DNA from: an uncultured Gammaproteobacteria bacterium
Lineage (GTDB): Bacteria > Patescibacteriota > Patescibacteriia > Magasanikbacterales > UBA922
Length of the DNA: 64,000 nt
Assembly (NCBI GenBank): GCA_964519725.1
Contig: CAZFKS010000006.1
Span: 355-64,354, forward strand
Direction of reading: 5' to 3'
A program made the position numbers and the translations under genes. Position 1 is the stretch's first letter; each line of letters opens with the position of its first letter. Positions 1 through 64,000 of this stretch are shown one piece after another. The notes below the pieces were generated by a model. The model made no database searches and was not told the origin of the DNA. It saw only the letters and a list, made by a program, of their open reading frames with translations.

Positions 1-808
1 CTAGAGCACTGCCACTTTGGAAATCAGCAAACACAATGTCATTACAAGCCGCGGCTTGTTCGTGTAATTGTTCAATATATTTATTGGTATACACTGAGCC
101 ACCCACAATTACCAGTTTAAGATTTTTCACTTCTGGGTGCTGAGCGGCTTTAAGATTAGCAAAGGCTTCTACCAAAATGTGCGCGCCTTTGTGTGGTACT
201 AGGCGAGACACCATTAAAATATAACCATTAGTTTTCAGGCCGAATTTTTTCAAGATTGATAAATCAGTTTCTGGAACTGTGCTTTTAACACCATTTGGAA
301 TGCAAACGGTTTGTTCAGAGAATTCGTTTAAACAGTACATTTCCAAACTACGTGAAACTGTAATGGTTTCGTGTGCAAACCACACGGCGGCTTTTTCACC
401 TAGGCGTAATATAAACCGGGCAAACACACCCCACTTTTGGTGGTAGCGGTCGATTGAGTGAAACGTGGTTACGATTTTAGCACGGGTAAATACTCGAGGA
501 ATCCAAGAAACTAAGGCTGGGCCAACCCCATGGTAGTGGATAACATCATAGTCCCCAAACAAGGCGTGGATTGAAGCGAGTAGGGTGTGGGTGATGGTAT
601 CAAAGTGTTTAGTTTTGAGAGTTGGGAGATGCTTAACCAAGATCCCATCCAGGATGGTATCTTCGGCTAAACGGGTATACCAAGACCGGCTATACACAGT
701 GACACTGTGGCCTTTTTTGGCAAGTTCTCCTGACAGGTCATGGACATGGCGTTCTACGCCCCCATGGCTGGCCGGGATCCCTTTTTGTCCGATCATGGCT
801 ATACGCAT
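1..808 (-). CDS. GT4 family glycosyltransferase, N-terminal part; C-terminus runs past the window start
   Basis: Reverse-complement translation from the ATG at 808-806 gives MRIAMIGQKGIPASHGGVERHVHDLSGELAKKGHSVTVYSRSWY..., a classic GT4 N-terminal Rossmann domain. The frame stays open to position 1. The ORF track misses it because there is no in-window stop. 585..836 + is a shadow ORF. Confidence 0.7.
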   Translation of the reverse strand, partial: MRIAMIGQKGIPASHGGVERHVHDLSGELAKKGHSVTVYSRSWYTRLAEDTILDGILVKHLPTLKTKHFDTITHTLLASIHALFGDYDVIHYHGVGPALVSWIPRVFTRAKIVTTFHSIDRYHQKWGVFARFILRLGEKAAVWFAHETITVSRSLEMYCLNEFSEQTVCIPNGVKSTVPETDLSILKKFGLKTNGYILMVSRLVPHKGAHILVEAFANLKAAQHPEVKNLKLVIVGGSVYTNKYIEQLHEQAAACNDIVFADFQSGSAL

Positions 809-916
809 ATTTTTTAGTTTACTCCTAAAAACATGAAAGTATAGCAGTTTTTGGGCCTTTTGTCAACCCTAAAACCGGGCTAAAAGAGGATAACTTTTTG
901 GCTTATTTTAGGCAAA

Positions 917-1001
917 ATTCCCCCAAGGAGCGCCAGGTAAGCTCAGTCCCTCCAGTCTAGAGCCAATCTGAGCACCCCGTGGGGGAATTCTCCCTAGGGA
1001 G
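917..1001. promoter_or_regulatory. GC-rich nested inverted repeats and a 12-bp palindrome in the intergenic region between two minus-strand genes
   Basis: AATTCCCCCA (917-926) pairs with TGGGGGAATT (980-989). An inner pair GCTCAG (941-946) / CTGAGC (968-973) lies between them. A perfect palindrome CTCCCTAGGGAG (990-1001) overlaps the stop of the 994..1899 gene. Confidence 0.3.
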
Positions 1002-1899
1002 AAAAGGTCGCCACCTGCTCAACCAGGGAGTGCCAATACCGCCCAAAACTCGGGTCAATATCTAGGTCACTAATGAGCTTATGGCAGAGTTTGGCCTCGG
1101 TTTCAGTGACTCGACGGACCTCGCTGGCCACCCCATGTTTTTGGTATAAATAGCGGAGATAGTATAGGTCAGCGTCAGTAATAATTTGGGTTTTCCAAAT
1201 GGTTTGAAAAAAGTTTAACTCGTTAGTGTTTAATGACTGGGCTAAAATACCTGACCACAAACTTGGTTTTTGTTTTAACAGACTAAGCCTTAGTTCGCGT
1301 AAAGCACGTGGATTATTAGAAAATCCAATTAAGTCAGTTCGGCTTTCCAGGATAATTCCTAAATTTTCACCAATTACTTCTAGAATTAATTCCTGACTCA
1401 GATTGTGATAATTATTGGCCAAAGTGTAACCCAGAACTAGGGGTAGACAAAACGTAAACGCTCCGGTTTTGGCCGCATATAAATCTTTAATTTTCAGTAC
1501 GTCTTTGACAATTTCTTGATTAAAAGAATGATTACCATAGGCTTTTTCTAAAGCATATCGTAAAAATATTTCCATTAAATCTGGTTCATCTAGTTTTTGG
1601 GCTAATTCATTAATTTGATATTCTAACCAATACTGCAAGTGCTCGGTCTGGTGTGGGCTGTGAAATAGCTCCATGATGGCTGCCAGTTTAAGTGCACTTT
1701 CTTTATCAAAATTTTTAAAACTTGCGGCTGATAATAACAGTATTGGTCCGCTCAAGATTTTTTCGCTTGAACGATGAGTGATTAATTTGGTGCTAGGAAT
1801 AAAATCTTTCACCTCAGTGGCCCAGTCTTGTAGTAAAAAATCAATCTCACGACTTAATTTAGGTTTTAGTTCATCGGTATAAATAGCAAACTTATTCAT
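994..1899 (-). CDS. hypothetical protein (301 aa), probably all-alpha
   Basis: Uninterrupted ORF, 1 nt from the stop of the upstream 560-aa gene. No family recognised by eye. Confidence 0.5.
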   Translation of the reverse strand: MNKFAIYTDELKPKLSREIDFLLQDWATEVKDFIPSTKLITHRSSEKILSGPILLLSAASFKNFDKESALKLAAIMELFHSPHQTEHLQYWLEYQINELAQKLDEPDLMEIFLRYALEKAYGNHSFNQEIVKDVLKIKDLYAAKTGAFTFCLPLVLGYTLANNYHNLSQELILEVIGENLGIILESRTDLIGFSNNPRALRELRLSLLKQKPSLWSGILAQSLNTNELNFFQTIWKTQIITDADLYYLRYLYQKHGVASEVRRVTETEAKLCHKLISDLDIDPSFGRYWHSLVEQVATFSP

Positions 1900-1900
1900 A

Positions 1901-3583
1901 TTAATTAAACTGATGAATTAGTGATTTAATCGTAGTTCGTTCTTTAAGGGCCATGTTTAGAGCTAGTTCTAATTGCGCGATGGAATTACTAAGTAAGGCG
2001 GGGGAGTGAATTGGCCACTTAATCTTTTTGAGTAAGTATTTGGCCTCGTCTAATTCCTGCTTGGCATGCTTAATTACTAAATCAAGTCCTTCGTGCCAAA
2101 AGATTTTTTTTGCTTGGAATTGATTAATATTTTGAAACGCCTGACTAGTTAAAAATAAAGATTTAGTTACACTGGTCACCCGTTTTTGAGAAAAATCAGT
2201 TGGCCAATTGTGTAAATCATTGCAAATCTGTCGGACAGTGGTGTAATGGTGAAGTAATTTTTTAATGTTTTGACGCACTGACTTATCACTTACCAAACTT
2301 TCAATAATTAAAACTGGCCCTAAACAATGACCAAACGAACGCTCAGCAATGTGTCGGCTCATTGTTGGCAGCCATCGACTAGAGTGTTCCAGGCTATTTT
2401 TTAAATTAGCATTAAGGGTTAAAACTTCAGCGTGCGCTTCGTCTGCTGCATCCAAAATCAAAGCCACAATACTTGAATCAACTTCTAGACTGCCAGCACA
2501 TTCTTCGTAGTATTTAGTGGCGGTACGTAAATAAATATTCGCCAGATTTAGATCACTAGGTTCTGACCAGGATAGTTGATTTTCGTAAATTTCCAGGGCT
2601 AACCAGTGAAAAATATTAGCGGCCCCAAGTCTAGCAAATAATTGGCTTGGCAAATCTTTGCCGAGTGCTTCACTGAGATCACTGCTAAAATTAATAATCT
2701 CGTGGCTAATTGATCTGGTTAGAAGCTTAGTAAAACCGATTAAACTTGATTCGCGTAAATCACTACCTAGCGAGTTTATTTTTTTAGAAACTAAGCCAAT
2801 GGCTAGGCTGCGCACTGTGTCTTCAGGATTTGGTTCATTGACTTTGCTAGCTTCATGCCAAATTTTCACCCAAAGCGCTGCACTGACAGCTTCATCTCCA
2901 GAAAATTTTTGGTTCTGGAACGGCGCTAAAATTTCTTTCCTAAAATCTTGGAAAATCAAAATCTGACAGGCTTTATCTAAGCTAGACTCTGGTGCTTTGT
3001 TTTGCATTAATGATTCAGCAATTTTAATTATGCTTGCCTCTGACCTTGGTAAACTTTCTTTGGTTAAATATAAGTGCAACCATGGTGAATTAATGACTGC
3101 GTTAGTAGGATTATTTTCTTCTAAACTACTCACCAAATAATTTTCCAAATTTGGTAAATATATACCGAGTAATTGTAAGGCAGTGTGCACTAAAACATTA
3201 CTTAAAACTTTTATCTCAGTAAGATTGGTTGTGTATGGTCCGCCAGGTTTACTTTCTAATCTAATTAATAGTAAAGTTAGGGCCGTTAAATCTTCATCAC
3301 TACATTCTCCAAGCTCATAACTGGCTGCAAATAATAGCATGATTATATCTAGTTCTGAGCCTTGACTAATCTGCGCTCTAAATAGTCGGTGGATCTCTCG
3401 AGTAAATCTACTAGTTTCTCGGTCATTCTCACACAAAGGAACAATAAGGTAGCTAATAAGCGCAAACTGAAATAATTCAGGCTGGCTCGGATTAGCTTCC
3501 ATGCTTGTAAGTTGCTCGCTTTGTTTTTGGGTAACAAAAATGAGGGCTGATCGTTTAAGTTCAGCATAAGGTGACAGGATCAT
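1901..3583 (-). CDS. hypothetical protein (560 aa), Leu-rich and predicted helical
   Basis: Uninterrupted ORF packed 1 nt after the histidine-kinase stop (3585) and 1 nt before the next gene. No recognisable catalytic motif. The 3349..3567 ORF is a nested artefact. Confidence 0.5.
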   Translation of the reverse strand: MILSPYAELKRSALIFVTQKQSEQLTSMEANPSQPELFQFALISYLIVPLCENDRETSRFTREIHRLFRAQISQGSELDIIMLLFAASYELGECSDEDLTALTLLLIRLESKPGGPYTTNLTEIKVLSNVLVHTALQLLGIYLPNLENYLVSSLEENNPTNAVINSPWLHLYLTKESLPRSEASIIKIAESLMQNKAPESSLDKACQILIFQDFRKEILAPFQNQKFSGDEAVSAALWVKIWHEASKVNEPNPEDTVRSLAIGLVSKKINSLGSDLRESSLIGFTKLLTRSISHEIINFSSDLSEALGKDLPSQLFARLGAANIFHWLALEIYENQLSWSEPSDLNLANIYLRTATKYYEECAGSLEVDSSIVALILDAADEAHAEVLTLNANLKNSLEHSSRWLPTMSRHIAERSFGHCLGPVLIIESLVSDKSVRQNIKKLLHHYTTVRQICNDLHNWPTDFSQKRVTSVTKSLFLTSQAFQNINQFQAKKIFWHEGLDLVIKHAKQELDEAKYLLKKIKWPIHSPALLSNSIAQLELALNMALKERTTIKSLIHQFN

Positions 3584-3584
3584 G

Positions 3585-4943
3585 TTATTTTCGCCAACTA
3601 ATAGTAAAACACGCTCCGCTATTAGGTAAGTTGCTGGCCGTAATAGTAGCGTTTAATTCTTGATTTAAAATATTTTTGGTTGTAGCTAAACCTAATCCGT
3701 GATTACTTCTTTTGCTTGTAACAAATGGTTCAAAAATAGTTTCTATTTGTTCAGGTGCAATTCCTGGTCCATTATCTTTAATGTTAATATAATTGTAAGC
3801 AGTGTCACTAGACAAAGTGACTGTAATCTGGGCGTTTTTGTGAGTTTGGTGGAAAGCTTCAATACCATTAGTTAGAAGATTTACAATTGCACGCTCAAAT
3901 CGCACTGGATCACAGTAAGCATAAATTTTATTTTCCTTAATAAAATTAAGGTTAATTCCTTTTTGATTAGCTTCATACTGTACAGCCATAATTGCTTGCT
4001 CGAGTGCTTTTCGAATGTTAATTCTTTGTGGTTTTGATTGTTGTCTAAGTTCGTCTTTAATTTGTTTGGCTAATCTAATTAAACGATTAGTGATTCTGAC
4101 AGCTTGTTTAATTCGCTCAGTAATTTCTGCTGACTGAGAAAAAGAAATATTTTTCAGTTCCTGAATATGTAATGACAAGGCTGTTAGGGGATTAACTAAA
4201 TCATGAAATAAACCAGCCGAGGCGCGACCAATGGTGACTAGGTGTTCAATTTGGTTTAAGTGATACAACTGGGCTTCTTCTAAAACTTTAGCTTTTTCTT
4301 CAGTCTGTCTGGCACGGCGTAAACTAGTGTCAATATCACTGAGAACTAGTTTAATAATAAACACAAATATCAGTAAAATTCCCATGATTTCAAAAAGATA
4401 CATGTGGTTTGGTAGTAATTGCATCCAACTTAGGTCCACCGCTAAAATGGCTTGTTGGTGCAAATACATAATGAGGCCAAGGTAACTTCCAACCAAAATA
4501 ACCATTATTAAGGCTACTCTGATACTAATCAGAAGACTAACCAAAATAATTAGTAGGCCAAGGCCTAAAAGTGGGATTGGTGAAAGTGTACCCCAGCGGG
4601 TCAATAAATAAAGGGTAGGAATCGCGAGAGCAAGGAGAATGATGCTTCGAACAATTTTCCAAAAACCTTTTTTTATGAGCCAAATAGCACTGCTGCCAAT
4701 ACTGAAGCAAAGCAGTGAAATGAGGAATAATTGGCCGTGCCAAGACGACTGAAAGAGGAGTGTCAAGGATAAAAACCAGAGACTAAATAGTATGGAAAGA
4801 ACACTGTAAGCAAATACCAAAATTACTAAAATGCGCTCACGGCCCAAACCGTTTTCACGGTGTGAGATATTCCACAGTGTTTCAAATTGACTGTAGATTG
4901 TGTGGTACTTGGAGCGCACAGAGATTACAATTAACCAGACCAA
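3585..4943 (-). CDS. sensor histidine kinase (membrane-bound; HisKA + HATPase_c)
   Basis: The N-terminal ~200 aa carry several hydrophobic segments. H-box LFHDLVNPLTAL, N-box NLLTNGIEA, G1 DNGPGIAPE, G2 GLGLA are all present. The track start is a TTG at 4941-4943 and the true start is uncertain. Confidence 0.8.
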   Translation of the reverse strand: MVWLIVISVRSKYHTIYSQFETLWNISHRENGLGRERILVILVFAYSVLSILFSLWFLSLTLLFQSSWHGQLFLISLLCFSIGSSAIWLIKKGFWKIVRSIILLALAIPTLYLLTRWGTLSPIPLLGLGLLIILVSLLISIRVALIMVILVGSYLGLIMYLHQQAILAVDLSWMQLLPNHMYLFEIMGILLIFVFIIKLVLSDIDTSLRRARQTEEKAKVLEEAQLYHLNQIEHLVTIGRASAGLFHDLVNPLTALSLHIQELKNISFSQSAEITERIKQAVRITNRLIRLAKQIKDELRQQSKPQRINIRKALEQAIMAVQYEANQKGINLNFIKENKIYAYCDPVRFERAIVNLLTNGIEAFHQTHKNAQITVTLSSDTAYNYINIKDNGPGIAPEQIETIFEPFVTSKRSNHGLGLATTKNILNQELNATITASNLPNSGACFTISWRK

Positions 4944-5171
4944 GTGGGCGTACTAACCGCTGTTTCCACTGCCAAGGACAGTAGTAGTTCAGCCGAGCGA
5001 GTCTCTTTATTTTCTAAAATTGAAGTTATGAAATTTTTCATAAGTGTGATTTTAGCTGAATTAATGTCGGCATCGACCTAACTGCCGCGTGTATATTCAT
5101 ACTACACTTGGTGAGTTAAATATTTGGTAAATTTTTTATTAATTTTCTGCACAACCTAAAATATGGAAAAT

Positions 5172-5202
5172 TAGCCAAAAAATAACCGACTTATTAAGTC
5201 GG
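5172..5202 (-). terminator. Rho-independent terminator overlapping the response-regulator stop codon
   Basis: On the minus strand, CCGACTTAATAAGTCGG forms a perfect 8-bp stem containing the TAA stop. It is followed by TTATTTTTTGG. Confidence 0.5.
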
Positions 5203-5865
5203 TATGATTAGTTTATAGCCTCGGCCCGGAACAGTGTGAATTAATTTTTTGTCAGTGACTGTTTGTAATTGTTTACGTAGCTCACAGAGATTACTTTCTA
5301 AAGTGTTAGACCACTGATTGGAATTAAGGTTCCAAATTTTTTCCAAAATAGTGGCGCGAGTGACAATTTTGCCAGCGTATTTGGCTAAATACTCGAGAAG
5401 CTCGTATTGTTTTTTGGGTAAATTTAGCACACGCCGACCAGCACGGACAATTTTCTGGGTAGTATCAATGGTAATTGGACCAATTTTAAGCGGCACTATG
5501 GCCGCTTGAGTTCGTCTTTGTAAAGCGCGCATGCGCGCTAATAGTTCTAGGGCGGAAAACGGTTTAGTTAAGTAATCGTCAGCGCCAATTTCTAAGAGAT
5601 TAATTTTGGTAGTTAAATCATTCACCACTGTTAGAACTAAAATTGGAATATTTTTTCCTCTAGCTCTTAGTTCAGCGCACACATTGTACCCATTTTGTTT
5701 AGGTAAATTGTGGTCCAAGATAATTGCGTCATAGTGATTGGTTACCGCTAATTCAAAACCAGTGTAACCATTGTGGGCACAATCAACTGCGTAGAGTGCA
5801 CTACTCAAAGTGGCTTTGAGACTGGTGCATAGCTCTATGTCATCATCAATGATGAGTGCTTTCAT
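5194..5865 (-). CDS. OmpR-family response regulator (REC + winged-helix)
   Basis: From the ATG at 5865: MKALIIDDDIELC...DAIILDHNLP...LVLT...DDYLTKPF..., with C-terminal LLEYLAKYAGKIVTRATILEKIW...HTVPGRGYKL. The track ORF 5194..6279 is an unrealistic N-terminal extension into the next gene. Confidence 0.85.
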   Translation of the reverse strand: MKALIIDDDIELCTSLKATLSSALYAVDCAHNGYTGFELAVTNHYDAIILDHNLPKQNGYNVCAELRARGKNIPILVLTVVNDLTTKINLLEIGADDYLTKPFSALELLARMRALQRRTQAAIVPLKIGPITIDTTQKIVRAGRRVLNLPKKQYELLEYLAKYAGKIVTRATILEKIWNLNSNQWSNTLESNLCELRKQLQTVTDKKLIHTVPGRGYKLIIPT

Positions 5866-6022
5866 ACTGGAGCAGTATATGCACAGATTTTTTAGTTTGT
5901 AAATACGCGGACCATAAATTGCCAACCACTGGGCACAAAAGTTATGCACAATGGGAAGCGCGGCAGTCAGATTGACCAGATCTGACTGCCGGTTTTGAGG
6001 TGGGTTCCCCTCGGGAGAGGGG

Positions 6023-8032
6023 CTAGAGGTTGGGGTCGCAGGCGTCGCCGATGTGGTCTTTGTCTGAATCAAGCTGGTCGACGTTTTTTGTTGACCAGCA
6101 ATTGTCGAGACCGACCACGTTACACCCAGGCGTGTCGTCCGCCGTGATGCAACATATCTGCGGCAAGAAGTATTCGGCGAACATGATGCAGTCGAGAAGG
6201 TCATTCTCGTTGTCACCGAAGCCATCATTGTCAGCGTCGGCGTCGTTGCCGTCATCTTGCCACTTGTCCCCGTCGACATTCACCTGGGAGCAGGAATTTT
6301 TTGGCGCATTGGGGTACGCCGGATCGCGGGGAAGGTGAAAGCAGTCGACCGCAGGGTCGCACGCATCGAACGTGCAGTTGTCAGCGTCGCTACACAGGCT
6401 AAAGACCTGAGTAAAGATGCAGCCCGTTGCCGGGGCGCAGCTGTCCTGAGTGCAACCAACTCCGTCGTCGCAGACGATTGCGCTGTGAACGCATTCGCCC
6501 GTGACTTGGTCACAGGAGTCAGTGGTGCAGGCGCTTTGGTCGTCGCAGTCTTTGTTGTTACCGCTCGTGCAGGACGAGTTAGCACAAAAATCTGCGACTG
6601 TGCAGGGAACGCCGTCGTCGCAGGGTGCGGTGTTGGCCGCGTACTTGCAGCCGGTTTCGGGGTTGCACGTGTCGTCCGTGCACGGGTTCTGGTCGTCGCA
6701 GTTAAGCAACGCCAAATGCACACACGCACCACTGACACAGTGGTCAGAAGTTGTGCAGGCATCGCCGTCTGAGCAGGGAACATCATTGCTGAGATTCCCG
6801 AACAAACAGCCTGAGCCAGGAACGCACGTGTCGTAGGTGCACGGATTGGAGTCCGTACACGGTGTGGTCGTGTGCTGACAGCCCGAGTTTGGGTTGCAGC
6901 TGTCGACCGTACACGCGTTGTTGTCGTCACAGTCCGTGGGCGTGCTCGTGCACGTCCCAGTCTCGGGATTGCACATCTCCGAGCTGGTGCAGAGATTGCC
7001 ATCTGCGCACGAAATTGTAGTGACGAACTGACACCCGGAGTTCGGGTTGCACGAATCATTCGTGCAGAGATTGTCATCGTTGCAGGTGAGTGGGGTTTGA
7101 CCCACACAGTCACCGACATCGGTGCAAACATCGTCAGTGGTACACAGGTTGTGATCGTCGCAGCTTTGCCCCGGAACTGGGACTGGATTGCACTGGCCTG
7201 AGGTCGGTTCACACCGATTCTCAAAGCACGGATCCGGCGCCTCAGCGCAGGACACGATCGTATTTACGTCAACGACGCACTTGGTATTTTCACACACCAA
7301 GTCTCCGTTACAGAGATTAGCGTCGTTTTTGTCAGCGCAGTCAGTGCTGGTCTCACAGTCGCACACATTGGTGCCGGAAACGCAGACACTGTCAGCGCAA
7401 ACATCGTCGATTGTGCACGGGTTGTTGTCACTGCACGCGGACGTGTTGTCCGTGTGCTCGCAACCCTGAGCAGGATTGCAGTGATCGTCCGTGCAGACGT
7501 TGTCGTCGTCACAGTCGTCGTCCGCACAGAGCGGCGGAACGAAAGTGTCGACGTCATCACTGTCTGACGATTCTGCGTCCGGTGGTGTCTCGACATCAGG
7601 TGCGACTGAGTCGACTGTATCTTCGACATCATCGAACGAAGGAATGTCCTCGTCGGCGGTTTCCTCACTGGCCCAGGTATCGGGCTCAGTTTCGGAATCC
7701 TCCTCTGTGTCCAGTGCGACCCAGGTGTCGACAGCGTCTCCCGTAACTTCCTTTTCGTGGACGTCGTCAGCGACCAGGTCGGTCGACTGGTAGACATCTT
7801 CACGTGGGAAGATGGTCTGGCACGCGTCACCCACGCCGTCACCATCGCTGTCGAGCTGGTCCGGGTTGGGCACTCCTCGACAGTTGTCGAGGAAGTTCGG
7901 GATCTTGTCCAAGTCCGGGTCAGCCGCACACTCTTCTTCGCTGAAGCACTTGCCGTCCGGGTTGAAGTTGAAGCCGCAGCTAGCGGCGGTGAGGTTGAGG
8001 AAGAAGATGGCGAAGCACTTGAAAGAATTCAT
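6023..8032 (-). CDS. secreted, acidic cysteine-rich tandem-repeat protein with thrombospondin-type-3-like Ca-binding motifs at both ends
   Basis: The ATG at 8032 is preceded by AGGAGG-N5 and followed by signal-peptide-like MNSFKCFAIFFLNLTAAS. At least 11 modules resemble CDDxNxCTxDxCxPxxGC. DQLDSDGDGVGDAC (N-terminus) and DQLDSDKDHIGDACD plus DDGNDADADNDGFGDNEND (C-terminus) are TSP3-like. The gene is conspicuously GC-rich compared with its flanks. Confidence 0.75.
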   Translation of the reverse strand: MNSFKCFAIFFLNLTAASCGFNFNPDGKCFSEEECAADPDLDKIPNFLDNCRGVPNPDQLDSDGDGVGDACQTIFPREDVYQSTDLVADDVHEKEVTGDAVDTWVALDTEEDSETEPDTWASEETADEDIPSFDDVEDTVDSVAPDVETPPDAESSDSDDVDTFVPPLCADDDCDDDNVCTDDHCNPAQGCEHTDNTSACSDNNPCTIDDVCADSVCVSGTNVCDCETSTDCADKNDANLCNGDLVCENTKCVVDVNTIVSCAEAPDPCFENRCEPTSGQCNPVPVPGQSCDDHNLCTTDDVCTDVGDCVGQTPLTCNDDNLCTNDSCNPNSGCQFVTTISCADGNLCTSSEMCNPETGTCTSTPTDCDDNNACTVDSCNPNSGCQHTTTPCTDSNPCTYDTCVPGSGCLFGNLSNDVPCSDGDACTTSDHCVSGACVHLALLNCDDQNPCTDDTCNPETGCKYAANTAPCDDGVPCTVADFCANSSCTSGNNKDCDDQSACTTDSCDQVTGECVHSAIVCDDGVGCTQDSCAPATGCIFTQVFSLCSDADNCTFDACDPAVDCFHLPRDPAYPNAPKNSCSQVNVDGDKWQDDGNDADADNDGFGDNENDLLDCIMFAEYFLPQICCITADDTPGCNVVGLDNCWSTKNVDQLDSDKDHIGDACDPNL

Positions 8033-8091
8033 GACTGCCTCCTGGCAAAATTGAAGTTGACGAACTGGAAACCGAAGAAACATTAATCTTG

Positions 8092-8144
8092 AAATTGCTT
8101 CGGAGTTTAATGACACAGAGTATCACTAAAATCCGAAGCAATTT
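8092..8144. promoter_or_regulatory. 13-bp perfect inverted repeat upstream of the Cys-repeat gene
   Basis: AAATTGCTTCGGA (8092-8104) pairs with TCCGAAGCAATTT (8132-8144), 27-nt spacer. On the plus strand it is followed by GGTCATTTTTTCC. Confidence 0.3.
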
Positions 8145-8240
8145 GGTCATTTTTTCCACCTCATGTAAAGAACAGTCACTACGCCTACTAAAGGTGTAGT
8201 AGCCAAACATCATAGCAATAATGCGGCTAAAAGTCAATAT

Positions 8241-8266
8241 AAAAACCCCTTGGAAAAGAGGTTTTT
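8241..8266. terminator. hairpin with T-runs on both strands; likely terminator of the tRNA transcript
   Basis: AAAAACCCCTT-ggaa-AAGAGGTTTTT has one mismatch. The minus strand reads ...AAGGGGTTTTTATATT, downstream of the tRNA. Confidence 0.4.
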
Positions 8267-8369
8267 AGATGACGCACACCAACTTGGAAATTGATGTTAC
8301 TAAGACTAGTCTACTATAAAATTTTGATTTTGTCAATTAAAAAATTCTTTTCACAAAGAATTTTTTAGG

Positions 8370-8444
8370 TGGTGGACCAGACGGGAATTGAACCCGCAAT
8401 TTCAGCTTTGCAGGAAGATGTTTTACCAGTTAAACTACTGGCCC
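8370..8444 (-). tRNA. tRNA-like gene (75 nt, CCA encoded), possibly tRNA-Cys(GCA); anticodon stem non-canonical
   Basis: Minus-strand parse: acceptor GGGCCAG/CTGGTCC, U8, D-arm GTTT-AACTGGTA-AAAC with G18G19, T-arm GCGGG-TTCAATT-CCCGT, discriminator A, CCA. The anticodon loop CTGCAAA gives GCA. Only 3 of 5 anticodon-stem pairs (TCTTC/GCTGA) form. An A/T-rich 12-bp inverted repeat (8339-8366) follows immediately. Confidence 0.55.
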
Positions 8445-8609
8445 TTGGTCCACCGTATTTAACGTAACAAAAATATTTACAAACAACAAAGCCTCTTAAA
8501 AAGAGGCCGTGTTGCGCAAAGTTTTAGTTTTTCCAGTAGTTCTGGAAACATCTTCCTACTGCGAATTATAAGGTATAAAAAACCTTTGTCAAGTGTATAA
8601 TCCGGTGAA

Positions 8610-10466
8610 TTACTGCACGCGCACGCCTTTTTCTTGCGCAAAATCATCAGAGTTTAAACTCGCATCTAAATTGTAATTGCCGCTAGAAATTATTTCATTA
8701 ATAAAATTATCATGCGCACTAGCGTGAATGTTGGTGAGTAACAATGGAATAGTGCCGCGTTGCGCTTCGGTTGGTGTAATTGCTAACTCAACATTTATTT
8801 GTGCGCTTTCGTGCGCTGGCAAATCATTGGTTTGCCAGGTTAATGTGCGTGTACTTGCATTGTAAATTGGTTCGCGGCCACGACTAACATTACTTTTACC
8901 AGTAAAGGTAACGCCAGGTGCAAGTGTAGCCGACATTGAAACTGTGTCAGTTTCGCTTGTGCCGTTTTGCAAAGTTAAGAGCGCCCAGTATTTTGTTTCT
9001 TTGCCAACTTTTGGTGGCAGTGGACCACGACCAAGTTGGTCACCTTCCAGCGAGTAGTAATGTGCATCTGGAATTAAACGCAAACTAGTGCCAATTGGTA
9101 AGCCTGGCGTGGTGTAAGATTTTTCAAACAAAACAGGGCTGGCTTTAGTGCGAGCGCTCGTACGAATTGGGACATTTAAATTTAAATCAGTTTGGCCAGT
9201 TGGGAAATTAATAATTGGAATGGTGACGGAAACAACTTTACTTTGGCCTGGTAATAAAGTGGCGAGTTCAGAAATTTCTTTACTTGTAATCATGAGTGCA
9301 TTATTTTTTATCGGGTAGGGGTTATTGGCGCGCAGAGCTATGGCATTAATATTGCTTGGTAAACTAATATTTAGGGCCACGTCATTTAAGGTAATATCAC
9401 CAGTGTTAGCAACGGTAATGTTTAAAGCACTGCTTTGGCCTGGAGCTAATTTAGTTTTTTCCCAGCTACTTGAAATAGTAATATCTGGGCGCACCACTTT
9501 GGCCCGCATGGTGGCTGGGGTTTGGGAAATGTCAGTACTATTAATTGTTACAATTGGAGTGAAATCTAACAATAATTCCTTGGTCTCGGCAGGTAGATTG
9601 GTGGTGATGGCGACTGAACTAGTGGCGCTTTGGCCAGCCGTTAGGGCGGGTAATTGCCAAGTGTTGTTTTTAATTTCACCAGTGCTTGGGTTTTTGAATT
9701 GAATGGTGGTATGGTCTGGTGTGGTGACGCGAATTTCCGCAGCTGGAGAATTAGTGCGGTAAATATTTTTGACCACGAGTTGGCTATCAAAAGTACCTTG
9801 ACTGTAAATAGTGTCTGGTGCGGTAATAGTGGCCGTCAAAACCGAACCACGAGTAATACCAAGTAAAGAGGCGCCGCGGACTTCGTAATTGGTGTGACTT
9901 GGTTGGTGATAAACCAGCTCGGCTGCAAATTTAGTGTCAGTATTTGGGGCAGCAAAAAAGCGGCCGGTTAATTTAACTTCAGCGCCAGTTTTTGGGCGGG
10001 CAGTTTTCAGGGTGACTGAACCAGTGCTGGTCACATACGTGCCAGATTCAACCTGGGTTAATAAAAATCCTGGCGGCAAATTAAAATGTAAAACCGGATC
10101 AATCAGGTCAACCTGACTATTGTTTTGGTAGGCTGCAATAAGGATAATATCTTCACCACTCAGCACCCGACCAGCCTGATCTGGGTTTGGTTCAGTGGCG
10201 GCTACCTCTAACTTTAGGTCAACTAATTTGGTAATAGTTGGGTCATAAAAATACCAAAACGTCGCCAGGCCACCAATTACAAATATGGAAGCCAATAAAA
10301 GCATGTCAAAAATAAAGAGCTTGCGCGCGTGGGAGAATTTTAAGTGATATTTTTGTTGATAGTGCCATTCTAGAAAATGAATCGGGGAAAGAAGAAAAGC
10401 TAAAAACCACCGGTGTGGTTTGTGTAATAAGTGGTGGCGCGTAAGATGTTCACTAACAAATTTCAT
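8610..10466 (-). CDS. membrane-anchored cell-surface protein, Thr/Ser/Asn-rich with CARDB/DUF11-like repeats
   Basis: The ATG at 10466 opens a short N-terminal cytoplasmic stretch and one TM helix (FIFDMLLLASIFVIGGLATFWYFY). The ~540-aa exterior has motifs like LAPGQSSALNITVANTGDITLNDVALNISLP. Confidence 0.6.
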   Translation of the reverse strand: MKFVSEHLTRHHLLHKPHRWFLAFLLSPIHFLEWHYQQKYHLKFSHARKLFIFDMLLLASIFVIGGLATFWYFYDPTITKLVDLKLEVAATEPNPDQAGRVLSGEDIILIAAYQNNSQVDLIDPVLHFNLPPGFLLTQVESGTYVTSTGSVTLKTARPKTGAEVKLTGRFFAAPNTDTKFAAELVYHQPSHTNYEVRGASLLGITRGSVLTATITAPDTIYSQGTFDSQLVVKNIYRTNSPAAEIRVTTPDHTTIQFKNPSTGEIKNNTWQLPALTAGQSATSSVAITTNLPAETKELLLDFTPIVTINSTDISQTPATMRAKVVRPDITISSSWEKTKLAPGQSSALNITVANTGDITLNDVALNISLPSNINAIALRANNPYPIKNNALMITSKEISELATLLPGQSKVVSVTIPIINFPTGQTDLNLNVPIRTSARTKASPVLFEKSYTTPGLPIGTSLRLIPDAHYYSLEGDQLGRGPLPPKVGKETKYWALLTLQNGTSETDTVSMSATLAPGVTFTGKSNVSRGREPIYNASTRTLTWQTNDLPAHESAQINVELAITPTEAQRGTIPLLLTNIHASAHDNFINEIISSGNYNLDASLNSDDFAQEKGVRVQ

Positions 10467-10521
10467 GCGCCCAGTATACCATTATTTTAGTGGAGAAAAA
10501 AATAATCCCGACACGTCGGGA

Positions 10522-10854
10522 TTATTCTGGTTTAATGAGTTTTGAACTAGGGGAGTAGAGAGTGTTATTGATTTTCCATTGATCCACATATTGTCCGATC
10601 CCTTTTTGGTTAGATTTGTTTCTAACCGTGGTTTTGCGCTGTGACCACTTAACTAAGCTTTCAAAGTTAATTTTATACCGGCCAGCCACGACCACGTAGG
10701 TAATCTCGTGGTCTTTGATGGCCCGGCGAATAGTTTGGGGGTTAACCCCAAACAGGCGAGCCGCCTCTGAGATAGAGACTCGAATCACTTCTTTACCTTG
10801 GGCTAAAGCACTCTGGTCATTTTGGTTTATTTCGTTTGGAAGGTTTTGTTCCAT
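10522..10854 (-). CDS. small helix-turn-helix DNA-binding protein (excisionase/HTH_17-like)
   Basis: ISEAARLFGVNPQTIRRAIKDHEITYVVVAGRYKINFESLVKW is a Xis/MerR-type wHTH. The ATG at 10854 is divergent from the sigma-factor gene. Confidence 0.6.
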   Translation of the reverse strand: MEQNLPNEINQNDQSALAQGKEVIRVSISEAARLFGVNPQTIRRAIKDHEITYVVVAGRYKINFESLVKWSQRKTTVRNKSNQKGIGQYVDQWKINNTLYSPSSKLIKPE

Positions 10855-10956
10855 ATGAAATTATTTTTTGTATAAACAAATATTAACAAATTTTAGGTTT
10901 TTTGTCAAGTTGGGGGTAAAAAGCAGGTTTCTAGCTAATTGGGAAAACATTCTATT

Positions 10957-10967
10957 TTTGTGTGCTA
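10957..10967 (+). promoter_or_regulatory. extended -10-like element (TGcTATGAT) oriented toward the ECF sigma gene
   Basis: gtgTGCTATGATg lies in the 375-bp intergenic region. No clean -35 at 17 bp. The coordinates are approximate (counted by hand from the line numbering). Confidence 0.3.
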
Positions 10968-11160
10968 TGATGTATACATTTATATTAAATAATAGTACAA
11001 TATTGTATACAAAACAATAAAACTAGCCCTCCTTGGATTAAGCCTAAGAAGCGGCCTAGCTCAGGTGGGGAGGTAGGCTCAGTAAACCCAACTTATCCTT
11101 ATATATGGCCTTATTTAAGTTGTTTTTTCTCCCTGGTTAGTGTATACTGTCCTTAATACA

Positions 11161-11210
11161 AAAAAGTGTGAAGTGAGGTTAAAGTGTTTCCTCAGGTGTA
11201 ACACTTTTTT
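11161..11210 (+). terminator. terminator/attenuator-like hairpin with T-run in the leader of the ECF sigma gene
   Basis: AAAGTGTT (11181-88) pairs with AACACTTT (11200-07), followed by TTTTTT. A second upstream copy AAAAAGTGT (11161-69) can pair with the same 3' arm, so two mutually exclusive structures are possible. Confidence 0.35.
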
Positions 11211-11229
11211 ATTCCCGCCGTCTTCTTAT

Positions 11230-11778
11230 ATGCCAGCGACCATAGCTGAAAAAAAACTGGTTTACCAGGTAATCAAAAATCGTGATCCACAGGCCTTTGC
11301 GGCTCTGTACGATTTGTACGTTGGTAAGATATACCGGTTTATCTTCTTTAAAGTTTCTAAAAAAGAAGACGCTGAAGATCTGACCAGTGATGTCTTTCTA
11401 AAGACCTGGCAGTATTTGGCAGAAAAAACTGACCGTGAAGTCAAAAGCTTTAGTGGTCTTATTTATCAAGTGGCACGCAATGTACTGGTTGATTGGTACC
11501 GACTCCGTGCGAGTCGTCCAGAAACCCCACTTGATCTGGCCCCTGAAATTAGTGTGGATGAAAAAGCCTTTGCAGCCCTTGATGTGAATCAGGCCGCCAG
11601 TGAAGTGCTCAAAGTTGTGCGCCAGTTAAAACAAGAGTACCAAGAAATTATTTTGCTCCGGTACATTGAAGAACTATCAATTAAAGAAATTAGCCATATT
11701 TTAAAAAAGTCACCAGTAAGCGTGCGAGTGACTTTGCACCGGGCCATTACGGTTTTAAAAAAAGCGCTTCATTTATGA
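11230..11778 (+). CDS. ECF (sigma-70 family, group 4) RNA polymerase sigma factor
   Basis: From the ATG at 11230: region 2 LTSDVFLKTWQY and region 4 ILLRYIEELSIKEISHILKKSPVSVRVTLHRAITVLKKAL. The 11140 start would place the hairpin inside the CDS. Confidence 0.8.
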   Translation: MPATIAEKKLVYQVIKNRDPQAFAALYDLYVGKIYRFIFFKVSKKEDAEDLTSDVFLKTWQYLAEKTDREVKSFSGLIYQVARNVLVDWYRLRASRPETPLDLAPEISVDEKAFAALDVNQAASEVLKVVRQLKQEYQEIILLRYIEELSIKEISHILKKSPVSVRVTLHRAITVLKKALHL

Positions 11779-13007
11779 ACGAGCTCAAGCACAATTTACG
11801 CGCTGTAAAGACCTTAGCTGAAGTTAACCCTGATGCTGAGTGGGTTAAGGCTGGCCGCAGTCGCTTGCTCTCTCAAATTAGTAATACGGTTATTCCAGTT
11901 GATAAGCCAGTTGTGGTAGATACTGCTCATGCCTTTTGGTTCCAATTTCAATCTAGTGCGGTCGTACGCACCTTACGCCCAGCTTTGACTGCGCTTGGGG
12001 TAGCGGCCCTGGCCACTGGTGGTTGGATTGCAAGTGTAAGTGCTTCAGTAAATAGTTTGCCTGGCGACCGGTTGTGGGTAGTTAAGCGCGCGGCGCAAAA
12101 CACTGAACTCGCGGTCCGAAGTTTGGGTGCTAGTGACTCAGAAAAAGTGCAATTACAATTAAATTTAGCGAAAAATCGGGCTGATGATATTAAAAAAGCC
12201 TTTAGTAAAAAATTAACCCCAGAAGCCAGTGCGACTGATCGGGAAAAAGCCGTAAAAGATCTGGCTGTTGCTGTAAAAGACGTACAAAATGTAGTTAAAG
12301 AAGTTTCAAGTAGTGTAAGTGATCAAGTTAAAGAAAATGGTAAAGATAAGCCGCTTGAGTCAGTGGAAACAGTTAAAGGTGTGGCCAAGGACACGACTGA
12401 AATTGCCAAGAGCTTGGCTTCAACCGTGGCCTCTTCAACTGCTGTGGGAGTTGATGTGACTAAACAAGTTTTGGAAACTGTTAAGGTGGTAAATCAAACT
12501 GGAATTAGCGCTGTTGAGGCCGTGATTCAGGGTCCGGCTGGCCTGGCTGAAACTGGCCAAGCTAATAATGTTAAGAATATTGTTTCCGAAAAAGTAGTTG
12601 ATCTGGTACAATCTACCGAAGCTTTAAAAATTGATCTCAGAAATTCGCTCGGAATTTCTGCACCAAGTACCACCGTTGAAACTAAACCGCTCATGCTTAC
12701 TGTACCAACAGCAACCGGAACAGTCGTCGTTACTTTGCCGCTGAACACTAGAACTAATTTGTTTGACAAAATGTTGCTAAATAGTCCAAGTAGTTCAGCT
12801 AGTATTATTAAAGACGCTGAACAAAAAACCGCTGATATTCACCAATCAGCCGTAGACATTAAAAAGAGTATTGATAATGGTAATTTGCAAGAAGCCGTGA
12901 ATAAGTTGAGAGATCTGAATGAAACAGCCGTGACCACGCAACAACAATTAATTGAAACAAAAACCAAAACCGTGGTTGAGGATAAAACTCCTGAACCAAT
13001 CAAATAA
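11775..13007 (+). CDS. putative membrane-anchored anti-sigma factor / DUF5667-like protein
   Basis: ATGA overlap with the sigma gene. ~75-aa N-terminus, one TM helix (LTALGVAALATGGWIASV), then a long K/E/A/V-rich helical extracytoplasmic region. Confidence 0.5.
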   Translation: MNELKHNLRAVKTLAEVNPDAEWVKAGRSRLLSQISNTVIPVDKPVVVDTAHAFWFQFQSSAVVRTLRPALTALGVAALATGGWIASVSASVNSLPGDRLWVVKRAAQNTELAVRSLGASDSEKVQLQLNLAKNRADDIKKAFSKKLTPEASATDREKAVKDLAVAVKDVQNVVKEVSSSVSDQVKENGKDKPLESVETVKGVAKDTTEIAKSLASTVASSTAVGVDVTKQVLETVKVVNQTGISAVEAVIQGPAGLAETGQANNVKNIVSEKVVDLVQSTEALKIDLRNSLGISAPSTTVETKPLMLTVPTATGTVVVTLPLNTRTNLFDKMLLNSPSSSASIIKDAEQKTADIHQSAVDIKKSIDNGNLQEAVNKLRDLNETAVTTQQQLIETKTKTVVEDKTPEPIK

Positions 13008-13196
13008 AGTTACACTCCGCTTACTGTCTGAGCCTCGCTAGATTTAGAAAAATCTGTCGAGGGCCATACAGTATGCGGCATCCGTAGGCAGAAAGGTCGA
13101 CCCGGTGAGGGCGCCATGCGGTTTTATTTACATGGATGTATTTGTAGACCCGTCCAATGGACGAGGCGCTACCAAATAGGTCCGAAAGATTAAATT
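13008..13196 (+). promoter_or_regulatory. GC-rich structured 5' leader of the S-layer-like gene
   Basis: Nested inverted repeat CCTCGctAGATTTagaaAAATCTgtCGAGG, palindromic GGTCGACC, and CGTCC-aat-GGACG. GC-rich in an AT-rich background. Confidence 0.3.
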
Positions 13197-16100
13197 ATGC
13201 AAAACTTGAAGAAATTCGGTAAGAAGCTCTTCACCATGTCAGTGGTTAGCATGACAGTTGCTTGGAGTGTAGGCCTTTCAGCCTTTGTTCCAGCTGCTGC
13301 TGTTGCCGCTGTATGTCCTGAGCTCGAAGCCGGAGACCTTTTCAAAGTTTCAGGTAACTCTGCCGTTTATTTGGTAAGTCCTGAAATGAAGCGTATGTAT
13401 TTCCCAAATGCGGAAGTATATAACTCTTGGTATAAAGATTTCAGTGGTATTACTACCATTGATTCATCATGTGTTGACGCTTACCCATCAGGTGGTGGTG
13501 TAAACTTCCGCCCAGGTTCATTCCTTGTTAAATCTGCTGTTTCTCCATCAGTATTTGCTGTTGGTCCAAACAACATGAAACACAAACTTGGTAGTGAAGC
13601 TGTAGCTTCTGCCCTCTATGGTTCAAACTGGGGCAAGCTCGTTCGCGTTCTCCCAGATGTATTTGACTCAAACTACAATGTTGGTGCTGAGCTTACAACA
13701 GCTATGCTCCACAATGGTCAGTTAGTTAAAAAGTCTGGTGATTCAACCGTTTACTTTGTAATGGATGGCAAGACTGTTAAAGTCGAAGGCTCACTCCCAT
13801 CACAAGTAGCTGGTGATGTTCGCACTGTATCAGAAGCAGTATTTAGTTCAGTTTCAATGGACTCAAACACTGTGACTGGTTCATCTGTAGTATCTAACCC
13901 TTCACAAAAGGGTGGTAGTATTGTTGTTCCTCCAGTAGGAAACGGCAAACTTAAGGTCAGTTTGGCAGCTAACACTCCAGCTGGTACTTATGCTTTGAAA
14001 AATGCTGCTCGTGTTCCATTCACTCGCGTAGTGGTTGAAAACACTGGTGCTACTGACGTTACTATTGATTCATTCAAAGTTGTTCGCGGTGGTTCACCAG
14101 CGCTCAACAGTGATTTTTCAACTGTTAACGTTGTAACCGAAGATGGCAGTCTCTTGAATGACACTGGTAAATCACTCAACTCAGACAACATGGCTACCTT
14201 TACGGAAGACGTGGTTGTTAAGGCTGGTTCTTCACGAACTTTGACCTTGGTTGGTGATATGGCCAACTTCTCATCAGGTGGTGCTGTTCCAACTCTTGGT
14301 CTTTACTCAGTAGAAGCTAATGCGACTGTAGATGGTTCATTACCAGTATATGGTAACCCTGTAACTACTAACGCTTCAGTAACTTTGAGTACTGCTACTG
14401 TTGCCGAAGGTTCAACTATTGGTACTGTTACCAAACAAGTTGGTTCAGCCAATGTTAACCTTGCCAACGTAAAAGTAACCGCTGGCACAGAAGACATGAA
14501 AGTAGAACGCATTGTTCTTAACAACAGTGGTTCACTTGCTGACACTGATGCTGAAAAATTTGTCTTGAAGTACAATGGTAACACTGTTGCCAATGGTACT
14601 CTTAAGAACAAATATCTTACTTTTGATCTCATGAACTGTGGTGATCTCTGTAAGATTGAAAAAGGTAACGACAAAACTTTTGAAGTTTACGGTGATTTGA
14701 CCTCTGGTTCAGGTCGCAGTATCAATCTTGATGTACAACGTGCTACTCACGTACTCGTTAAAGACCTCAAGAACAACTTCTACGTTACCCCAACTAACAA
14801 TGCCTCTTCAATGAGTAACACTGTTAGTGTTTCACAAGGTAAAATTGATGTTTCTAAGACCAATGATGTACAAGCTGGTAACATTCCAGAAAATGCTAGT
14901 GGTACAAAACTTGGTTCATGGAACTTCAAGGTAACCGGTGAACCTATCGACGTTCGCACTTTGGTGTTCAAGATTACCACTACTGGTAGTCTCTCACCTG
15001 ACGATGTTGACAGTCTCACTTTGTACAACAAAGATGGTAAAGCATTGATCGGTGCTGTAGACGGTGTTGGTTCAAGTGCAGCCTCAAACGGCTACGCTAC
15101 CAGTACTGATTCATTCACCCTTCAACCTGGTGATAACGTTCTTACTGTTAAAGGTAAGATCGACAGTTCAGCTACTGCTAACGACACTGTAGCAATCTCA
15201 GTTGACATGAGTAACTCAAGCAACTTTGATGCTCGTGGTGTAAACAGTAATGAAACTATCACTGTTGGTACTTACGCTACTCCAGCTTCTGTAGTAGCTG
15301 CCAACACTTTGACAATCAAAGGTTCAGCTCTTCGCGTAACTACTTTGTCTACTCCTCCTGCAACTACGTTTGCCGCTGGTACTAACGATGTAGTATTTGC
15401 TAAAGTGCTCCTTGATGCTTCTGATTCTTCAGAAGATGTTAAAGTAACCCAATTCAAAGTAACTGACGTAACTAACACTACTGCTAAAGCTATTGATGTT
15501 CAAAACATTCGTTTGTTTGTGGACAAAGATGGTGACAGCTTCAATGGTGCTGGTACTGCTACTGCTTTGACTGAAACTGTAAGTGGCTCAGACTCAACTG
15601 CTGGTAATGACGAAGTCTTTACCTTCAATTTTAGTGGCTCAGATCAATTTGTGATCAAAGCCGGTAAAAAAGTTGAAGTTACTGTAAAAGCCAACTTAGC
15701 TGGTTCAGCTGCTGCTGGTAGTCACACTCTTGGTGTGGCCACTGCTGACTATGTTTCTGCTACTGGCGTTACCACTGGTAACACTGTTGTTGAAACTATT
15801 GACTCAGCCGCTGGTCAAGCCATGTCTGTTGGTACTGCTGGTGGTACAGTTGAAGTTTCTCTTGATCCTTCAACTCAAGCCGCTAAGCAATATGCTGCTG
15901 GTACTAAAGGCGTAAGTCTTGCTACCTTCCGCTTTACTGTAACCTCAAGTGAAGATGTATCTCTTGATACTTTGAACTTGACTCAATTGGTTACTGATAC
16001 AGCTAGTACCTCATTCAAGGATTACGACATGGTGTACCTTTACACCACTGGTGGTACCTTGGTAGGTTCAGCTGTTCCAACCTCTTCTGGTAGTGTATTT

Positions 16101-16970
16101 ATTGACTTAGCTGACAACACCTTTGTAGCTAAAGCCAGTGATACAAATGGTACTTCATTGGTAGTTAAAGCTGACTTGTCCAGTATTGGTCCAAGTCAAA
16201 ACGTAACTACTGGTGGCCATGCTATCGGTTACAAGATTAACTCTGCAGGCCAAGCTAAAGCTAAGGGTGCCTTGACTGGTTCAGCTTCAGTTGTTTACTT
16301 CAACTCAAGCGCTCCAACTGGTAACACTCACTACATGTTCAAAGCTGTACCTACTGTACAAGTATGTACTGGTACTGTTGATGATTCAAACAACTGTTTG
16401 AAAGCTGGTGGTTCAAGTCCTGTACTTACCAACGGTTCAAACGACCTTATCCGTTTCCGCGTGACCGCTAATACCGGTGATGTTGGTCTCTATAAGTTCA
16501 CCTTTGACATCACAACAACTACAGCTACTGTTACTACTGTTGAACTCTTTGATACTACAGAATCAAATGAAGTATCATTGTACTCAGCAACTATGACTGC
16601 TTCAGTTCCTTATGTTGAAGCTCTCTTTGACACTGACAGTAGTGGTGTAGGCTCAGGTGGTGAAGAACGCACTGTTTCAGCTGGCACAAGTCGCTACTTC
16701 GTACTCCGTGGTACTGCGACCGGTGTTACTACTGGTGCTTCAGTTTCAACCCGCCTTGGTGGTGACTCTGCTAACTCTGCCGGTATTTCAAGTGCTCGCG
16801 TGATGGACCCAGCATCAACTGTTGATGCTACTGCTAACATCCACGATGACTTCATCTGGTCAGATCGCAGTGCTGGTTCTCACTCAACTTCAACCAATGA
16901 CTGGACAAACGGTTACTTGGTAAGTGGTTTGAACTCAGCCTCATCATCTCCAGTTGTACTTGCGAAATAA
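13197..16970 (+). CDS. large secreted S/T/G/V-rich surface (S-layer-like) protein, 1257 aa
   Basis: Signal peptide MQNLKKFGKKLFTMSVVSMTVAWSVGLSAFVPAAAVAA. Beta-rich repetitive Thr/Ser composition throughout. The strong terminator right after it suggests high expression. Confidence 0.7.
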   Translation: MQNLKKFGKKLFTMSVVSMTVAWSVGLSAFVPAAAVAAVCPELEAGDLFKVSGNSAVYLVSPEMKRMYFPNAEVYNSWYKDFSGITTIDSSCVDAYPSGGGVNFRPGSFLVKSAVSPSVFAVGPNNMKHKLGSEAVASALYGSNWGKLVRVLPDVFDSNYNVGAELTTAMLHNGQLVKKSGDSTVYFVMDGKTVKVEGSLPSQVAGDVRTVSEAVFSSVSMDSNTVTGSSVVSNPSQKGGSIVVPPVGNGKLKVSLAANTPAGTYALKNAARVPFTRVVVENTGATDVTIDSFKVVRGGSPALNSDFSTVNVVTEDGSLLNDTGKSLNSDNMATFTEDVVVKAGSSRTLTLVGDMANFSSGGAVPTLGLYSVEANATVDGSLPVYGNPVTTNASVTLSTATVAEGSTIGTVTKQVGSANVNLANVKVTAGTEDMKVERIVLNNSGSLADTDAEKFVLKYNGNTVANGTLKNKYLTFDLMNCGDLCKIEKGNDKTFEVYGDLTSGSGRSINLDVQRATHVLVKDLKNNFYVTPTNNASSMSNTVSVSQGKIDVSKTNDVQAGNIPENASGTKLGSWNFKVTGEPIDVRTLVFKITTTGSLSPDDVDSLTLYNKDGKALIGAVDGVGSSAASNGYATSTDSFTLQPGDNVLTVKGKIDSSATANDTVAISVDMSNSSNFDARGVNSNETITVGTYATPASVVAANTLTIKGSALRVTTLSTPPATTFAAGTNDVVFAKVLLDASDSSEDVKVTQFKVTDVTNTTAKAIDVQNIRLFVDKDGDSFNGAGTATALTETVSGSDSTAGNDEVFTFNFSGSDQFVIKAGKKVEVTVKANLAGSAAAGSHTLGVATADYVSATGVTTGNTVVETIDSAAGQAMSVGTAGGTVEVSLDPSTQAAKQYAAGTKGVSLATFRFTVTSSEDVSLDTLNLTQLVTDTASTSFKDYDMVYLYTTGGTLVGSAVPTSSGSVFIDLADNTFVAKASDTNGTSLVVKADLSSIGPSQNVTTGGHAIGYKINSAGQAKAKGALTGSASVVYFNSSAPTGNTHYMFKAVPTVQVCTGTVDDSNNCLKAGGSSPVLTNGSNDLIRFRVTANTGDVGLYKFTFDITTTTATVTTVELFDTTESNEVSLYSATMTASVPYVEALFDTDSSGVGSGGEERTVSAGTSRYFVLRGTATGVTTGASVSTRLGGDSANSAGISSARVMDPASTVDATANIHDDFIWSDRSAGSHSTSTNDWTNGYLVSGLNSASSSPVVLAK

Positions 16971-16995
16971 TCTTCGCTTGACAGCTTAGGACAGA

Positions 16996-17027
16996 AAGCC
17001 TCCCGCCTCGGCGGGGGGCTTTTTTGT
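16996..17027 (+). terminator. Rho-independent terminator
   Basis: AAAGCCTCCCGCC-tcgg-GGCGGGGGGCTTTTTTG is a GC-rich 12-bp stem followed by a T-run. Confidence 0.8.
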
Positions 17028-17028
17028 C

Positions 17029-17057
17029 TTGAAAAAATATCAAAAGAGGGTATAATA
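17029..17057 (+). promoter_or_regulatory. sigma-70-type promoter (TTGAAA-N17-TATAAT)
   Basis: TTGAAA at 17029-34, TATAAT/ATAATA at 17051-57, about 20 nt upstream of the 17079 ATG. Confidence 0.5.
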
Positions 17058-17078
17058 ATTAGCATATATCCCTTTAAT

Positions 17079-17768
17079 ATGAATAAAAATTTGAAAATCG
17101 GTTTGGTCGGTTTGGTCGTAGTTGGTCTATTGGGTGGTGGGTACTGGTGGTACCAAAAAACCTACCAAGACGCCACCAAGCTTAATAACCAGGCTCTGCT
17201 CAAAGACCCATTTGCTGGTCTCACGGTTCCCGCTGATAAGGATGCTGCCACTAAAGCTATTTTGGAAGAAAAATTAGCTGAGACCAAAACCATGTACCAA
17301 AAACTACCAAATATTTGGGAAACTTGGGTGGCAATTGGTAATATCCATGCTTTGCTTGGTGATTCAGAAGGGGCACTGCTCGCTTACCAGCAATCAGTGA
17401 CGCTACAGTCTAACAATATTGTGGCTGAACGAAACATTGCTGATCTATACGCAAATACTTTTCATGATTATGAAAAGGCTGCCGCTCATTACCGGGCGGC
17501 AATTAGAAATGAAGTCAATAACGCTGAACTGTACAGTAATTTAGTAAAAATTGAATGGCAAAAATTAAATAATCCGACTTTGGCTGAGTCTGATTTAGAA
17601 GAGGGTTTAAATCGAACCAGACATAATACTGATTTACTTTATGTAGCCGTAGATTTTTACACCGCGATTGGTAAACCAGATAAAGCGGCTGCATATGCGG
17701 CTGAAATTAAAGCCAAAAAACCAAGTTCTGAACCAGAGGGCGCAGTGTTAGGTATCCCAGGTCGTTAA
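17079..17768 (+). CDS. TPR-repeat protein with N-terminal membrane anchor
   Basis: N-terminal helix IGLVGLVVVGLLGGGYWWY, then TPR-like repeats (WVAIGNIHALLGD..EGALLAYQQSV..; YEKAAAHYRAAI..). Confidence 0.6.
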   Translation: MNKNLKIGLVGLVVVGLLGGGYWWYQKTYQDATKLNNQALLKDPFAGLTVPADKDAATKAILEEKLAETKTMYQKLPNIWETWVAIGNIHALLGDSEGALLAYQQSVTLQSNNIVAERNIADLYANTFHDYEKAAAHYRAAIRNEVNNAELYSNLVKIEWQKLNNPTLAESDLEEGLNRTRHNTDLLYVAVDFYTAIGKPDKAAAYAAEIKAKKPSSEPEGAVLGIPGR

Positions 17769-17772
17769 TTGT

Positions 17773-19779
17773 ATGAAAAAAAATTATTCTCAAATTATTT
17801 GGTGGTTAACCGTGGCTACGTTTCTGGTTCCGCTCATTGTTATCCCAGGTAGTTTTATTTTTCCGTTTATTGTGCCAAAAGCACTGGCGTTTCGGATGTT
17901 AGTATTGTGTCAGTTGGGAGTGTTTTTGACTGCGTACTATGCGCATAATTCAGATCTCAAAATTAGACCGACCGCTGTGTCCTGGGCTGTACTGGCGTTT
18001 GCCCTTAGTTTTACTTTGTCTACTTTTTTAGGAACTGATGTTCACCACAGTCTGTGGGATAATCACGAGCGGATGTTAGGCCTGTTTACCGTGTTACACT
18101 ACGTGATTTATTTTTTCATTCTTTCCACAATTTTTCGGACTAAAGACGTGTGGCACTCACTATTGCGATTATTCCTGGCAGCAGGAAGTGTGGTGATGCT
18201 GATCGGTTTGTTACAAAAAATTAGTCCAAATTTTTTGTTAAATAATGGTAGTGCGCGTGTTTCCGCTACGCTCGGTAATGCAATTTATCTAGGTGCTTAC
18301 GGGATATTTTTATTTTTTGTAAGTTTGTATTTTTTCTTTTTAGAAAAAAAATGGTGGTATTTGGTAGGTAGTTTGCTAGCCTTCACTGGTATTTTGATTA
18401 GCGGTACCCGCGGTTCAGTGCTTGGTTTAGTGGCTGGCTTAGGAACCATGATGACAGTATATTTTTTAACTTTGCCAAAAGAACAAAATAAAGCGCGAAA
18501 ATGGCTGGGCTCATTTGCGATTGGTTTGGTGCTCGTGTTTGGGGTTTTATTTGCTTTTAGGCATACAAACACTGTGCAATCTTTGCCAGCGGTTGGTAGT
18601 TTGGTCAATACGACTATCTCTGGGACAGCGAGTACTCGGTTGATGGCGTGGAAAATTGCAATTGAATCATGGCAAGATAAACCAATTTTTGGTTGGGGTC
18701 CAAATAATTTTTTCTACGCCTTTAATAAATATTATAATCCAGAATTTTTGCGGTTTGGTTGGGGTGAAACTTGGTTTGATAATGCGCACAATATTATTTT
18801 GAATACCCTAGCCACCCAGGGTTTGGTAGGGGTAGTAACCTATCTAAGTCTATTTGGTGCCGCGGTATTTTTGTTAATTCGAGGCTATCGACAGGGGAGA
18901 GTTTCACAGCATTTGACTGCAGTTGGATCGGCTTTTTTGGCTGGGCATCTGGTACAAAATATATTTGTATTTGAAAACATTACCTCGTATCTGTATTTTT
19001 TCTTTTTTTTAGCCATGGTGAGTAGTTTAAGTTTAGGCGCTGATACTGAACCAGTTAAAGCTAGACCCGTGTTATCATCGGGTTTACTGGGTGGAATGTG
19101 GGCCGTGCTGGCGCTGTTAATTTTTGCGACTAACATTAATGTTGCTCGGGCAAATTCAGGCATGATTAATACTTTGCAAACAATTTACCAAGGCGGTGAT
19201 GTGATAGCAGTGTATAACAAAAATAGCCAAATTGGCTCACCGCATCAAGCAGACAATCGTTTGGATTTGGGACGAGCCATTACTCAGATAGCCGGGCAGT
19301 ATTCTGAACAAAATCGTCAAGCTGAATTTCAACCTCTCGCTGAATTAGCAATTCAAGAATTAGATAAAAATCGTCTTGAGCATCCCTATGACATTCGTAA
19401 TCAAGTTCAAGAAGCACAGTTACTACAGATTGCTTACGAAATGTACCACAACACTGACCATTTGTTAAAAGCTAATGAAATTTTGTTAGAAGCTAAAACC
19501 AAATCACCAGAACGCCAACAAGTTGATTATATGCTCTCTGGAATTAAAATTTCACTTGGTGATAAAAAAACAGCCGTTGATATTTTACAGGCTAGTGTCG
19601 AACGAACGCCAAGTATTGGTGAAGGTTGGTGGCGCTTGATTTATACCTTGCAAGTTAGTGGTGATACGGCTGGAGCAAAAGCAAAAGCTCTTGAGGCAAG
19701 AGAAAGGGGAATTGTATTTGACGCGATCGGTGAGTCAATTGTTGGACCACTGGCACCAAAAGCAACGACCACTCAGTAA
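17773..19779 (+). CDS. Wzy_C-family polytopic membrane protein (O-antigen ligase / O-oligosaccharyltransferase-like) with C-terminal TPR domain
   Basis: ~10-12 TM helices with an ISGTRGSVLGLVAGLG periplasmic-loop motif typical of Wzy_C (WaaL/PglL/PilO). The C-terminal ~250 aa are soluble and TPR-like. It converges with the GT4 gene, overlapping by 7 bp. Confidence 0.6.
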   Translation: MKKNYSQIIWWLTVATFLVPLIVIPGSFIFPFIVPKALAFRMLVLCQLGVFLTAYYAHNSDLKIRPTAVSWAVLAFALSFTLSTFLGTDVHHSLWDNHERMLGLFTVLHYVIYFFILSTIFRTKDVWHSLLRLFLAAGSVVMLIGLLQKISPNFLLNNGSARVSATLGNAIYLGAYGIFLFFVSLYFFFLEKKWWYLVGSLLAFTGILISGTRGSVLGLVAGLGTMMTVYFLTLPKEQNKARKWLGSFAIGLVLVFGVLFAFRHTNTVQSLPAVGSLVNTTISGTASTRLMAWKIAIESWQDKPIFGWGPNNFFYAFNKYYNPEFLRFGWGETWFDNAHNIILNTLATQGLVGVVTYLSLFGAAVFLLIRGYRQGRVSQHLTAVGSAFLAGHLVQNIFVFENITSYLYFFFFLAMVSSLSLGADTEPVKARPVLSSGLLGGMWAVLALLIFATNINVARANSGMINTLQTIYQGGDVIAVYNKNSQIGSPHQADNRLDLGRAITQIAGQYSEQNRQAEFQPLAELAIQELDKNRLEHPYDIRNQVQEAQLLQIAYEMYHNTDHLLKANEILLEAKTKSPERQQVDYMLSGIKISLGDKKTAVDILQASVERTPSIGEGWWRLIYTLQVSGDTAGAKAKALEARERGIVFDAIGESIVGPLAPKATTTQ

Positions 19780-20894
19780 AATCTAATTGTTTCAGCGACC
19801 ATTTCTTCTACGGTACGCACTTTTTTGGGATCAATTGTTTGGCGGTGGTTAAGATTAGAGATAAGCGCATCTTGTAGGGCGCGGACATTGTTTGGTACGC
19901 ACAATGTGGAGAGTGAATAATCGGCCAGCAAGCCGCTGATTCCGCCTACGGCAGTAGCGACAATTGGAATGCCGGCACTCATAGCTTCAAAAATGGTGTA
20001 GGGTAAACCCTCCTTGCGTGAGGGGAGTACAAACACATCAAAGGCTTTTAAATAGGCCGCAGCTTCTGGCACAGCCCCAAGCAAGTGAATATTTTTGCTG
20101 ATTTTTAGTTTTTTAATTAAATTTTCTAGGTTGGCTTGCTCTGGGCCAGTTCCTAAGATAAAAAAGTGCACACCGGGTTTTTGGTGCACAATTTCAGCTG
20201 CAGCGGCAATAAGGATATCAAGACCTTTGGTCAAAAATAAATTGGCAATTGTCCCTACCCAGTAGTTTGGGGTTTTGGTCGTAGTTAGAGCGCATAATTT
20301 TTGGCGCGCATCTTTGGCTAAATAAAATTTTGGAGTGGTAATTCCGGTTTGAATGATTTGTAATTTTTTTTCAGGAATGTTAAGGCTAAGCCCAATCCGT
20401 TTTTCTTTTTCTGATAAAATAATTAAAGTGTCCTTAAACCGAGCCGTCCATTTTTCTAACCAGCGATACAGGAGACGGACTGGGTAAGCAAGAGGCTCTA
20501 AAAAGACCCACCCGTGAACTGTGTAGATAATTTTCGGGCGGTTTTTTAGGCCGATGGCGGCCAAAGAGCCAATAATGCCGGCTTTTGAACTATTCAGGTG
20601 GACAACAGTAAAGCCGCCAGTTTGGTACAGCTTGCGGATTTCAAAAATCGCCCGGAGGTCTTCTAGGGGGCGAATAGGCCGAACTAGGTGTTTTAGGGCC
20701 AAGACTTGACGAGGAGGCGAGAGACGGCTAAGGGCCACCTGGAGGTCCTGGGGACCGCTTGCTTCACCAATAGCCACTGTGACGCTCTCTGGGGGTAGGG
20801 AAGAGGCTAGGTCAAAAACATAGCGCTGAGCCCCGCCCCAAAAGCCCTGAGTGATGATGTAGAGGATTTTACCTGGCTCAGATTGACTTTTCAT
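19773..20894 (-). CDS. GT4 glycosyltransferase
   Basis: GFWGGAQRYVFDLASSL at the N-terminus. EX7E motif EGLPYTIFEAMSAGIPIVATAVGGI. Confidence 0.8.
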   Translation of the reverse strand: MKSQSEPGKILYIITQGFWGGAQRYVFDLASSLPPESVTVAIGEASGPQDLQVALSRLSPPRQVLALKHLVRPIRPLEDLRAIFEIRKLYQTGGFTVVHLNSSKAGIIGSLAAIGLKNRPKIIYTVHGWVFLEPLAYPVRLLYRWLEKWTARFKDTLIILSEKEKRIGLSLNIPEKKLQIIQTGITTPKFYLAKDARQKLCALTTTKTPNYWVGTIANLFLTKGLDILIAAAAEIVHQKPGVHFFILGTGPEQANLENLIKKLKISKNIHLLGAVPEAAAYLKAFDVFVLPSRKEGLPYTIFEAMSAGIPIVATAVGGISGLLADYSLSTLCVPNNVRALQDALISNLNHRQTIDPKKVRTVEEMVAETIRFY

Positions 20895-20947
20895 ATCAGG
20901 TATAGCATACTACAGGCAATTAAAAACTGCAATATTTTGGCTAAAAT

Positions 20948-22483
20948 ATGAGAATTTTAATCACTGGTGGGGCGGGTTTCATTGGTTCGCATTTATGCGG
21001 CCGATTTTTACGCGAAGGTCACGAAGTAATTTGCGTGGATAGTTTTTTTAGTGGGAAAAAAGAAAATGTTCAGGAGTATCTCAATAATCCAAAATTCACT
21101 TTGATTAAGCATGATATAAGGTATCCATTTAAAGTACCGGGTCAAACTTTGGATCGGATTTACAACTTGGCTTGTCCGGCGTCACCGACTCAATATCAAT
21201 TCGATCCAATCTTAACCATTGAAACAGCCATTATTGGTACGCAAAACATGTTAAAATTGGCGCGTAAAACTGGCGCACGCATGTTGCAAGCATCGACCTC
21301 AGAAGTGTATGGTGATCCACTGGAACATCCACAAAAAGAATCGTACTGGGGTAATGTTGATCCGCTGGGTAAACGCGCGTGTTATGATGAAGGTAAACGC
21401 GCTGGTGAAGCGCTTTGTAAAGATTATGCGCTCGAATATGGCGTTGATGTTCGTATTATCAGAATTTTTAATACCTATGGCCCGCGCATGATGTTTAGCG
21501 ATGGCCGGGTACTATCTAATTTTATTGTCCAAGCTCTGCTTGGTGAAAATATCACGGTTCATGGTGATGGTACACAGACACGCAGTTTTTGTTATGTTGA
21601 TGATTTAATTGAAGGAATGATTCGCCGACTTGAACACCCAAACCCTGATTGGATGCCGGTTAACCTTGGTAATCCTGATGAACGAACAATTGGTGATTTA
21701 GCCAAAATGGTTAAAGAAAAAATTGATTCAGACAGTGAAATTATTTTTCAGCCGATTTCTCAAATTCCTAACCGCGAAGGTGATCCAAAACAAAGATGTC
21801 CGAATATTGAGCGCGCTAAAAAAGTACTTGCCTGGCAACCAGAGGTTGATTTTGCTGCTGGTCTGGCAGCCACAATTGCGGATTTTAAAAAGCGATTAAC
21901 TAATAAACCTAGACTTTTGGTATTTTTGGGCGCTGACCAAAAGCAGGTTGATTTAAAACATAAACTTTTACAAGTGGTGACTGAATCGTGTCCAGGTTGG
22001 GATTTTGATGTGATTACTAACGAATCAGATATTTCTAGTTTTGAAAACGTAACTGTTCATAAGGTTTCTGGTTCTCCAGGCAGTTTGTGGTTTGTTTTAG
22101 CTGCGGCAAAAAAAGCTAAAAAACTACAAAAGAAACATCTGTACCAGGTGGCTTGGGTGCTGGCCACTGGAAAAGCACATTTTGCGGCCGCCTTGTATTC
22201 TTGGTTCACTGGCGGTGCGGCGCCATTACTTTTAACAGCCCTTGAAAAGACGATTAATGAGTCGATGTTACGTCGTGGTAAAAAAATATCAGGCCTGTAT
22301 AATGCACTGATGCGACACGTTCATCGCTGGCAAGTAATTGCGCCTTTAACAGTAGAACAAAAACGCTGGCTCGAAGAAGACAGACAGGTTTCAGCAATTA
22401 ATTATGTTGATAGTTTGGAGCCGGCAGCACAAAATACGAAGCAGTTATTCCAAGAACTGGAAATACTATCGACGCGTTTGTAA
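20948..22483 (+). CDS. UDP-glucuronate decarboxylase (UDP-xylose synthase-like SDR) fused to a ~195-aa C-terminal domain of unknown function
   Basis: MRILITGGAGFIGSH...ASTSEVYGDP...YDEGKRAGEALC are UXS/ArnA-type motifs within ~315 aa. The extension (KPRLLVFLGADQKQ...GWDFDVITNESD...) matches nothing I recognise. Confidence 0.8.
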   Translation: MRILITGGAGFIGSHLCGRFLREGHEVICVDSFFSGKKENVQEYLNNPKFTLIKHDIRYPFKVPGQTLDRIYNLACPASPTQYQFDPILTIETAIIGTQNMLKLARKTGARMLQASTSEVYGDPLEHPQKESYWGNVDPLGKRACYDEGKRAGEALCKDYALEYGVDVRIIRIFNTYGPRMMFSDGRVLSNFIVQALLGENITVHGDGTQTRSFCYVDDLIEGMIRRLEHPNPDWMPVNLGNPDERTIGDLAKMVKEKIDSDSEIIFQPISQIPNREGDPKQRCPNIERAKKVLAWQPEVDFAAGLAATIADFKKRLTNKPRLLVFLGADQKQVDLKHKLLQVVTESCPGWDFDVITNESDISSFENVTVHKVSGSPGSLWFVLAAAKKAKKLQKKHLYQVAWVLATGKAHFAAALYSWFTGGAAPLLLTALEKTINESMLRRGKKISGLYNALMRHVHRWQVIAPLTVEQKRWLEEDRQVSAINYVDSLEPAAQNTKQLFQELEILSTRL

Positions 22484-22485
22484 GT

Positions 22486-23589
22486 ATGTCTGGTAAGCGG
22501 ATCGTAATCTTTACCACCGCGTATTTACCGTTTATAGGTGGGGCTGAAATAGCGGTAAAAGAGCTGACTGAAAGACTGCTTGATTTTGAGTTTGTCGTAA
22601 TTACACCGCGGTTAAAACCAAGTTTGCCAGCTGAAGAATTGATCGGACGCACAAAAGTAATTAGGGTTGGGCGGGGTAATTGGTTTGATAAACTTTTGTT
22701 TTGGTATAACGGTGAAAAAGTAGCGCGCAAACAGAGTTCTTTTGATTTGATTTGGGCGGTTATGGCTAGTTACGGTGGTCTTGCGGCTCTCCGCTATAAG
22801 AAAAAAAATCCAACAATCCCTTTTTTCTTAAATTTACAAGAAGGAGATAGTGTATATCACATTTACAGCCGTGCACTGTGGGTGTGGCCCTGGTTTAAAC
22901 AAGTTTTTAAACGAGCTGACTATATTCAAACCCTGAGTAATTATTTGGCTGATTGGGCCAAAAAAATGGGTGCCTGTTGTCCGGTAACTGTGGTGCCGAA
23001 CGGAGTCGCACTGACCGAAAGCGCGGGTATTAAAAAAACAGCCAAAGAGAAAATTATTTTGTCAGTATCTAGATTGGTGAAAAAAAATGGTCTTGAAGAT
23101 TTGGTGAAAGCCATGACCTTTTTGCCAAATGAATATGTGTTGTGGATTGTTGGTGACGGGGTGCTTAGACCTAAACTGGAGGCGCTGATTAAAAAAAAGC
23201 ACCTGGAAACGCGAGTCGTTCTAAAAGGTGAAGTGGTAAATGAAAAATTGCCAGAATTATATGGCCAGGCAAGTGTGTTCGTGAGACCTTCTCTGTCAGA
23301 GGGACTGGGGATTTCATTCTTAGAAGCCATGCAACTTGGGGTGCCAGTGATTGCTACGAGAGTAGGTGGAATTCCTGATTTTTTGCAAGCTGGTGTGACT
23401 GGCTGGTACTGTAGAGTTCGTGATCCCAGCAGTATTGCCACCCAAATTACTTACGTTTTGGCTGAAAAAAATGCGCTTGAGGTTGAACGAGTGGTACAGA
23501 CGGCCAAGAATTTAATTAGCCAAAAATATTCGTGGGAAGTAGTCACTAACCAAATGAAAAAAATATTTAATTTATTATGCGAATCTTAA
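22486..23589 (+). CDS. GT4 glycosyltransferase
   Basis: IVIFTTAYLPFIGGAEIAV...SLSEGLGISFLEAMQLGVPVIATRVGGIPDF. Confidence 0.8.
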   Translation: MSGKRIVIFTTAYLPFIGGAEIAVKELTERLLDFEFVVITPRLKPSLPAEELIGRTKVIRVGRGNWFDKLLFWYNGEKVARKQSSFDLIWAVMASYGGLAALRYKKKNPTIPFFLNLQEGDSVYHIYSRALWVWPWFKQVFKRADYIQTLSNYLADWAKKMGACCPVTVVPNGVALTESAGIKKTAKEKIILSVSRLVKKNGLEDLVKAMTFLPNEYVLWIVGDGVLRPKLEALIKKKHLETRVVLKGEVVNEKLPELYGQASVFVRPSLSEGLGISFLEAMQLGVPVIATRVGGIPDFLQAGVTGWYCRVRDPSSIATQITYVLAEKNALEVERVVQTAKNLISQKYSWEVVTNQMKKIFNLLCES

Positions 23590-24722
23590 TTGCAGCCGAC
23601 ATTTTTCCACCAGTATCTGGTGGTCCAGCGACTTATTCAGTGGGTTTGGCTAACGAATTTACTAAAAGTGGTACGGAGGTAACAATTGTCTCACTAACAC
23701 CGGGTTCTGACGCGAGCAAGGTAACCTGTCCAGTGTTTGCGGTACGTAAGGACACTAATAAAATTTTTCGCTATTTTGAATACGCTTGGCTACTGTTTAG
23801 AGAAGCCCGAAAGGTTGACTTAATTTATGCGATGGGGCCAGTAAACGCTGGTCTACCGGCACTTTTGGCAGCCAAAATTTTACGCAAAAAAGTAGTGGTA
23901 AAGGTGGTTGGGGATTATGCCTGGGAACAAGGATCACAGCGTTTTGGGGTCACAGATTTGATGGATGATTTTCAGGTTAAGAAATATGGTGGCGCGGTGG
24001 GATTGCTTCGTAAAATTGAGAGTTTTGTAACTACACGTGTGAATCGCGTCATTGTTCCGAGCGAATACTTGAAAAAAATTGTGACTGGTTGGGGAGTAAA
24101 GAGCGACCGGGTGAGTGTAATTTTTAATGCGATTCCATTACCAGAAATTGCCGCCGTGCAAACGGTCCAAACGAAAAATCAAGCTGAACAATGGATCGTA
24201 TATATTGGTCGCTTAGTGCCGTGGAAAGGGGCTAAAGAAGTGATTGAGATTATGCCAGAATTGACTAAAGAATTTCCTAATGCGCGGTTTAAAATCGTCG
24301 GTGACGGACCAGATCGGTCGAATGTAGAAAAAACAATCTCTACACAGGGGATGGAACGCTATGTAGAATTAGTAGGAAATGTTCCGCATGCTCAGGCGCT
24401 TTCGTATTTAAAGTCCGCTGATGTATTTGTACTTAATAGTGGCTACGAAGGCTTGTCGCATGTATTGGTGGAAGCCCTTAATTTCAATTGTAAGGTTTTG
24501 GCCAGTAATATTTGTGGAAATCCAGAAGTTATTATTCCGGCGGAAACTGGTGAATTGTTTACCTATAATAATAAGGCGGAAATTAAAGAAAAATTACGCG
24601 CAGCTTTGTCAGGAGCGATGCGCCCACCGTTTTCAAATACCATTGATCGGGAAACATTCTTTAAAAAATTTGAATTTAACCGGATGGTGGCCGAGACCAA
24701 AAAATTATTGGAAACAATATGA
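23577..24722 (+). CDS. GT4 glycosyltransferase
   Basis: RILIAADIFPPVSGGPATY...GYEGLSHVLVEALNFNCKVLASNICGNPEVI. Overlaps the previous gene by 13 nt. Confidence 0.8.
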   Translation: MRILIAADIFPPVSGGPATYSVGLANEFTKSGTEVTIVSLTPGSDASKVTCPVFAVRKDTNKIFRYFEYAWLLFREARKVDLIYAMGPVNAGLPALLAAKILRKKVVVKVVGDYAWEQGSQRFGVTDLMDDFQVKKYGGAVGLLRKIESFVTTRVNRVIVPSEYLKKIVTGWGVKSDRVSVIFNAIPLPEIAAVQTVQTKNQAEQWIVYIGRLVPWKGAKEVIEIMPELTKEFPNARFKIVGDGPDRSNVEKTISTQGMERYVELVGNVPHAQALSYLKSADVFVLNSGYEGLSHVLVEALNFNCKVLASNICGNPEVIIPAETGELFTYNNKAEIKEKLRAALSGAMRPPFSNTIDRETFFKKFEFNRMVAETKKLLETI

Positions 24723-25840
24723 AATTACTGTACGCGGTAATGGTTAGAATGCCAACCGAAAAAGCGCATGGCATTCAAATTGTAAAAACGATTGCGGCTT
24801 TGGTGAAAGCTGGTGTGACGGTTGATTTGCAGATACCGGATCGTAAAAATCCTATTAAAGTTGATATTTTTGAATATTACCAGGCTGAAAAAATCTTTGG
24901 AGTCACTAAAATTAAAGTGCGTGACTTGGTGTCAGAAAATCGCTTTGGCATACTTGGCTATTGGTGGCAGAGTTTTTTGTTTACCAGAAAAGTCAAACAA
25001 AATGCTTTTGGTTTTGATGTGCTGTATACTCGTGATTTGCCGGTGGCCTTAGGATTGGTGCGCGCGCAAAAACCGCTCATCTACGAAATTCATAGCCTAC
25101 CTAAACGACCGACTTTTTTACACAAATATGTTTGGAAAAAAAGTCAGGGTATTATTGTTATTAGTGATGGTCTACGTGAAGAACTGATCGCAGCTGGTGT
25201 TGAGGCACAAAAAATTACAGTAGTCCGTGATAGTGTGGATGTGGAGCAGTTTCAAAATGTTCCACAAAAAAATGCCTGTCGTGCTAATTTAAACATTCCG
25301 GTTGACCAAAAAGTGGTTGTCTACACTGGTCATTTGTACGGCTGGAAAGGGGCGGATACGTTAGCAGTATCAGCGGCTAAGTTGCCGACTGACACACACG
25401 TGTATATTGTGGGGGGGACTGATCAGGACGTGGCCAAGTTCAAAGAACAATTTAAAGCCCCAAATTTACACATTATGGGTCGCAGACCGCATCAAGAAAT
25501 GCCACTGTGGCTCGCTAGTAGCGATCTGTTAGTGATTCCAAACAGTGCTAAAGAAGCAATTGGGGCTAAATACACCTCACCGTTAAAATTGTTTGAATAC
25601 ATGGCGGCTAACCGTCCGATTGTGGCCACTGACGTGCCGGCCTTGCGTGAGGTTTTACTTGATAAGGCAGTCCTAGCTAAACCTGACAATGCCGACTCTT
25701 TGGCGCAGGCAATTCAGTCCGCGTTTACCAATTATAGTGAACATGTCAAAGCCGCTGAGTATTTGGCTGAGGCAGTGACCCAGTACAGTTGGGCCAATCG
25801 TGGCGTGCAAATTAAACAATTTATTGAAAATAAAGTGTAG
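24719..25840 (+). CDS. GT4-like glycosyltransferase
   Basis: ATGA overlap. VVYTGHLYGWKGADTLAVSAAKL...KYTSPLKLFEYMAANRPIVATDVPALREV. Confidence 0.7.
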   Translation: MKLLYAVMVRMPTEKAHGIQIVKTIAALVKAGVTVDLQIPDRKNPIKVDIFEYYQAEKIFGVTKIKVRDLVSENRFGILGYWWQSFLFTRKVKQNAFGFDVLYTRDLPVALGLVRAQKPLIYEIHSLPKRPTFLHKYVWKKSQGIIVISDGLREELIAAGVEAQKITVVRDSVDVEQFQNVPQKNACRANLNIPVDQKVVVYTGHLYGWKGADTLAVSAAKLPTDTHVYIVGGTDQDVAKFKEQFKAPNLHIMGRRPHQEMPLWLASSDLLVIPNSAKEAIGAKYTSPLKLFEYMAANRPIVATDVPALREVLLDKAVLAKPDNADSLAQAIQSAFTNYSEHVKAAEYLAEAVTQYSWANRGVQIKQFIENKV

Positions 25841-25841
25841 T

Positions 25842-26822
25842 ATGCGAACTTTGATGATTAGCCTTGATGAACGATTGTTAGAAACTGGCTCGGCTGTGGC
25901 TAAACGTCTTAGTGCTCTCGCAAACACAGATATTATTGTCCCTTCGACCAAAAAATTAAAAATAAAATTATCTGATTCGGTAACTGTGCTTGGTACAGGT
26001 GGAAATAAGTTGGCGCAATTTTTTGGGGTAATTAAAATTGGAAAAGAACTAATCAAGGATAATGAGTACGGCCTGATTACCACACAGGATCCATTTATGA
26101 CTGCGCTCGTTGGACTTATGATCCGGAAGCGCACCCCACTTGAAATACAAGTGCACGGTGATTTTTTTAGTAACTTAACCTTTGTTGGAAGTAGCCCAAA
26201 AAATTGGTGCTATTATTGGTTGGCCCGATTAATTACTTTGCGTGAGGCCAACCAAATTCGGGTGGTAGGGGAACGAGTTAAACAAAGCCTAGTAAAAATG
26301 GGCCTAAAAGCCCCAATTACCGTGCGGCCAGTAACACTTGATCTGGGTAAAATTAAAAATTATCAGCCAGCCTTTAGTGTTAAAAATAAATATCCAGGCT
26401 TTAAAAAATATTTTGCGTACGTGGGGCGCCTAGAAAAGGAAAAAAATTTGGCTTGGTTAATTACGGTATTTAGTGAGTATTTACAGGAAACAAAAAGTAA
26501 TGATGTATTGCTTGTGGTTGGTGATGGTTCGCAAAAAATGGAGTGTGAAAAATTAGTGAAAAAAAATGGTCAAGAAAAAAATATTATTTTTGTTGGTTGG
26601 GTTAGTGAGCCCTTTGATTATCTTAAAACAGTTGATTGCGTCCTGGTCCCAAGTTTGGCTGAAGGCTATGGACTGACAGCCATGGAAACGGCGGCGGCTG
26701 GCACAAAATTAATCATGACTGATGTGGGTGTGGCGAATTTTGAATTAAAAGCGAGTGACACTGTAGTTATTGTACCAACTAACTCCAGCGAAAAATTTGT
26801 TAGTGCCTTAAAACAAGTATGA
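25842..26822 (+). CDS. GT4-like glycosyltransferase
   Basis: The ATG at 25842 follows the previous stop directly. PSLAEGYGLTAMETAAAGTKLIMTDVGV. The track start 25800 is an extension. Confidence 0.7.
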   Translation: MRTLMISLDERLLETGSAVAKRLSALANTDIIVPSTKKLKIKLSDSVTVLGTGGNKLAQFFGVIKIGKELIKDNEYGLITTQDPFMTALVGLMIRKRTPLEIQVHGDFFSNLTFVGSSPKNWCYYWLARLITLREANQIRVVGERVKQSLVKMGLKAPITVRPVTLDLGKIKNYQPAFSVKNKYPGFKKYFAYVGRLEKEKNLAWLITVFSEYLQETKSNDVLLVVGDGSQKMECEKLVKKNGQEKNIIFVGWVSEPFDYLKTVDCVLVPSLAEGYGLTAMETAAAGTKLIMTDVGVANFELKASDTVVIVPTNSSEKFVSALKQV

Positions 26823-27862
26823 AGCTTTTGTTAATTACCCAAGCGGTTGATAAAACTGACCCAAATCTGGGCTTTTTTCACGCTTGGATTTTAAAATTGG
26901 CGGCTGAGGTGGAGCACTTGTACGTGATTTGTTTGCGCGCGGGCGAGTATGATTTGCCCAGTAATGTAACGGTTTTATCACTAGGTAAGGAGAAAAAGGA
27001 ATCGCGGGCGCAGTATTTACTTAGATTTTACCACTATATTTTTCAGTACCGAAAAAATTATCAGAGCGTCCTGGTGCATATGAACCCAGAGTATGTGGTT
27101 TTGGGTGGATTGTTTTGGCGGGTAATGCGGAAAAAGATTGGTCTGTGGTATGTGCACAAAAGTGTTGATCTTAAATTACGAATTGCGGAAAAAATGGTAA
27201 CAAAAATTTTTACTACTTCACCTGAAAGTTTCCGGTTGCGCACCAAAAAGATAAGTTATCTTGGGCATGGAATTAATATGGGGGAATTTAAAATCCAGGC
27301 ACCAGACATAAACTTGGTTTTTTTATCAGCCAGCAGAATTACTAGTAGTAAACATCTAGATACTATTGTTCAAGGTCTGGCTGAACTGAAAAAAAACGGT
27401 TTGAAAGCTAGATTAGAAATTGCCGGAGCACCAATTACTACCGCTGATAAAGTTTACTTGCAAGATTTGAAACAATTAGTCAGTGATCTGGGTCTTGATG
27501 CGGATGTAATATTTTTGGGTGGCTTAGATCGACTTGGATTAGTTGTGGCTCTGGCTCGCTCGCATTTACTCATTCACGCTAGTTCTACCGGAAGTACTGA
27601 CAAGATTGTGCTTGAGGCTCTGGCAAGTGGTCGACCAGTCATAACCTCAAGCGAGGCTTATCAAGAAGAAGCGAAAGCTGGATTCGTTGAGATCTTTAAA
27701 CCTGAAAACCCCACTGATTTGGCTGAGAAAATTATTCAGCTAAATAAAGCCGGAAAATTACAGACACCATTTTTACCTCGAACTGAATCGGTTGAATATA
27801 TCAGAAAACACCATAATTTAGACACTGTAATTAAACAAATAATCAATTATTTTACCGTATGA
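26819..27862 (+). CDS. GT4-like glycosyltransferase
   Basis: ATGA overlap. [25 protein letters not shown] is a C-terminal Rossmann motif. Confidence 0.6.
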
Positions 27863-28560
27863 AACTGTCAATTGTGATTCCCGTATACAATGAACTTCGG
27901 ACCATTAATAAAATTTTGGACGTCATTAATAGCGTTGAATTAAATGGAGTCGCTAAAGAAATTATCCTGGTTGATGATTGCTCTACTGACGGTACCAGAG
28001 AAATTTTGAAAAATTTGTCAGTCACCGACGGCTACCAAGTTTTTTTTCAAGAAAAAAATCAGGGCAAAGGCGCAGCTTTGCGCCGTGGTTTTAAGGAGGC
28101 AACTGGGGATTTTATTATTATTCAAGATGCGGATTTAGAATATGATCCGTATGAATATCCACAAATTTTAGCTCCGATGATTCAGGGTAAGGCCGATGTA
28201 GTTTATGGTTCACGCTTTATTGGGGATCGACCGCACCGAGTGTTATTTTTTTGGCACTCAGTGGGAAATAAAATATTGACCCTATTTTCCAACATGTTAA
28301 CTGACCTCAATTTAACTGACATGGAAACTTGCTACAAGGCCTTTACCAAAGAGGCAATGGCAAAAATATTACCAAAATTAGAATCCAACCGCTTTAATAT
28401 TGACCCAGAAATTACCGCGCGCATAGCCAAGGCGCGCCTCCGGATTTATGAAGTTGGAATTTCTTACCATGGTCGCACCTATGAAGAAGGTAAGAAAATT
28501 GGAATTAAGGATGGGTTTAGTGCTCTGTGGTCAATTATTAAATTCAATCTTTTTAGCTAA
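27859..28560 (+). CDS. GT2 polyprenyl-phosphate sugar synthase (DPM1/GtrB-like)
   Basis: [11 protein letters not shown]...[11 protein letters not shown]...[11 protein letters not shown]. Short and soluble, like Dpm1. Confidence 0.8.
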
Positions 28561-28563
28561 TGT

Positions 28564-29790
28564 ATGAGCGAAAAGCGGGTTTTAATAATTACCCCAAAAT
28601 TTCCTTATCCTAGTACTGGTGCTTGTGAATCAGACCGCGCCGCTGGCATAGAATGGTTTAAAAATCACGGTTATGAAGTCCATGTAATCACCAAAGTTTA
28701 CAATGAGGAAATTGCTGTGCAGTCTAAAAAAACCGGCCAAGAGCTTGGTGTTACTGTTTGGCCATTTGTTTATTTTGATAATACAAAAAGAACAGTATTG
28801 GCGCGAATATGGCATCGATTTAAACAATTTTTACAGCCTTGGTATTGGGATGGTGCGGCATATGAATATACTGATCCAGAGCTGAAAAATATTTTAGATA
28901 AAGAACTTAAGACATTTAAACCACAATTAGTTTGGTGTGAGTACACGTACTTGTGGCCACTCTTTAGTGTAATTAAAAAATATAATCTACCGATCATAAC
29001 CCGTTCGCATAATTTTGAACCGAATCACTATTTAGAAGAAGACGGATTAGGTTTGAAAACACCGTTAGTATATTTAGCTAAATTGCATAGTGAGTGGCGT
29101 ACCGCCCGTAAAAGTACGGTATTGGCTGCGATTACCCCATCTGAAACTAAAAAATATCAGTTCTTGGCTAGCGCAAAGACCAAAGTTTTTACCCTGCCTT
29201 TGCGTGGTTTAACTAAATTTACACAAATACAGCTTACAGAGAACCAGCCGTTGGCCGTATATTTCATGGGTTCGACTTATAATGTGACTCATAATTACGC
29301 AGCGGCTAGTTTTTTGGTCAATCAAGTAGTTCCGGCCGTCAGATCTAAATTACCAGGCGTGTTTTCTTTTTTTATTTTAGGTGGTAAGGTCCCTAAAGAT
29401 TTACTGGATAAGGCCTCATCTGACCTGTGTTTTCCTGGTTATATTCCTGCTTCTCAATTTGATAGTTTTTTGAAGACGATGAATATTTGCTTAGCGCCGT
29501 CACTGTATGGTGCTGGCATGCAACAAAAGGTTTTTGAGCCACTAATGCGCGGGTTTCCAACAATTACCTCAGCTCGGGCTCTGGTGGGTTATAAATTTCA
29601 AGATGGTCAGGAAGTACTTTTGGCCGAGTCTGTTCCAGAATTTGTCAATCGGTTAAGTGAATTACAAGACACACAAAAACGTGATCTGATCGGAAAACAG
29701 GCTGCAGTAAAGGCCGAGAGTTTGTTTAACCAAACTGAAATTGATAAAATAATTAATAACATTATTCAGTACGTAACCCTTAATAGGTAA
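28564..29790 (+). CDS. glycosyltransferase (GT4/GT1-like)
   Basis: RVLIITPKFPYPSTGACESDRAAG is an N-terminal GT-B motif. Confidence 0.6.
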   Translation: MSEKRVLIITPKFPYPSTGACESDRAAGIEWFKNHGYEVHVITKVYNEEIAVQSKKTGQELGVTVWPFVYFDNTKRTVLARIWHRFKQFLQPWYWDGAAYEYTDPELKNILDKELKTFKPQLVWCEYTYLWPLFSVIKKYNLPIITRSHNFEPNHYLEEDGLGLKTPLVYLAKLHSEWRTARKSTVLAAITPSETKKYQFLASAKTKVFTLPLRGLTKFTQIQLTENQPLAVYFMGSTYNVTHNYAAASFLVNQVVPAVRSKLPGVFSFFILGGKVPKDLLDKASSDLCFPGYIPASQFDSFLKTMNICLAPSLYGAGMQQKVFEPLMRGFPTITSARALVGYKFQDGQEVLLAESVPEFVNRLSELQDTQKRDLIGKQAAVKAESLFNQTEIDKIINNIIQYVTLNR

Positions 29791-29807
29791 ATTACACTTT
29801 TAATAAC

Positions 29808-31130
29808 ATGCGTACTGTACCGAAAATTTATTGGTTGGTTGGGCTCTCGGTTTTGGTGTCGCTATTGTATAGTTTTTGGTTCAAAATTACACCAGTCGTT
29901 GATGCGCAAGCGTATGATCAAATTGCAGTTAATTTGCTGGCGGGACATGGGTTTAGAGAAAATCCCACGCTAGATTTTAATTTTGATCACGCCATGTTAC
30001 GGGCTGGTCCAGGTTATGAATTCTTTCTCGCCTTTATTTACTGGATTTTTGGGCACACTTACGCTGTGGTTTGGTTTATTCAAGCTCTACTGCACGGAGC
30101 CACGGTTTGGTTGGTGTATAGAGCGGCTAAGCAAATATGGCCAGAGGAAACTAGCGAAGTCCAAGAGTGGATAGCACTCTCAGCCGCGGGAATGATTGCT
30201 TTTCACCCTGATTTGATTGAGATTTCAGCCATGCTCATGACTGAAACACTGTATGTGTTTATAGTCAGTGTTTTAGTCTATCTATTCGTTACTTTGCAAA
30301 GGAAAATCACTTGGTTAAAAGTTGGCTGGCTTGGTCTTTGGCTTGGACTTGGAATTTTAGTTAGACCAACTTTGCTTTTATTTGCCCCGGTAGTTTTGGT
30401 TTTGTTTTTGTTTCAGAAAAAATGGCTTGAAAGCGCAGTGTTTGTAGCAATGGTTGGCTTGGTTTTAGCACCGTGGGTAATCCGAAATTACTCGCTGTAT
30501 CATCAATTTATTTTAACCACGTTAATTGGTGATTTTAATATTTGGATTGGTAATACTCTCAGCGCGGATGGTGGGCAAATTGCTGGCGGTTTTAATCCCG
30601 TGACCACGTACGTAGATCAGAATGGTCTAACTGGCCTTGGCAATGAAGCCAAAAAAATGTTCAGGGAATTTATCTTTACTTATCCGCAAGAGTTTATAAA
30701 ATTAACAGCGATTCGGACGGTTCGATATTTTAGTTTAATTAGACCCATGGGTTTTTGGTTTTATGATCATGGTCTTTCACAAATAATCTTTGTGATTGCT
30801 TCCGGTCTAAGTATTGCTGGTTTATTTGTGAGCGGTTTAGCCGGTATAATCTTAGCTTGGTGGCGTCGTGAGCAAAAATGGTACCTGCTCGCCCTGACTG
30901 TAACCGCGCCAATTCCACTCCTGGTAACCGTGGTTCAATCAAGGTATCGGTTTCAGATTTATCCGTTTCTGGCACTATTTGGGGCATATGCAGTGGTGAA
31001 ATTATGGAAAAAAGCCTCAGTCGCAAAAATGGCTTGGGTTATGGCCGCAATTATTCTAGGGGTATTTACTTTAATTGATATAATGTTGTCATGGTCACTA
31101 GTGGCTGCCCGGTTAACTGATTTAATTTAA
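29808..31130 (+). CDS. GT-C membrane glycosyltransferase (ArnT/PMT_2, GT39/83-like)
   Basis: Polytopic. First-loop motif VVDAQAYDQIAVNLLAGHGF resembles the ArnT/PMT D-E/D loop. Confidence 0.5.
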   Translation: MRTVPKIYWLVGLSVLVSLLYSFWFKITPVVDAQAYDQIAVNLLAGHGFRENPTLDFNFDHAMLRAGPGYEFFLAFIYWIFGHTYAVVWFIQALLHGATVWLVYRAAKQIWPEETSEVQEWIALSAAGMIAFHPDLIEISAMLMTETLYVFIVSVLVYLFVTLQRKITWLKVGWLGLWLGLGILVRPTLLLFAPVVLVLFLFQKKWLESAVFVAMVGLVLAPWVIRNYSLYHQFILTTLIGDFNIWIGNTLSADGGQIAGGFNPVTTYVDQNGLTGLGNEAKKMFREFIFTYPQEFIKLTAIRTVRYFSLIRPMGFWFYDHGLSQIIFVIASGLSIAGLFVSGLAGIILAWWRREQKWYLLALTVTAPIPLLVTVVQSRYRFQIYPFLALFGAYAVVKLWKKASVAKMAWVMAAIILGVFTLIDIMLSWSLVAARLTDLI

Positions 31131-31132
31131 TT

Positions 31133-32581
31133 ATGACTGAAGCTTGGTTAGGGTGGTTTAAAAAACAGTGGTGTTTTGGTCTACTTTTTGCGGTGGTAAT
31201 TTTTTGTACGACTACTTGGCAGTTAGGAGCTAGTCCAGCCACTTGGTTTGATGAGGGAATTAATATTGGTATTGCTAATAGCCTCGTTGAACGCGGAATT
31301 TACAGCCTGGCTGTGAGTCCAGAAGAAGTGGTTAGCGCGACTGAACGTCCATTTCTCATCACTTCTAATTATCCAATCTTGGTGCCAGTAGCCGCCGCGT
31401 TAATATTATTTAACAGTGATAGTTTAATAGTGGTCAGGTTGCCAATGGTGCTGTATTTGTGGGCGTTTTTTGGTCTAGTTTTTTTATTAATAAAACGCTT
31501 CCACCCAAATTCTTGGGCCCCTTGGTTAGGAATTGGCCTGTTAGTTACTTTTGCCCCGCTGTATGGCAATGGAAAAGCCGTTCTGGGTGAAGTTCCAGGT
31601 TTGGTTTGGTTATTAGCTGGTCTCTTGGTATTACCCGCAAAAATTAATTGGCGTTTAGTGTTAGCAGGTTTTTGCTTTGGTTTGGCCATTGCCTGTAAAC
31701 CATATTTTTTAATTATTGCGCCAGCGGTTTTGGTGGGGGAATGGTATGCCTTTAGAACGGATAAGAAAATTTTTTTTACTCGCCTAGGATATTTGTTTAT
31801 TGGAGGAATTGGACCAATTATGGTCTGGCTCTTCACCATTTTAATTCCATTTTCTCTTGATTCAATCCAGAGAACAATTGGTTATTATAGTAATTCTTAC
31901 GCGGCTAGTAATTTTACGACGGTGGTTACTAGTAATGTGTGGCGCTTTTTTAGTGAAAGCACACCGATCCATTTGTTAGGACTGGTGTTGGTACTTGGTT
32001 TTTGGTTGAAAGATCGTTTTAAAAATAAAACTTTAACTGAGCTAGAAATAATTTTAGCAATGTTTGTTGGGATAACCATGCTCTGGTACTTGAAAACACC
32101 AGGTTGGTACCGATATTTTTTTACTGCTCACGTAGTGCTTTTGGCATTTTTACCAGTTAGTTTACTGTGGTTCAAGAAACAAAAAATTGCCATTGCCCTT
32201 ATGTTGGGCTTAATTAGTATCCAAGGGGTGCATCTTTTAACCAGAACTAATGACGCCCTCTATTACTCAACGGAAGCAACTGATTTTTCCAAAGAAGTAC
32301 TGAGCGCAGTGACAGCGGAAGAGAAAATATTAGTGATTAATAGTCCGAGTGTTGCTTTTTTACTCAGTGACCACGCTGAAACTTACCAATTTTTACAAAT
32401 CAATCCTAGTCTCCACTTTGGCCAGGCTGACCTTAAAATTAAGGCCTCAACCTGGTATCCTTATGTAATCACGAGCGGTTCACTGGAGGGGATCGATATT
32501 GAAAGTGCTGACGCTGTGTTAAAATCAGAGTACCAATCAATTAAACAGGTTGGCCATTATCAGCTTTGGAAAAAGCAATGA
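31133..32581 (+). CDS. GT-C membrane glycosyltransferase (ArnT/PMT_2-like)
   Basis: Polytopic. TWFDEGINIGIANSLVERGIY resembles the ArnT WxDE loop. Confidence 0.5.
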   Translation: MTEAWLGWFKKQWCFGLLFAVVIFCTTTWQLGASPATWFDEGINIGIANSLVERGIYSLAVSPEEVVSATERPFLITSNYPILVPVAAALILFNSDSLIVVRLPMVLYLWAFFGLVFLLIKRFHPNSWAPWLGIGLLVTFAPLYGNGKAVLGEVPGLVWLLAGLLVLPAKINWRLVLAGFCFGLAIACKPYFLIIAPAVLVGEWYAFRTDKKIFFTRLGYLFIGGIGPIMVWLFTILIPFSLDSIQRTIGYYSNSYAASNFTTVVTSNVWRFFSESTPIHLLGLVLVLGFWLKDRFKNKTLTELEIILAMFVGITMLWYLKTPGWYRYFFTAHVVLLAFLPVSLLWFKKQKIAIALMLGLISIQGVHLLTRTNDALYYSTEATDFSKEVLSAVTAEEKILVINSPSVAFLLSDHAETYQFLQINPSLHFGQADLKIKASTWYPYVITSGSLEGIDIESADAVLKSEYQSIKQVGHYQLWKKQ

Positions 32582-32582
32582 T

Positions 32583-33314
32583 ATGAATCAAACCATTTCA
32601 TACTCTCTAATAATTCCGATCTATAATGGCGCGACTTTTTTTGCATCAAAAATTAGTGATTTACGTGACTGGCTCGCAGCTGAACCGAATCGAGAAATAA
32701 TTATCGTTAATGATGGTAGCGTTGATGGAACTGAAGAAATCTTAGCCGGACTAAAAACAGAGACTGGTTTTACAATTATCAATCACTCTTTAAATCAAGG
32801 AAAAGGCGCGGCCTTGCGCTCAGGTTTGGTAGTAGCCCGTGGGCAGGTGGTGGGATTTACTGATGCTGATTTACCATATGGTCTAAATATTCTAACAACC
32901 ATGGGGCAAAAATTAGTTGCCAAACCAAATCTGGCCATGGTCTACGGCTCACGGGGCCATGAACAGTCAGGTGATCTGAAGAATTACGGTTGGCTGCGAA
33001 GAGTCGGACGTAAATTTTTTTCGATTCTCATCAAAAAAATCGCGGTGAGCAGTGTGACTGACTCTCAGTGTGGCGTTAAAGTGTTTACTGATTATTTTGT
33101 TAAAGACCTTGTGAAATATGGTCAGATCAACCGTTTTGCCTTTGACATTGAATTATTTGTGATTGCTAAAGCCAAGGGTTATTTTTACGAGGATTTTCCA
33201 GTTGTCCTGGGGGCGCAAAAAGAGAGTAGTGTGCGATTAGTGGTTGATACTCTGCGAATGTTAAAAGATTTAATAGTTATTAAAGCCAGACTAAGAAAAG
33301 GCGAATATACCTAG
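32583..33314 (+). CDS. GT2 glycosyltransferase (polyprenyl-phosphate sugar synthase-like)
   Basis: The ATG at 32583 gives YSLIIPIYNG...IIIVNDGSVDGT...FTDADLPYG. Confidence 0.75.
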   Translation: MNQTISYSLIIPIYNGATFFASKISDLRDWLAAEPNREIIIVNDGSVDGTEEILAGLKTETGFTIINHSLNQGKGAALRSGLVVARGQVVGFTDADLPYGLNILTTMGQKLVAKPNLAMVYGSRGHEQSGDLKNYGWLRRVGRKFFSILIKKIAVSSVTDSQCGVKVFTDYFVKDLVKYGQINRFAFDIELFVIAKAKGYFYEDFPVVLGAQKESSVRLVVDTLRMLKDLIVIKARLRKGEYT

Positions 33315-33315
33315 T

Positions 33316-35154
33316 ATGTGTGGAATTAATGGTTTTAATTTTTCTGACCAAAACCTAATTCAAAAAATGAATCAGGCTAGTAAGCACCGCGGTCCTGACG
33401 AGACTAATTTTTTGGTAGATGACGGTGTGTCATTGGGTCATAATCGGCTAGCGATTATTGATTTATCACCTAATGGTTGCCAGCCAATGTGGGATGCTGA
33501 TCATACAGTAGTAATTGTGTTTAATGGTGAAATTTATAATTACCAAGAATTAAAAAATGAACTGAAAGAGTATAAATTTAATTCCAAAAGTGATACGGAA
33601 GTGATTTTAAACGCTTATAAAAAGTTTGGAGTTGACTGTGTAAAAAAGTTTAATGGTATTTTTGCGTTTGCGATTTGGGATACCAAAACCAAAACATTAT
33701 TTTTAGCCCGTGATCAGGGTGGGGTTAAGCCGCTGTATTATTTTTATGACCAGGGGAAATTAATTTTTTCCTCAGAAATTAAAAGTATTTTAGAACACCC
33801 AATTAAAAGAGAAGTTAATACTGAGGCCTATAATTTATTTTTTCAGCTTTTGTACGTACCAGAACCACTAACGATGTTTGCGAATGTTCGTAAATTATTA
33901 GCTGGCCATTACGCAGTTGTGAAAAATGGGGAAATGAAAATAGTGAATTACTGGCCGCAAAAAAATAATCTAAGTAAACGTAATTATTCGGAAACCGTGG
34001 GTGAAATTAGGGATGTATTCCGTGACAGTGTTAAGCATCAATTAATCTCTGACCGTCCGGTTGGAATTTTCTTGAGTGGTGGTTTAGATTCCACGGCTGT
34101 CTTGGGTGCAGCAGCAGAGTTTCATCAGGGACCAATAAAAACGTTTACTGTGGGGTTTGCTGACAGCCAGGACCCAAAGAAATTTAATGCTGACCTTGAC
34201 TTAGCTAGAAAAACCGCGGCGTTTTATCACACTGATCACCATGAATTAATTTTAACACCGCGGGCGGTTTTGGATTCTCTAGAAGAGTTAGTGTGGCATT
34301 TAGATGAACCAAATTTTAATGCTACAGCTGGAGCAATTTTTGCCTTAGCCGCAAAAGCCAAAGAATCAGTAGCTGTGGTACTTGGTGGGGATGGGGCTGA
34401 TGAATTATTTGGTGGTTACCCTCGCTACTATTACAGCCGACTTATTAGTTTGTACCAAAAGACTGGTTGGCTGGGGCAAACCTTTGCCAAGACTGGTCAA
34501 GCACTGGGTTTTGGGTTAGCCCACAAACTAAATTTACCACCGACTGAAGCAAGGGTGCTAGCTTTTTTAGCCCAAAAACAGGAACTATTAAGTACTTTGC
34601 TGGGTCCGCAATATGAACCAGCGGCAGCCACTAATTTTTTGCACACTCAGTACTTTTTACAACCGCCGACCACTGAATTTGAAAATTATTTCATGCAGAT
34701 TGATCGTGAGGGTTGGTTAAGAGATGAGTCGCTTATGCGCACTGATAAAATGACTATGGCTCATGGTCTAGAAGCGCGGGTGCCGATTTTAGATCATCGT
34801 CTTGTTTCACTAAGTGAGCAAATTCCGGTTAATTGGAAATTTAGTATCTGGCAAAATCCGCATACTTTTCAAGGTAAAAATATTTGGAAAGAGGCAATCA
34901 AAGGCTATTTACCGGACCATGTTCTTAATCAAGAAAAACGTGGTTGGTTTACACCAATGGCTAAATGGGTGCGTAGTGATTTAAAAGAGTCAGTGGCGGA
35001 AATTTTGGCTGATGCCAAGCAAAATACGGCTTATTTTAGTGCGACTGGAATTGACCAAATTTGGAATGATCACTTAAGTGGGCGACAGTATAATTTAAAT
35101 AGTATCTGGGCTACAGTCATGTGGCAACTGTGGTATAATCGCTTCATTAAATAG
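33316..35154 (+). CDS. asnB: asparagine synthase (glutamine-hydrolysing) family amidotransferase
   Basis: N-terminal MCGI nucleophile and PP-loop SGGLDSTAV. Confidence 0.85.
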   Translation: MCGINGFNFSDQNLIQKMNQASKHRGPDETNFLVDDGVSLGHNRLAIIDLSPNGCQPMWDADHTVVIVFNGEIYNYQELKNELKEYKFNSKSDTEVILNAYKKFGVDCVKKFNGIFAFAIWDTKTKTLFLARDQGGVKPLYYFYDQGKLIFSSEIKSILEHPIKREVNTEAYNLFFQLLYVPEPLTMFANVRKLLAGHYAVVKNGEMKIVNYWPQKNNLSKRNYSETVGEIRDVFRDSVKHQLISDRPVGIFLSGGLDSTAVLGAAAEFHQGPIKTFTVGFADSQDPKKFNADLDLARKTAAFYHTDHHELILTPRAVLDSLEELVWHLDEPNFNATAGAIFALAAKAKESVAVVLGGDGADELFGGYPRYYYSRLISLYQKTGWLGQTFAKTGQALGFGLAHKLNLPPTEARVLAFLAQKQELLSTLLGPQYEPAAATNFLHTQYFLQPPTTEFENYFMQIDREGWLRDESLMRTDKMTMAHGLEARVPILDHRLVSLSEQIPVNWKFSIWQNPHTFQGKNIWKEAIKGYLPDHVLNQEKRGWFTPMAKWVRSDLKESVAEILADAKQNTAYFSATGIDQIWNDHLSGRQYNLNSIWATVMWQLWYNRFIK

Positions 35155-35158
35155 TCAT

Positions 35159-35800
35159 ATGAAATTATTTCAAGAGCTGCTCCGTGGGAAAGATATTTAT
35201 CGTATTTGCCAAAATACTTTGTGCGAAAATTACACCCTAAATGGTTTGACTGTAGATGTGGGCAGTGGTGAGACTTTGGCTAGTTACCACCGATTTTTCC
35301 AAAAAAATCAGGTCCAAGTGGAGTGTTTAGACCTATCAAAACCAAAAAATGGTCAACAAATTAATCTAGAAAGTGATTCTTTGCCATATTTGACCGGCTC
35401 AGTGGATACAGTCTTAGCAATGAACGTTTTAGAACACATTTTTAAGTATGAGTGGTTGGTTTCTGAACTGTACCGAATTACCAAGGCAGAGGGACAAGTG
35501 TTCGCAGCCGTGCCATTTTTGGTGGCTTATCACCCTGACCCGCATGATTACTGGCGTTTTACCGAGGAGACGTTGGGGTTAGTGTTTAAAAAAGCTGGTT
35601 TTAGAGAAGTGGAAATTAAACCGTTTGGCAGAGGCGTGGCTGTAGCGGCGTATTCACAATTAGAAATCATTTTGCCACGAATTGTAAAAATGCTTTTACT
35701 GCCACTAGTTTTAGGTTTTGATGCTTTAATTAGTAAATTATTTAAACGCTCACAAGTGAAGCATTATCCCTTAGGATATTTTGTGGTGGCAAAAAAATAA
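35159..35800 (+). CDS. class I SAM-dependent methyltransferase
   Basis: LDVGSGETLASY...AMNVLEHIFKYEW (Methyltransf_11-like). Confidence 0.7.
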   Translation: MKLFQELLRGKDIYRICQNTLCENYTLNGLTVDVGSGETLASYHRFFQKNQVQVECLDLSKPKNGQQINLESDSLPYLTGSVDTVLAMNVLEHIFKYEWLVSELYRITKAEGQVFAAVPFLVAYHPDPHDYWRFTEETLGLVFKKAGFREVEIKPFGRGVAVAAYSQLEIILPRIVKMLLLPLVLGFDALISKLFKRSQVKHYPLGYFVVAKK

Positions 35801-35810
35801 GAGCGCAGGT

Positions 35811-37295
35811 ATGTGGCTAAAAATAATTTCACAGCTTACGGGTCAACCATATAACCCGCTTTGGTCGGAAAAGTTGCCGTATATTTTACAGGGCTTAGGC
35901 GCCGTGGTTTTGTTGTGGTTGAGTTTACTATTCGCGAATATTTATTTTTTAAAAAAAGATCTGGAGCTTAAAAAAATAGGTTGGTGGTTATTACTAAGTT
36001 TTAGTTTAGTGGCCAGTGCCAAATATGCAATCTATCATTTTACTAAAGGCTATATTCCAGACCGGTGGATTATGTACGCTTTGCCATCACCGCGGGTTGG
36101 TCAGATTGGATTTTTGGTATTAGCCATTGGCTTGGCCGGGACTTATGTGTATTTTAGAGAAAAAATAGTGGCTTCCAAACAATCGACTTTCATTTTGATT
36201 TCAATCTTATTTTTAACTAGTTTTAGTTTAGCTGTAGCTGGGATTAGAGAGGGGGCTAAAAGCATTATCGATCCTTTAACACGTAGTTATTGGGAATATA
36301 CTGGTACACTCCCGATTGTGACAGAGATGGGTACTAAAAGTTTTTTACAACACTACAATACTTTATTACCAACTTTGCCGGTTCACACTCAGACTCATCC
36401 GCCAGGGTATGTGCTATTTTTGTACGCTGTGCAAAATTGGTTTAAGGCCAATTATATGGGTTTAGCTGTGGCTATTGCTGTGGCTGGTTCTTTGAGTGTC
36501 ATTCCGCTTTTATTATGGTGGGAAAAATTATATTCCCCAAAAGTGGCCCGCGAATTAATCACTTTTTTTATCTTCACGCCAAGTGTTGTTATTTTTTCCA
36601 GCACCTCCATGGAGTTTGTTTTTCTGGCATTGATGAGTTTGACGGTGTACGCAGTGCACCGCGGTTGGAAGGCAAGTAGTGCTTGGTCGGTCGTTGCGGG
36701 TGGAGTTATGGCCACGGCTTTTTTATCTAACTTTTTGTTTTTATTAACTGGCCCAATTTGGCTGGCTTTTTTGGTTTATGAAATTAAACAAAAAACTAAT
36801 CACCAAGAAAAAATAATAGTAGTGGCGAGAGCGCTTATTAGTGGTTTAACTTTGGCGGGTTGTTTAGGTGCGCTCTACTTAGCAACTGGTTATTCTATAG
36901 TCGCTAATTTTTTTGCCGCTCGCGCCCTAAACCAAGCGTTAGTTTCTAGTAATTTTGCTTCGGTTGGCACGTATTTAAACTATTTGACCATGAATAGCGT
37001 GGCTTTTCTCCTGTACCTAGGTTTACCAGCTTTGTACATTTTTGGTAAAAAAATTAACCAATTTTCCAAACAAAATTTTTGGAATTGGTTGGGAATTGGC
37101 ACGGTTTTTCTGTTTTTATTAATTGGTATTTTCCAAGGTGAAAATGAACGGATTTGGTTATTTGTGGTGCCGTTTTTTATGACGTACTACACGTGGTTCC
37201 TAGCCGAGGCAAATCCTAAGCAAATTAATGTGGTGTTACTAATGCAAGCCTGGCAAATAATTATGGTGCAAATTCTTTTTTACACCTACTGGTAG
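35811..37295 (+). CDS. polytopic membrane protein, possible GT-C glycosyltransferase (HPPG loop)
   Basis: At least 10 hydrophobic segments. The loop ...LPVHTQTHPPGYVLFLYAV resembles the PMT/ArnT HPPL motif. The track start 35781 overlaps the previous gene. Confidence 0.4.
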   Translation: MWLKIISQLTGQPYNPLWSEKLPYILQGLGAVVLLWLSLLFANIYFLKKDLELKKIGWWLLLSFSLVASAKYAIYHFTKGYIPDRWIMYALPSPRVGQIGFLVLAIGLAGTYVYFREKIVASKQSTFILISILFLTSFSLAVAGIREGAKSIIDPLTRSYWEYTGTLPIVTEMGTKSFLQHYNTLLPTLPVHTQTHPPGYVLFLYAVQNWFKANYMGLAVAIAVAGSLSVIPLLLWWEKLYSPKVARELITFFIFTPSVVIFSSTSMEFVFLALMSLTVYAVHRGWKASSAWSVVAGGVMATAFLSNFLFLLTGPIWLAFLVYEIKQKTNHQEKIIVVARALISGLTLAGCLGALYLATGYSIVANFFAARALNQALVSSNFASVGTYLNYLTMNSVAFLLYLGLPALYIFGKKINQFSKQNFWNWLGIGTVFLFLLIGIFQGENERIWLFVVPFFMTYYTWFLAEANPKQINVVLLMQAWQIIMVQILFYTYW

Positions 37296-37296
37296 T

Positions 37297-38019
37297 ATGC
37301 GTCTTTCTGTAGTAATTCCAGCGTATAATGAAGAACAGGCAATTGGCGCGGCCATTACTGCGGTCTTTGATTTTTTGACTAATAATAATTTTGGCGAACC
37401 AGAAGTAATTGTGGTTGATGATGGGTCAAGCGATCAAACTGGAGCAGTAGTAGCGGACTATCAAAAAAAATACTCGGCTCTTAAATATGTGAAAAATACT
37501 CCCAATCGGGGCAAGGGTTTTTCGGTAAAACAGGGTGTGCTCGCTGCGACCGGGGATTACATTCTATTTTTAGACGCTGATTTATCTACCCCAATTACTG
37601 AATTAAAAAAAGTTTGGCCTTTTGCTCAGGAAAAAACAATTGTAGTTGGGTCGCGAGCCTTGCCAGAATCAGTGATTGTTAAACATCAGGCTAAACTTAA
37701 AGAGTTGGTGGCCCGTTTGGGAAATTTACTGATTCAACTGTGTTTGGGGTTGCGGATTAGTGACACTCAGTGTGGTTTTAAATTGTTTCCGGCTAGTATT
37801 AAGTCAGTTTTTACCGTGGCAACGATTGAACGCTGGGGCTTTGATATGGAGATTTTATTTTTAGCCAAACATCAGGGGTTTACCATTAAAGAAGTGCCCA
37901 TTACCTGGACTAATGATCCGAGTAGTTTGGTTCGAGGTAAGGATTATTTGGTGGTACTCGCGGATATTGGGCGCATATTGACACGGTGGTTTTTGGGCCG
38001 ATATACTGCTGGACGCTAA
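37297..38019 (+). CDS. GT2 polyprenyl-phosphate sugar synthase (Dpm1/dolichyl-P-glucose-synthase-like)
   Basis: RLSVVIPAYNEE...VIVVDDGSSDQT...LFLDADLSTP. Confidence 0.8.
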   Translation: MRLSVVIPAYNEEQAIGAAITAVFDFLTNNNFGEPEVIVVDDGSSDQTGAVVADYQKKYSALKYVKNTPNRGKGFSVKQGVLAATGDYILFLDADLSTPITELKKVWPFAQEKTIVVGSRALPESVIVKHQAKLKELVARLGNLLIQLCLGLRISDTQCGFKLFPASIKSVFTVATIERWGFDMEILFLAKHQGFTIKEVPITWTNDPSSLVRGKDYLVVLADIGRILTRWFLGRYTAGR

Positions 38020-38021
38020 CT

Positions 38022-38747
38022 ATGGAGAAAATTTCCTACTACATTATTAATGAAGTTGAGGCCAAACACTGGTGGTTTAGGGTCAGACGCGAGCTCCTAC
38101 AGGCCGTATTTAATGAATATTTGCCGGCCGGGTCACAGCGCCGAATTTTAGATATTGGGTGTGGTACTGGTTTAAGTTCTAAATTACTTGAGCAATTTGG
38201 GACAGTTTTTTCAGTTGATCCGTCCTTGGATGCGCTGCGATTTTGCCGTGAAAATGGGCTTAAAAATGTATTTGAAGGAGTGGCTGACAAACTCCCTTTT
38301 CCTGATAATTATTTTGACGCGGCCATTGCTCTTGATGTACTAGAACATATTGAAGACGCTGGCAAAGCCGTGGCGGAAATTAGACGCGTTTTAAAACCAG
38401 GCGGAATTTTTGTTAGTTATGTGCCGGCATTTATGTTTTTATGGGGACATAATGATGTGGTTAGAATGCACCACCGCCGTTATACGAAAAAAACTTTTTT
38501 ACCATTATTTAAAAAAGATTGGTGGGTACAGAAAAAATTGTCCTACTTTAATTTAATTTTATTAGGACCAATTTGGCTAGGGCGAAAACTAAGAGAACTA
38601 ATTTACACGGTTCCGCCTGATGAACTAGAACAGGTGGGTTGGGCTGATCGATTTTTGTACTGGATTTTTAAGTCTGAATTGTGGTTTTTAAAGCGCTGGA
38701 ATTTACCGTTTGGAGTTTCCTTATTAAGTGTCATGGCTAAAAAATAA
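38022..38747 (+). CDS. class I SAM-dependent methyltransferase
   Basis: ILDIGCGTGLSSKLL...LDVLEHIED...VLKPGGIF. Confidence 0.75.
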   Translation: MEKISYYIINEVEAKHWWFRVRRELLQAVFNEYLPAGSQRRILDIGCGTGLSSKLLEQFGTVFSVDPSLDALRFCRENGLKNVFEGVADKLPFPDNYFDAAIALDVLEHIEDAGKAVAEIRRVLKPGGIFVSYVPAFMFLWGHNDVVRMHHRRYTKKTFLPLFKKDWWVQKKLSYFNLILLGPIWLGRKLRELIYTVPPDELEQVGWADRFLYWIFKSELWFLKRWNLPFGVSLLSVMAKK

Positions 38748-38748
38748 T

Positions 38749-39426
38749 ATGAGCCACGCTGCTTTTTGTGCCGAGTATGTTCCGGTCCGCGGTCAGGTGC
38801 TTGATGTTGGTGCTGGCCGGGGAAATTGGGTGGTAGAAATGGCTAAAGCCGGATTCACTGTGTCTGGAATTGAGATTAACCCTGATTATGTGCGTGAAGC
38901 CGAAACTAAGGCAAAATTAGCTGGGGTGACTGTTAATTTAGTGACCGGGCCAGCGGAAAAATTACCCTATGCTAATAATTTTTTTGATTTTGCCAATTGC
39001 GCTGAAGTCACTGAGCACGTGAATGACCCAATTCAAATTGGTCAGGAAATTTGTCGGGTCTTGAAAAATAAGGCTTACGCCTACATCAGTTTTCATAACC
39101 GGTATGGTGTTTATGACTACCACTACCACTTGTGGGGGATTAATTGGCTGCCACGTGCTGTGACTGAGCCAATTTTGCGATTACTTGGTAAACAAAAGTC
39201 AGACGGTGAAAATGGGCGGCAAAAATTAACTACCATGCACTACTATCGTTTTGGCGAAGTGCAAAGTTTACTACAACGAATTGGCTTGGTTGCGATTGAT
39301 TTGCGGGTGGTAAAAATTAAAAAACGATTTGGTAAACTAGCGCCCCTAGTTTTACTCGGTTATTACACAATTTTGCGACCCTTGTATTTTAATACTTTTC
39401 ATATCTTAGTCCAGAAAAAGATATGA
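38749..39426 (+). CDS. class I SAM-dependent methyltransferase
   Basis: VLDVGAGRGNWVVEMAKAGFTVSGIE...VTEHVNDP. Confidence 0.7.
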   Translation: MSHAAFCAEYVPVRGQVLDVGAGRGNWVVEMAKAGFTVSGIEINPDYVREAETKAKLAGVTVNLVTGPAEKLPYANNFFDFANCAEVTEHVNDPIQIGQEICRVLKNKAYAYISFHNRYGVYDYHYHLWGINWLPRAVTEPILRLLGKQKSDGENGRQKLTTMHYYRFGEVQSLLQRIGLVAIDLRVVKIKKRFGKLAPLVLLGYYTILRPLYFNTFHILVQKKI

Positions 39427-40898
39427 TTTTTAATTCCCTGCAATTCTTTCTTTTTTTTCCGGTGGTAACCGGTTTATATTTTTTATTACCTCACCGGGCT
39501 CGATGGGTATTACTACTGGCGGCCAGCTGTGTTTTTTACATGGCCTTTGTACCAAAGTATATTTTGATTTTATTTACTACCATTGTTATTGACTATTTTG
39601 CCGGAATTTTTATTGAAAAAGCGGAAGGTAAAAAACGAAAGTGGTACCTGATTGCTAGTCTGGTTTCGAATGTAGGATTCTTGGCTTTTTTTAAGTACTA
39701 TGGTTTTACGGTTGAAAATCTGAATGCCTTGGCAAATTTTATTGGTTGGAATTACTCTCTGCCGTTGCTCAATATTATTTTGCCAGTCGGTTTGTCGTTC
39801 CATACTTTTCAGGCCATGAGTTATACCATAGAAGTTTACCGTGGTCAGCAAAAAGCAGAGCGGCACTTTGGAATTTATGCTCTGTATGTCATGTTTTATC
39901 CTCAACTCGTGGCTGGTCCAATTGAACGGCCGCAAAATTTATTACATCAATTCTGGGAAAAACATTATGTTAATTTTGATCGAATTAGTTCAGGGCTAAG
40001 GTTAATGCTCTGGGGATTTTTCAAAAAAATTGTCATTGCTGATAATGCGGCGGCTATTGTTAACCGCATTTTTGATTATCCAAATCAATTTTATGGTCCA
40101 GCTTTGGTGGTAGCCATAGTTTTGTTTGCCTTTCAAATTTACTGCGATTTTTCTGGGTATTCTGACGTGGCGATTGGTGCGGCCAGAGTCATGGGCTTTA
40201 GGTTAATGGATAATTTTAACCTGCCGTATAGTTCTCAGTCAGTGGCTGAATTTTGGCGTCGGTGGCATATTTCTTTATCAACTTGGTTTAAAGATTATAT
40301 CTATATTCCACTTGGTGGCAGCCGAGTCACAGCCGGGCGGTTTGCGTTCAATATAATGATAGTTTTTTTGATTAGTGGCCTGTGGCACGGCGCTGCCTGG
40401 ACTTACATTGTTTGGGGTGGACTGCTAGGTGTATATGTCATTGGGTCACGGATAAGTAAACCGTACCGTGAACAATTAGTTAATTGGTTAAAGCTTAGTC
40501 ACTGGCCAAATTTCTACCGTTTAATCAGAATTTTATTTACTTTTTCGATCATTTGTTTGGCCTGGGTATTTTTCCGCGCCAAAACTGTGGCTGATGCTTG
40601 GTACTTGATCACCAATATTTTTAATGGTTGGAATAGATATTTAGTAGGTCCACAGTGGTATGATTGTTTTGAAAATTTAGCCACCACTCTAGGGGTAAGT
40701 ACCTTTAGTTTGGCCCACCTAATCGTAGCTATATTTTTTATGCAGTGGGTTGAAATTAAATTAAAAAGTAAGGGCACACAAACTGGTTTTTCAGCTTATG
40801 CCCCGTGGGTTAGATACAGCTTTTATAATGTACTGATTTTGTGGATTTTATTTTTTGGTTATTTTGGTGAGCGTCCCTTTATTTATTTCCAGTTCTAG
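39423..40898 (+). CDS. MBOAT-family membrane O-acyltransferase (AlgI/DltB-like)
   Basis: FWRRWHISLSTWFKDYIYIPLGGSR is the MBOAT signature with the catalytic His. Confidence 0.85.
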   Translation: MIFNSLQFFLFFPVVTGLYFLLPHRARWVLLLAASCVFYMAFVPKYILILFTTIVIDYFAGIFIEKAEGKKRKWYLIASLVSNVGFLAFFKYYGFTVENLNALANFIGWNYSLPLLNIILPVGLSFHTFQAMSYTIEVYRGQQKAERHFGIYALYVMFYPQLVAGPIERPQNLLHQFWEKHYVNFDRISSGLRLMLWGFFKKIVIADNAAAIVNRIFDYPNQFYGPALVVAIVLFAFQIYCDFSGYSDVAIGAARVMGFRLMDNFNLPYSSQSVAEFWRRWHISLSTWFKDYIYIPLGGSRVTAGRFAFNIMIVFLISGLWHGAAWTYIVWGGLLGVYVIGSRISKPYREQLVNWLKLSHWPNFYRLIRILFTFSIICLAWVFFRAKTVADAWYLITNIFNGWNRYLVGPQWYDCFENLATTLGVSTFSLAHLIVAIFFMQWVEIKLKSKGTQTGFSAYAPWVRYSFYNVLILWILFFGYFGERPFIYFQF

Positions 40899-40901
40899 AA
40901 T

Positions 40902-42131
40902 ATGAACCAAAAAGCTAACTGGAGTTATAAAATTTGCCAAGTAGGATTAACCACCATGGTTTTAATTGGTTTAATCTTTAGTATTGAATATTTACTAAGA
41001 GTGTCGGCAAATGTTAGAAAAATTGATGATATTCCTTACGTAACTGTTAATGGACTCAGAGTTTTTATTCCTAATCAAGATCGAATTGTAACTGGTGGTG
41101 CCTTTGTTCCCATCCACGTGAAAACCAATTCTGAGGGTTATGCTAGCCCAGAATATGCTGTTCCAAAACCAGCCAATACTAAACGCGTGGTTATTTTGGG
41201 TAACTCATTTACCAGAGGTTTTGAGGTGGATTATGATCAGAAATTTTCTAGCTTAACGGAAAAATACTTGCGTGATTTAAATCCAAACATAAAGTATGAA
41301 GTAATGAATTTTGGGATTGGGGGTTATAGTTTAATTGACCAAATGTTTGTGTATGAGCGCTATGTTAAAAAATACAAACCTGATGTGGTGATTTTGGTAA
41401 CTTATTTACCAATGGATTTTGCTACTACTAAAATTTTTTTACCAGATCAAACCTACTTGCAAAAAACACCAGTTCAGGAATTATCAGGTGAGCGTTTACT
41501 GGCCCAAGAACCGACTTATACCAGTCAGGGCCGGTCAGAGTGGGAAATAACTAAATTTTGTCGGCGAATTCTGGCTGGTGTGACGGAAAAAATTCATCAC
41601 CTAACTTTGACTAGCAGTGGTCAGTTAGGCACCGCAGTTAGTTGGTTGTATGAGCACTGGCTGAGTTTGGGTTTAATTGATGCTCCGGCTGTCCAGGCTG
41701 TGACTGTGAGTGATGGTGAGGAAAATTATTTTAACCCTAATGATCAGGGTCGGGCTGAAATTAGACAATTTACTGCCGAAATGGTTGTAAAACTGGGACA
41801 AGCAGTTAAACAAGATGGGGTAGAGTTTAGAACGGTGGTTATTCCTAGTCACTGGGAGGTTGATGGTAAGTATGCTAAACAGTTTACCGATTCTTTTCCG
41901 AGAGGCTATAACCCAGCCTTACCTACTCAGGGCTTAAAACAAGTGGTAGACGGGGCTTTTCCAGTCCTTGATTTAGCTGAGTCAATTGCACCAGCAATTA
42001 ACCAGGATAAAGTGCAGGTGTTTATCCGGGACACTGGACATTTCACGGCTGCTGGGCATGATTTAGTGGCTAAAACTATCGTGGATTTTCTAAAAAATAG
42101 TCCAATTCTTCAGTTGCCAACTACCCCCTGA
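40902..42131 (+). CDS. membrane-anchored SGNH-hydrolase-like partner of the MBOAT (AlgJ/AlgX/DltD-like)
   Basis: N-terminal TM helix. VVILGNSFTRGFEVDYDQ is a GDS(L)-like block. It follows the MBOAT gene directly. Confidence 0.5.
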   Translation: MNQKANWSYKICQVGLTTMVLIGLIFSIEYLLRVSANVRKIDDIPYVTVNGLRVFIPNQDRIVTGGAFVPIHVKTNSEGYASPEYAVPKPANTKRVVILGNSFTRGFEVDYDQKFSSLTEKYLRDLNPNIKYEVMNFGIGGYSLIDQMFVYERYVKKYKPDVVILVTYLPMDFATTKIFLPDQTYLQKTPVQELSGERLLAQEPTYTSQGRSEWEITKFCRRILAGVTEKIHHLTLTSSGQLGTAVSWLYEHWLSLGLIDAPAVQAVTVSDGEENYFNPNDQGRAEIRQFTAEMVVKLGQAVKQDGVEFRTVVIPSHWEVDGKYAKQFTDSFPRGYNPALPTQGLKQVVDGAFPVLDLAESIAPAINQDKVQVFIRDTGHFTAAGHDLVAKTIVDFLKNSPILQLPTTP

Positions 42132-42176
42132 TTTGCTATATTCCCTGCAGCAATTTATTAGATTTTTCCTATTCTT

Positions 42177-42914
42177 ATGACCGAAAATCAGCCCAAACCA
42201 GCCTTGTCAGTGGTTATACTGTGCTACCGTGCCGAGGACTTTGCGCCAGTGTTTGTGGGTCAGATGGAAGAAGCTCTAAAAAAAGCTAATCTTGATTATG
42301 AATTAGTGCTCGTGGCTAATTACCAAAAAAATGCCGCGAAACCAGACCGGACACCCCAAATTGTGCGTGATCTAGCCAAGACTAACCCGCGGCTGCTAGT
42401 AGTGGCCAAGGAAAAAGAGGGGATGATGGGTTGGGATATGCGCTCTGGTCTTGAAGCGGCAACGGGTGATGTGATTGGTGTGATTGATGGCGACGGACAA
42501 ATGCCCCCAGCGGATATAATTAAAATTTATGATGTTTTGAAACAGGGGAATTATGATCTGGCCAAAACCTACCGTGTGCAGCGGTTTGATGGTCTATTTC
42601 GGGTGGTTATTTCTAAATTCTACAATGCTTTTTTCAAAATTTTATTTCCCAAAGCCAAAGTTCGGGATGTAAATTCCAAACCAAAAATGTTCACCAGGGC
42701 TGCCCTAGAAAAATTAAAATTAACCTCCAGTGATTGGTTTATTGATGCGGAAATTATGATTCAGGCTGGTGAGTTAGGGTTTAAAATTGGCCAGGCCCCA
42801 ACTGATTTTTACCCAAATGAAAATCGAAAATCATTTGTAAAGTTTAGTGCGATTTTTGAATTCATGGCGAACCTAGTCAAGTACCGAATTAAAATCTGGA
42901 AGCACAAGGTATGA
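42177..42914 (+). CDS. GT2 glycosyltransferase
   Basis: LSVVILCYRAEDF..., a DxD-like VIDGDGQ, and a small soluble Dpm1-like architecture. Confidence 0.7.
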   Translation: MTENQPKPALSVVILCYRAEDFAPVFVGQMEEALKKANLDYELVLVANYQKNAAKPDRTPQIVRDLAKTNPRLLVVAKEKEGMMGWDMRSGLEAATGDVIGVIDGDGQMPPADIIKIYDVLKQGNYDLAKTYRVQRFDGLFRVVISKFYNAFFKILFPKAKVRDVNSKPKMFTRAALEKLKLTSSDWFIDAEIMIQAGELGFKIGQAPTDFYPNENRKSFVKFSAIFEFMANLVKYRIKIWKHKV

Positions 42915-44692
42915 GTAGGTTTACTAGTCTTGTCCAAAAAATACAAGCTCATTGGCTTATCTTAGTGTCAGCACTGGTGTTGACACTAATTATTTTTTAC
43001 CCAGTTTTTGCTCTACCGCAGTATTTAAAGGGTGAGTACCAGGGAATTAATTTTGTTCATTTTGGCAGTGACAGTCATTTTTATTTGACCAGAGCCAAAG
43101 AAGCTCTGGAAGGTAAACCAATGGGGAATCCTTTTTTGCGTGAAGGTAAAACTGAACTTGATCTTTTCTTCATGCATAATGAGCAAATTTTAACCGCACC
43201 CTGGCGTTGGCTTGGACTCAGTGACTCGGTAAACATTGTTCATATTTATAATGCCTACAACTTTATTGGAATTTTTGCTGTTCTAATTCTCATTTATAGC
43301 TTGGCTTTTTTCTTATCAAAAAATAAATTGCAGAGTGCGATCACGGCCATTTCTGTAGTTGGTGGGTATCACTTAGTATATGATAAGGCGTTTTTTTACA
43401 ATGATTTTAATATCTATGGCCGGCCAATGTTTCCGTACATCAGTTCGCTGGTCTTTTTCACCTACTTAAATGTTTTGGTACGCGCACTTAAATATTTAAA
43501 CCAAAAATACTTCTTTGCCCTTAGTTTAGTTTTTGGCGCTATTTTCTACGTTTATTTTTTTGCCTGGACTTTTGCGGTTGCCGTTCATGGTTCTTTATTT
43601 TTACTCTACGCTGCCCAGCGGGACTGGAAGCGGGTTAAGTTTTTGCTAGGCACTGGGGTAATGGGTGTGATCCTGGGTAGTTACCAGTTAATCACCATGG
43701 CTAAGTTCTTCACCTCGCCCTTTGGGGCACAATCTGAATATTTTCACTGGTCAGCTAAAGGCCGAGGTTTAATTTTTAGTAAAATTGGTTTTTTAAGTTT
43801 AATTGTCTTGGTAATTTTACGGTATAAGAAAAAAGAGGATCAGAATTTTATTTTTTTGCTTGGCTTAATTGCGGCTGTGTGGGTGGCGCTCAATCAGCAA
43901 ATTATTACGGGTAAGCTACTTCAAATTGGTCATTATTACTGGTATTTTATTGTGCCGTGTGCCATTATCACAGCCTGGTACGTGGTCTGGCAATTTGTTC
44001 AGAATAAAAAATGGCAGATTGCCATTACCGCGTTTACTTTGGTTGTTGTTGGCGCCCACAGTCTGATTGGGCAACACCAATCTTTTTTAACTACCCTTGA
44101 TCAGCTTCGCTACGAACAGACCTACAAACCAATGCTCGATATTTTAAATCAAGACCAAAACCCAGGAGTAGTTTTAGCGGCAGATGATTACTTGTCTGGT
44201 CTGGTTACTGTTTACACTAACCATGATTTATTTTGGGATCGTTCAGCACTCATGACCTACACTAGCACTGAACGGTTCCGTGATGTGCTCTATTTATTTA
44301 CTTACGTGAATAACGACGCGCGGTTTAATTTTGCCGACTACTATGGTCGGGTAATGGCTGATGGTGCGGCGGAATCATTCTATAAACAACAATATAAAGC
44401 ACTTGAGGGTTTGGCGAGTGGGGTTGATTATTATTCGTACAATGGAAAATTAGCCAAACAGGCCCCTGAATTAATTAGTCAAAGACAAAAGCAATTACCA
44501 GAACTTGCGAGCGAGTACAAAGCCAGGGCCAGTACGCCAGCGCTTAGTCGTGATTTGTTTAAGCAGTACCACATTAATTACATAATTTGGGATAAAAAGA
44601 ATCACCCAGAGTGGGATCTATCTTTTTTGACCAATAAAAAAGAATTGTATTCAACCGAAGCCGTTGTGCTTTACCAAGTAACTCAAATATAA
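42911..44692 (+). CDS. polytopic membrane protein with a C-terminal soluble domain, function unknown
   Basis: ~10 TM segments in the first ~380 aa, then a ~210-aa hydrophilic tail. ATGA overlap. No motif recognised. Confidence 0.5.
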   Translation: MSRFTSLVQKIQAHWLILVSALVLTLIIFYPVFALPQYLKGEYQGINFVHFGSDSHFYLTRAKEALEGKPMGNPFLREGKTELDLFFMHNEQILTAPWRWLGLSDSVNIVHIYNAYNFIGIFAVLILIYSLAFFLSKNKLQSAITAISVVGGYHLVYDKAFFYNDFNIYGRPMFPYISSLVFFTYLNVLVRALKYLNQKYFFALSLVFGAIFYVYFFAWTFAVAVHGSLFLLYAAQRDWKRVKFLLGTGVMGVILGSYQLITMAKFFTSPFGAQSEYFHWSAKGRGLIFSKIGFLSLIVLVILRYKKKEDQNFIFLLGLIAAVWVALNQQIITGKLLQIGHYYWYFIVPCAIITAWYVVWQFVQNKKWQIAITAFTLVVVGAHSLIGQHQSFLTTLDQLRYEQTYKPMLDILNQDQNPGVVLAADDYLSGLVTVYTNHDLFWDRSALMTYTSTERFRDVLYLFTYVNNDARFNFADYYGRVMADGAAESFYKQQYKALEGLASGVDYYSYNGKLAKQAPELISQRQKQLPELASEYKARASTPALSRDLFKQYHINYIIWDKKNHPEWDLSFLTNKKELYSTEAVVLYQVTQI

Positions 44693-44701
44693 TTATAAAA
44701 T

Positions 44702-45772
44702 ATGTTCGGCTCACAAAAAGTAGCGTTTATAACTGGAATTACTGGGCAAGATGGTTCTTACTTAGCTGACTTTCTGTTAGAAAAAGGTTATCAAGTGCAC
44801 GGTTTAGTGCGACCAGCTAGTACCTTTAATCGGCAACGGATTGAGCATGTGTTTGAAGACGCTAGACGTGAGGCCGGAAAATCACTGGAGTATGATAGTA
44901 AATCTCTCGAAAAAGAAACTGACTTAACTTTGCACTACGGTGATTTAACTGACTCTAGTCGTTTACACCGCTTAATTGAAATGTTAAATCCAGATGAAAT
45001 TTATCACCTGGGCGCGCAAAGCCACGTGGCGATTAGTTTTGATACTCCAGTTTATACCGCTGAAACCACTGGTGTGGCCACTCTTAAACTGTTAGAAGCA
45101 ATTCGTGAAACCCGGATTAAAACCAAATTTTACCAAGCTTCGTCATCAGAAATGTTTGGTAAAGTGCGTGAAATTCCCCAAACTGAACAAACCCCTTTTT
45201 ACCCACGGAGTCCGTACGGTGTGTCAAAAGTTTTTGCGTATTGGGCCGCTGTCAACTACCGCGAGGCCTACAACATGTTTGTTTGTAATGGAATTTTATT
45301 TAATCATGAATCTCCACGCCGCGGTACAAACTTTGTCACGCGCAAAATTAGTAATGGCGTGGCTGAAATTTTAGCCGGCAAACGTGAAAAAATTTATTTG
45401 GGAAATTTAGATGCGAAACGTGACTGGGGCTATGCACCAGAATATGTTGAGGCCATGTGGCTCATGATGCAACAAGATGAAGCTGATGATTATATCATTG
45501 CCACTGGTGAAACCCACAGTGTGAGAGAATTTTGTGAAGCGGCTTTTGCCTTGGCCGGAATTGAGGATTGGGAAAAATACGTTGTGTCTGATAAGCGCTA
45601 CCAGCGTCCCTCTGAGGTTGACTTATTAATTGGAAATCCAGCCAAAGCCAAAGCTAAGCTGGGCTGGGAGCCAAAAGTAAAATTCAAGGAATTGGTAGCG
45701 ATCCTCCTTAAACATGACTGTGAACAGCTTGGTTTAGACGTGACCAAAGTTTTGCCTAATTTGCCACGTTAA
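44702..45772 (+). CDS. gmd: GDP-mannose 4,6-dehydratase
   Basis: [31 protein letters not shown]...[10 protein letters not shown] is unmistakable Gmd. Confidence 0.9.
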
Positions 45773-46869
45773 GCCCCAAAAAAGTTACGAATTTCCTGGC
45801 AAACGTAATTAATTTCTTCGTCAGTTAAAGTGTAGGCAGACGGTAACCACAGTGATTGTGGTGAAGTTTTGGTACTGGCAGGAAATTGGTCATCACTGGC
45901 TAGGTAGGCTTTTTGGGTGTGAAGTGGGTACCAATATTTGCGTGAATCAATATTTTTTTCCAGTAAATAAGCGACTAATTCATCGCGTTTATCTAGATAC
46001 ACATCAGTCCACTGAGGCACAGCGCCATTCTCTAAATCACAGGGGTAAAAATGTAGGTCAGGAATATCGCGCAAATTTTCTGAGTATAATTTGTAAAAAT
46101 GTCTCATCCGGCTCACGCGTTCGTCCAAGTATTCTAGCTGGCCTAAACCAACCGCGGCTTGGAGATTGGTAAATTTAAAATTGTAACCAACCACATCGTG
46201 CCGGTCATTGCCACCAGTACCGCGAACTGGCCGGCCCTGATCTTTTAATTCTCTGATTTTAACATTTAATTCAGGGTTATCAGTCACTACCACCCCGCCT
46301 TGGCCAGTAGTAATAGTTTTATTAGGTGAAAAAGAAAAACAACCAGCATCACCAAGAGTGCCTAAAAATTTACCTTCATATTTAGACATTAACGCTTCAG
46401 CCGCGTCTTCTACTACAAAGAGTGAGTGTTCTTTGGCAATTTTAATTATCTCTTTTAAATTAGCAGCCCGGCCAGTCACGTGCACTGGCATAATCGCTTT
46501 GGTACGGGGGGTAATTGCTGAGACCATGGCTGGTACACTCATGGTTAGATCGGCTGGGTTGACATCAACTAAAATTGGGGTAGCACCGCACAAACTGACC
46601 GCATTGGCGGTAGCAATAAAGGTCATGTCTGGAACAATTACTTCATCACCTGGACCAACTCCCAGTGCTTTAAGAGCCAAAAATAAAGCTGAAGTGCAGC
46701 TAGTGGCCGTGATCGCGTGTTTTGAACCAACTAGAGCGGCAATTTTATCTTCAAATTCAAAAGCCAGGTTGCCTTCATTAACATAACTACTGTTTAGGAC
46801 ACCAGTGACTAATTCATGTTCTTTGGGACCAATTTTTGGTTCCCACCAGGGAATGCGGCGGTCAATCAT
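45769..46869 (-). CDS. DegT/DnrJ/EryC1/StrS PLP-dependent sugar aminotransferase (perosamine-synthetase-like)
   Basis: [26 protein letters not shown]...; the Lys region ...[17 protein letters not shown]. It converges on gmd with a 4-bp overlap. Confidence 0.85.
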
Positions 46870-46874
46870 ATAAT

Positions 46875-47243
46875 TTAAACTTTAGCTGGAAAAATATCTG
46901 GATTAGTTAAAGAAAAAGCTTTAGTTTTGAGCAAAATAAAATAACCACCTGCAGTAAAGGTAAGCGCGTGGGTTTCGTAAGGCTCAAAAATGATTCCCTG
47001 ATTTGGGGTTAGGTTAAATTTTTTAACCTTAGCGCGCGTAGATTTTACACTGCGCATTGAGCCGCTGACTGAGCCGCTTAGTAAAAAGAACAGCACTCGA
47101 CTTTTCTTGTGATAGTGGTGGCCCATGACCGCCCCTTTGCGCATTTTACCTGAATTTACTGATTGCCAGGGTTCGCCATTGGCACACTCAATAAAAAGTC
47201 CGCGTTGGTCGAGTCTGGTAAAAACCGAAGTGATTTTTTTCAT
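46875..47243 (-). CDS. WxcM/FdtA-like cupin (sugar 3,4-ketoisomerase-like)
   Basis: ~125 aa with cupin His residues (GHHYHKK). It sits directly upstream of the DegT gene on the same strand. Start ambiguous: ATG at 47243 or TTG at 47267. Confidence 0.5.
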   Translation of the reverse strand: MKKITSVFTRLDQRGLFIECANGEPWQSVNSGKMRKGAVMGHHYHKKSRVLFFLLSGSVSGSMRSVKSTRAKVKKFNLTPNQGIIFEPYETHALTFTAGGYFILLKTKAFSLTNPDIFPAKV

Positions 47244-47332
47244 ACGGTTTCTATAGTAACCTATCAAGACTAGTCTGACAAGTTTGGGGGTGGGGGAGGG
47301 TGGTTAAATTTTAGCTAAATTTAGCAATAAAC

Positions 47333-47361
47333 TTGACATCAGTAGCTTAAATACCTATACT
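47333..47361 (+). promoter_or_regulatory. canonical sigma-70 promoter (TTGACA-N17-TATACT) for the second glycan operon
   Basis: TTGACA at 47333-38, 17-nt spacer, TATACT at 47356-61, ~20 nt before the 47381 ATG. Confidence 0.55.
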
Positions 47362-47380
47362 AATCTGGAATAAATTTTGT

Positions 47381-48577
47381 ATGCGAATTTTTTTTGTCAC
47401 CTCTAAACTTAACTTTGAAAAGGCCGGTGGATCAGTGGATGAGATTGACCTAATGGCCAGAACTTTGCACGAATTTGGCCACACGGTCACGGTTTTAACC
47501 GTGTTTGCTCAGTATAATTCCTTGGCCCCGGTTCCTTACACAGTAAAAGAAGAAAGAATTACCGCTGTCGGCCAGTTGGGTATTCAAAGCCAGATTTTTC
47601 AGATTTTAAAAAAGTATCAGTCAGAAACTGATGTTTTTTATGTTGATGGACACACATATTTGTATGGCGCTGGTGCGTACCGGTTAAGTAAAAACAGTGT
47701 TCCAGTCATGGCTTTGTTTAACCGCGAGCTAACAGTTTGGCCTGATGAAAATGTATCAGCGCTGTTTGGTGCCCTCCAAAAAAAGACCGTGTTACAAAAA
47801 GTAAAGAAAAAACTTCGGTGGTTGGTGGAACGTTACCTGGGAATTTGGTTGGCCAATCACTTGGACCACTTCACCTTTACTAATCCTTTTTTGGAATTAG
47901 CCTACTCACGTTTTGGTTTAAAAACCACTGGGCGATCAAGTATTATTGGTGACCCGTATGATTTTAATAAAATCTATCATACCTTAGGTGTGACCCCAGA
48001 TGCTTACGCTAAAAGAAACAAAACCGATGGTGTTATTGAATTATTTTACTCTAGCCGCATGGTAGCGGGGAAAGGTTTTGACCTTTTACTTACCGCCTTT
48101 AAACTGGTTGAAAATAAAAGTAAATTTAAATTAATTTTAGGAGGTACGGGTCCAGAAGAAAACATGGTTAAAAAAATGATCCATGATCTTGAGCTTGAGT
48201 CATACGTGGAACTGCCGGGCTGGGTTACCAAAGAACAATTGTTTGCGACTCTAGCTAGAGTGGACATTTTTGTGCAAGCCCGGTGGCGTTCTGACATGTC
48301 ATCAATGTCATTGACTGAAGCCATGGCGTTTGGTTTGCCAAGTATTGTTCCGGCAGGTGGTGGTATTGCTTGGGTTGGTGGCCAAAGCAGTTTAACTTTT
48401 ACTCCGGATGATCCGATTTCTTTGGCTGAACAAATTACCAAACTTGGGGCTGATTCAAATTTAAGAAAAAAATTGTCCCAAAATTGCTACGAGCGTTTAC
48501 AAGAGTCTGATGTTAATTATCGAAAAACGTTACGTACCGTTGAAACAACCATGGAACGATTAGTGTCTCGCAAATAG
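47381..48577 (+). CDS. GT4 glycosyltransferase
   Basis: RIFFVTSKLNFEKAGGSVDEI...SRMVAGKGFDLLL...MSLTEAMAFGLPSIV. Confidence 0.75.
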   Translation: MRIFFVTSKLNFEKAGGSVDEIDLMARTLHEFGHTVTVLTVFAQYNSLAPVPYTVKEERITAVGQLGIQSQIFQILKKYQSETDVFYVDGHTYLYGAGAYRLSKNSVPVMALFNRELTVWPDENVSALFGALQKKTVLQKVKKKLRWLVERYLGIWLANHLDHFTFTNPFLELAYSRFGLKTTGRSSIIGDPYDFNKIYHTLGVTPDAYAKRNKTDGVIELFYSSRMVAGKGFDLLLTAFKLVENKSKFKLILGGTGPEENMVKKMIHDLELESYVELPGWVTKEQLFATLARVDIFVQARWRSDMSSMSLTEAMAFGLPSIVPAGGGIAWVGGQSSLTFTPDDPISLAEQITKLGADSNLRKKLSQNCYERLQESDVNYRKTLRTVETTMERLVSRK

Positions 48578-48578
48578 T

Positions 48579-49391
48579 ATGTTTTCTGCGCTCACAAAGA
48601 AAATTCAGGTTCTGAAAAATCTTAATTGGTCATGGGCGTGGCGGTATTACCGCAAGCATTTTAAAATTCATTTTTTTTATTTTTTAGCCAAGATTCAGGG
48701 TAAAAAATATTTAACCGTAACTGTATCTGGCACGCCAGTGAAATTAGGCTTTAAGCAGCCATACCATCATTTGTATGCGCGCGCCCTAGCTAAACATGAA
48801 CATGAGTACACTCTGCTGTGTCAATTTAAGCACGCAGCGGCAGCGGTTGGCGCAGGGGATTACATTGTTGATTTTGGTGGGTATAATGGCATGTATGGCT
48901 TGCTTGCGGCTGCGGTTAACCCCCAAGCTACGGTAATTATTGTTGAAGCTGACCCAACCAATGTTGAGGAAATTAAAGCTAATATCGAGCTCAATCAATA
49001 CCAAAATGTTTCAGTTAGTCCAGTGGCCATTGCTGGTGAAAGTGGCACACTTAAATTTCGTTTGCACCAGAGTGGCACAGCGGGTAAATGCGATGAGAAC
49101 GGTGAATACGCGGTGACAGCAGTGACTTTGGCTGAAGTTTTAAAGGGCTCTACTCCAGTCACCGCTTTACTTAAATTTGATGTGCTTGGTGCTGAGTACG
49201 ATGCTTTGTTAAAGGCCAAAACTATTTTGGAAAAAATTCCTCAGCTACGAATTTTACTTGAGTTTTATCCAGTTTTACCTGAAGCTGAAACCAAATTTTG
49301 GGAATATTGTCAGGCCTTAGGATTACAATCAATTTACCTGTATCCACGCAGTGATGGTGGTTCAACTTTTTATTGGTTAACAAAAGGTTAA
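48579..49391 (+). CDS. FkbM-family methyltransferase (putative)
   Basis: DFGGYNGMYGLLAAAV resembles the FkbM D-x-G-A-N-x-G motif. Size fits. Confidence 0.45.
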   Translation: MFSALTKKIQVLKNLNWSWAWRYYRKHFKIHFFYFLAKIQGKKYLTVTVSGTPVKLGFKQPYHHLYARALAKHEHEYTLLCQFKHAAAAVGAGDYIVDFGGYNGMYGLLAAAVNPQATVIIVEADPTNVEEIKANIELNQYQNVSVSPVAIAGESGTLKFRLHQSGTAGKCDENGEYAVTAVTLAEVLKGSTPVTALLKFDVLGAEYDALLKAKTILEKIPQLRILLEFYPVLPEAETKFWEYCQALGLQSIYLYPRSDGGSTFYWLTKG

Positions 49392-49392
49392 T

Positions 49393-50913
49393 ATGAAAGC
49401 GTGTCTATATTTACAACGTCGATTTGCTTACATTGGTCATGAGCTAGCCAAAACTTTAAAAGCTGATTTTGGTGTGAGTGAATTTTGTGGTTATGTGGAA
49501 CAGCGCTCCTCACTAAAATTTTTACAAGAACAAAAGGATATTAATTACAGTACCCTTCTTCTTGATGAAGATATTGTGGGGGCTTATGCTAATGAACCAT
49601 TAAATTTGGCTTACTTAGCTGAGCTGGAAAAAAAATACGGTAAGCCGAGTCTGTGGCCTTATTTGGCTGAAGATCGGGTGATTCGTTATTCACTGTTAGT
49701 GCGGGCCTACCCCTCTGATTCTTCACGCTATTCGCACGAAGAAATGCTTAGAATGCTCCAGACCACAGCTCGGGCAATTGAAGACATGCTCGAAAAAGAA
49801 AAACCAGATTTTATTTTCATGTCAGTAATCAGTGGGCTAGGTAGTTATCTACTCTATACCATTGCTAAGGCTAAAGGGATTAAAACCTACAGTTTGTTTA
49901 ATCCGCGGATTGAAGAACGCTACGCGATTACTGATAATCCTTTTTCTGATCCCACTTTGCGTGATTCAATAATGAAAATGGGTGAACATCGGCCCGAAGA
50001 TAAAGTGTTTATTTCTAGAGCCGAAGAATTTATTGCTGAATTTAGAAAAAAACCAACCTATTATTTAGAAAAATCAAAAGCCGCGGCCCATTATCAGAAA
50101 AAAAATAATCGCGCTTCATATTTTTCTTTTTTAGCACTCGCAAATCTCAATCGAACTGTGAGTTGGTTTTTCAAATCTTTTTACGATTTTTATAACAGCC
50201 CAGCCAAAAATGATTACTCAACCATTAACCCTTGGTACGAAACCTGGGATAAGGCCAAACGCAAAGCCCGGATTTTGCGGGGTTATAATGATTTGTTTGA
50301 TCAAATTAAGCCAGATGAGGATTATGCGTTTTTTCCGCTCCAAAGCGAACCAGAGGGTTTGCCAATGCTCTTGGCCCCTAACTACGCTACTGATCAGATT
50401 TGGGTGGTAAAACAAGTAGCCCGCTCTTTGCCAGTACACTTTAAATTGTATGTTAAGGAGCATCCGGTCATGATTGGAAAAAGACCACGTTCTTATTATG
50501 AGGCATTAAAAAAGATTCCTAATGTGCGGCTGCTAAATCCAGGTTTGTCGGCCTTAGCTTTAATTGATAAAGCAAAACTTATTTTTACCATTAGTAGCAC
50601 TACTGGAATGGAAGCAGTTTTGCTCGGCAAACCAATCATTACCTTGTCTGATGTGTTTTACGCGGTGATTCCTGGCGTGGGGCGGTGCCGGTCAGTTGAA
50701 GAACTGCCTGAGCTAGTCAAAGAAAAATTAACTAATTTTAAAAGTAATGAAACTGACATAGTAAATACCGTCGCTTTTTTCTTGAAAGAAAGTGTGCCAG
50801 TAGATTTAACCCAGCTCTGGGATGTTGAAGGTGGAAGCACAATTCAGAATCAGCGCCAAACTTTGTACCCACTGGCTGAATTACTCATGAAAAAGGTCAG
50901 TAAGTTGTTATAA
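49393..50913 (+). CDS. capsule-polysaccharide-biosynthesis (KpsS/KpsC, Capsule_synth/GT107-like) protein
   Basis: YAFFPLQSEPEGLPMLLAPNY resembles the Capsule_synth 'PLQ' block. ~500 aa, soluble. Confidence 0.45.
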   Translation: MKACLYLQRRFAYIGHELAKTLKADFGVSEFCGYVEQRSSLKFLQEQKDINYSTLLLDEDIVGAYANEPLNLAYLAELEKKYGKPSLWPYLAEDRVIRYSLLVRAYPSDSSRYSHEEMLRMLQTTARAIEDMLEKEKPDFIFMSVISGLGSYLLYTIAKAKGIKTYSLFNPRIEERYAITDNPFSDPTLRDSIMKMGEHRPEDKVFISRAEEFIAEFRKKPTYYLEKSKAAAHYQKKNNRASYFSFLALANLNRTVSWFFKSFYDFYNSPAKNDYSTINPWYETWDKAKRKARILRGYNDLFDQIKPDEDYAFFPLQSEPEGLPMLLAPNYATDQIWVVKQVARSLPVHFKLYVKEHPVMIGKRPRSYYEALKKIPNVRLLNPGLSALALIDKAKLIFTISSTTGMEAVLLGKPIITLSDVFYAVIPGVGRCRSVEELPELVKEKLTNFKSNETDIVNTVAFFLKESVPVDLTQLWDVEGGSTIQNQRQTLYPLAELLMKKVSKLL

Positions 50914-50915
50914 AT

Positions 50916-53171
50916 ATGTCTAAACCAGTCAAAATTATTGCTACACTTGGTCCGGCTACAAAAACTGAAGCAGCCGTTCGTTTACTCAAAGATCGGGGTG
51001 TGGATTTAGTGCGCGTAAACATGTCGCACTCAAATTTGACTGACCTTAGGTATTTTATTGATTTAGCTAAAAAGGTTGGGATTCCGTTTGTGCTTGATAC
51101 TGAAGGCTCACAAATTCGAACTGGGGCTTTAACTGAAAAAATGATTTATGTTGAAGAGGGGGCTGAGATAGCTCTGTACGCTGACGCAATTATTGGGGAT
51201 AGTACCAAGCTAACCTTAACCCCACACACGGTTGTTAGTGAACTAGAAGCAGGAGATATTTTGCGCGTGGATTTTGACACTTTGATTTTGCGCGTCAATG
51301 ACACCAGTACGGTTAAACAAGGATTTATCAAAGCCACGGCTGTATCAGCCGGTTACGTGGGCAATAATAAAGGCGTGGTGGTGGATACGGGCACGCCGCG
51401 CAACTTTACCCTGCCTGGTTTAACCGCCAAAGATCGAGAAGCGATTGCCATTGGCTTGGCCGAAGGCGTGGGTTACATTGCGGCTTCATTTATGCGCTCA
51501 GCGGCTTATGTAGATGAAGTACGGGAAGTCACTAAAGGAACCATGAAAATTATTTCTAAAATTGAGTGTGTTGATGGTCTAGAAAATTTAGACGAAATTA
51601 TTGAGGCCACTGATTTTTTACTAATTGATCGGGGTGATTTAAGTAAGGAAATTCCTTTGGAAAAAATTCCTTTGACCCAAAAAATTATTTTGCACCGGGC
51701 ACGCCAAAAAAATAAAGGTGTGTTTGTGGCGACTAATTTGCTAGAAACCATGGTGGAAAAAAAGAAACCAACGCGCGCTGAAATTCACGATGTGGTAAAT
51801 ACAATTATGGATGGTGCTTATGGTTTGGCCCTGTCAGCTGAAACAGCAATTGGTAAATATCCAGTTGAATGCGCTACGATGCTTAATCGTTTGATCTTGC
51901 ACATTGATAAAACTGTGGCTGTAAAAGATTTTGTATCAGAAGAAGACAAACTGGTGGCCAAAATGGAGTCAGATAATTATTTGTTAAATATTGAATCAGC
52001 CTCTACTTTAATTGAGCCACACGGCGGCAAATTAGTTGACCGCATGCTAAAGAAAAAACCTGAGACAGCCTGGCTTAAAACCTTACCAAAAATTGCCCTG
52101 GATGATAATGCGGAAATGGATGTGGAGCAAATTGCGATCGGCACTTTTAGTCCGCTAACTGGTTTCATGGGTGAAAAAGAAGTGCAGAGTGTGCTTGATA
52201 CCATGCGTTTACCAAATGGTTTGATTTGGCCACTGCCAATTGTCCTGGATGTAAATGAAGAAACCGCTAAAAAATTAGAAGTCGGTAAACAGGCGGTGCT
52301 CCAAAGTGTTCAGGGAACAGCCTTGGCTCTTATTACCGTGAGTGAATTATATTCGATTGATAAAAAAGAATTTGCCGAAAAATTATACGGTACCTTAGAT
52401 GAGACTCACCCTGGGGTGGCGCGGGTGATGAAAATGAACCCAGTCTTAGTGGCTGGGGCGATTGATTTGTTTGAGCGCCGTCCATCTGAAACCAGGGCCT
52501 ATGAATTAACCCCACGGCAAGTGCGTCGTTTGTTTGATGAGCGCGGCTGGACCAAAGTAGTTGGTTTTCATACCCGCAATGTTATTCACCGTAGTCATGA
52601 ATTTATTCAATTAAAAGCCATGGAACAGGAATTGTGTGATGGCCTGTTTGTACACCCAGTAATTGGAAAGAAAAAACCTCGTGATTTTAATGCTCCTTAC
52701 ATTATCAAGAGCTATGAAATGATGATGAAGGATTTTTATCCTCGCAATAAAGTGGTGTTTGCTACTTACGCTACTTTTTCTCGTTACGCTGGTCCGCGTG
52801 AAGCACTGTTTACTGCTCTCTGCCGGCAAAACTTTGGCTGTAGTCACTTTATTGTTGGACGCGATCACACGGGAGTTGGGAAATTTTACGCACCAACGGC
52901 GTCACATGATATTTTTGATCAATTTCCTGATTTGAAAATTAAACCCGTGCGTTTTGAACAAGTTTTTTACTCTGCTAAAAAGAATGACCACGTGCACGAG
53001 GCGGAAGATACTGAACATGCTCAAGACGAGAAACTTCACATTAGTGGGACTGAAGCGCGCAAAATGTTAGAAAAAGGCCAGCTTCCACCCAACTGGTTTA
53101 TGCGTCCAGAAATTTCAGAGATGATTCTAAAGGCGCTGGCTAATGGCGAAGAAGTTTTTGTTAAAGAATAA
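50916..53171 (+). CDS. fusion protein: pyruvate-kinase-like TIM-barrel domain (N) + sulfate adenylyltransferase / ATP sulfurylase (C)
   Basis: N-terminal ~340 aa: IIATLGPAT...LVRVNMSHSN...LDTEGSQIRTG...ISKIECVDGLENLDEII...DRGDLSKEIP...VATNLLETM. The PK active-site Arg/Asn, Lys-Ile-Glu, Asp and Thr are all kept, and there is no PK C-terminal domain. C-terminal ~400 aa: HTRNVIHRSHE and IVGRDHTGVG are ATP-sulfurylase signatures. It is a single uninterrupted ORF. Confidence 0.7.
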   Translation: MSKPVKIIATLGPATKTEAAVRLLKDRGVDLVRVNMSHSNLTDLRYFIDLAKKVGIPFVLDTEGSQIRTGALTEKMIYVEEGAEIALYADAIIGDSTKLTLTPHTVVSELEAGDILRVDFDTLILRVNDTSTVKQGFIKATAVSAGYVGNNKGVVVDTGTPRNFTLPGLTAKDREAIAIGLAEGVGYIAASFMRSAAYVDEVREVTKGTMKIISKIECVDGLENLDEIIEATDFLLIDRGDLSKEIPLEKIPLTQKIILHRARQKNKGVFVATNLLETMVEKKKPTRAEIHDVVNTIMDGAYGLALSAETAIGKYPVECATMLNRLILHIDKTVAVKDFVSEEDKLVAKMESDNYLLNIESASTLIEPHGGKLVDRMLKKKPETAWLKTLPKIALDDNAEMDVEQIAIGTFSPLTGFMGEKEVQSVLDTMRLPNGLIWPLPIVLDVNEETAKKLEVGKQAVLQSVQGTALALITVSELYSIDKKEFAEKLYGTLDETHPGVARVMKMNPVLVAGAIDLFERRPSETRAYELTPRQVRRLFDERGWTKVVGFHTRNVIHRSHEFIQLKAMEQELCDGLFVHPVIGKKKPRDFNAPYIIKSYEMMMKDFYPRNKVVFATYATFSRYAGPREALFTALCRQNFGCSHFIVGRDHTGVGKFYAPTASHDIFDQFPDLKIKPVRFEQVFYSAKKNDHVHEAEDTEHAQDEKLHISGTEARKMLEKGQLPPNWFMRPEISEMILKALANGEEVFVKE

Positions 53172-53173
53172 TT

Positions 53174-54430
53174 ATGACAAGCCTTAATGCTTTAGAATTG
53201 TCGCGTTTCATCTTTGCTCTTGTCGCTCTGGTAGCTGGTGCACATTGTTTGGGGTGGGTTTTTCAAAAGTGTAAAATGCCCAAGGTAATTGGGGAGATTA
53301 GTGCCGGTTTATTGCTTGGCCCAACAGTTTTAGGTTGGCTTTACCCGGTTGGATATAGTTATTTATTTACCAGTTTTCCAGAATCAAGCAAATTATTATC
53401 ACTCATGTCATCATTTGGCTTGATTTTTCTCATGTTTATTTCTGGATTTGAATCCAAAGAAAAAATTGCTAAACCAGATCAAAAAATTGTTGTTAACTTG
53501 CTTTTGGGAGCCACAATCATTCCACTCTTAGGTGGTTGGTTTATTCCTAAAATATTCGATATCAAGCCATTTTTAGGTACAGCCAATAATCTCCCGGCAC
53601 TCACTGCAATTTTGGCTTTGGCAGTAGCTGTCACTTCAATTCCAGTGATTGCAAAAATTTTTCTTGACCTCGGTCTGATCCAAACTAGGTTTGCCCGTCT
53701 TGTTTTGGCCGTAGCCACGCTTGAAGATATTATTTTGTGGGGAATTCTGGCGGTAGTGAGTGGTGTAATTGTCAAAGGTGATACGTCGGTTACAAGTATC
53801 TTGGTTAGTGTGGCTATTACCATGGCATTTTTTGTGGTTGCGCTTTTGGTAGTACCGCGAGTCATAAAACCAATCAGTAATAATCGGTTTAACATATTAA
53901 TAAAAGCATCGCCAGTTTCATATATTTTAATTATTTGTTTAATTTTTTCTTTTTTAGCTAGTGTACTCAATGTAAATTTAATTTTTGGTGCTTTATTGGC
54001 GGGCATTATCGTCGCTCGCATGAATGATGAGCGTTTTGAAAAAGTAAAAAATACGATCAAAGATTTTTCCGTTGCCCTCTTTATTCCGGTCTATTTTGCT
54101 GTGGTTGGTTTAAAATTAGATTTAGTACATGCGTTCGATGTCTCTGCCTTTATTACGTTTCTATTGTTTGCCATAGTACTAAAAACTGCAGGTACTTTAA
54201 TTGCCGCCAAGGGTTTGAGAATGAACTGGACCTCAAGCGTAAATTTTGCGGTGGCTTTGAATGCACGCGGTGGCCCTGGTATTGTCTTGGCAACAGTGGC
54301 GTATGACCTTGGAATTATTAACCAAAGTTTGTTTGTAATTTTGGTTATGACCGCGATTGTTACTTCACTTTTGGCGGGTATTTGGTTTAGAAGGGAACGT
54401 GAAAGTGGCCGTGAATTATTACCAGAATAA
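53174..54430 (+). CDS. cation:proton antiporter (CPA/Na_H_exchanger family) membrane protein
   Basis: MPKVIGEISAGLLLGPTVLGWL is the N-terminal CPA signature. ~12 TM segments. Confidence 0.6.
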   Translation: MTSLNALELSRFIFALVALVAGAHCLGWVFQKCKMPKVIGEISAGLLLGPTVLGWLYPVGYSYLFTSFPESSKLLSLMSSFGLIFLMFISGFESKEKIAKPDQKIVVNLLLGATIIPLLGGWFIPKIFDIKPFLGTANNLPALTAILALAVAVTSIPVIAKIFLDLGLIQTRFARLVLAVATLEDIILWGILAVVSGVIVKGDTSVTSILVSVAITMAFFVVALLVVPRVIKPISNNRFNILIKASPVSYILIICLIFSFLASVLNVNLIFGALLAGIIVARMNDERFEKVKNTIKDFSVALFIPVYFAVVGLKLDLVHAFDVSAFITFLLFAIVLKTAGTLIAAKGLRMNWTSSVNFAVALNARGGPGIVLATVAYDLGIINQSLFVILVMTAIVTSLLAGIWFRRERESGRELLPE

Positions 54431-54431
54431 T

Positions 54432-54959
54432 ATGAGTACAATTCTTTGGTTTACTGGTTTAAGCGGGAGTGGCAAGACCACCTTGGCTTTTTTGCTCAAA
54501 GAAAAATTAGAACAAGGTGGCAAAACAGTCACTATTGTGGATGGTGACACGGTGCGTGATAAATATGAACAGAAATTAGGTTTTACCAGAGCTGATATTA
54601 TTCAAAATAATGACCGCATCACCACGTACATAACTGAAATTAAAAACCAGTTTGATTTTATTTTAGTGCCAGTGATTGCGCCGTTTAGTGAAGTACGTGC
54701 GGCCAATAAAACCAAATTGGGGGCAGATTATTTAGAAATTTATGTGTCATGCCCAGTGGCGGTGTGTGCGGAGCGTGATGTAAAAGGTCTGTATGCCAAA
54801 GCTGAACGTGGTGAAATTGAAGCCATGATTGGGATTGATCCGCAAAAACCATACGAAGTTCCAACTAACCCCGATCTGATCATTGATACAGTTAATCAGA
54901 GTCAGTCAGAAAACATTGAAGCTTTGCTAGAATGGTTAAAGGGTCTGCAGAAAATATGA
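54432..54959 (+). CDS. cysC: adenylyl-sulfate (APS) kinase
   Basis: The ATG at 54432 gives ILWFTGLSGSGKTTLA...VDGDTVR, P-loop APS-kinase motifs. The track start 54357 is an extension. Confidence 0.85.
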   Translation: MSTILWFTGLSGSGKTTLAFLLKEKLEQGGKTVTIVDGDTVRDKYEQKLGFTRADIIQNNDRITTYITEIKNQFDFILVPVIAPFSEVRAANKTKLGADYLEIYVSCPVAVCAERDVKGLYAKAERGEIEAMIGIDPQKPYEVPTNPDLIIDTVNQSQSENIEALLEWLKGLQKI

Positions 54960-55753
54960 CCCCATCATTTTCGTCAGATTTGGTTTTGGCTATTCAGGCG
55001 GCTGAGGCGGCTGGTAAAGCCGTAACGCAAATTTATCAAACTGATTATTCATTCCAAATCAAGTCAGACAATTCGCCAGTAACAGAGGCTGATTTGGTGA
55101 GTGATCAAATCATTAGTACAACTTTAGCAAAAACTAATTACCCAATTAGTTCTGAGGAAAATGAACATCTGACCGATTGTAGTGTGGGTAAGGCCTGGAT
55201 CGTTGATCCACTTGATGGGACGAAAGATTTTATTGCAAAAACTGGCGAATTTACAATTTTAATTGGTTTAATTGAAAATGGACAAGCTGTGGCCGGGGTA
55301 ATTTACCAGCCAACCACTAATTTGATTTGGGTGGCGGAAAAAGGCAAGGGCGCTTATAAGCGGGTGCAAAATAATTGGGAAAAAATTTGGGTAAGAGAAC
55401 AGACTGAACTTAGCACAGCGCAGGTCACCATGAGTCGACACCATTTAGGAGAACTAGAAAAAAATATTTTGCAGACTTTGGGTTTAAGCTACACCTCAAA
55501 AGGTAGCTGCGGTTATAAAATGGCCCAAATTGCTTCGGGGAAGTTTGATCTTTACTTTGCGTTTGGGCCCAAACAGTGGGACATATGCGCTGGTGACATT
55601 ATTTTGGCTGAGGCCGGGGGTAGTTTAACCCAGGTCACGGGCGAACCCATTCAGTACGGTGGTTTGGACAGGAAAATTCCTAATGGTATAATCGCTGCCA
55701 GTGGTGTACACCGCCAATTTATTGATTTTTACAAACAGTATGGCAAAAACTAA
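54956..55753 (+). CDS. cysQ: 3'(2'),5'-bisphosphate nucleotidase (inositol-monophosphatase fold, CysQ-like)
   Basis: ATGA overlap with cysC. EENEHL...WIVDPLDGTKDFI...WDICAG motifs. Confidence 0.75.
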   Translation: MTPSFSSDLVLAIQAAEAAGKAVTQIYQTDYSFQIKSDNSPVTEADLVSDQIISTTLAKTNYPISSEENEHLTDCSVGKAWIVDPLDGTKDFIAKTGEFTILIGLIENGQAVAGVIYQPTTNLIWVAEKGKGAYKRVQNNWEKIWVREQTELSTAQVTMSRHHLGELEKNILQTLGLSYTSKGSCGYKMAQIASGKFDLYFAFGPKQWDICAGDIILAEAGGSLTQVTGEPIQYGGLDRKIPNGIIAASGVHRQFIDFYKQYGKN

Positions 55754-56702
55754 AGCCGTGGTTGGGGAGCGCAAACCATTTGTTAAAAAGCTGCTTTTGG
55801 TAGAAGGTATTTCTCGGTCTGGAAAATTTCTCATGGCTGATCTTTTGGGTGGCTTAGAAGGTATTGAGGCCGTCCAGTATTATGGACTTTTAGAACACAT
55901 TCCATTTTTGGAAAAGTTTGGGTTAATGGACCGTAAAACTGCTAGTGAAATTTTAAAGTGTGAAATTGATACGCATGCTTATGAAATGGCGATTGGGCGT
56001 AATTTTAATCACCGGAAAACGGACAAATCATCAATTCATAAAAATCCGCACGCGGCTAAATTTCTCAAACGCCCAGAACAAAGTGATCTAGAAAAATTAC
56101 TGGCTGAATATCGCAAGCAGGATCCATATAGTTTTTTTGTCATGCACGAGCTTATTCCGAACGCGAAAATATTTTTTGAAACTTTTCCAAATTTAAAAAT
56201 TGTTAGTTTGCAGCGCAGCCCAGTGGAATTAGTAGATTCGTGGTATCGTCGCGGGTTGGCAAAACGCCTGGGTGATGATCCAACGTTATTTATTATTCCT
56301 TTTAAAAAAGGCAAAGCTAAGTTTCCGTGGTATGCGGTGGGCCAGGAAAAAGAATACAGCCAACTAACTGATATGGATCGGACAATTTTTGCCATTGAGC
56401 GAATTGTAAGTCTGTATGCAGAAGGTTTGAAGAAATTAAATAAAAAAGAGCAGGCCCAAATTTTGTTTGTACGGTACGAAGATATCATGACTGATACTAA
56501 AGTGGTAGTAAAAAAGATTAGTAACTTTTTGGGTAAAAAACCCGTGAAACAACTGGCGGCGGTGCTTAAGCGAGAGCGGTTACCAAACCTTGCTTACCGT
56601 GGCACACGTGAGCAAAAATTGCAAAGCATTAAAAAATTGGCCAGCCCAAGTTATTTCAAGCGTTTGCAAAAATTAGAGGCCAAATATTTGATTAGCCAGT
56701 AA
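55740..56702 (+). CDS. putative PAPS-dependent sulfotransferase
   Basis: LLLVEGISRSGKFLMADLL resembles the 5'-PSB loop of bacterial/Stf0-type sulfotransferases. The C-terminal VRYEDIMTD...ISNFLG resembles the sulfotransferase tail. It sits right after sat/cysC/cysQ. Confidence 0.4.
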   Translation: MAKTKAVVGERKPFVKKLLLVEGISRSGKFLMADLLGGLEGIEAVQYYGLLEHIPFLEKFGLMDRKTASEILKCEIDTHAYEMAIGRNFNHRKTDKSSIHKNPHAAKFLKRPEQSDLEKLLAEYRKQDPYSFFVMHELIPNAKIFFETFPNLKIVSLQRSPVELVDSWYRRGLAKRLGDDPTLFIIPFKKGKAKFPWYAVGQEKEYSQLTDMDRTIFAIERIVSLYAEGLKKLNKKEQAQILFVRYEDIMTDTKVVVKKISNFLGKKPVKQLAAVLKRERLPNLAYRGTREQKLQSIKKLASPSYFKRLQKLEAKYLISQ

Positions 56703-56703
56703 C

Positions 56704-57462
56704 ATGAAAAATATTCGTCTGATTCCCCGCCTTGATATTAAAGGCGAAAATGTTGTGAAGCCGGTTCAAACTGAAGCTTTGCGAGTGGTTGGTGATCCAA
56801 CGGTTTTGGCCAAGCGCTACTACGAAGAGGGAGCGGACGAGTTGTTGTACTTAGATATTGTGGCTAGTTTATACCAACGAAACATTGATTTTGACTTATT
56901 AAAAAAAGTGACTGAGGGAATTTTCATTCCAGTTACGGTTGGTGGTGGAATTCGAACGATTCAAGATATTAATAATGCGCTCAGAGCTGGGGCTGATAAA
57001 GTGGCCATCAACACTCATGTTATTCATCATCCCGAATTTATTACTGAGGCAGTTCAGGAATTTGGAGCACAGTGTATTACTGTATATATTGAGGCTAAAC
57101 GAAGACCAAATGGTAGTTACGAGGCTTATACAGATGGTGGTCGAGAGCGGAGCGGAGTTGAAGTCATTAGCTGGGCTAAGCGGGCGGTCGAATTAGGTGC
57201 GGGTGAAATTTTAATTACTTCAATTGATGCTGATGGAACAAAAAATGGTTTTGATTTGGAATTAATTAAACAAATCACAGCGTGGGCCACAGTGCCAGTG
57301 ATTGCTCATGGTGGAGCCTGTGATCCAGCTTCAATTGCTAGGGTGATTATCGAGGGTCAAGCTGACGCAGTCGCCGCGTCAACTATTTTTCACTTTGAAG
57401 AGTATTCAATTCCGACTGTAAAAAAATATTTACAGGCAGAAAAAATTCCAGTCCGCCTATGA
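56704..57462 (+). CDS. HisF-like cyclase subunit paralogue (WbuZ-type) of a sugar amidotransferase complex
   Basis: IRLIPRLDIKGENVVKPVQTEALRVVGDPTVLAKRYYEEGADELLYLDIVAS is a HisF fold. Confidence 0.8.
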   Translation: MKNIRLIPRLDIKGENVVKPVQTEALRVVGDPTVLAKRYYEEGADELLYLDIVASLYQRNIDFDLLKKVTEGIFIPVTVGGGIRTIQDINNALRAGADKVAINTHVIHHPEFITEAVQEFGAQCITVYIEAKRRPNGSYEAYTDGGRERSGVEVISWAKRAVELGAGEILITSIDADGTKNGFDLELIKQITAWATVPVIAHGGACDPASIARVIIEGQADAVAASTIFHFEEYSIPTVKKYLQAEKIPVRL

Positions 57463-58094
57463 CTCAACCAATTGTTGTAATCATTGATTATGGCGTGGGA
57501 AATTTGCACAGCTTAGCGCGCGCGTTCCGGGCGGTTGGAGCAAACCCAATTATTTCCAGTGATCCTGAAATGATTAAAACCGCCCCTCGGTTAGTTTTGC
57601 CTGGTGTAGGTGCGTTTGCGGCTGGCATGCACGGGCTTCAGGAACGCGGCCTAGAAGCCGCAGTCTTAGCGGCCGCAGCTAGAAACATCCCAATTTTAGG
57701 GATTTGTTTAGGGGCGCAGCTACTTTTGACTGAAGGCCATGAATTTGGTATTTTTAAAGGGTTAAATTTGATTCCTGGTACAGTGGAACGTTTCCCTGAT
57801 TTGCCAGAAAAAGAGAAAATTCCTCATATGGGTTGGAATCAAATTACCCCAGCCTCAGGTAAGGAATGGTCAGACACTATTTTATCAGGCACAGAAGGAA
57901 AAGAAACGTATTTTCTCCATTCTTATATTTTGCGCCCGACAGACAAACAAGATTGTTTGTCAGAAACAACGTATGGTGGCTACACTTTTTGTTCAGTGGT
58001 TAAAAAAAATAACATTACTGGTTGTCAGTTTCATCCAGAAAAAAGTGGTGAAGTTGGTTTAGAAATTATTAGAAATTTTTCCAAGAGCGTATGA
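57459..58094 (+). CDS. HisH-like glutamine amidotransferase subunit (WbuY-type)
   Basis: IVVIIDYGVGNLHSLARAF...LVLPGVGAF...CLGAQ...QFHPEKS is a class I GATase triad. ATGA overlap. Confidence 0.8.
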   Translation: MTQPIVVIIDYGVGNLHSLARAFRAVGANPIISSDPEMIKTAPRLVLPGVGAFAAGMHGLQERGLEAAVLAAAARNIPILGICLGAQLLLTEGHEFGIFKGLNLIPGTVERFPDLPEKEKIPHMGWNQITPASGKEWSDTILSGTEGKETYFLHSYILRPTDKQDCLSETTYGGYTFCSVVKKNNITGCQFHPEKSGEVGLEIIRNFSKSV

Positions 58095-59278
58095 GTTTAA
58101 ATACTCTGGATAAGCAATTAAGTGAACAGCAAGCTGAAGTTTTTTATTGCACTAAATGTGTAGTTTCTAACCAACGCCCGCGGGTAACTTTTGATGAAAA
58201 TGGAGTGTGTGCCGCGTGTCAGTACGCTGAGATTAAACATCAGCGCATTGATTGGGCTGCTCGCGAAGCTGAACTAAAAGTTTTACTGGATAAACACCGT
58301 TCGACTGACGGTAGTTTTGATGTTGTAGTGCCTGGTAGTGGTGGCAAAGACAGCGCGTACGTAGCTCATCTTTTAAAGACTGAATATGGAATGCACCCGC
58401 TCGTTGTGACCTGGGCTCCATTTATTTACACTGAGATTGGGTGGAAGAATTTTCAAAATTTTATCCAAGCTGGTTTTACTGATTTAAATTGTTTTCCTGA
58501 CGCGACTATTCACCGCAAATTAGCCCGGATTGCCTTTGAATTAAAAGGTGATGCTTGGGAACCATTTGGCTATGGTCAAAAATCTTACGCTTTTCACATT
58601 GCCACCAAATTTAAAATTCCACTTATTTTTTACGGAGAAAATGGAGAAGCAGAATATGGCGGGTCACTGCAAAATGCTTATAAACCCTACGAATCAGTGG
58701 AAGATTGGGAGCGTTTATATTACAAAGGTTCGGGGGTTGACGCTTTGGCTGAAGCAGGTCTTGAAATGGGAATTTTTAAACCAGGCGAAATTGAGCCACA
58801 CACGTTAGATTTGTACAAAGCTCCACCTCTTGAAGAAATCAATAAACTGGGTATCCAGATGCACTGGATGTCATATTACCGCAAGTGGGTGCCACAGGAA
58901 AATTTTTACTACGCGCAAAAAAATACTGGTTTTACTACTAATGAAGATGGTCGTTCAGAAGGTACGTATTCTAAATATGCTAGTCTGGATGATAAAACTG
59001 ATGGTTTTCATTTTTATCTTGGTTTTATTAAGTTTGGTTTAGGACGAGCCACTCGCGACGCCATGATGGAAATTCGGTCTGGGCATATTACCCGTGAAGA
59101 AGCCGTGGCTCTAGTTCGCCGGTATGATGGCGAATTTCCAAAAAAATATTTTAAAGAATTTTTAGAATACTTGAATATTACTGAAGAAAAATTTTGGGAA
59201 GTGGTTGATCGCTACCGTGCGCCACATCTTTGGGAAAAAGTTAATGGTGAGTGGAAATTAAAATATCAAGTTGAATAA
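58091..59278 (+). CDS. N-acetyl-sugar amidotransferase (WbuX/PseA/LegAm-type, PP-loop)
   Basis: FYCTKCVVSNQRPRVTFDENGVCAACQY is a Zn-ribbon. VVVPGSGGKDSAYVAHLL is a PP-loop. ATGA overlap. Confidence 0.75.
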   Translation: MSLNTLDKQLSEQQAEVFYCTKCVVSNQRPRVTFDENGVCAACQYAEIKHQRIDWAAREAELKVLLDKHRSTDGSFDVVVPGSGGKDSAYVAHLLKTEYGMHPLVVTWAPFIYTEIGWKNFQNFIQAGFTDLNCFPDATIHRKLARIAFELKGDAWEPFGYGQKSYAFHIATKFKIPLIFYGENGEAEYGGSLQNAYKPYESVEDWERLYYKGSGVDALAEAGLEMGIFKPGEIEPHTLDLYKAPPLEEINKLGIQMHWMSYYRKWVPQENFYYAQKNTGFTTNEDGRSEGTYSKYASLDDKTDGFHFYLGFIKFGLGRATRDAMMEIRSGHITREEAVALVRRYDGEFPKKYFKEFLEYLNITEEKFWEVVDRYRAPHLWEKVNGEWKLKYQVE

Positions 59279-59279
59279 T

Positions 59280-60020
59280 ATGTCTAAACCCGAGGTGCTG
59301 GCGATTATTCCGGCGAGACTTGGCTCTAAACGAATCCCGCTAAAAAATATTAAAAATTTTTTAGGTAAGCCTTTATTGGCTTACACCATTGAGCAGGCCC
59401 GGAAAACTCCGTTTATTACCCGGGTCATTGTTGATACTGACTCACCAAAAATTGCGGCCATCGCCAAAAAATATGGGGCAGAAGTCCCATTCTTGCGTCC
59501 TGCTCACTTAGCGACTGATACAGCCAAAGTGTATGATAGTTTTGAACATGCCCTGCACAAATTAAAAAAAGATGAAGGGTACACCCCTGATTACCTGGTG
59601 ATTTTGCAAACCACCTCACCACTTCGTGAATTAAAAGACATTACCGCGTGCTGGGAGATGATCCAAAAAACCAAGGCCACCACTGTGCTCACCGTTTGTC
59701 CGACTCACCCACGGTTGTATCACTTAAGCAAAACTAATGATATTGAGCTGGTTAATGGGACTGAGAAATTGTCTACTAATATGCAGGCCTGGCCAGCTGG
59801 ATACCTACTCAATGGCTGTTTTGTGTACATTGTTAAAACCAAAGTTTTACTCAAAGAAAAAGTAATTATTACCAAAAAAACCAAAGCTGTGGTTTGTCCC
59901 AAGTGGCGCTCAGTGGATTTAGATACGCCAGAAGAGTGGGTGATGGCTGAAGTGCTTTATAAAAATCAAGCAAAAATTAAAGCCCAATTGAAAAAAATGG
60001 GCGCCACTGATTCTTTATGA
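59280..60020 (+). CDS. CMP-nonulosonic acid synthetase (acylneuraminate cytidylyltransferase family)
   Basis: The ATG at 59280 gives VLAIIPARLGSKRIPLKNIKNFLGKPLLAYTIEQA...VIVDTDS...FLRPAHLATD. The track start is a TTG at 59271. Confidence 0.85.
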   Translation: MSKPEVLAIIPARLGSKRIPLKNIKNFLGKPLLAYTIEQARKTPFITRVIVDTDSPKIAAIAKKYGAEVPFLRPAHLATDTAKVYDSFEHALHKLKKDEGYTPDYLVILQTTSPLRELKDITACWEMIQKTKATTVLTVCPTHPRLYHLSKTNDIELVNGTEKLSTNMQAWPAGYLLNGCFVYIVKTKVLLKEKVIITKKTKAVVCPKWRSVDLDTPEEWVMAEVLYKNQAKIKAQLKKMGATDSL

Positions 60021-60952
60021 TTGGTTTAATTGGGTTTGGGTCAATTGGTGAAAGGCACTACCAAAATTTAATTGCGGCTGGTGAAAAGGTCGTGGTTTTT
60101 TCGGCACGTAATGATTTATCAAATATTACCGCCACTAATAAGTGGACCGAATTTCAGAAACTTGGTCCATACCAAGCCGTTTTTATTTGCAATGAAACAG
60201 CCAAACATTTGCAGACTATTAAAAAAGTAATGGCCCTTAAACCCCAGGCAATTTTTATTGAAAAACCGCTCAGTCATAACTCAGTTGGTTTACGTAATTT
60301 AGCCAAAGAATTGCAAAAACAAAAGATTAGTTTATGGGTGGGTTATAATATGCATTTTTTGCGCCCGCTCATGCGCATTAAAGAAATTATTACTAGTAAA
60401 AAAATTGGAAAAGTTTTGTATTTGCGCGCTGCTGTAGGACAAGATTTGCGTGAGTGGCGCAAACGTGATTATAAACAAATTTACTCAGCCAAGAAAAAAG
60501 GCGGTGGTGGTGTGCTACTGGATTTAGTGCATGATTTAAATTACCCAGCCTGGTTACTTGGTGAAACGTTAATTCCTAAAGCCGCCCTGGTCAGAAAATC
60601 TTCCTCATTAGCAATTGATGTTGAAGATTCAGCTGATAGTTTACTCGCCACCAAAAGCGGCACCATTGTTTCTGTACACCAAGATTATTGTCGCGTGCCA
60701 GGTAAGCGCACTCTGGAAGTTCAGGGCGAAAAGGGGAGTATAGAGTGGGATTCGCTCACTAATTCAGTGATTATCGCCACCAAAGATAAACGAATTGAAG
60801 AAAAATTTAATTTAGATCGTAACGAAATGTACACGGCTGAGTTGGCCTTTTTCCTTAAACAATTGCGCGGTAAAAAATATTTCTCTAATCTGGCTGAAGC
60901 TGTTACAGACGTAATCAATATTGAAAAAATCAAACAGTATGGAAAGAAATAA
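60017..60952 (+). CDS. Gfo/Idh/MocA-family NAD(P)-dependent oxidoreductase
   Basis: MIGLIGFGSIGERHYQNL...IFIEKPLS. Confidence 0.7.
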   Translation: MIGLIGFGSIGERHYQNLIAAGEKVVVFSARNDLSNITATNKWTEFQKLGPYQAVFICNETAKHLQTIKKVMALKPQAIFIEKPLSHNSVGLRNLAKELQKQKISLWVGYNMHFLRPLMRIKEIITSKKIGKVLYLRAAVGQDLREWRKRDYKQIYSAKKKGGGGVLLDLVHDLNYPAWLLGETLIPKAALVRKSSSLAIDVEDSADSLLATKSGTIVSVHQDYCRVPGKRTLEVQGEKGSIEWDSLTNSVIIATKDKRIEEKFNLDRNEMYTAELAFFLKQLRGKKYFSNLAEAVTDVINIEKIKQYGKK

Positions 60953-61940
60953 ATTTAGTTTTTTACAGGTTGGCCTGGGGTCAATGGGTAAGCGCCGGAT
61001 TCGTAACTTACTTTTTCATGGTATCCCTAAAGAGCAAATTTTTGGTTTTGATCCAAGTCCAGAAAGAGCGGCTGAAGTCACGGAAAAATACGGGGTGCAA
61101 ACATTCACCGATTTAGCTGAAGCTGAAAAACAAAATCCCGCTGTCTATGTAATTTCTACCCCACCAAACCGACATTTAGAATATTGTTTGCGCGCGGCTG
61201 AGCAGAAAAAACATTTTTTTGTGGAAGTCGGGGTCGATGATCAGGGTTATGATAAACTGGCCAGCCTATTAGATAATTCATTTGTCGCTGCGCCATCCTG
61301 CACGTTTCGGTATTTGCCACCAGTAAAAAAAATTACTGAATTAGTGGCTGAGGAAAAAATTGGTAAAGTATTAACTTTTACCTATCATTTGGGGCAGTAT
61401 TTACCAGATTGGCACCCTTGGGAAGATTACCGTAAAGTATATTTTGCGCAAAAAGAAACCAGTGCTTGCCGTGAAATGTTTGTGTTTGAGTTGATTTGGT
61501 TAACTAAGGTTTTAGGTACTCAGATTAAAAAAGTGTACGGCGGTTTTACTGGACGCATTTCTGAATTAGAAATGACGGCTGATGATTTATCAGCCTCTGT
61601 GCTAGGTTTTGAAAATGGAGTGGTTGGGTCAATGGTAATTGAAGTTTTAGCGCGCACACCATTCCGCACTCTTCGCCTCATTGGTACTGAAGGGGTTTTA
61701 GAGTGGGAATGGAAAGCCAATCAAATTCGAATTTTCGAAAAGAAAACTGAAGCCTGGGAAACGATTTCTTTGGTTGAGGGTAAAAAGGAAGCAGGTTATG
61801 TGACCACTGAAGACATGTATGAGGAAGAAATGAATGTCTTTTTGAGTGCGTTAGAAGGTAAGGCACCATATCCATATACCTTTACTGAAGACCAAAAAAT
61901 AATTCAAGCCCTGCGTGCGCTTGAAAAACCATACCTTTAA
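60938..61940 (+). CDS. Gfo/Idh/MocA-like oxidoreductase (second copy)
   Basis: The ATG at 60938 gives FLQVGLGSMGKRRIRNL...VYVISTPPNRHLEY. The track start is a TTG at 60921. Confidence 0.55.
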
Positions 61941-61941
61941 T

Positions 61942-62997
61942 ATGAACACTCTTGTCGTCGGCCACAAAAAAATCGGTCCACCTGAACCAGTGTTTATTAT
62001 TGCTGAGGCTGGGGTAAATCATAATGGTGATTTGGAACTGGCGAAAAAATTAATTGCTGTGGCGGCTGAAGCTGGAGCTGACGCAGTTAAATTTCAAACA
62101 TTTAGTGCTGAAAATCTAGTCACTGGCACGGCTGACCAAGCCGAATATCAACGTAAAAATATTGGCAAAACTGAATCGCAGTTTGAGATGTTAAAGCGTC
62201 TTGAACTACCGAAAGCGTGGCACAGTGAGTTGCAAACTTATGCAACAGAAAAGAATATATTATTTTTGTCAACACCGTTTTCTGAACCAGACGCTGATTT
62301 TTTGGAAACTTTAAATTTACCAGCTTATAAAATCCCATCTGGTGAAATAAATAATCTGCCCTATTTGCACCACATTGCGAAAAAAAATCGGCCCATGATT
62401 ATCTCGACTGGTATGTCAACCTTGGCCGAAGTAAAAACCGCGGTTAAAACAGTACAAGCAGCTGGTAATAATGAAATTATTATTTTACATAGTACTTCTA
62501 ATTATCCACCTAGTTTGGCTAGTTTAAATTTGTTGGCTATTAGCACACTTCAAGCTGAATTCCCTGATTGTTTAGTTGGTTATTCAGATAATGGTGCGCC
62601 GGGTGTGGCCCCAGAAATTATCGCCACCACCCTGGGTGCTTGCGTGATTGAAAAACATTTTACTCTGGACAAAACCATGGCTGGTCCAGACCACCTGGCT
62701 TCTTTGGGCCCCACTGAACTTAAAGAAATGGTACAAGCAATTCGTCAGACAACTACGATGCTGGGTAATGGTGTTAAGGAATGTCAGCCAGAAGAAATTT
62801 CAATCAAAGCCATGGCACGGAAAAGTTTGATTAGTAAACATGAAATTTCTGCTGGTCAGGTGCTTACTCTTAATGATATTATTATAAAGCGTCCGGGTAA
62901 TGGCATTCCACCAACAGAGCTGGAACGGGTGATTGGAAAAAAAACTAACACCATTATTCCGGCTGATACAGTGATTACTTGGGAACAACTAGTATGA
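61942..62997 (+). CDS. nonulosonic acid synthase (NeuB/LegI/PseI family, with SAF domain)
   Basis: The ATG at 61942 gives FIIAEAGVNHNGDLELAKKLIAVAAEAGADAVKFQTF. The C-terminus has the SAF-like LISKHEISAGQVLT. The track start is a GTG at 61915. Confidence 0.85.
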   Translation: MNTLVVGHKKIGPPEPVFIIAEAGVNHNGDLELAKKLIAVAAEAGADAVKFQTFSAENLVTGTADQAEYQRKNIGKTESQFEMLKRLELPKAWHSELQTYATEKNILFLSTPFSEPDADFLETLNLPAYKIPSGEINNLPYLHHIAKKNRPMIISTGMSTLAEVKTAVKTVQAAGNNEIIILHSTSNYPPSLASLNLLAISTLQAEFPDCLVGYSDNGAPGVAPEIIATTLGACVIEKHFTLDKTMAGPDHLASLGPTELKEMVQAIRQTTTMLGNGVKECQPEEISIKAMARKSLISKHEISAGQVLTLNDIIIKRPGNGIPPTELERVIGKKTNTIIPADTVITWEQLV

Positions 62998-64000
62998 GTT
63001 TAAAACGAGCCACAATTTTAGTAGTGACTGGTACTCGGGCTGAGTATGGTCTTTTTAGCTCTACGTTTGCAGAGTTGAAAAAGAGTAAGGTTCTAAATTA
63101 CCGCGTTTTAGTGACCGGTAGTCACACCTTGCGGCGTTATGGCAATACAATTCAAGAAATTCGCAAAGATAAAGAGCGAATTGATGCGATTGTTCCAGTG
63201 CGTGAGTTCGACACTATGGTTGAGTGTTTGGCGACTGAGATGATTGGGATTGAAAAATATTTAGTAAAAAATAAGCCAGAGCTTGTTTTGGTACTGGGTG
63301 ATCGGGATGAACCTTTGGCTGCGGCACTAGCCGCGGCTCACCACGGTATCCCAGTCGTTCATGTGCATGGTGGTGATGTTACGGCCGGTGTGGTTGATGA
63401 TGCGATTAGAGCCATGCTCACCAAAATTGCTAGTCTACACTTTGCTATTTCACCACGCAGTGCGAATAATATTTTTACTTTGGGTGAAGAAAAATGGCGC
63501 ATTCATGTGGTTGGCGCCCCAGGTCTAGATGCGCTCCGCACCATGAAATTTCCCAATCGTACTGCTTTAGCCAAACAGTATGGTCTTGATCCGAAGAAGC
63601 CTTGGTATTTAGTGCTGCAGCACCCAACCCCACTTGACTCTCTGTCCGCAGACAAACAAATTAAACCTATTTTAGACGTGATGCAAAAAATTGAGGGAGA
63701 AAAAATTGCTATTTTTCCTAACACTGACACTGGTTCTCGTACCATTATTAGCGCGCTTAGTAAACTTAAGAAAAAATCTGATTGGCATTTGTTTCCTAAT
63801 TTGCCGCGCCAAACTTACTTAAGTTTCCTTAAATATTCCGCAGCTTTGGTTGGTAACTCAAGTTCAGGTATTATTGAGTCAACATTTTTCAAAATTCCAG
63901 TGATTAATATTGGGAATCGTCAGCGCGGCCGCGAATGTGGGGCCAATGTTTTGCACGTTGGTTACTCGGCAACAGAAATTAGAACTGCGTTAGCCAAAAT
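62994..64000 (+). CDS. UDP-N-acetylglucosamine 2-epimerase (hydrolysing; NeuC/LegG-like), 3' end outside the window
   Basis: ATGA overlap. ILVVTGTRAEYGL...VLVLGDRDEPLAAALAAAHHGIPVVHVHGGD. No in-frame stop before 64000. Confidence 0.8.
   Translation, partial: MSLKRATILVVTGTRAEYGLFSSTFAELKKSKVLNYRVLVTGSHTLRRYGNTIQEIRKDKERIDAIVPVREFDTMVECLATEMIGIEKYLVKNKPELVLVLGDRDEPLAAALAAAHHGIPVVHVHGGDVTAGVVDDAIRAMLTKIASLHFAISPRSANNIFTLGEEKWRIHVVGAPGLDALRTMKFPNRTALAKQYGLDPKKPWYLVLQHPTPLDSLSADKQIKPILDVMQKIEGEKIAIFPNTDTGSRTIISALSKLKKKSDWHLFPNLPRQTYLSFLKYSAALVGNSSSGIIESTFFKIPVINIGNRQRGRECGANVLHVGYSATEIRTALAK

Follow-up and report, generated by a model that had tools for sequence, protein, structure and literature searches.

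A single minus-strand gene in the 64,000-nucleotide stretch of DNA analysed here (the window) encodes a cysteine-rich protein of 669 aa and departs sharply from its surroundings in base composition. This GC anomaly is demonstrably old and maintained, and is no fading scar of a transfer. The reading we favour, with a probability of roughly 55%, is that the gene was acquired long ago from a Myxococcota-type source and has since been held GC-rich by a gene-specific force, its product being a membrane-anchored, Ca2+-loaded surface rod.

Results

The Cys-rich gene is a strong compositional outlier

6023..8032, minus strand: CDS of a putative Cys-rich acidic surface protein, 669 aa (ORF, composition, codon usage, Pfam Dicty_CTDC)

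ORF analysis places the CDS between an ATG at 8032 and a stop codon at 6023-6025, with AGGAGG at 8043-8038 ahead of the ATG. The minus-strand CDS 8032→6023 is a real gene, and an identical protein is already on record at NCBI, encoded on a contig of 67.5 kb. A longer ORF with a GTG start at 8116 finds no support, because the orthologues start at the equivalent of ATG 8032.

The preliminary description had judged the gene to be ~55-60% GC against ~40% around it, which measurement confirms. The CDS has a GC content of 57.3% (0.55, 0.47 and 0.70 at codon positions 1, 2 and 3), the whole window 41.3%. With a mean of 40.7%, a standard deviation of 1.6 and a maximum of 44.2% in 2-kb windows outside the gene, the CDS is a ~10-sd outlier. 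Codon preference is inverted for essentially every amino acid, including the dominance of GAC and TGC that had been noticed before (TGC 70% vs 28%, GAC 77% vs 31%). All 50 other window ORFs of ≥ 100 aa have a GC3 of 0.30-0.46 and ≤ 1.9% Cys. At least ten spurious overlapping ORFs had been counted on the two strands; we find that 13 or 14 ORFs of ≥ 60 aa, on both strands, overlap the gene. The protein consists of 11.4% Cys and 16.7% Asp and, with 140 D/E vs 16 K/R, is an extreme polyanion.

GC content changes abruptly at both gene ends, as it would if a contaminant fragment had been joined into a CPR contig during assembly. However, the borders are exactly a Shine-Dalgarno-preceded start codon and a stop codon, and independent assemblies (NCBI, Logan, ENA and JGI) contain this gene with the same surroundings. 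We consider an assembly chimera practically out of the question.

The gene occupies a conserved slot in Magasanikbacteria

8610..10466, minus strand: DUF11/CARDB membrane protein gene, upstream neighbour and conserved partner that defines the syntenic slot (Pfam)
8370..8444, minus strand: tRNA-Cys (GCA), between the DUF11 gene and the Cys-rich gene (ARAGORN; Rfam tRNA, 58.2 bits)
8209..8237, minus strand: promoter-like TTGACT-17-(TG)TATGAT, a consensus match only, ~175 nt upstream of the ATG
5926..6022, minus strand: three stable stem-loops right after the stop codon, no U-tract (RNA fold)
3585..5865, minus strand: downstream OmpR-type response regulator (RR, 5194-5865) and histidine kinase (HK, 3585-4943) (Pfam)

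Homologues of the DUF11 neighbour carry the names Candidatus Magasanikbacteria or Patescibacteria, and the host is a small GC-poor, groundwater-type bacterium of Candidatus Magasanikbacteria (CPR). The tRNA-like neighbour reported earlier proved to be a genuine tRNA-Cys, and a two-component system does adjoin the gene. The stem-loops (-44.8 kcal/mol, z = -6.9 vs shuffles) probably serve as a terminator or 3′ stabilizer.

At least nine further Magasanikbacteria loci (L083, L084, L086, L088, L101, L112, L133, L159 and L160) have a Cys-rich gene immediately downstream of DUF11, and in many more the slot lacks it. The window and L083 proteins are colinear over their full length. RR and HK are syntenic in the closest clade: L084 and L086 have the order DUF11→Cys-rich→RR→HK→p560, and L083 keeps DUF11→Cys-rich→RR→p560, with HK undetectable. 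Architectural subtypes match DUF11 clades. The window, L083 and L160 proteins have a TSP3 head at the N-terminus; those of L082, L086 and L159 have another Cys-rich domain there. One gene caller missed the Cys-rich gene of L159 and called antisense fragments, so CPR genomes probably contain more genes of this family than are annotated. Further GC-rich Cys-rich ORFs are present elsewhere in CPR loci.

Between the close relatives L086 and L159 the locus is mosaic (85% vs 95% nucleotide identity). Their dS is 0.5-0.7 in the DUF11 gene (0.51) and the 5′ part of the Cys-rich gene, compared with 0.07 in a flanking gene. The divergent tract looks like the product of exchange within CPR, because the GC-poor DUF11 gene also lies inside it.

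The tRNA-Cys adjoins the Cys-rich gene and is not demonstrably part of the feature. None of the 107 related loci scanned has a tRNA-Cys, the few tRNAs there being of other kinds; its presence at the Cys-rich gene is specific to the lineage of the window.

Architecture of the predicted protein

7976..8032, minus strand: putative lipoprotein-type signal peptide, ending at Cys19 (…LTAAS-C)
7817..7930, minus strand: thrombospondin type-3 (TSP3) Ca-binding repeat, residues 35-72 (Pfam TSP_3, COMP/TSP-1 alignments)
7529..7807, minus strand: acidic D/E/T/S/P-rich linker, residues 76-168 (composition, predicted disordered)
6293..7528, minus strand: ~16 four-cysteine Dicty_CTDC modules, residues 169-580 (Cys spacing, Pfam, AF2, DNA repeats)
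7145..7384, minus strand: irregular central element, residues 217-296 (C-x-C-E…D-C…N-L-C-N-G-x-L-x-C…), common to a Myxococcota lipoprotein family
6197..6265, minus strand: Asp-rich DxDxDG loop, residues 590-612 (…DDGNDADADNDGFGDNEND…) (motif scan)
6032..6106, minus strand: C-terminal TSP3-like motif, residues 643-667 (DNCWSTKNVDQLDSDKDHIGDACDP) (motif level)

A hydrophobic signal sequence and regular Cys spacing agree with the secreted Cys-rich tandem-repeat protein proposed at the outset. AlphaFold predicts residues 2-17 as a helix, and every orthologue has a Cys right after the hydrophobic stretch (LAGC, FVGC, AISC, VVGC, MVGC or LIGC). Against the lipobox consensus [LVI][ASTVI][GAS]-C, the A-A-S-C19 of the window protein is an imperfect version; the signal sequence is probably of the lipoprotein type and would anchor the protein in the membrane. 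The acidic linker, also described before, contains 34 D/E among its 93 residues, has a pLDDT of < 50 (mostly 33-38) in the AF2 model and has an equivalent in every orthologue.

TSP3-like motifs had been claimed for both termini, and the claim holds at the N-terminus. There, TSP_3 matches a 66-aa fragment with 37.5 bits and the 168-aa N-terminus with 27.1 bits (cutoff 25), a match left unreported in the Pfam scan of the whole protein, and residues 35-72 align to the T3 repeats of COMP (3fby, E 2.1e-18) and TSP-1 (1ux6, E 6.5e-13). The C-terminal motif scores 15.3 bits, under the cutoff, and its alignments to the T3 repeats of COMP and TSP-1 are weak. The equivalent position in L160 passes (51.4 bits), and a DNC…D-x-D-x-D…C-D motif is visible by eye at the C-terminus of the remaining orthologues except L112. 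A motif scan located DxDxDGxxD motifs at residues 61 and 599, and loops of this kind probably bind Ca2+. The Asp-rich loop at residues 590-612, with no HMM support and low pLDDT, is possibly a Ca2+ site.

Residues 169-564 contain 63 Cys whose conserved spacing of ~6-5-6-8 gives ~16 modules of 22-28 aa. The tandem array of the preliminary description is thereby upheld, and its count of at least 11 modules of ~24 aa is corrected upwards. Two module flavours (Cys spacing 5,6 and 6,5) alternate in the C-terminal half of the array. Pfam identifies the modules as Dicty_CTDC (PF00526; 132.8 bits vs a cutoff of 27, E 3.2e-39, 10 stretches detected); seven CPR orthologues also pass this cutoff, and the Cys, Asp, Thr and Gly positions of the module are invariant over 54 homologues. 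The AF2 model renders the modules as beta-hairpins (pLDDT 75-94), and the array presumably forms a disulfide-bonded rod. Residues 165-345, around the central element, are 67% identical to L083, and a regular expression for that element matched 47 of 119 Myxococcota-type homologues. At the DNA level the module copies are 61-83% identical and spaced at multiples of ~75 nt, with no array reported by TRF in the module region; these repeats are old.

The modules had previously been likened to the 'Myxococcus cysteine-rich repeat' (TIGR02232), which is likewise a Cys-rich repeat of secreted proteins, typical of Myxococcota. This repeat of TraA-type proteins has the motif CG[ND]G…GE-x-CDDGN…GDGC, which we did not find on reading the whole 669-aa sequence. 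NCBIfam returned no TIGR02232 match at E ≤ 1 for the window protein, and likewise none for three Myxococcota homologues with a C-terminal CGNG…CDDGN…GDGC stretch, a repeat that we take to resemble the TIGR02232 motif. With the modules positively assigned to Dicty_CTDC and the TIGR02232 motif missing, we rejected this identification.

The GC excess is shared by the orthologues and is old

GC3 of the Cys-rich gene, followed by that of its background
Window: 0.70, 0.34
L083: 0.70, 0.33
L084: 0.51, 0.36
L086: 0.64, 0.29
L088: 0.65, 0.46
L101: 0.59, 0.24
L112: 0.89, 0.68
L133: 0.72, 0.22
L160: 0.62 (gene)

GC3 was raised in every orthologue measured, to 0.51-0.89 vs a background of 0.22-0.68, and exceeded that of the respective genome by 15-50 points whatever the host GC. 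Between the window and L083, third-position identity at conserved residues was 0.509, compared with 0.494 ± 0.022 expected, which suggests that synonymous sites are saturated, as far as repeat alignments, which may be out of register, allow. Because orthologues with saturated sites hold a GC3 of 0.70 in hosts of ~0.33, the anomaly is not a remnant of incomplete amelioration.

These data bear directly on the horizontal acquisition suggested in the preliminary description. A GC-rich gene that had recently arrived next to a tRNA from a Myxococcota-like donor, and had not yet ameliorated, would be a strong compositional outlier with an adjoining tRNA gene and with its nearest non-self homologues in GC-rich Myxococcota/Deltaproteobacteria MAGs, all of which we see. 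Yet colinear and equally GC-rich orthologues occupy the same slot in the other Magasanikbacteria loci, their synonymous sites appear saturated, and the non-coding flanks have host composition. Related loci do without the tRNA-Cys; the neighbouring genes include no integrase or transposase (Pfam), and att-like direct repeats are lacking, the only direct repeats being the module repeats inside the gene. A simple or recent transfer is thus very improbable. The 'strong compositional selection' offered as its alternative comes closer to the data, with an ancient Myxococcota-type transfer as the likely origin.

A probable continuous GC-ward pressure on the CDS

In five orthologues pooled, the shift was GC-ward in every synonymous class: C at Y-ending codons was 0.71 vs 0.31, G at R-ending codons 0.49 vs 0.24, and G+C at four-fold sites 0.63 vs 0.29. 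The excess is uniform along the CDS and ends at the start and stop codons, with flanking non-coding DNA of host composition, and GC-ending codons show no link with residue conservation (Mantel-Haenszel odds ratio ~1.0). Since the excess affects all site classes, is bounded by the CDS and is independent of conservation, it points to a continuous CDS-specific GC-ward pressure. The DUF11 gene has a host-like GC3 of 0.22-0.37. The CTDC gene of a 47% GC Bacteroidota MAG (L014) has a GC3 of 0.43 vs a background of 0.48, and Myxococcota CTDC genes match the composition of their own genomes.

Translational selection could in principle generate such a pattern: in an abundant protein biased towards Cys, Asp, Asn and Thr, NNC codons, which G34 tRNAs decode without wobble, would be favoured along with other 'optimal' codons, and the tRNA-Cys would add supply. 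Third-position C is indeed higher in all eight genes compared, at 0.44-0.57 in seven of them and 0.31 in L084, up from 0.10-0.25; the gene has a strong Shine-Dalgarno sequence, a promoter-like site of its own and stable 3′ hairpins, and the tRNA-Cys lies immediately upstream in the window. However, the GC-ward shift is equal at R-ending codons (AAG, CAG, GAG) and extends toward NCG codons, and neither group is known to belong to the optimal codons of GC-poor bacteria. Conserved residues are not enriched in GC-ending codons, the Bacteroidota and Myxococcota CTDC genes lack the excess, and the tRNA-Cys is missing from every other locus. Selected codon bias should also be weak in CPR bacteria, which grow slowly. 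Ribosomal-protein and EF-Tu genes, a natural comparison, do not occur in the sequence covered. We regard this explanation as improbable.

Alternatively, a variable surface-protein locus may be a recombination hotspot, at which GC-biased repair of heteroduplexes keeps GC3 high. Higher GC3 has been reported for recombining bacterial genes (PMC4450053). The dS contrast between L086 and L159 is in line with such a hotspot, and a symmetric shift (G and C each approximately doubled at four-fold sites) that is independent of conservation is what gene conversion predicts. But the DUF11 gene sits in the same divergent tract with host-like GC3, the excess begins and ends at the CDS borders, and 15-50 GC3 points appear very large for gene conversion alone, which makes this account unlikely.

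For the gene-specific force in our preferred reading, the leading candidate would be selection acting on transcript or CDS base composition, followed by GC-biased gene conversion at a recombining locus and, third, by a local A:T→G:C mutation bias. Against the first stands that no selective reason is known and that CTDC genes in other phyla manage without GC-rich codons. Somewhat tentatively, a bacterial mechanism that has not been described before, either selection on transcript/CDS composition or a gene-targeted A:T→G:C bias, may hold this CPR family 15-50 GC3 points above its genome across a divergence that saturates synonymous sites.

Origin of the gene

Myxococcota-type homologues are 35-42% identical over residues ~170-570, and the best non-self homologues come from Myxococcota or Deltaproteobacteria MAGs of 54-70% GC. 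An NJ tree, calculated without bootstrap, groups the CPR sequences with one another, so that CPR monophyly is weakly supported; the conserved central region of L112 is equally close to Myxococcota (0.62) and to CPR sequences (0.61). On reading, nearly all CPR proteins have the C-terminal TSP3 motif, which a regular expression found in four of the 119 Myxococcota-type homologues. The CPR genes are one architectural subgroup of the CTDC family. In Myxococcota the family has expanded enormously and its genes have the composition of their genomes, so the most likely origin is one old transfer, received by an ancestor of this Magasanikbacteria group.

Instead of one transfer, separate Magasanikbacteria lineages might repeatedly have taken the gene from GC-rich donors, which would account both for the high GC and for the missing synonymous similarity between lineages. 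The position of L112, the mosaic locus of L086 and L159, the lineage-specific N-terminal heads and the additional GC-rich Cys-rich ORFs of CPR loci can all be read in this way. However, the gene is always directly downstream of DUF11, and a donor from a distant phylum would offer no homologous flanks for such replacement. The C-terminal TSP3 motif sets the CPR proteins apart from the Myxococcota type, architectural subtypes track DUF11 clades, the L086/L159 mosaic looks CPR-internal and covers the GC-poor DUF11 gene, and GC-rich DNA is confined to the CDS. Recurrent replacement therefore seems doubtful to us, and we retain the single old transfer.

Discussion

The closest relatives of the module array are the Dicty_CTDC repeats, with which it shares a 24-26-residue period, four conserved Cys and the pattern C-x-D-x-N-x-C-T-x-D-x-C-x-P-x-x-G-C, at a score far above cutoff. 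Dictyostelium CTDC members are extracellular matrix proteins, and the window protein too appears to be extracellular; unlike them, it comes from a bacterium (CPR), is probably a lipoprotein and has an acidic spacer as well as TSP3 repeats. We know of no function or solved structure for this repeat, and the array had no sequence match in the PDB. Dicty_CTDC is listed among the repeat families without known structure (PMC8078820).

The CTDC proteins of Myxococcota (and some Planctomycetota) are multi-copy proteins of ~1,000-1,170 aa, annotated as hypothetical and mostly with a lipoprotein-like N-terminus. Like the window protein, they have an acidic linker and modules of alternating flavours; a Cys follows the signal sequence in 79 of 119, and the unique CxCE…LCNG element in the centre recurs in 47. 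In contrast to it, they are longer, occur as several copies in tandem, rarely contain TSP3 motifs and have the composition of their own genomes; peculiar to them are a CNGxDDDCDG motif, an additional Cys-rich domain at the N-terminus and, at the C-terminus, the CGNG…CDDGN…GDGC repeat followed by a tail.

Thrombospondin and COMP T3 repeats (PF02412) offer a parallel for residues 35-72, which fit DxDxDGxxDxxDNC…NxxQxDxDxDGxGDxC, but the window protein has one clear and one degenerate repeat, no contiguous wire and no thrombospondin C-terminal lectin-like domain. The best solved analogue of the array was the Cys-rich region of the Entamoeba histolytica Gal/GalNAc lectin heavy chain (9gjc_H; Foldseek E 1.5e-5, probability 0.96), a surface adhesin whose elongated extracellular build the modelled array seems to share. 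At 13% sequence identity and TM-scores of 0.07-0.12, as flexible rods would give, this is a likeness of build and no evidence for homology or lectin activity.

From these parts we infer a cell-surface location for the protein, which is probably a membrane-anchored, Ca2+-binding, disulfide-bonded rod. A lipid-type anchor at Cys19 would be followed by the TSP3 repeat, a disordered spacer of ~90 residues, the ~16-module rod and an Asp-rich tail with its TSP3-like motif. Such a protein would likely project from the envelope as a rigid, Ca2+-loaded element with a structural or adhesive role and may work together with the adjacent DUF11/CARDB membrane protein. More speculatively, the lineage-specific tRNA-Cys upstream of a gene for an 11% Cys protein could be a supply adaptation, and a Myxococcota-derived protein might dock presumed-episymbiotic Magasanikbacteria onto GC-rich Myxococcota-type hosts via homotypic or mimicking contacts.

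Anomalous GC and codon usage are the standard signal of recent transfer in compositional HGT detection. The gene described here is as anomalous as any, yet its anomaly is old and maintained, and it is therefore a clean counter-example. It also provides a tractable case for asking what holds a single bacterial gene far from the mutational equilibrium of its genome. In Magasanikbacteria, whose way of life is largely obscure, the DUF11/CARDB and CTDC proteins are a conserved envelope protein pair. This candidate apparatus of the cell surface or of attachment is tied to a family with a massive expansion in Myxococcota.

The cysteine-rich gene stands apart in base composition

On the minus strand, the longest open reading frame over the interval runs from 8116 to 6023. 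A GTG start at 8116 was rejected because a Shine-Dalgarno sequence, AGGAGG at 8043-8038, precedes an ATG at 8032 and the N-termini of orthologous proteins correspond to this ATG. The coding sequence is therefore 6023-8032, as the preliminary description had it. The GC anomaly is real: the gene has 57.3% GC (0.55, 0.47 and 0.70 at codon positions 1, 2 and 3) versus 41.3% for the window, and 2-kb windows away from it average 40.7% (sd 1.6, maximum 44.2). In the other 50 ORFs of the window that reach 100 aa, GC at third codon positions (GC3) is 0.30-0.46 and cysteine content at most 1.9%, compared with 11.4% cysteine in the product of this gene. Its codon usage is likewise unlike that of its neighbours, with choice inverted for nearly every amino acid (e.g. 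TGC 70% versus 28%, GAC 77% versus 31%). The overlapping ORFs that had been noticed are present on both strands (13 or 14 others of at least 60 aa), as expected because GC-rich DNA is stop-poor. GC3 is raised in all segments, i.e. signal peptide (0.85), thrombospondin type-3 (TSP3) region (0.82), linker (0.59), array of cysteine modules (0.67-0.73) and tail (0.74). The GC step falls at the start codon, and GC drops again within ~100 nt past the stop. Directly after the stop codon we found:

5926-6022, minus strand: three very stable stem-loops without a U-tract (-44.8 kcal/mol, z = -6.9)

A promoter-like site of the response-regulator gene is located beyond these stem-loops, at 5903-5874.

The product combines Dicty_CTDC and TSP3 repeats

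A Pfam search of the whole protein returned a single family, Dicty_CTDC (PF00526; 132.8 bits versus a cutoff of 27, in 10 stretches). Residues 169-564 hold 63 cysteines at a regular spacing of ~6-5-6-8, giving ~16 four-cysteine modules of 22-28 residues each; there are two flavours of module, alternating within the C-terminal half of the array. The tandem array proposed from inspection was thus borne out, with ~16 modules where at least 11 had been counted, and in another family. NCBIfam gave no match to TIGR02232, the 'Myxococcus cysteine-rich repeat' suggested previously. Myxococcota homologues run as a positive control were also unmatched, so that the absence of this HMM from the window protein is uninformative. 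A CGNG…CDDGN…GDGC-type motif is confined to the longer Myxococcota homologues, in their C-terminal region. As DNA, module copies are only 61-83% alike, and within the repeat region TRF detected no array, which makes the repeats old; recent amplification at the DNA level was ruled out. Two further features of the protein are:

Residues 217-296: irregular central element within the array
Residue 599: further DxDxDG loop

TSP3 repeats had been placed at both termini. The N-terminal one is genuine (TSP_3, fragment match, 37.5 bits versus a cutoff of 25) and aligns with COMP (3fby, E = 2e-18) and thrombospondin-1 (1ux6, E = 6.5e-13), but the C-terminal candidate (residues 643-667) scored only 15.3 bits. 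With a 123-aa fragment of the C-terminus as query, a protein search found nothing. The protein is strongly acidic (140 D/E versus 16 K/R). In an AlphaFold model built from 54 aligned sequences, the array forms successive beta-hairpins (pLDDT 75-94); pLDDT is below 50 in the 90-residue acidic linker and at both termini. No solved structure compared with the array matched it by sequence. Its best fold match was the cysteine-rich region of the Entamoeba Gal/GalNAc lectin heavy chain (E = 1.5e-5), at the low TM-scores to be expected of rods. A cysteine closes the signal sequence in all orthologues (LAGC, FVGC, VVGC and others), which, judged from sequence, would make this a lipoprotein signal. Dicty_CTDC with TSP3 in a CPR protein, probably a lipoprotein, is a new architectural combination of known repeat families.

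The gene occupies a conserved slot next to a DUF11 gene

Upstream lies a DUF11/CARDB gene (8610-10466) with full-length homologues at 35-60% identity, the named ones from Candidatus Magasanikbacteria or Patescibacteria; it was from these homologues that the host was inferred to belong to Candidatus Magasanikbacteria (CPR). Downstream, the two-component system reported beside the gene pairs an OmpR-type response regulator with a histidine kinase. The remainder of the window forms a cluster of envelope and glycan-biosynthesis genes, among them those for an ECF-type sigma factor, a Wzy_C protein and probable glycosyltransferases. Contigs with DUF11 homologues, here given L numbers, share the order Wzy_C, small gene (~230 aa), 1,250-aa protein, 406-aa protein, sigma factor, HTH, DUF11. 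A cysteine-rich gene directly follows DUF11 in L083, L084 (identical to L085 and L087), L086, L088 (five differing sites from L089), L101, L112, L133, L159 and L160, and L082 contains the start of one; all seven orthologue proteins scanned passed the Dicty_CTDC cutoff. In many more distant Magasanikbacteria loci the slot instead holds an apparent glycosyltransferase. The closest clade retains the order DUF11, cysteine-rich gene, response regulator, histidine kinase, p560. The L083 protein (697 aa) is colinear with that of the window, starting at the signal peptide and continuing to the C-terminal TSP3 motif; identity is 39% over the whole alignment and 67% in the central region.

Architectural subtypes track DUF11 clades. 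The N-terminal TSP3 repeat occurs in the window, L083 and L160, another cysteine-rich head in L082, L086 and L159, and a different central element is common to L101 and L133. By DUF11, L082 is the closest relative of the window (60% identity), yet in place of the TSP3 repeat it has the other head (…PPFGR-C-x-x-NEQCG…W-x-GYWV-x-C…CAYP; L082:12100-12500, L086:10152-10600). Since this head is of the L086/L159 type, the N-terminal domain has been swapped between close lineages. The L088 gene carries an internal 134-nt duplication (10674-10807/11139-11272, 93% identity) spanning the linker and first module; unlike in the window gene, recent intragenic duplication thus occurs among CPR cysteine-rich genes.

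The tRNA-like neighbour is a tRNA-Cys(GCA) (8370-8444, minus strand) between the DUF11 gene and the cysteine-rich gene. It is the sole tRNA of the 64-kb window, directly upstream of the cysteine-rich gene and on the same strand. Striking as this placement is, no tRNA-Cys was present among the 47 CPR and 60 non-CPR related loci scanned, and no att-like repeats flank the cysteine-rich gene. The tRNA was therefore rejected both as an integration site and as a partner conserved with the gene; the adjacency is taken to be specific to this lineage and probably coincidental. In L088, a tRNA-Glu(TTC) (13068-13142) lies just downstream of the Glu/Asp-rich cysteine-rich gene. Right past the DUF11 stop codon, the window has a perfect sigma-70 consensus (TTGACA-16-TATAAT, 12/12; 8592-8565, minus strand), followed by a terminator-like hairpin (8508-8490, minus strand) upstream of the tRNA-Cys. 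Region 8490-8592 (minus strand) had no Rfam match and may represent a short leader or a small RNA; alternatively, it may be the promoter of the tRNA together with a processing hairpin.

Relatives of the protein point to one probable old transfer

Among 1,624 homologues, the named ones came from Deltaproteobacteria or Myxococcales MAGs. In species-representative genomes, nearly all relatives carried a Myxococcota label; some were from Planctomycetota and a few from bins with other labels (e.g. Enterobacteriaceae), and matches were limited to residues ~170-570. Myxococcota-type relatives form tandem multi-copy arrays in 70% GC DNA. Of 119 such homologues, 79 have a cysteine after the signal sequence, 47 the central CxCE…LCNG element and only four TSP3 motifs; the acidic linker is also shared. 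In a neighbour-joining tree of the central 180 residues, CPR sequences grouped together (window with L083, then L086, then L112 with the sequence P0019), apart from most of 50 other sequences and with weak support. Most simply, the history would comprise a single old transfer into an ancestral Magasanikbacteria lineage, then vertical descent with head-domain shuffling and losses.

The GC excess is conserved despite synonymous saturation

Horizontal acquisition had been offered as one explanation of the composition. The GC3 of the orthologues is set against that of their own loci below.

GC3 of cysteine-rich genes and of their own loci (background)
Locus, gene GC3, background GC3
Window, 0.70, 0.34
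L083, 0.70, 0.33
L084, 0.51, 0.36
L086, 0.64, 0.29
L088, 0.65, 0.46
L101, 0.59, 0.24
L112, 0.89, 0.68
L133, 0.72, 0.22

The L160 gene has a GC3 of 0.62. The 150 nt upstream of each cysteine-rich gene have 35-51% GC. The L112 locus, which the Magasanikbacteria DUF11 profile retrieved at 39% identity, is 59% GC, far above its relatives (27-47%). Where residues are conserved between window and L083, the identity of third positions is 0.509, compared with 0.494±0.022 expected from codon usage alone; synonymous sites have thus fully turned over. With turnover this large, the scar of a transfer should have reached host composition, and in neither lineage has it done so. Recent acquisition is therefore not upheld, and an anomaly conserved through saturated synonymous divergence implies sustained GC-ward pressure specific to the cysteine-rich gene.

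Candidate forces behind the excess

When five orthologues were pooled, every synonymous class was shifted GC-ward: C at Y-ending two-fold codons (0.71 versus 0.31), G at R-ending two-fold codons (0.49 versus 0.24), and G+C at four-fold sites (0.63 versus 0.29, with roughly twice as much C and twice as much G). C seems to dominate because so many residues are NNY-coded (Cys, Asp, Asn). That AAG, CAG, GAG and NCG codons also rise argues against ordinary translational selection, as does the lack of GC-ending enrichment at conserved residues (Mantel-Haenszel odds ratio 1.02 for the window gene; non-significant in most other orthologue pairs). As highly expressed references for expression-linked codon bias, genes for EF-Tu, S12, GroEL and RpoA were sought in the window and CPR loci, and none was present. 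Nor is the excess intrinsic to CTDC genes, because elsewhere these lie near their own background: GC3 is 0.43 versus 0.48 in a Chitinophagales MAG of 47% GC, and within a few points in most of the Myxococcota and Planctomycetota loci listed.

Gene conversion is one possible means of keeping GC high, given that the cysteine-rich locus recombines. The flanks of L086 and L159 are 95% identical (dS 0.07), and HTH, DUF11 and the 5' three-quarters of the cysteine-rich gene are 85% identical (dS 0.51-0.67):

L086:7466-12093 versus L159:5421-10022: mosaic region

The pattern is suggestive of allelic exchange, or else of faster divergence in the two surface-protein genes. As the sole cause of the GC excess, however, conversion is weakened by DUF11, which keeps host-like GC3 within the same divergent tract. 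In the NCBI annotation of L159 (GCA_964473715.1), the cysteine-rich gene (8147-10690, with an internal 100-N gap) is uncalled and four short antisense ORFs are annotated instead; high GC in a gene of a GC-poor CPR genome appears to lead gene callers astray.

Further partial cysteine-rich ORFs (GC 0.65-0.66, GC3 0.81-0.91) lie 7-9 kb from DUF11 in CPR loci of 40-45% GC, all on the minus strand (L091:10209-10676, L110:16920-17843, L123:17094-17654 and L156:16923-17720), one with a Cu-binding_MopE motif. A TSP3-bearing cysteine-rich ORF of L117 (10584-12323, minus strand) has a mildly raised GC3 of 0.40. Literature searches covering CTDC proteins of bacteria or CPR, as well as GC-rich genes of Magasanikbacteria, returned nothing relevant. 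The GC excess may extend to several cysteine-rich secreted proteins of the Magasanikbacteria lineage. A GC and codon anomaly strong enough to resemble fresh horizontal transfer, yet conserved, is an unusual, evolutionary result.

Follow-up and report, generated by a model that had tools for sequence, protein, structure and literature searches.

The locus described here is a plausible candidate for a surface-protein glycosylation module, consisting of a gene for a secreted protein, a gene for a Wzy_C-TPR enzyme and a glycan cluster of ~43 kb. It lies in a 64-kb stretch of DNA (64,000 nucleotides, hereafter the window) from Candidatus Magasanikbacteria of the Patescibacteria (CPR), and lipid A/LPS genes are missing from CPR genomes (PMC5220378). 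The best-supported reading after the tests reported below, which support it in part, is that the product of the glycan cluster is moved onto the neighboring secreted protein by the Wzy_C/TPR enzyme. This reading draws on synteny conserved across the class, conserved Arg/Arg/His residues and a WaaL fold, TPR domains predicted to face outward, the LPS-free lineage and published precedent. We lean modestly toward a conserved envelope module with which these single-membrane, LPS-free bacteria make and glycosylate a major surface protein, plausibly a known kind of system in a phylum that is new for it. We infer both the protein glycosylation and the S-layer identity of the 1257-aa protein. The initial annotation had proposed that the glycan decorates an S-layer-like protein; the decoration stands as the best reading on the basis of synteny, catalytic residues, topology and precedent, whereas the S-layer label and the exact class of the enzyme do not stand as firmly, as described below.

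A search of GTDB species representatives yielded 206 relatives of the Wzy_C-TPR gene. Eighty loci were fetched, and upstream genes were counted over the 52 species-representative loci with at least 8 kb of upstream sequence. A homolog of the N-terminal domain of the 1257-aa protein is encoded upstream on the same strand in 39 of these 52 loci. When unrelated large signal-peptide proteins are added, some of which carry LTD/beta-helix domains, a large secreted protein is upstream on the same strand in 43/52 loci, and nine have none. As a control, a large secreted protein was sought downstream of the Wzy_C-TPR gene and was observed in only 1/45 loci; the adjacency of the two genes is thus more than chance. 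Two relatives (L001 and L003) share the gene order of the Magasanikbacteria locus, and a third (L004) does likewise but with an LTD protein. A second Wzy_C-TPR paralog with intact catalytic residues is present in 14/52 loci, where the two copies could be a polymerase and ligase pair. Among the glycan genes, those most often kept beside the Wzy_C-TPR gene are the proximal GT4 (19773-20894) and epimerase (20948-22483) genes, located downstream in 17/56 and 19/56 species loci, respectively, and most others recur in 0-7.

The enzyme itself (17773..19779, + strand) is a 668-aa protein of the O-antigen ligase superfamily, in which residues 200-358 match Pfam Wzy_C (E = 1.2e-22) and a C-terminal region (about 558-650) matches TPR proteins in the PDB. 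Thirteen TM helices are predicted, and the positive-inside pattern places the N-terminus inside and the TPR domain outside. Three residues, R213, R289 and H339, are invariant and align to R191, R265 and H313 of C. metallidurans WaaL. They are taken to correspond to the residues that E. coli WaaL requires and that PglL has retained (PMC3643930). The best fold match of the AF2 model (pLDDT 83.8) is WaaL (7tpg/7tpj), a lipid A-core ligase, in fold libraries that hold no PglL. Profile comparison of PglL/PilO against WaaL had been suggested as a check; the matches to WaaL (4.9e-7) and to 9rmk “Oligosaccharyltransferase” (6.5e-5) are similarly weak, the PglL_A motif (PF15864) was not detected by Pfam, and the classes are not separated. 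We propose that the product is an O-oligosaccharyltransferase (O-OTase), a class that sequence and fold cannot separate from ligases or polymerases, as the literature also states (PMC3643930). The genes for targets usually adjoin O-OTase genes (PMC3643930). Furthermore, the enzyme keeps 42-47% identity between species (mean column identity 58%), and a steady enzyme beside variable downstream glycan genes fits recognition of a conserved acceptor and carrier end rather than of the repeat unit.

The enzyme gene had been placed about 800 bp downstream of the surface-protein gene. The enzyme is confirmed, but the interval is not a gap, as it contains a gene (17079..17768, +) for a 229-aa protein that is anchored by an N-terminal TM segment (residues 5-23) and matches Pfam TPR families. 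Ten of the fetched loci, including eight from species representatives, encode recognizable homologs of this protein, and similar TM proteins of 225-235 aa are encoded in others. In Geobacillus stearothermophilus, the S-layer gene sgsE is followed by the TPR gene wsaA and the Wzy_C O-OTase gene wsaB (PMC2943079), the same order as that of the surface protein, TPR and Wzy_C genes in Magasanikbacteria, and by analogy the 229-aa protein may be a WsaA-like accessory. P. alvei WsfB combines Wzy_C with a C-terminal TPR (PMC2943079), a build shared by the 668-aa enzyme, and such combinations beside S-layer genes have been assigned as predicted protein O-OTases (PMC2943079). The Magasanikbacteria arrangement, which recurs in most related species, resembles the loci for S-layer glycosylation in Gram-positive bacteria.

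The proposed acceptor and S-layer/major-surface-protein candidate is the 1257-aa product of 13197..16970 (+). As had been noted, it is a secreted Ser/Thr-rich protein: its N-terminus is signal-like, with positive charge followed by a hydrophobic stretch (MQNLKKFGKKLFTMSVVSMTVAWSVGLSAFVPAAAVAA|VCPE), and Ser plus Thr make up 23% of its residues, as compared with 7-19% in every other protein of the window. The codon bias of the gene is by far the strongest in the window (ENC = 34.1, the lowest of 50 genes; next-lowest 40.1, median ~47.5). An intrinsic terminator with a 10-bp GC-rich stem followed by T5GT (16997..17026, +) folds with -31.3 kcal/mol (z = -5.5), in agreement with the strong terminator described initially. 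Codon bias, this terminator and a conserved leader suggest large-scale production, and the protein is probably very abundant. A conserved alpha/beta N-terminal domain of ~200 aa is connected by a short disordered stretch to about seven beta-sandwich domains (AF2 model, pLDDT 84.6). Among orthologs, the N-terminal domain is the best-kept part (35-82% identity vs. ~25% for the remainder in distant ones). The protein matches nothing in Pfam or NCBIfam, neither an SLH domain nor any other recognized S-layer or anchoring domain is present, and its Foldseek matches are generic Ig-like arrays, so that no domain or fold match bears out the “S-layer-like” label.

Downstream, glycan genes occupy the ~43 kb between 19773 and the end of the window, which substantiates the long cluster of glycosyltransferase and sugar-modifying genes claimed earlier. 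It encodes eight GT4-type and four GT2 transferases, one Capsule_synth-like transferase and one direct PMT_2 GT-C match, together with methyltransferases, an MBOAT/SGNH pair, a PAPS/sulfotransferase module and nonulosonic-acid genes. The proximal GT4 (Pfam; - strand) and the 511-aa epimerase/dehydratase with a C-terminal extension (Pfam) are followed by five GT4 genes, a GT2 (27859-28560) and a GT4-like gene (28564-29790), and the genes in 22486..29790 (+; Pfam) would serve cytoplasmic chain assembly. Next are a PMT_2-type GT-C with a direct PMT_2 match in Pfam (29808-31130, +), a polytopic protein with WFDEG after TM1, for which no family match was found (31133-32581, +), a GT2 (32550-33314, +), and an AsnB-type amidotransferase and a methyltransferase (33316..35800, +; Pfam). 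A PMT_2-related GT-C with an adjoining GT2 (35781..38019, +) was recognized by homologs, invariant residues and Pfam; its NCBI start is at M11, it has a conserved HPPG motif, and its homologs carry PF13231, the distant ones being named methylthioxylose transferase. Two methyltransferases, an MBOAT protein and an SGNH/AlgX-like protein follow (37986..42131, +; Pfam), the last two being a candidate extracytoplasmic O-acetylation pair. In 42177..44692 (+), a GT2 (Pfam) overlaps the gene for a 593-aa polytopic protein, which is read as a GT-C because its relatives occur as fusions with GT2 or GtrA and have weak PMT_2 matches. Of the three GT-C and four GT2 enzymes initially counted, the four GT2 are present, each adjoining one of four polytopic proteins. 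Three of these partners are supported as PMT_2-type GT-C, one by a direct match and two through relatives only.

The remaining genes point to sugar supply and modification. A GDP-mannose 4,6-dehydratase (+), a DegT aminotransferase (-) and a 130-aa cupin-like ORF read by eye (46875-47267, -) lie in 44702..47267 (Pfam) and may supply an amino-deoxy sugar. A GT4, an FkbM methyltransferase and a Capsule_synth/BFO_1060-like protein (47381..50913, +; Pfam) follow; the last, whose NCBIfam domain matches are weak and below the cut-off, is a candidate nonulosonic-acid transferase. The sulfation module (50916..56702, +; Pfam) comprises a PK-barrel, PUA and ATP-sulfurylase fusion, a Na/H-exchanger-family membrane protein, APS kinase, a CysQ-like phosphatase and a sulfotransferase. 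Finally, 56704..64000 (+; Pfam) contains a HisF/HisH-like and WbuX amidotransferase set (WbuX match TIGR03573, 351 bits), a cytidylyltransferase, two GFO/IDH/MocA oxidoreductases, NeuB and a NeuC-like ORF that is open and extends past the window end; together, this gene set points to synthesis of an acetamidino nonulosonic acid. Wzx, lipid A and LPS-core families, which the initial annotation had not seen either, are missing from the ORFs of at least 150 aa in the window, as are Wzm/Wzt, Bac_transf/WecA and teichoic-acid families, and the 64-kb window contains no initiating phosphoglycosyltransferase, ABC exporter or GtrA-like flippase.

These genes suggest the following scheme. The 1257-aa protein, which has a signal peptide by sequence, would be exported by Sec, probably in large amounts, and held on the cell by its conserved ~200-aa N-terminal domain, with the fast-diverging beta-sandwich domains pointing outward. 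On the inner face, the eight GT4-type and the Capsule_synth-like transferases would build a complex glycan on polyprenyl-phosphate, using amino-deoxy sugar and acetamidino nonulosonic acid supplied by the cluster and its amidation, methylation and sulfation enzymes. Priming would require a phosphoglycosyltransferase and flipping a Wzx or ABC exporter, with the genes for both lying outside the window. Outside, side sugars may be attached by the four pairs of GT2 (polyprenyl-P-sugar synthase) and GT-C and O-acetyl groups by the MBOAT/SGNH pair, steps suggested by the three-component Gtr paradigm and by gene fusions in relatives. The Wzy_C-TPR enzyme would then take the glycan off its lipid carrier and join it to hydroxyls of Ser/Thr/Tyr in the emerging surface protein, which the extracytoplasmic TPR domain of the enzyme and the membrane-anchored TPR partner would hold. 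Firmicutes S-layer glycosylation by WsaA/WsaB and WsfB follows this logic.

The same genes could also be explained by a polymer ligase, where the enzyme attaches the polymer to a lipid anchor or cell-wall component (SCWP/lipoglycan) and an unglycosylated 1257-aa protein binds it via its N-terminal domain, as SLH proteins bind SCWP. The genes would then adjoin because anchor and ligand co-evolve, and synteny with the glycan cluster would likewise be expected if the surface protein simply bound the polymer. Agreeing with this are the best structural match to the lipid-acceptor ligase WaaL, the absence of the PglL_A motif, the high conservation of the N-terminal domain, as would be typical of a domain that anchors to a wall or polymer, and the proximal GT4 and epimerase being the most conserved glycan genes. 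However, wall glycopolymers of monoderm bacteria are attached by LCP-family and not Wzy_C enzymes, and no Wzy_C enzyme is known to ligate to peptidoglycan. The adjacency also persists with an unrelated LTD/beta-helix protein that lacks this N-terminal domain, which fits any large secreted acceptor better than a single polymer-binding domain, and the presence of two TPR modules outside the cytoplasm points to a protein as partner. With the published assignment of Wzy_C-TPR combinations beside S-layer genes to predicted protein O-OTases (PMC2943079) also speaking against it, we consider polymer ligation rather unlikely.

A Wzy-type polymerase of lipid-linked capsule or exopolysaccharide repeat units, with a surface protein that is functionally unrelated or only co-regulated, would be compatible with Pfam Wzy_C spanning polymerases as well as ligases, with the two tandem intact paralogs in 14/52 loci (possibly polymerase and ligase) and with a Wzx-like gene in the cluster of L003. 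Wzy polymerases, however, follow the structure of the repeat unit, and their genes belong to those that vary most in clusters of this kind, whereas the present enzyme is conserved although the downstream glycan genes differ widely across species. Neither Wzx nor a chain-length regulator is encoded within the window, and Wzy polymerases are characterized neither by a fused TPR domain nor by close linkage to a secreted protein; we find this explanation improbable. Little probability is likewise given to a general, broad-specificity O-OTase for many exported proteins (e.g., type IV pilins), of which the neighbor would be the most abundant substrate or none. PglL-type enzymes are often general in substrate (PMC3643930), nine of the 52 loci lack a large upstream protein, and the upstream partners differ in kind (the 1257-aa protein family or LTD/beta-helix proteins), but same-strand linkage to one protein class in 39/52 argues for a preferred partner and no pilin gene accompanies the enzyme, either in the window or in three annotated relative contexts. 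This explanation moreover overlaps with glycan transfer to the neighboring protein, differing in breadth only. That the surface protein, Wzy_C gene and glycan cluster are neighbors without functional link is very hard to credit, given adjacency in 43/52 species-level representatives whose enzymes share just 41-47% identity with the one described here (60% for one close relative), against 1/45 in the downstream control, even though a separate terminator and a promoter-like site speak against one transcript.

That promoter-like site, TTGAAA-16-TATAAT (17029..17056, +; 11/12 matches, by consensus match only), lies ahead of the TPR/Wzy_C genes and, together with the terminator of the surface-protein gene, suggests that the surface-protein and TPR/Wzy_C genes are not one transcript. 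Further upstream are an ECF-type sigma factor (Sigma70_r2 and r4_2 by Pfam; 11140..11778, +), whose true start may be downstream of the GTG and whose homologs are upstream of the Wzy_C-TPR gene in 34/52 species loci, and a single-pass membrane protein (11775..13007, +; one TM at about 70-88). The latter is probably an anti-sigma factor; its DUF5667 match is weak (E = 0.026) but is also recorded in the L003 ortholog, and its position is kept among the loci compared. If glycan is transferred to the surface protein as we favor, this pair probably couples expression to envelope status, as its conserved position suggests. The conserved leader of the surface-protein gene (13008..13196, +) gave no Rfam match and no sigma-70-like promoter. 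It carries a hairpin at 13032-13062, the motifs GCCATACAGT at 13063-13072 and AGGTCG at 13094-13099, and a stem/hairpin module at about 13082-13120.

Glycosylation of the surface protein (1257 aa; 13197-16970, +) by the neighboring Wzy_C-TPR enzyme (668 aa; 17773-19779, +) is the best-supported explanation of this locus, and we hold it, on computation only, with slightly better than even confidence. One genome per GTDB species was scanned, which yielded 206 relatives of the Wzy_C-TPR gene, and 80 of these loci were fetched. Upstream genes were counted wherever 8 kb or more of upstream sequence was available (52 loci), and 45 loci provided a downstream control. A homolog of the N-terminal domain of the surface protein is encoded upstream, on the same strand, at 39 of the 52 loci. 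When unrelated large proteins with signal peptides are included (those scanned, at L004, L021 and L044, carry lamin-tail or beta-helix domains), a large secreted protein is found upstream at 43/52 loci and downstream at 1/45. Against these counts, a mere chance neighborhood of the two genes is disfavored. The ECF sigma gene (11140-11778) and the single-pass anti-sigma-like gene (11775-13007) upstream of the surface-protein gene are retained at 34/52 loci.

The initial annotation placed the Wzy_C-TPR gene about 800 bp downstream of the surface-protein gene. The interval is of that size but is not empty: 17079-17768 (+) holds the gene for a TPR-repeat protein of 229 aa that has a single TM helix at its N-terminus, and a TTGAAA-16-TATAAT site lies immediately upstream of it. 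A recognizable homolog of this TPR protein was found at ten fetched loci, eight of them from species representatives, and at other loci TM proteins of 225-235 aa occupy its slot. At 14 of the 52 loci, a second Wzy_C plus TPR paralog of about 740 aa is inserted downstream of the surface-protein gene and ahead of the conserved Wzy_C-TPR gene (L014 7711-9936, L035 7765-9939, L050 5561-7906 and 11 other loci). This paralog is 25-34% identical to the main enzyme, and its catalytic Arg/Arg/His are kept in the L014 copy, which was examined residue by residue; it could be a second O-oligosaccharyltransferase (O-OTase) or a polymerase partner.

The candidate acceptor was described as secreted, Ser/Thr-rich, S-layer-like and equipped with its own strong terminator. 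The open reading frame is present, and its product begins with a basic and hydrophobic signal-like segment ending AVAA|VCPE, which is kept in orthologs. Ser and Thr together make up 23% of the residues, the window maximum, and the terminator (16997-17026) consists of a 10-bp GC-rich hairpin and a T-run (-31.3 kcal/mol; z = -5.5 against shuffles). The codon bias of the gene exceeds that of every other gene in the window (ENC 34.1; median ~47.5, next lowest value 40.1). Taken as proxies for abundance, ENC and terminator strength fit a very abundant surface protein, and do not prove an S-layer. The term S-layer-like is not backed by any known S-layer domain or homolog: neither SLH, CWB2, RsaA-type nor another known anchoring or lattice domain was found in the protein, nor an LPXTG motif or a C-terminal anchor in its sequence. 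It has no Pfam or NCBIfam match, including Pfam at E <= 10. Database searches gave 160 relatives at E <= 0.001, and among the 120 listed there is no Pfam domain and no functional name, the named ones being "hypothetical". The first ~200 residues are well kept among orthologs (35-82% identity), and the remainder is at ~25%. The structure model (pLDDT 84.6, pTM 0.41) predicts an N-terminal domain of alpha/beta type, joined by a disordered linker to about seven beta-sandwich domains in a chain, and its fold matches in PDB, to PrgB, alpha-2-macroglobulin, integrins and Bap, are those of generic Ig-like arrays. At 8610-10466 (-) lies the gene for a DUF11/CARDB protein of 618 aa with a single TM helix at the N-terminus; its codon bias ranks second in strength in the window (ENC 40.1). 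Homologs of this protein occur at ~27 related loci, mostly upstream of the ECF sigma gene on the opposite strand, and it is a possible second abundant surface protein of the module.

The assignment of the 17773-19779 product to the Wzy_C family held up (PF04932, residues 200-358; E = 1.2e-22, with 80.7 bits where the cut-off is 31.7), with the match falling in the large external loop region, and so did its C-terminal TPR domain, which matches TPR proteins in PDB searches. Among the 715 database relatives at E <= 0.001, nearly all that bear a name are called "O-antigen ligase family protein" and stem from metagenome bins of Candidatus Magasanikbacteria or the "Patescibacteria group". The window is assigned accordingly to a Magasanikbacteria (CPR) contig. 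R213, R289 and H339 do not vary among 27 aligned homologs (mean column identity 58%), and in a core profile alignment they coincide with R191/R265/H313 of the solved Cupriavidus metallidurans WaaL. R215/R288/H338 are essential in E. coli WaaL, and R224/R298/H349 are conserved in PglL (PMC3643930); the residues of the enzyme are taken as the equivalents of both triads. The predicted model has a WaaL-type polytopic fold, and loop charges fit 13 TM helices with the N-terminus inside, which puts the catalytic loop (262-340) on the outside, together with the C-terminal TPR domain (~459-668). Eight further positions, H491, D494, R496, D498, R501, H537, D540 and R542, are invariant in the C-terminal domain among the 27 homologs.

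The main rival explanation is that the enzyme is a ligase making a wall- or lipid-linked polymer, which the surface protein then binds. BLAST-type analysis cannot distinguish O-OTases from ligases (PMC3643930). A comparison with PglL/PilO and WaaL profiles was proposed at the outset; for this enzyme, a member of the O-antigen ligase superfamily, sequence and fold do not separate PglL from WaaL. A profile search with the enzyme retrieved WaaL (4.9e-7) and a chain named "Oligosaccharyltransferase" (9rmk, 6.5e-5) at similarly weak levels, a single-sequence PDB search matched TPR proteins alone, and with a core-only profile WaaL was the sole remaining match; a literature search on 9RMK returned no relevant paper. 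The PglL_A motif (PF15864) is absent from the enzyme at E <= 0.01. PilO also lacks this motif (PMC3643930), so its absence is compatible with O-OTase activity. With PglL_A missing and the WaaL and 9rmk matches equally weak, the choice between protein and glycan as acceptor is not decidable from sequence. We consider the ligase rival unlikely. A candidate acceptor gene adjoins the enzyme gene (43/52 loci) outside LPS loci, as is typical of PglL-type enzymes.

The context of a WaaL-type lipid A-core ligase was not found: no lipid A/core family is represented among ~50 window genes, and CPR are reported to lack lpxC/kdsA (PMC5220378). The reading of the enzyme as a Wzy polymerase, with which it would share its family, is disfavored. 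No Polysacc_synt/MurJ-type or Wzz match was found in the window, and the enzyme does not track a repeat unit, remaining 42-47% identical between species while the downstream gene content varies.

The closest described system is the S-layer glycosylation (slg) locus of Geobacillus stearothermophilus NRS 2004/3a, in which the S-layer gene sgsE lies beside wsaA (TPR) and wsaB (Wzy_C O-OTase), followed by transferases (PMC2943079). Likeness to WsaB and to WsfB of Paenibacillus alvei, a Wzy_C enzyme with C-terminal TPR (PMC2943079), was judged by published gene order and domain content. The loci share the order of a monocistronic surface-protein gene, a small TPR protein (168 aa in WsaA, 229 aa here), a Wzy_C predicted O-OTase, and transferase and sugar-supply genes, and thus a Wzy_C enzyme and TPR module beside glycosyltransferase genes; the C-terminal TPR is common to WsfB and the window enzyme, and the polyprenyl-P-glucose side-branch step of slg (WsfH/WsfD) parallels the GT2/GT-C pairs of the window. 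There are also clear differences. The host belongs to Patescibacteria/CPR, whereas slg hosts are Firmicutes; the window has both a fused TPR and a separate TPR protein, and an ECF sigma/anti-sigma pair upstream; its cluster lacks Wzm/Wzt (no ABC_tran/ABC2_membrane match) and a WbaP-type enzyme (no Bac_transf match), and, at 43 kb, is far more extensive and includes genes for sulfation and nonulosonic acid; and its acceptor candidate is without SLH or another known S-layer domain.

Other systems share fewer features. PglL/TfpO (PilO) of Proteobacteria have a Wzy_C domain with conserved Arg/Arg/His, are commonly encoded beside the acceptor gene (PMC3643930) and use a lipid-linked glycan donor outside the cytoplasm, as is predicted here. 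In contrast, the window enzyme is without PglL_A (PF15864) and has a predicted 13th TM helix and external TPR domain, its candidate acceptor is a 1257-aa multi-domain protein rather than a pilin, and its host is monoderm. Compared with C. metallidurans WaaL (7TPG/7TPJ), whose lipid A-core acceptor is not expected in CPR, the enzyme has no LPS genes nearby, and it has the extra TM helix and a ~210-aa C-terminal domain with invariant His/Asp/Arg. The general O-glycosylation cluster of Tannerella forsythia (S-layer glycoproteins with terminal nonulosonic acid) resembles the window in its nonulosonic-acid synthesis genes, and 49393-50913 matches the BFO_1060-family transferase model weakly and at the domain level (42.5 against a 200-bit cut-off); T. 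forsythia, however, is a diderm of the Bacteroidota.

Every downstream ORF of at least 150 aa was compared with Pfam/NCBIfam families, and the large cluster of glycosyltransferase and sugar-modification genes that had been described was recovered, spanning ~43 kb. Its transferases comprise eight GT4-type, four small GT2 paralogs and one Capsule_synth/BFO_1060-like protein; its sugar genes are an epimerase/dehydratase, GMD, DegT and, adjoining DegT, a 130-aa cupin-like ORF (46875-47267, -); and its modification genes are an AsnB-type amidotransferase, four methyltransferases and an MBOAT plus SGNH pair. At 50916-56702 (+) lie all parts of a PAPS module together with a sulfotransferase: first comes a 751-aa fusion of pyruvate-kinase barrel, PUA-like domain and ATP sulfurylase, then a membrane protein of the Na/H-exchanger family, an APS kinase, a CysQ-like phosphatase and the sulfotransferase; from its predicted content, this amounts to a self-contained sulfation module inside the glycan cluster. 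The nonulosonic-acid end holds WbuX, HisH/HisF-like genes, a cytidylyltransferase, NeuB and a NeuC-like ORF (within 63000-64000, +) that runs past the window end. As had been noted initially, these downstream ORFs include no Wzx, ABC exporter (Wzm/Wzt) or initiating phosphoglycosyltransferase and no lipid A/core genes; teichoic-acid families were likewise not found among them. The closest sampled relative, L001 (Wzy_C 56% identical), carries at 18136-19471 a UbiA-family prenyltransferase and a PGP-phosphatase-like gene, a pair that recalls the decaprenyl-phospho-sugar donor route. The window lacks this pair, an illustration of how far near relatives differ in cluster content. L003, another related locus, has a Wzx-like gene.

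The count of three GT-C enzymes and four Dpm1-like GT2s in the initial annotation needs adjustment: four small GT2 paralogs are present, but each adjoins one polytopic membrane protein, which makes four partners, three of them supported as PMT_2-type GT-C. The 29808-31130 product matches PMT_2 (Pfam) directly; relatives of 35781-37295 match PMT_2, the distant ones being named methylthioxylose transferase; and the 42911-44692 family (593 aa; 685 cluster representatives) includes some weak PMT_2 matches. In other genomes, relatives of the last (P0308, P0320, P0388, P0392 and P0340) exist as fusions, with a GT2 at the N-terminus, with a GtrA/DPMS TM domain or with a methyltransferase, and such Rosetta-stone fusions would link the family to polyprenyl-P-sugar-dependent glycosylation. 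The fourth partner, 31133-32581, has a WFDEG motif after TM1; Pfam at E <= 10 and the 35781-37295-family profile gave no support for a family. That profile found no GT-C match in PDB, and Pfam at E <= 10 gave nothing useful for the three unassigned polytopic proteins and the anti-sigma protein. The three are not hidden Wzy/Wzy_C paralogs (hhalign probabilities <= 2.4%). A Gtr-type pairing of GT2 and GT-C is seen in three of the four pairs. The arrangement of GT2 paralogs beside polytopic proteins with PMT_2-matching relatives recalls GtrA/GtrB/GtrC-type systems and the PMT_2/GT-C mycobacterial methylthioxylose transferase. It differs from the Gtr systems in that no GtrA-like small flippase gene is present (the cluster has no unassigned small membrane ORF), the GT2 proteins are without the C-terminal TM helices of GtrB, and one partner, 31133-32581, is without a detectable family.

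A conserved leader (13008-13196) with motifs at 13063-13072 and 13094-13099 precedes the surface-protein gene and takes the same position in L001, L003 and L005-L082. CCATACAG occurs in 26/46 upstream regions (0.007 expected per region). AGGTCG, found in 35/46 (0.037 expected), lies about 90-180 nt ahead of the start codon. In the RNA, AGGUCG sits in an internal loop, with an outer stem on one side and, on the other, a hairpin that has compensatory changes in each of its five pairs. The leader of the window itself is a weak version that folds no better than shuffles (z = -0.68), the helix descriptor is too permissive (41 matches against 19-31 in shuffled controls), and there is no Rfam match. 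GCCATACAGT and AGGTCG were rejected as a -35/-10 promoter pair, as their spacing ranges from 27 to ~156 nt. The leader could be an mRNA stabilizer, a processing site or a regulator-binding site.

The CPR/Patescibacteria cell envelope is poorly understood. CPR genomes were reported without lipid A/LPS synthesis in a 2017 genome paper, which stated that envelope formation and structure "remain unclear" and only speculated on a glycosylated S-layer (PMC5220378), and a 2026 review places S-layers in only some CPR/Patescibacteria species. The class-wide candidates that the locus offers are a major surface protein and the transferase that would glycosylate it, along with a TPR accessory, the ECF sigma system linked to them and the conserved leader, which makes the envelope question directly testable. 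This kind of system is known from other phyla, and its proposed occurrence in Patescibacteria, supported computationally, would be new; our literature search found no paper on a protein glycosylation system in this group. If the enzyme is an O-OTase, Wzy_C-type protein glycosylation reaches a new phylum, and the glyco-engineering toolbox gains a divergent enzyme with a built-in acceptor-binding domain. A wider proposal, doubtful as one joint claim, is that the module would be a class-wide "surface coat" system of Magasanikbacteria. Its target would be a highly expressed S-layer glycoprotein under ECF sigma control. The glycan would be attached by 13-TM Wzy_C-TPR O-oligosaccharyltransferases from a clade specific to CPR, in some cases by two paralogs, and the mRNA of the glycoprotein would have an undescribed conserved structured leader (an internal loop with AGGUCG that two covarying helices flank, plus GCCAUACAGU). 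The species-variable, sulfated, nonulosonic-acid-bearing glycan would mediate host or partner recognition, and the bearers would be episymbiont-like bacteria. If true, this would be the first defined protein-glycosylation pathway in this part of CPR and the first S-layer gene family identified there, together with its regulatory RNA.

The title "uncultured Gammaproteobacteria bacterium" stands on many GTDB species-representative records that bear the locus (L011, L014, L017, L026-L031 and many others), and "Candidatus Udaeobacter" on one; public records so titled that carry a Magasanikbacteria-type locus are probably mislabelled or mis-binned. Elsewhere in the window, and like the cupin-like and NeuC-like ORFs absent from the initial annotation, a 110-aa HTH (excisionase-like) protein is encoded at 10522-10854 (-), divergent from the sigma gene, and a tRNA-Cys gene lies at 8370-8444 (-). 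A 697-aa Cys/Asp-rich repeat protein (6023-8116, -) has seven matches to Dictyostelium CTDC repeats and thrombospondin-type-3-like DxDxDG motifs; its gene has a G+C content of 58%, against 41% around it and ~41% for the whole window. The response-regulator ORF that overlaps it (5194-6279) probably starts well downstream of its listed start, and a gene similar to 6023-8116 is found at the same relative position in L001.

Follow-up and report, generated by a model that had tools for sequence, protein, structure and literature searches.

The window analysed here, a stretch of DNA of 64,000 nucleotides (64 kb), carries small glycosyltransferases, polytopic proteins, methyltransferases and an acyltransferase side by side between positions 27859 and 44692, and this arrangement raises the question of what these enzymes do together. 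The first-pass annotation had described the region as four Dpm1-like GT2 enzymes, three GT-C transferases, an MBOAT/SGNH pair and three to four methyltransferases in one operon, which would transfer single sugars from lipid carriers to a protein or glycan outside the membrane and then decorate them. This observation was confirmed and proved to be slightly understated: every ORF that it named was found where it had been placed, but a polytopic protein (42911; genes are designated by start position), a GT-B glycosyltransferase (28564) and an AsnB-type amidotransferase (33316) had been omitted from its list.

Results

In the ORF map, the region was part of a run of 22 co-directional, tightly packed genes in which no gap exceeds 45 bp (Table 1). 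This layout is consistent with a single predicted operon that includes 27859-44692, as had been proposed, and a promoter and terminator scan of the region gave no signal above chance. The run sits within a surface-glycan locus of about 46 kb, in which the tailoring genes lie amid genes for nucleotide-sugar pathways and for about ten GT4/GT-B enzymes; the five GT4 enzymes in the upstream part of the run are presumed to build the core glycan. Large secreted and repeat proteins are encoded further upstream at 6023-16970, and a Wzy_C-domain protein at 17773. Neither a GtrA-, Wzx- or MATE-like flippase gene, nor an ABC exporter, nor an initiating phosphoglycosyltransferase was found in the 64-kb window. 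Homologues of the region's proteins came almost exclusively from Patescibacteria MAGs, with one complete genome of 651 kb, which suggested that the host is an ultra-small bacterium of the Patescibacteria (CPR); the small-genome setting assumed by the first-pass annotation is backed only by this indirect route.

Table 1. Predicted genes and segments of the run, with the main basis for each assignment
Feature	Position	Strand	Basis
Upstream part of run: epimerase/dehydratase and five GT4 enzymes	20948..27862	+	domains, spacing
Whole putative tailoring half	27859-44692	+	within 22-gene run 20948-45772
GT2a, Dpm1/AglJ/ArnC-class, 233 aa, DAD motif	27859..28560	+	PF00535 1.5e-33
GT-B (GT4-like) glycosyltransferase, 408 aa, soluble	28564..29790	+	Glyco_trans_1_4 5.4e-10
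GT-C a, PMT_2 (GT39/GT83-like), polytopic, 440 aa	29808..31130	+	PF13231
GT-C b, divergent PMT_2-type, polytopic, 482 aa	31133..32581	+	PF13231 of homologues, WFDEG
GT2b, Dpm1/PpgS-class, DAD motif	32583..33314	+	PF00535 6.1e-20
AsnB-type glutamine-dependent amidotransferase, 612 aa	33316..35154	+	Asn_synthase 2.1e-84, GATase_7
Class-I SAM methyltransferase 1, 213 aa	35159..35800	+	Methyltransf_11 2.1e-6 (weak)
GT-C c, divergent PMT_2-related, 494 aa, invariant HPPG	35811..37295	+	PMT_2 matches of family, fold
GT2c, Dpm1-class, DAD motif	37297..38019	+	PF00535 2.3e-30
Class-I SAM methyltransferase 2	37986..38747	+	Methyltransf_11 1.8e-24
Class-I SAM methyltransferase 3	38728..39426	+	Methyltransf_11 1.8e-19
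MBOAT, DltB/AlgI-type membrane O-acyltransferase, 491 aa	39423..40898	+	PF03062 1.9e-26
Membrane-anchored SGNH/AlgX-like partner, 409 aa	40902..42131	+	motifs, weak profile matches
GT2d, Dpm1-class, DGD motif, likely cognate of GT-C d	42177..42914	+	PF00535 2.1e-15
GT-C d, 593 aa, polytopic, directly after GT2d; absent from first-pass list	42911..44692	+	AlphaFold/Foldseek
GDP-mannose 4,6-dehydratase, last gene of run	44702..45772	+	TIGR01472 492 bits (cut-off 415), PF16363 1.5e-138

All four GT2 enzymes exceeded the gathering score of PF00535, none had a hydrophobic or membrane helix, and their chains (233-254 aa) ended after the catalytic domain; the ORF of GT2b opens at TTG 32550, and GT2b was 34% identical to GT2a. 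In NCBIfam, the best match of GT2a was AglJ (3.9e-34, residues 3-228), followed by PgfS, ArnC and PpgS, GT2b matched PpgS over most of its length (2e-15), and PgfS was among the best matches of GT2a, GT2c and GT2d. The near-full-length matches of the GT2s were polyprenyl-P enzymes (AglJ, PgfS, ArnC, PpgS and Dol-P hexose transferase), other GT2-enzyme matches were confined to the N-terminal 100 residues or so, and the equivalog cut-off was reached by none of the four. In the comparison with solved structures, in which GT2a, GT2c and GT2d were tested, the top relative was in each case the dolichol-P-mannose synthase (DPMS) 5mlz, with E-values of 3.7e-19 (aligned over residues 1-126), 2.4e-13 (1-228) and 1.2e-10 (10-242), respectively, and ArnC and GtrB came next. 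These profile and structure matches bear out the Dpm1-like assignment, and GT2a-d are most likely polyprenyl-phosphate-sugar synthases of the Dpm1/ArnC/GtrB class that would use lipid-phosphate donor chemistry. A small GacJ-like membrane activator for the helix-less GT2s was not found in the window.

Among the polytopic proteins, 29808 matched PMT_2 (PF13231) at 8.7e-11 (42.7 bits; cut-off 26.1) and had about 10 hydrophobic helices, with D32 and D38 in the loop past membrane helix 1. The sequences of 31133 and 35811 gave no Pfam match themselves; PF13231 was present in 102 of 120 homologues of 31133, among the matches listed, and PMT_2 was matched by 21 of the 51 members of the 35811 family. 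By these profile matches, both families are classed as relatives of PMT_2. The ArnT/PMT-type loop motifs that had been pointed out in them were real and conserved: the WFDEG of 31133 lies past membrane helix 1, with W38, D40, E41 and G42 invariant in 60 sequences, and H196-P197-P198-G199 of 35811 was invariant in 51. Some homologues of 31133 were fused to GT2 or GtrA, and some distant homologues of 35811 carry the source-database label methylthioxylose transferase. Neither the profiles of the 31133, 35811 and 42911 families nor a single-sequence search with 29808 gave a sequence-level match to a solved structure.

The additional polytopic protein, 42911, had 11 membrane helices followed by an outside domain at the C-terminus. 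It matched no Pfam or NCBIfam entry, had neither the WWDYG motif nor an STT3 or PMT Pfam match, and none of the 58 members of its family matched a GT-C family of Pfam; it is a member of a large family (2,466 cluster representatives; 65 genome loci retrieved, nearly all CPR) that neither of the two searched libraries, Pfam and NCBIfam, describes. Its AlphaFold model (pLDDT 93.7) gave 23 significant Foldseek matches (E<=0.001), all to GT-C enzymes, including DPY19 (6.8e-8), STT3, PglB, AglB, AftA and ArnT, and the model of 35811 (pLDDT 94.8) gave 9, likewise all GT-C enzymes, including AftA (8.4e-5), STT3, ArnT and ALG12. The TM-scores of the fold matches were moderate, about 0.4 to 0.54, and the transporters among the matches all had E>0.1 and TM-scores near 0.1. 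The models thus showed a predicted GT-C fold for 42911 and 35811, two of the four polytopic proteins, and the alternative that the polytopic proteins are transporters failed, since the significant fold matches of both were to GT-C enzymes only. The three transferases that had been counted (29808, 31133 and 35811) stand, but the count was too low, 42911 being the fourth.

In hhalign, the 42911 family aligned with the PMT_2-like family at 86% probability, and D54 of 42911, which is located in the first outside loop, was placed opposite D40, which together with E41 forms an invariant acidic pair in that family. The 42911 family itself has eight invariant columns, all of which fell on outside loops or outward-facing helix ends. 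In the predicted loops of 42911, K and R accounted for 15 of 63 inside residues and 7 of 81 outside residues, in agreement with an inside N-terminus by the positive-inside rule; for 35811 this rule gave no clear orientation. In natural fusions the GT2 domain precedes membrane helix 1 and, because the GT2 is cytoplasmic, the N-terminus would be inside and the D54/WFDEG loop outside; from this sidedness we infer that the conserved GT-C loops face outward.

With four GT-C proteins rather than three, the GT2 and GT-C genes match 1:1, and they are adjacent. The likely pairs are 27859 with 29808, 32583 with 31133, 37297 with 35811, and 42177 with 42911. In fusion proteins the GT2 domain was N-terminal and the GT-C part followed: the GT2 domains of P0169 and P0194 were orthologues of GT2d (63 and 45% identity, respectively), P0163 and P0189 carried a GT2c-like domain, and P0073 and P0077 involved the 31133 family. 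Among the top 150 representatives of the 42911 family, seven of the nine proteins of at least 770 aa contained a GT2 domain. Of 62 related loci, 44 had a GT2 gene no more than 5 kb from the 42911 homologue, and in 12 the distance was at most 200 bp. The whole module recurred with its order kept in another MAG (L004/L008).

The remaining enzymes were assigned from profiles and motifs. The GT-B protein 28564 matched TIGR03087 (2e-11) under the cut-off, and the AsnB-type protein, whose gene adjoins GT2/GT-C genes in 11 related loci, scored 458 bits against TIGR01536 (cut-off 267). Methyltransferase 1 scored 28.7 bits against Methyltransf_11 (cut-off 21.2), and an orthologue of methyltransferase 3 was often immediately upstream of GT-C d homologues. 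Three methyltransferases lie in the range; a fourth, of the FkbM type at 48579, is located outside 27859-44692, so the upper figure of three to four did not hold for this region. The MBOAT has its conserved His within WHG (residue 322); its closest solved relative was DltB 6bug (4.2e-26) and its closest curated relative also DltB (TIGR04091), with a score of 142 bits, short of the cut-off of 375. Its partner 40902, with a membrane helix at the N-terminus and the SGNH motifs GNS at 100 and DTGH at 377, matched Lipase_GDSL_2 and ALGX weakly, both under the cut-off. The AlgI-type MBOAT/SGNH pair was thus recovered as a predicted O-acylation system, and the acetyl group proposed for it, although the closest relative is DltB, is suggested by the SGNH partner and by the fact that no DltA/DltC-type domain turned up in the scanned ORFs of the window. 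Overall, the PMT_2, PF00535, MBOAT and Methyltransf_11 matches agreed with the core reading.

Discussion

We consider it probable that these genes form a surface-glycan side-chain or tailoring module of a CPR bacterium, with four polyprenyl-phosphate-sugar-dependent glycosylations and an O-acylation outside the membrane, and methylation and amidation in the cytoplasm. One GT2 per pair, peripheral at the cytoplasmic face, would use a nucleotide sugar to load polyprenyl phosphate with a sugar, the product would be flipped by a flippase encoded outside the window, and the GT-C enzyme would pass the sugar at the outer face to an acceptor that the numerous GT4 enzymes of the locus have made. The MBOAT would carry an acyl group through the membrane, with acetyl the most likely one, and the membrane-anchored SGNH partner would attach this group to the glycan outside. 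Since SAM methylation and AsnB-type amidation need cytoplasmic cofactors, the three methyltransferases and the amidotransferase would modify sugars that are still linked to a nucleotide or lipid and have yet to be exported; methylation as a decoration is retained, but not its timing after transfer. Profile, solved-structure and fold evidence agreed in supporting the transfer of lipid-carrier sugars outside the membrane with tailoring. The placing of single sugars on a glycan is a tentative part of this reading, because the top fold matches of the 42911 model include oligosaccharyltransferases, which use pyrophosphate-linked oligosaccharides and protein acceptors, and the lack of a phosphoglycosyltransferase in the window means that at least one GT2 may prime a lipid-monophosphate oligosaccharide instead of making a monosaccharide donor.

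It is highly improbable, and was already disfavoured, that the GT2s are ordinary cytoplasmic GT-A enzymes extending a repeat unit, and that the polytopic proteins are transporters, polymerases or ligases unconnected with lipid-phosphate-sugar donors: although the GT2 family is very broad, with no equivalog cut-off reached, and a Pfam match of its own is seen for just one polytopic protein in four, DPMS, ArnC and GtrB head the solved relatives of GT2a, GT2c and GT2d, both modelled polytopic proteins significantly match GT-C enzymes only, GT2/GT-C fusions recur, and the conserved residues point outward. A protein acceptor is a tentative reading that we regard as unlikely; here the GT-Cs, especially 42911 and the PMT_2 members, would glycosylate pilins, S-layer or large secreted proteins from polyprenyl-phosphate-sugar donors. 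The top fold matches of 42911 (DPY19, STT3, PglB and AglB) are protein glycosyltransferases, and the name PMT_2 derives from protein O-mannosyltransferases. PgfS, among the best matches of three of the GT2s, is a GT2 reportedly named in a streptococcal protein-glycosylation study. The secreted and repeat proteins at 6023-16970 might serve as acceptors, and the Wzy_C domain found in 17773 is carried by PglL-type O-oligosaccharyltransferases. However, 42911 lacks WWDYG and any STT3 or PMT Pfam match, among members of the GT-C superfamily a likeness of fold says nothing about the acceptor, and some ten GT4/GT-B enzymes amid nucleotide-sugar pathways are typical of a polysaccharide locus.

Somewhat less likely still is a lipid-monophosphate oligosaccharide pathway of the archaeal or lactococcal style, in which one or more GT2s, such as 27859, would prime polyprenyl monophosphate with a first sugar, GT4 enzymes extend the chain, the methyltransferases and AsnB modify it in the cytoplasm, and a GT-C comparable to WpsJ (Lactococcus) or AglB (Haloferax) transfers the whole oligosaccharide after flipping. 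AglJ is the best NCBIfam match of GT2a, whose gene lies directly 3' of five GT4 genes and 5' of a GT4-like gene; a phosphoglycosyltransferase, Wzx and an ABC exporter are all absent from the window, the methyltransferases and AsnB require a cytoplasmic lipid- or nucleotide-linked substrate, and the fold of 42911 is nearest to the OST and DPY19 group. There is also a precedent in the WpsA/B-primed lipid-monophosphate oligosaccharide transferred by the GT-C WpsJ (PMC9574508). Yet four block transfers would suit the four separate GT2/GT-C pairs less well than four branches of one sugar each, joining a donor synthase to its transferase in one protein is more natural than joining the first-step and last-step enzymes of a long pathway, and a priming enzyme may be encoded beyond the 64-kb window.

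The proposed module can be compared with several known systems. Like AlgI/AlgJ/AlgX, PatA/PatB and DltB/DltD, it combines a bacterial MBOAT with a conserved His and a membrane-anchored SGNH-like partner, but the window MBOAT falls far below the DltB equivalog cut-off, no DltA/DltC-type domain occurs among the scanned ORFs, and 40902 matches the SGNH/AlgX models weakly. 42911 shares with OST (STT3/PglB/AglB, GT66) and the DPY19 C-mannosyltransferase (GT98), its best fold matches (E 6.8e-8 to 6e-5, TM 0.44-0.54), a build of many membrane helices with an outside domain at the C-terminal end; it differs in sequence (identity about 10-12%, with neither STT3 match nor WWDYG), and its coupling or fusion to a lipid-monophosphate-sugar synthase is as expected of a DPY19-like rather than an OST-like donor. 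With ArnT/PMT_2 (PF13231; GT83/GT39-like, including mycobacterial MtxT-like proteins), of which 29808 is a member by profile and 31133 and 35811 are relatives below Pfam detection, the window GT-Cs have acidic and HPPG-type loop motifs in common, and ArnT is among the fold matches, whereas the organism here is a monoderm-type CPR bacterium without a lipid A context. The best solved relatives of GT2a, GT2c and GT2d, Pyrococcus furiosus DPMS (5mlz), ArnC (9bhc, 8vxh, 9hwj) and GtrB (5eke), match these enzymes across the catalytic domain and share the DxD motif with them; the window enzymes end after that domain, have no membrane helices and match at low identity (45-73 bits).

In the GacI/GacJ/GacK/GacL system of Streptococcus pyogenes and WpsA/B-WpsJ of Lactococcus, GacI makes a C55-P-sugar and a GT-C finishes the transfer outside, similar to the scheme proposed here (PMC9574508). 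WpsA/B are homologues of GacI/GacJ (PMC9574508), and GacI is a GT-A enzyme that works with the separate small membrane partner GacJ (PMC9574508, PMC11127046); by comparison, the window has neither a GacJ-like activator nor a Wzx-type flippase. GtrA/GtrB/Gtr* of Shigella and Salmonella and CsdAB/CsdCD/CsdEF with CflA of Lactococcus lactis likewise set a GT2 polyprenyl-P-sugar synthase beside a sequence-divergent GT-C. Adjacent GT-A/GT-C genes with a shared flippase, CflA, encoded elsewhere are known from such three- and four-component systems, with several pairs per organism, as here (PMC9574508, PMC11127046). The 64-kb window has no GtrA gene, its GT2s have no counterpart of the membrane helices found at the C-terminus of GtrB and CsdA-type enzymes, and one of its GT-Cs (42911) belongs to a family without a Pfam or NCBIfam match. 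Unlike in those systems, four pairs are gathered in one predicted operon of a CPR genome, and in relatives of the window genes GT2 and GT-C often form one polypeptide.

Organization of the glycan locus

The four GT2 genes (27859, 32583, 37297, and 42177; genes are named by their start coordinates) and four genes for polytopic proteins (29808, 31133, 35811, and 42911) lay in the interval 27859–44692. This interval formed the distal two thirds of an uninterrupted run of 22 genes on one strand (20948–45772) in the six-frame ORF listing. Neighboring genes of the run overlapped or were separated by 1–17 bp, and the largest gap, ahead of 42177, was 45 bp. The first-pass annotation had described the interval as one operon of four Dpm1-like GT2s, three GT-C transferases, an MBOAT/SGNH pair, and methyltransferases. 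Its list was borne out apart from the fourth polytopic protein, 42911, which it had missed, and its overall interpretation was supported with the corrections described below. The run was embedded in a far larger glycan locus. On its upstream side, this locus encoded a TPR protein, a Wzy_C protein, an epimerase/dehydratase, and six additional GT4 enzymes; the downstream side had genes for a GDP-mannose 4,6-dehydratase, a DegT aminotransferase, another GT4 enzyme, an FkbM methyltransferase, and a Capsule_synth protein. The 64-kb window contained at least 14 glycosyltransferase genes. Among the window ORFs of at least 200 aa and a few shorter ones, there was no initiating phosphoglycosyltransferase (WecA/MraY-like or WbaP-like), Wzx, or ABC exporter. 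A consensus scan of 26.5–46.4 kb for promoters (55 promoter-like sites vs 47.9 ± 7.3 expected) and terminators (30 terminator-like sites vs 21 ± 4.5) was uninformative, and the sole match in Rfam and tRNA scans of the window was a tRNA-Cys at 8370–8444.

Genes of the interval 27859–44692, listed by start position; two starts are given where an alternative exists
Start	Strand	Feature	Profile match or remark
27859	+	GT2	PF00535, 1.5e-33
28564	+	GT-B / GT4-like	Glyco_trans_1_4, 5.4e-10
29808	+	PMT_2 polytopic	8.7e-11
31133	+	Polytopic, Pfam-negative	
32550/32583	+	GT2	PF00535, 6.1e-20
33316	+	Asn_synthase + GATase (AsnB-type amidotransferase)	2.1e-84
35159	+	Methyltransferase, weak	Methyltransf_11, 28.7 bits
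35781/35811	+	Polytopic, Pfam-negative	
37297	+	GT2	PF00535, 2.3e-30
37986	+	Methyltransferase	Methyltransf_11, 1.8e-24
38728	+	Methyltransferase	Methyltransf_11, 1.8e-19
39423	+	MBOAT	PF03062, 1.9e-26
40902	+	SGNH / ALGX, weak	Pfam scores below cut-off
42177	+	GT2	PF00535, 2.1e-15
42911	+	Polytopic, Pfam-negative, 593 aa	Directly 3' of fourth GT2

The four GT2 enzymes

All four GT2 enzymes passed the GT-A domain profile PF00535 and had a DxD motif, which was DAD in 27859, 32583, and 37297 and DGD in 42177. Among solved structures, 27859, 37297, and 42177 were closest to the Pyrococcus dolichol-phosphate-mannose synthase 5mlz (E = 3.7e-19, 2.4e-13, and 1.2e-10, respectively), followed by ArnC and GtrB (sll0501). 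The alignment with 5mlz covered nearly the whole of 37297 (residues 1–228) and 42177 (residues 10–242), and residues 1–126 of 27859. The search against solved structures covered these three enzymes, and the polyprenyl-phosphate kinship of 32583 rests on NCBIfam. The NCBIfam matches that extended over most of the GT2 length were to polyprenyl-phosphate enzymes (AglJ, PgfS, ArnC, PpgS, and a haloarchaeal Dol-P hexose transferase), those to PgaC, EpsD, and similar proteins covered only the first ~100 residues, and no match reached the equivalog cut-off. These results agreed with the initial view of the four proteins as polyprenyl-phosphate-sugar-synthase-like enzymes. Their pairwise identity of 22–34% indicated that they are old paralogues and not recent copies.

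A hydropathy scan detected no membrane helix in any of the four GT2 enzymes; the C-terminal helices of the GtrB, ArnC, and archaeal DPMS type are missing. Human-type DPM1 also lacks C-terminal membrane helices. GacI depends on a separate small membrane partner protein (PMC9574508), and no GacJ-like small membrane partner for the four enzymes was found in the window. The best-supported assignment from sequence is that the four GT2 enzymes would make polyprenyl phosphate-sugars from nucleotide sugars.

Polytopic proteins with GT-C features

The hydropathy scan predicted 9–12 hydrophobic helices in 29808, 31133, 35781 (the alternative start of 35811), and 42911. BLAST detected no pairwise similarity among the four proteins, which are therefore not recent duplicates. 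In 29808, the PMT_2 profile (PF13231; GT39/GT83-like) scored 42.7 bits against a gathering score of 26.1, and D32 and D38 were present in the sequence. Protein 31133 itself fell below the PMT_2 gathering score; PF13231 was matched by 102 of its 120 homologues among the matches listed, several of which are named "glycosyltransferase family 39 protein" in their sources. The WFDEG motif reported for 31133 by the first-pass annotation proved to be real, since W38, D40, E41, and G42 were invariant in an alignment of 60 sequences, just past the first membrane helix. Protein 35811 also fell below the PMT_2 gathering score, which was passed by 21 of 51 family members, and its distant homologues carried the source label methylthioxylose transferase. 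The HPPG motif reported for this protein was likewise confirmed, H196-P197-P198-G199 being invariant in the family together with H192; this conserved loop (E162, H192, and HPPG) sits further along the protein than the loop after the first helix.

Against solved structures, neither the polytopic proteins nor their family profiles gave a meaningful sequence-level match, and fold comparison alone worked. Structure models of 35811 and 42911 were compared. The AlphaFold model of 35811 (pLDDT 94.8) matched AftA (8.4e-5), STT3, ArnT, and ALG12 in Foldseek; all nine matches at E ≤ 0.001 were GT-C enzymes, and unrelated transporters appeared only at E > 0.1 with TM-scores of ~0.1. The model of 42911 (pLDDT 93.7, pTM 0.92) contained 11 long transmembrane helices, and its C-terminal part formed an α/β domain of ~180 residues. 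Its best matches, DPY19 (6.8e-8), yeast and human STT3, PglB, AglB, and AftA, made up all 23 matches at E ≤ 0.001, and the next tier comprised ALG9/12, ArnT, Emb, and PimE. The highest TM-score among the matches of 42911 was 0.54. Because the significant fold matches were all GT-C enzymes, the reading of these polytopic proteins as transporters fails for the two that were modelled. The Emb and AftA families had been proposed for comparison at the outset; AftA matched both models, and Emb matched that of 42911. Their fusion and adjacency to Dpm1-like GT2 enzymes and the positive-inside topology (see below) are indirect indications that the polytopic proteins would act at the outer membrane face and take sugars from a donor linked to lipid phosphate.

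The 42911 family

Neither Pfam nor NCBIfam gave a match to protein 42911, and not one of 58 members of its family matched PMT_2 or any other GT-C family of Pfam. The predicted structure indicates that 42911 is a GT-C fold protein of a family that lacks a match in either database. In a profile-profile comparison, the 31133 family emerged as a remote relative (86% probability, E = 4.6e-6), and D54 of 42911, which is kept in at least 90% of its family, aligned with D40 of the invariant D40-E41 pair of the 31133 family. The 42911 family also had eight invariant columns (R61, K80, R171, P175, W219, P349, Q388, and Q403) and a nearly invariant NQQ...GHYYW block. An exhaustive profile search yielded 2,466 cluster representatives, 683 of them at E ≤ 1e-30. 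The likeness to oligosaccharyltransferases (GT66) was at the fold level only, as 42911 had neither an STT3 profile match nor a WWDYG motif.

Two or three 42911-family paralogues occurred per locus in seven CPR loci (L009, L014, L018, L033, L034, L036, and L066), with three in tandem in L009. The multiple paralogues suggest diversification of acceptor or donor specificity within the family. In a Giovannonibacteria locus (L002, CP066687.1, 1861–4752), a 42911 homologue lay beside genes for a UbiA-family transferase, a small HAD/PGP-type phosphatase, an SDR epimerase, and a 197-aa GtrA_DPMS_TM protein. This set resembles the pathway from polyprenyl-phosphoribose to a pentofuranose donor described in PMC11127046, so members of the 42911 family may use different lipid-linked donors. 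One homologue with 24% identity was found in a locus labelled as a Nanoarchaeia archaeon (DPANN; L063, DATGWK010000071.1), and several TPA_asm MAGs with 42911-family genes were labelled "uncultured Gammaproteobacteria" or "Saccharibacteria", with gene content that looked CPR-like. These labels may be placeholders or result from mis-binning.

Coupling of GT2 and GT-C genes

Natural fusions joined the two enzyme classes in related genomes. P0169 (846 aa) and P0194 (840 aa) consisted of an N-terminal GT2 domain, 63 and 45% identical to 42177, respectively, and a full-length 42911 homologue. P0163 and P0189 had a 37297-like GT2 fused to the 42911 family, P0073 and P0077 had a GT2 fused to the 31133 family, and P0098 had a GtrA domain fused to the 31133 family. 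Nine of the best 150 of the 2,466 representatives were at least 770 aa long, and seven of these nine began with a 37297- or 42177-like GT2. We fetched 65 loci, and in the 62 loci of species-representative genomes with a clear 42911 homologue, a Dpm1-like GT2 lay within 5 kb of the homologue in 44 and within 200 bp in 12. The window order from 29.8 to 53 kb was nearly complete in one MAG (L004/L008), apart from one block that was inverted. The relative with the highest identity was a Magasanikbacteria MAG (L035; 87% for the GDP-mannose 4,6-dehydratase and 81% for 42177). The named homologues of the three polytopic proteins searched came nearly all from Patescibacteria/CPR MAGs, including Magasanikbacteria, Giovannonibacteria, Kaiserbacteria, Falkowbacteria, Peregrinibacteria, and Taylorbacteria, and one carrier was a complete Giovannonibacteria genome of 651,549 bp; the taxonomic assignment of the window is based on these homologues. 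The 1:1 count, the adjacency, and the natural fusions make functional coupling of GT2 and GT-C the best-supported interpretation of these gene sequences, with 27859/29808, 32583/31133, 37297/35811, and 42177/42911 as putative pairs.

The fusions also bear on topology. Because a GT2 that uses nucleotide sugars is fused before the first membrane helix, the N-terminus should be cytoplasmic, and the loop after the first helix, which carries D54 in 42911 or WFDEG in 31133, should therefore lie outside. In 42911, the short loops predicted inside contained 15 Lys and Arg in 63 residues vs 7 in 81 for the short loops predicted outside, in line with the positive-inside rule. The eight invariant columns and the NQQ...GHYYW block were on outside loops or at outward-facing helix ends, a pattern that, in the model, fits an outward-facing active site.

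No GtrA-like flippase was found in the window by two hydropathy scans, which gave no small polytopic ORF, or by tblastn with two GtrA queries; a GtrA gene was present in about 11 related loci. CflA provides a precedent for a flippase encoded elsewhere (PMC9574508). A 130-aa ORF at 46875 on the minus strand, with a weak Polysacc_synt_C match, was considered as a flippase fragment and rejected, as it had no membrane helix and its orthologue weakly matched Cupin_2.

Decorating enzymes

The MBOAT protein 39423 had conserved histidines in RRWHISLS and WHG (residue 322), and its nearest solved or curated relative was DltB (E = 4.2e-26; 142 bits vs a cut-off of 375). Its downstream partner, 40902, had a membrane helix at its N-terminus and contained the SGNH blocks GNS (100) and DTGH (377); these motifs carry the assignment, as its Pfam scores for SGNH/ALGX fall below cut-off. 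The AlgI/AlgJ/AlgX and PatA/PatB pairs likewise combine an MBOAT with a conserved histidine and an outer-face partner with SGNH blocks. No AMP-binding (DltA) or carrier-protein (DltC) domain was present among the window ORFs scanned (at least 200 aa and a few shorter), a range that does not include ORFs of DltC size (~80 aa). O-acetylation, or another AlgI/AlgJ-type O-acylation, is accordingly a better guess than a Dlt system for what these sequences would encode. The pair postulated by the first-pass annotation for O-acetylation is present, with DltB as nearest relative of the MBOAT and the acetyl group as a presumption.

The AsnB-type amidotransferase 33316 scored 458 bits with TIGR01536 (cut-off 267). 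It and the methyltransferases must act in the cytoplasm, because they need ATP and glutamine or SAM. An orthologue of the methyltransferase 38728 was often directly 5' of 42911 homologues, and the order AsnB-GT2-GT-C recurred in four loci (L044, L047, L048, and L068). The conserved neighborhood suggests that these enzymes modify the sugars that the GT2/GT-C pairs would deliver.

Neighboring modules and candidate surface proteins

A PAPS/sulfation module at 50916–56702 comprised a 751-aa pyruvate-kinase-barrel/PUA_2/ATP-sulfurylase fusion, a membrane protein of the Na+/H+-exchanger family, APS kinase, a CysQ-like phosphatase, and a sulfotransferase. The fusion is unusual and is kept in the syntenic MAG locus L004. 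Together, these genes point to a CPR bacterium whose surface glycan is sulfated. A nonulosonic-acid pathway (legionaminic/pseudaminic/sialic-type) followed at 56704–64000, with HisF- and HisH-like proteins, a Pfam-negative 395-aa protein, a CMP-sugar cytidylyltransferase, two GFO/IDH oxidoreductases, and NeuB; a NeuC-like UDP-GlcNAc 2-epimerase extends beyond the window end. At 44702–47267, the GDP-mannose 4,6-dehydratase gene was convergent with those for the DegT aminotransferase and a 130-aa cupin-like protein, a set with the potential to synthesize a GDP-amino-6-deoxyhexose (for example, perosamine or mycosamine). As no membrane helix is present in the cupin-like protein, its weak Polysacc_synt_C match seems spurious.

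The Wzy_C (O-antigen ligase/polymerase-like) protein at 17773–19779 had 668 aa and ~12 membrane helices and ended in a helical-repeat tail; the TPR protein was encoded 5' of it. Wzy_C homologues lay 3' of 42911-family genes in eight related loci (including L022, L023, L027, L030–L032, and L040). Its candidate functions are those of a polymerase, of a ligase, and of a protein O-oligosaccharyltransferase resembling PglL. A GC-rich island at 6023–8116 on the minus strand (57.8% vs ~40% for the window), in which no DNA tandem repeat was detected, encoded a Cys/Asp/Thr-rich protein of 697 aa. Dicty_CTDC repeats (PF00526, 6.7e-39) occurred at least seven times in this protein, and each of its ends carried DxDxDG motifs that resemble calcium-binding sites; the protein may act at the surface or as an adhesin. 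Immediately 5' of the glycan locus, 13197–16970 and 8610–10466 (−) encoded large proteins with an N-terminal hydrophobic segment, one of 1257 aa and Pfam-negative, the other of 618 aa with DUF11 and CARDB domains. Both are candidate surface proteins or glycan acceptors, and genes for an ECF-type sigma factor and a two-component system were located nearby.

Discussion

The best-supported model for this locus is that four polyprenyl-phosphate-sugar-dependent glycosylations would take place outside the cell on a glycan built by GT4 enzymes, to which O-acylation would also be added. Alternatively, at least one GT2 might act like AglJ and WpsA, which prime an oligosaccharide on a lipid monophosphate. 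The lack of a priming phosphoglycosyltransferase in the window favors such a role. The acceptor might also be a protein instead of a glycan. In favor of this are the resemblance of 42911 to the OST/DPY19 fold and the presence of the Wzy_C protein close by. A bolder reading, which we regard as unlikely, is that the 42911 family is a previously undescribed, almost CPR-only GT-C family of OST/DPY19-like build. Combined with the Dpm1-like GT2 that lies beside it or is fused to it, the GT-C protein would then make up a self-contained unit of donor synthase and transferase, which would glycosylate surface proteins (such as pilins or S-layer proteins) from polyprenyl-monophosphate donors. The logic of such a unit would parallel, in bacteria, that of archaeal AglD/AglS/AglB or eukaryotic DPM1/DPY19, and a dedicated GtrA flippase might be dispensable.

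With no flippase gene nearby, the GT2/GT-C fusions pose the problem of how a lipid-linked donor reaches the other side of the membrane. They also provide a functional hypothesis for the 42911 family and a handy single-polypeptide target for biochemistry and cryo-EM. The analysis brought to light a large GT-C family (~2,470 cluster representatives) unrecognized by Pfam and NCBIfam, and further work would be best directed at this family and at its fusions with GT2. Our literature searches yielded nothing specific on CPR GT-C enzymes or GT2/GT-C fusions, and nothing on the biochemistry of CPR surface glycans. CPR/Patescibacteria are ultra-small, and all cultivated members are attached to the surface of other microbes (PMC11623550), so that the chemistry of their own surface probably influences contact with the host. 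This locus, like the conserved copies of it in other CPR genomes, suggests a heavy investment in surface tailoring: the putative inventory includes O-acylation, methylation, amidation, sulfation, and a nonulosonic acid in addition to four extracellular glycosylations that depend on lipid carriers. For a genome similar in size to the complete 651-kb relative, the locus of roughly 46 kb would account for several percent of it.

The best-supported model shares a common logic with the Gtr and Csd three-component systems (PMC9574508; PMC11127046). Unlike in those systems, the GT2 enzymes of the window have no membrane helices, and the window contains no flippase gene. The window also differs in having four pairs in a single operon, and in that one of its predicted GT-C proteins belongs to a family unmatched by Pfam and NCBIfam that is often fused to its synthase.
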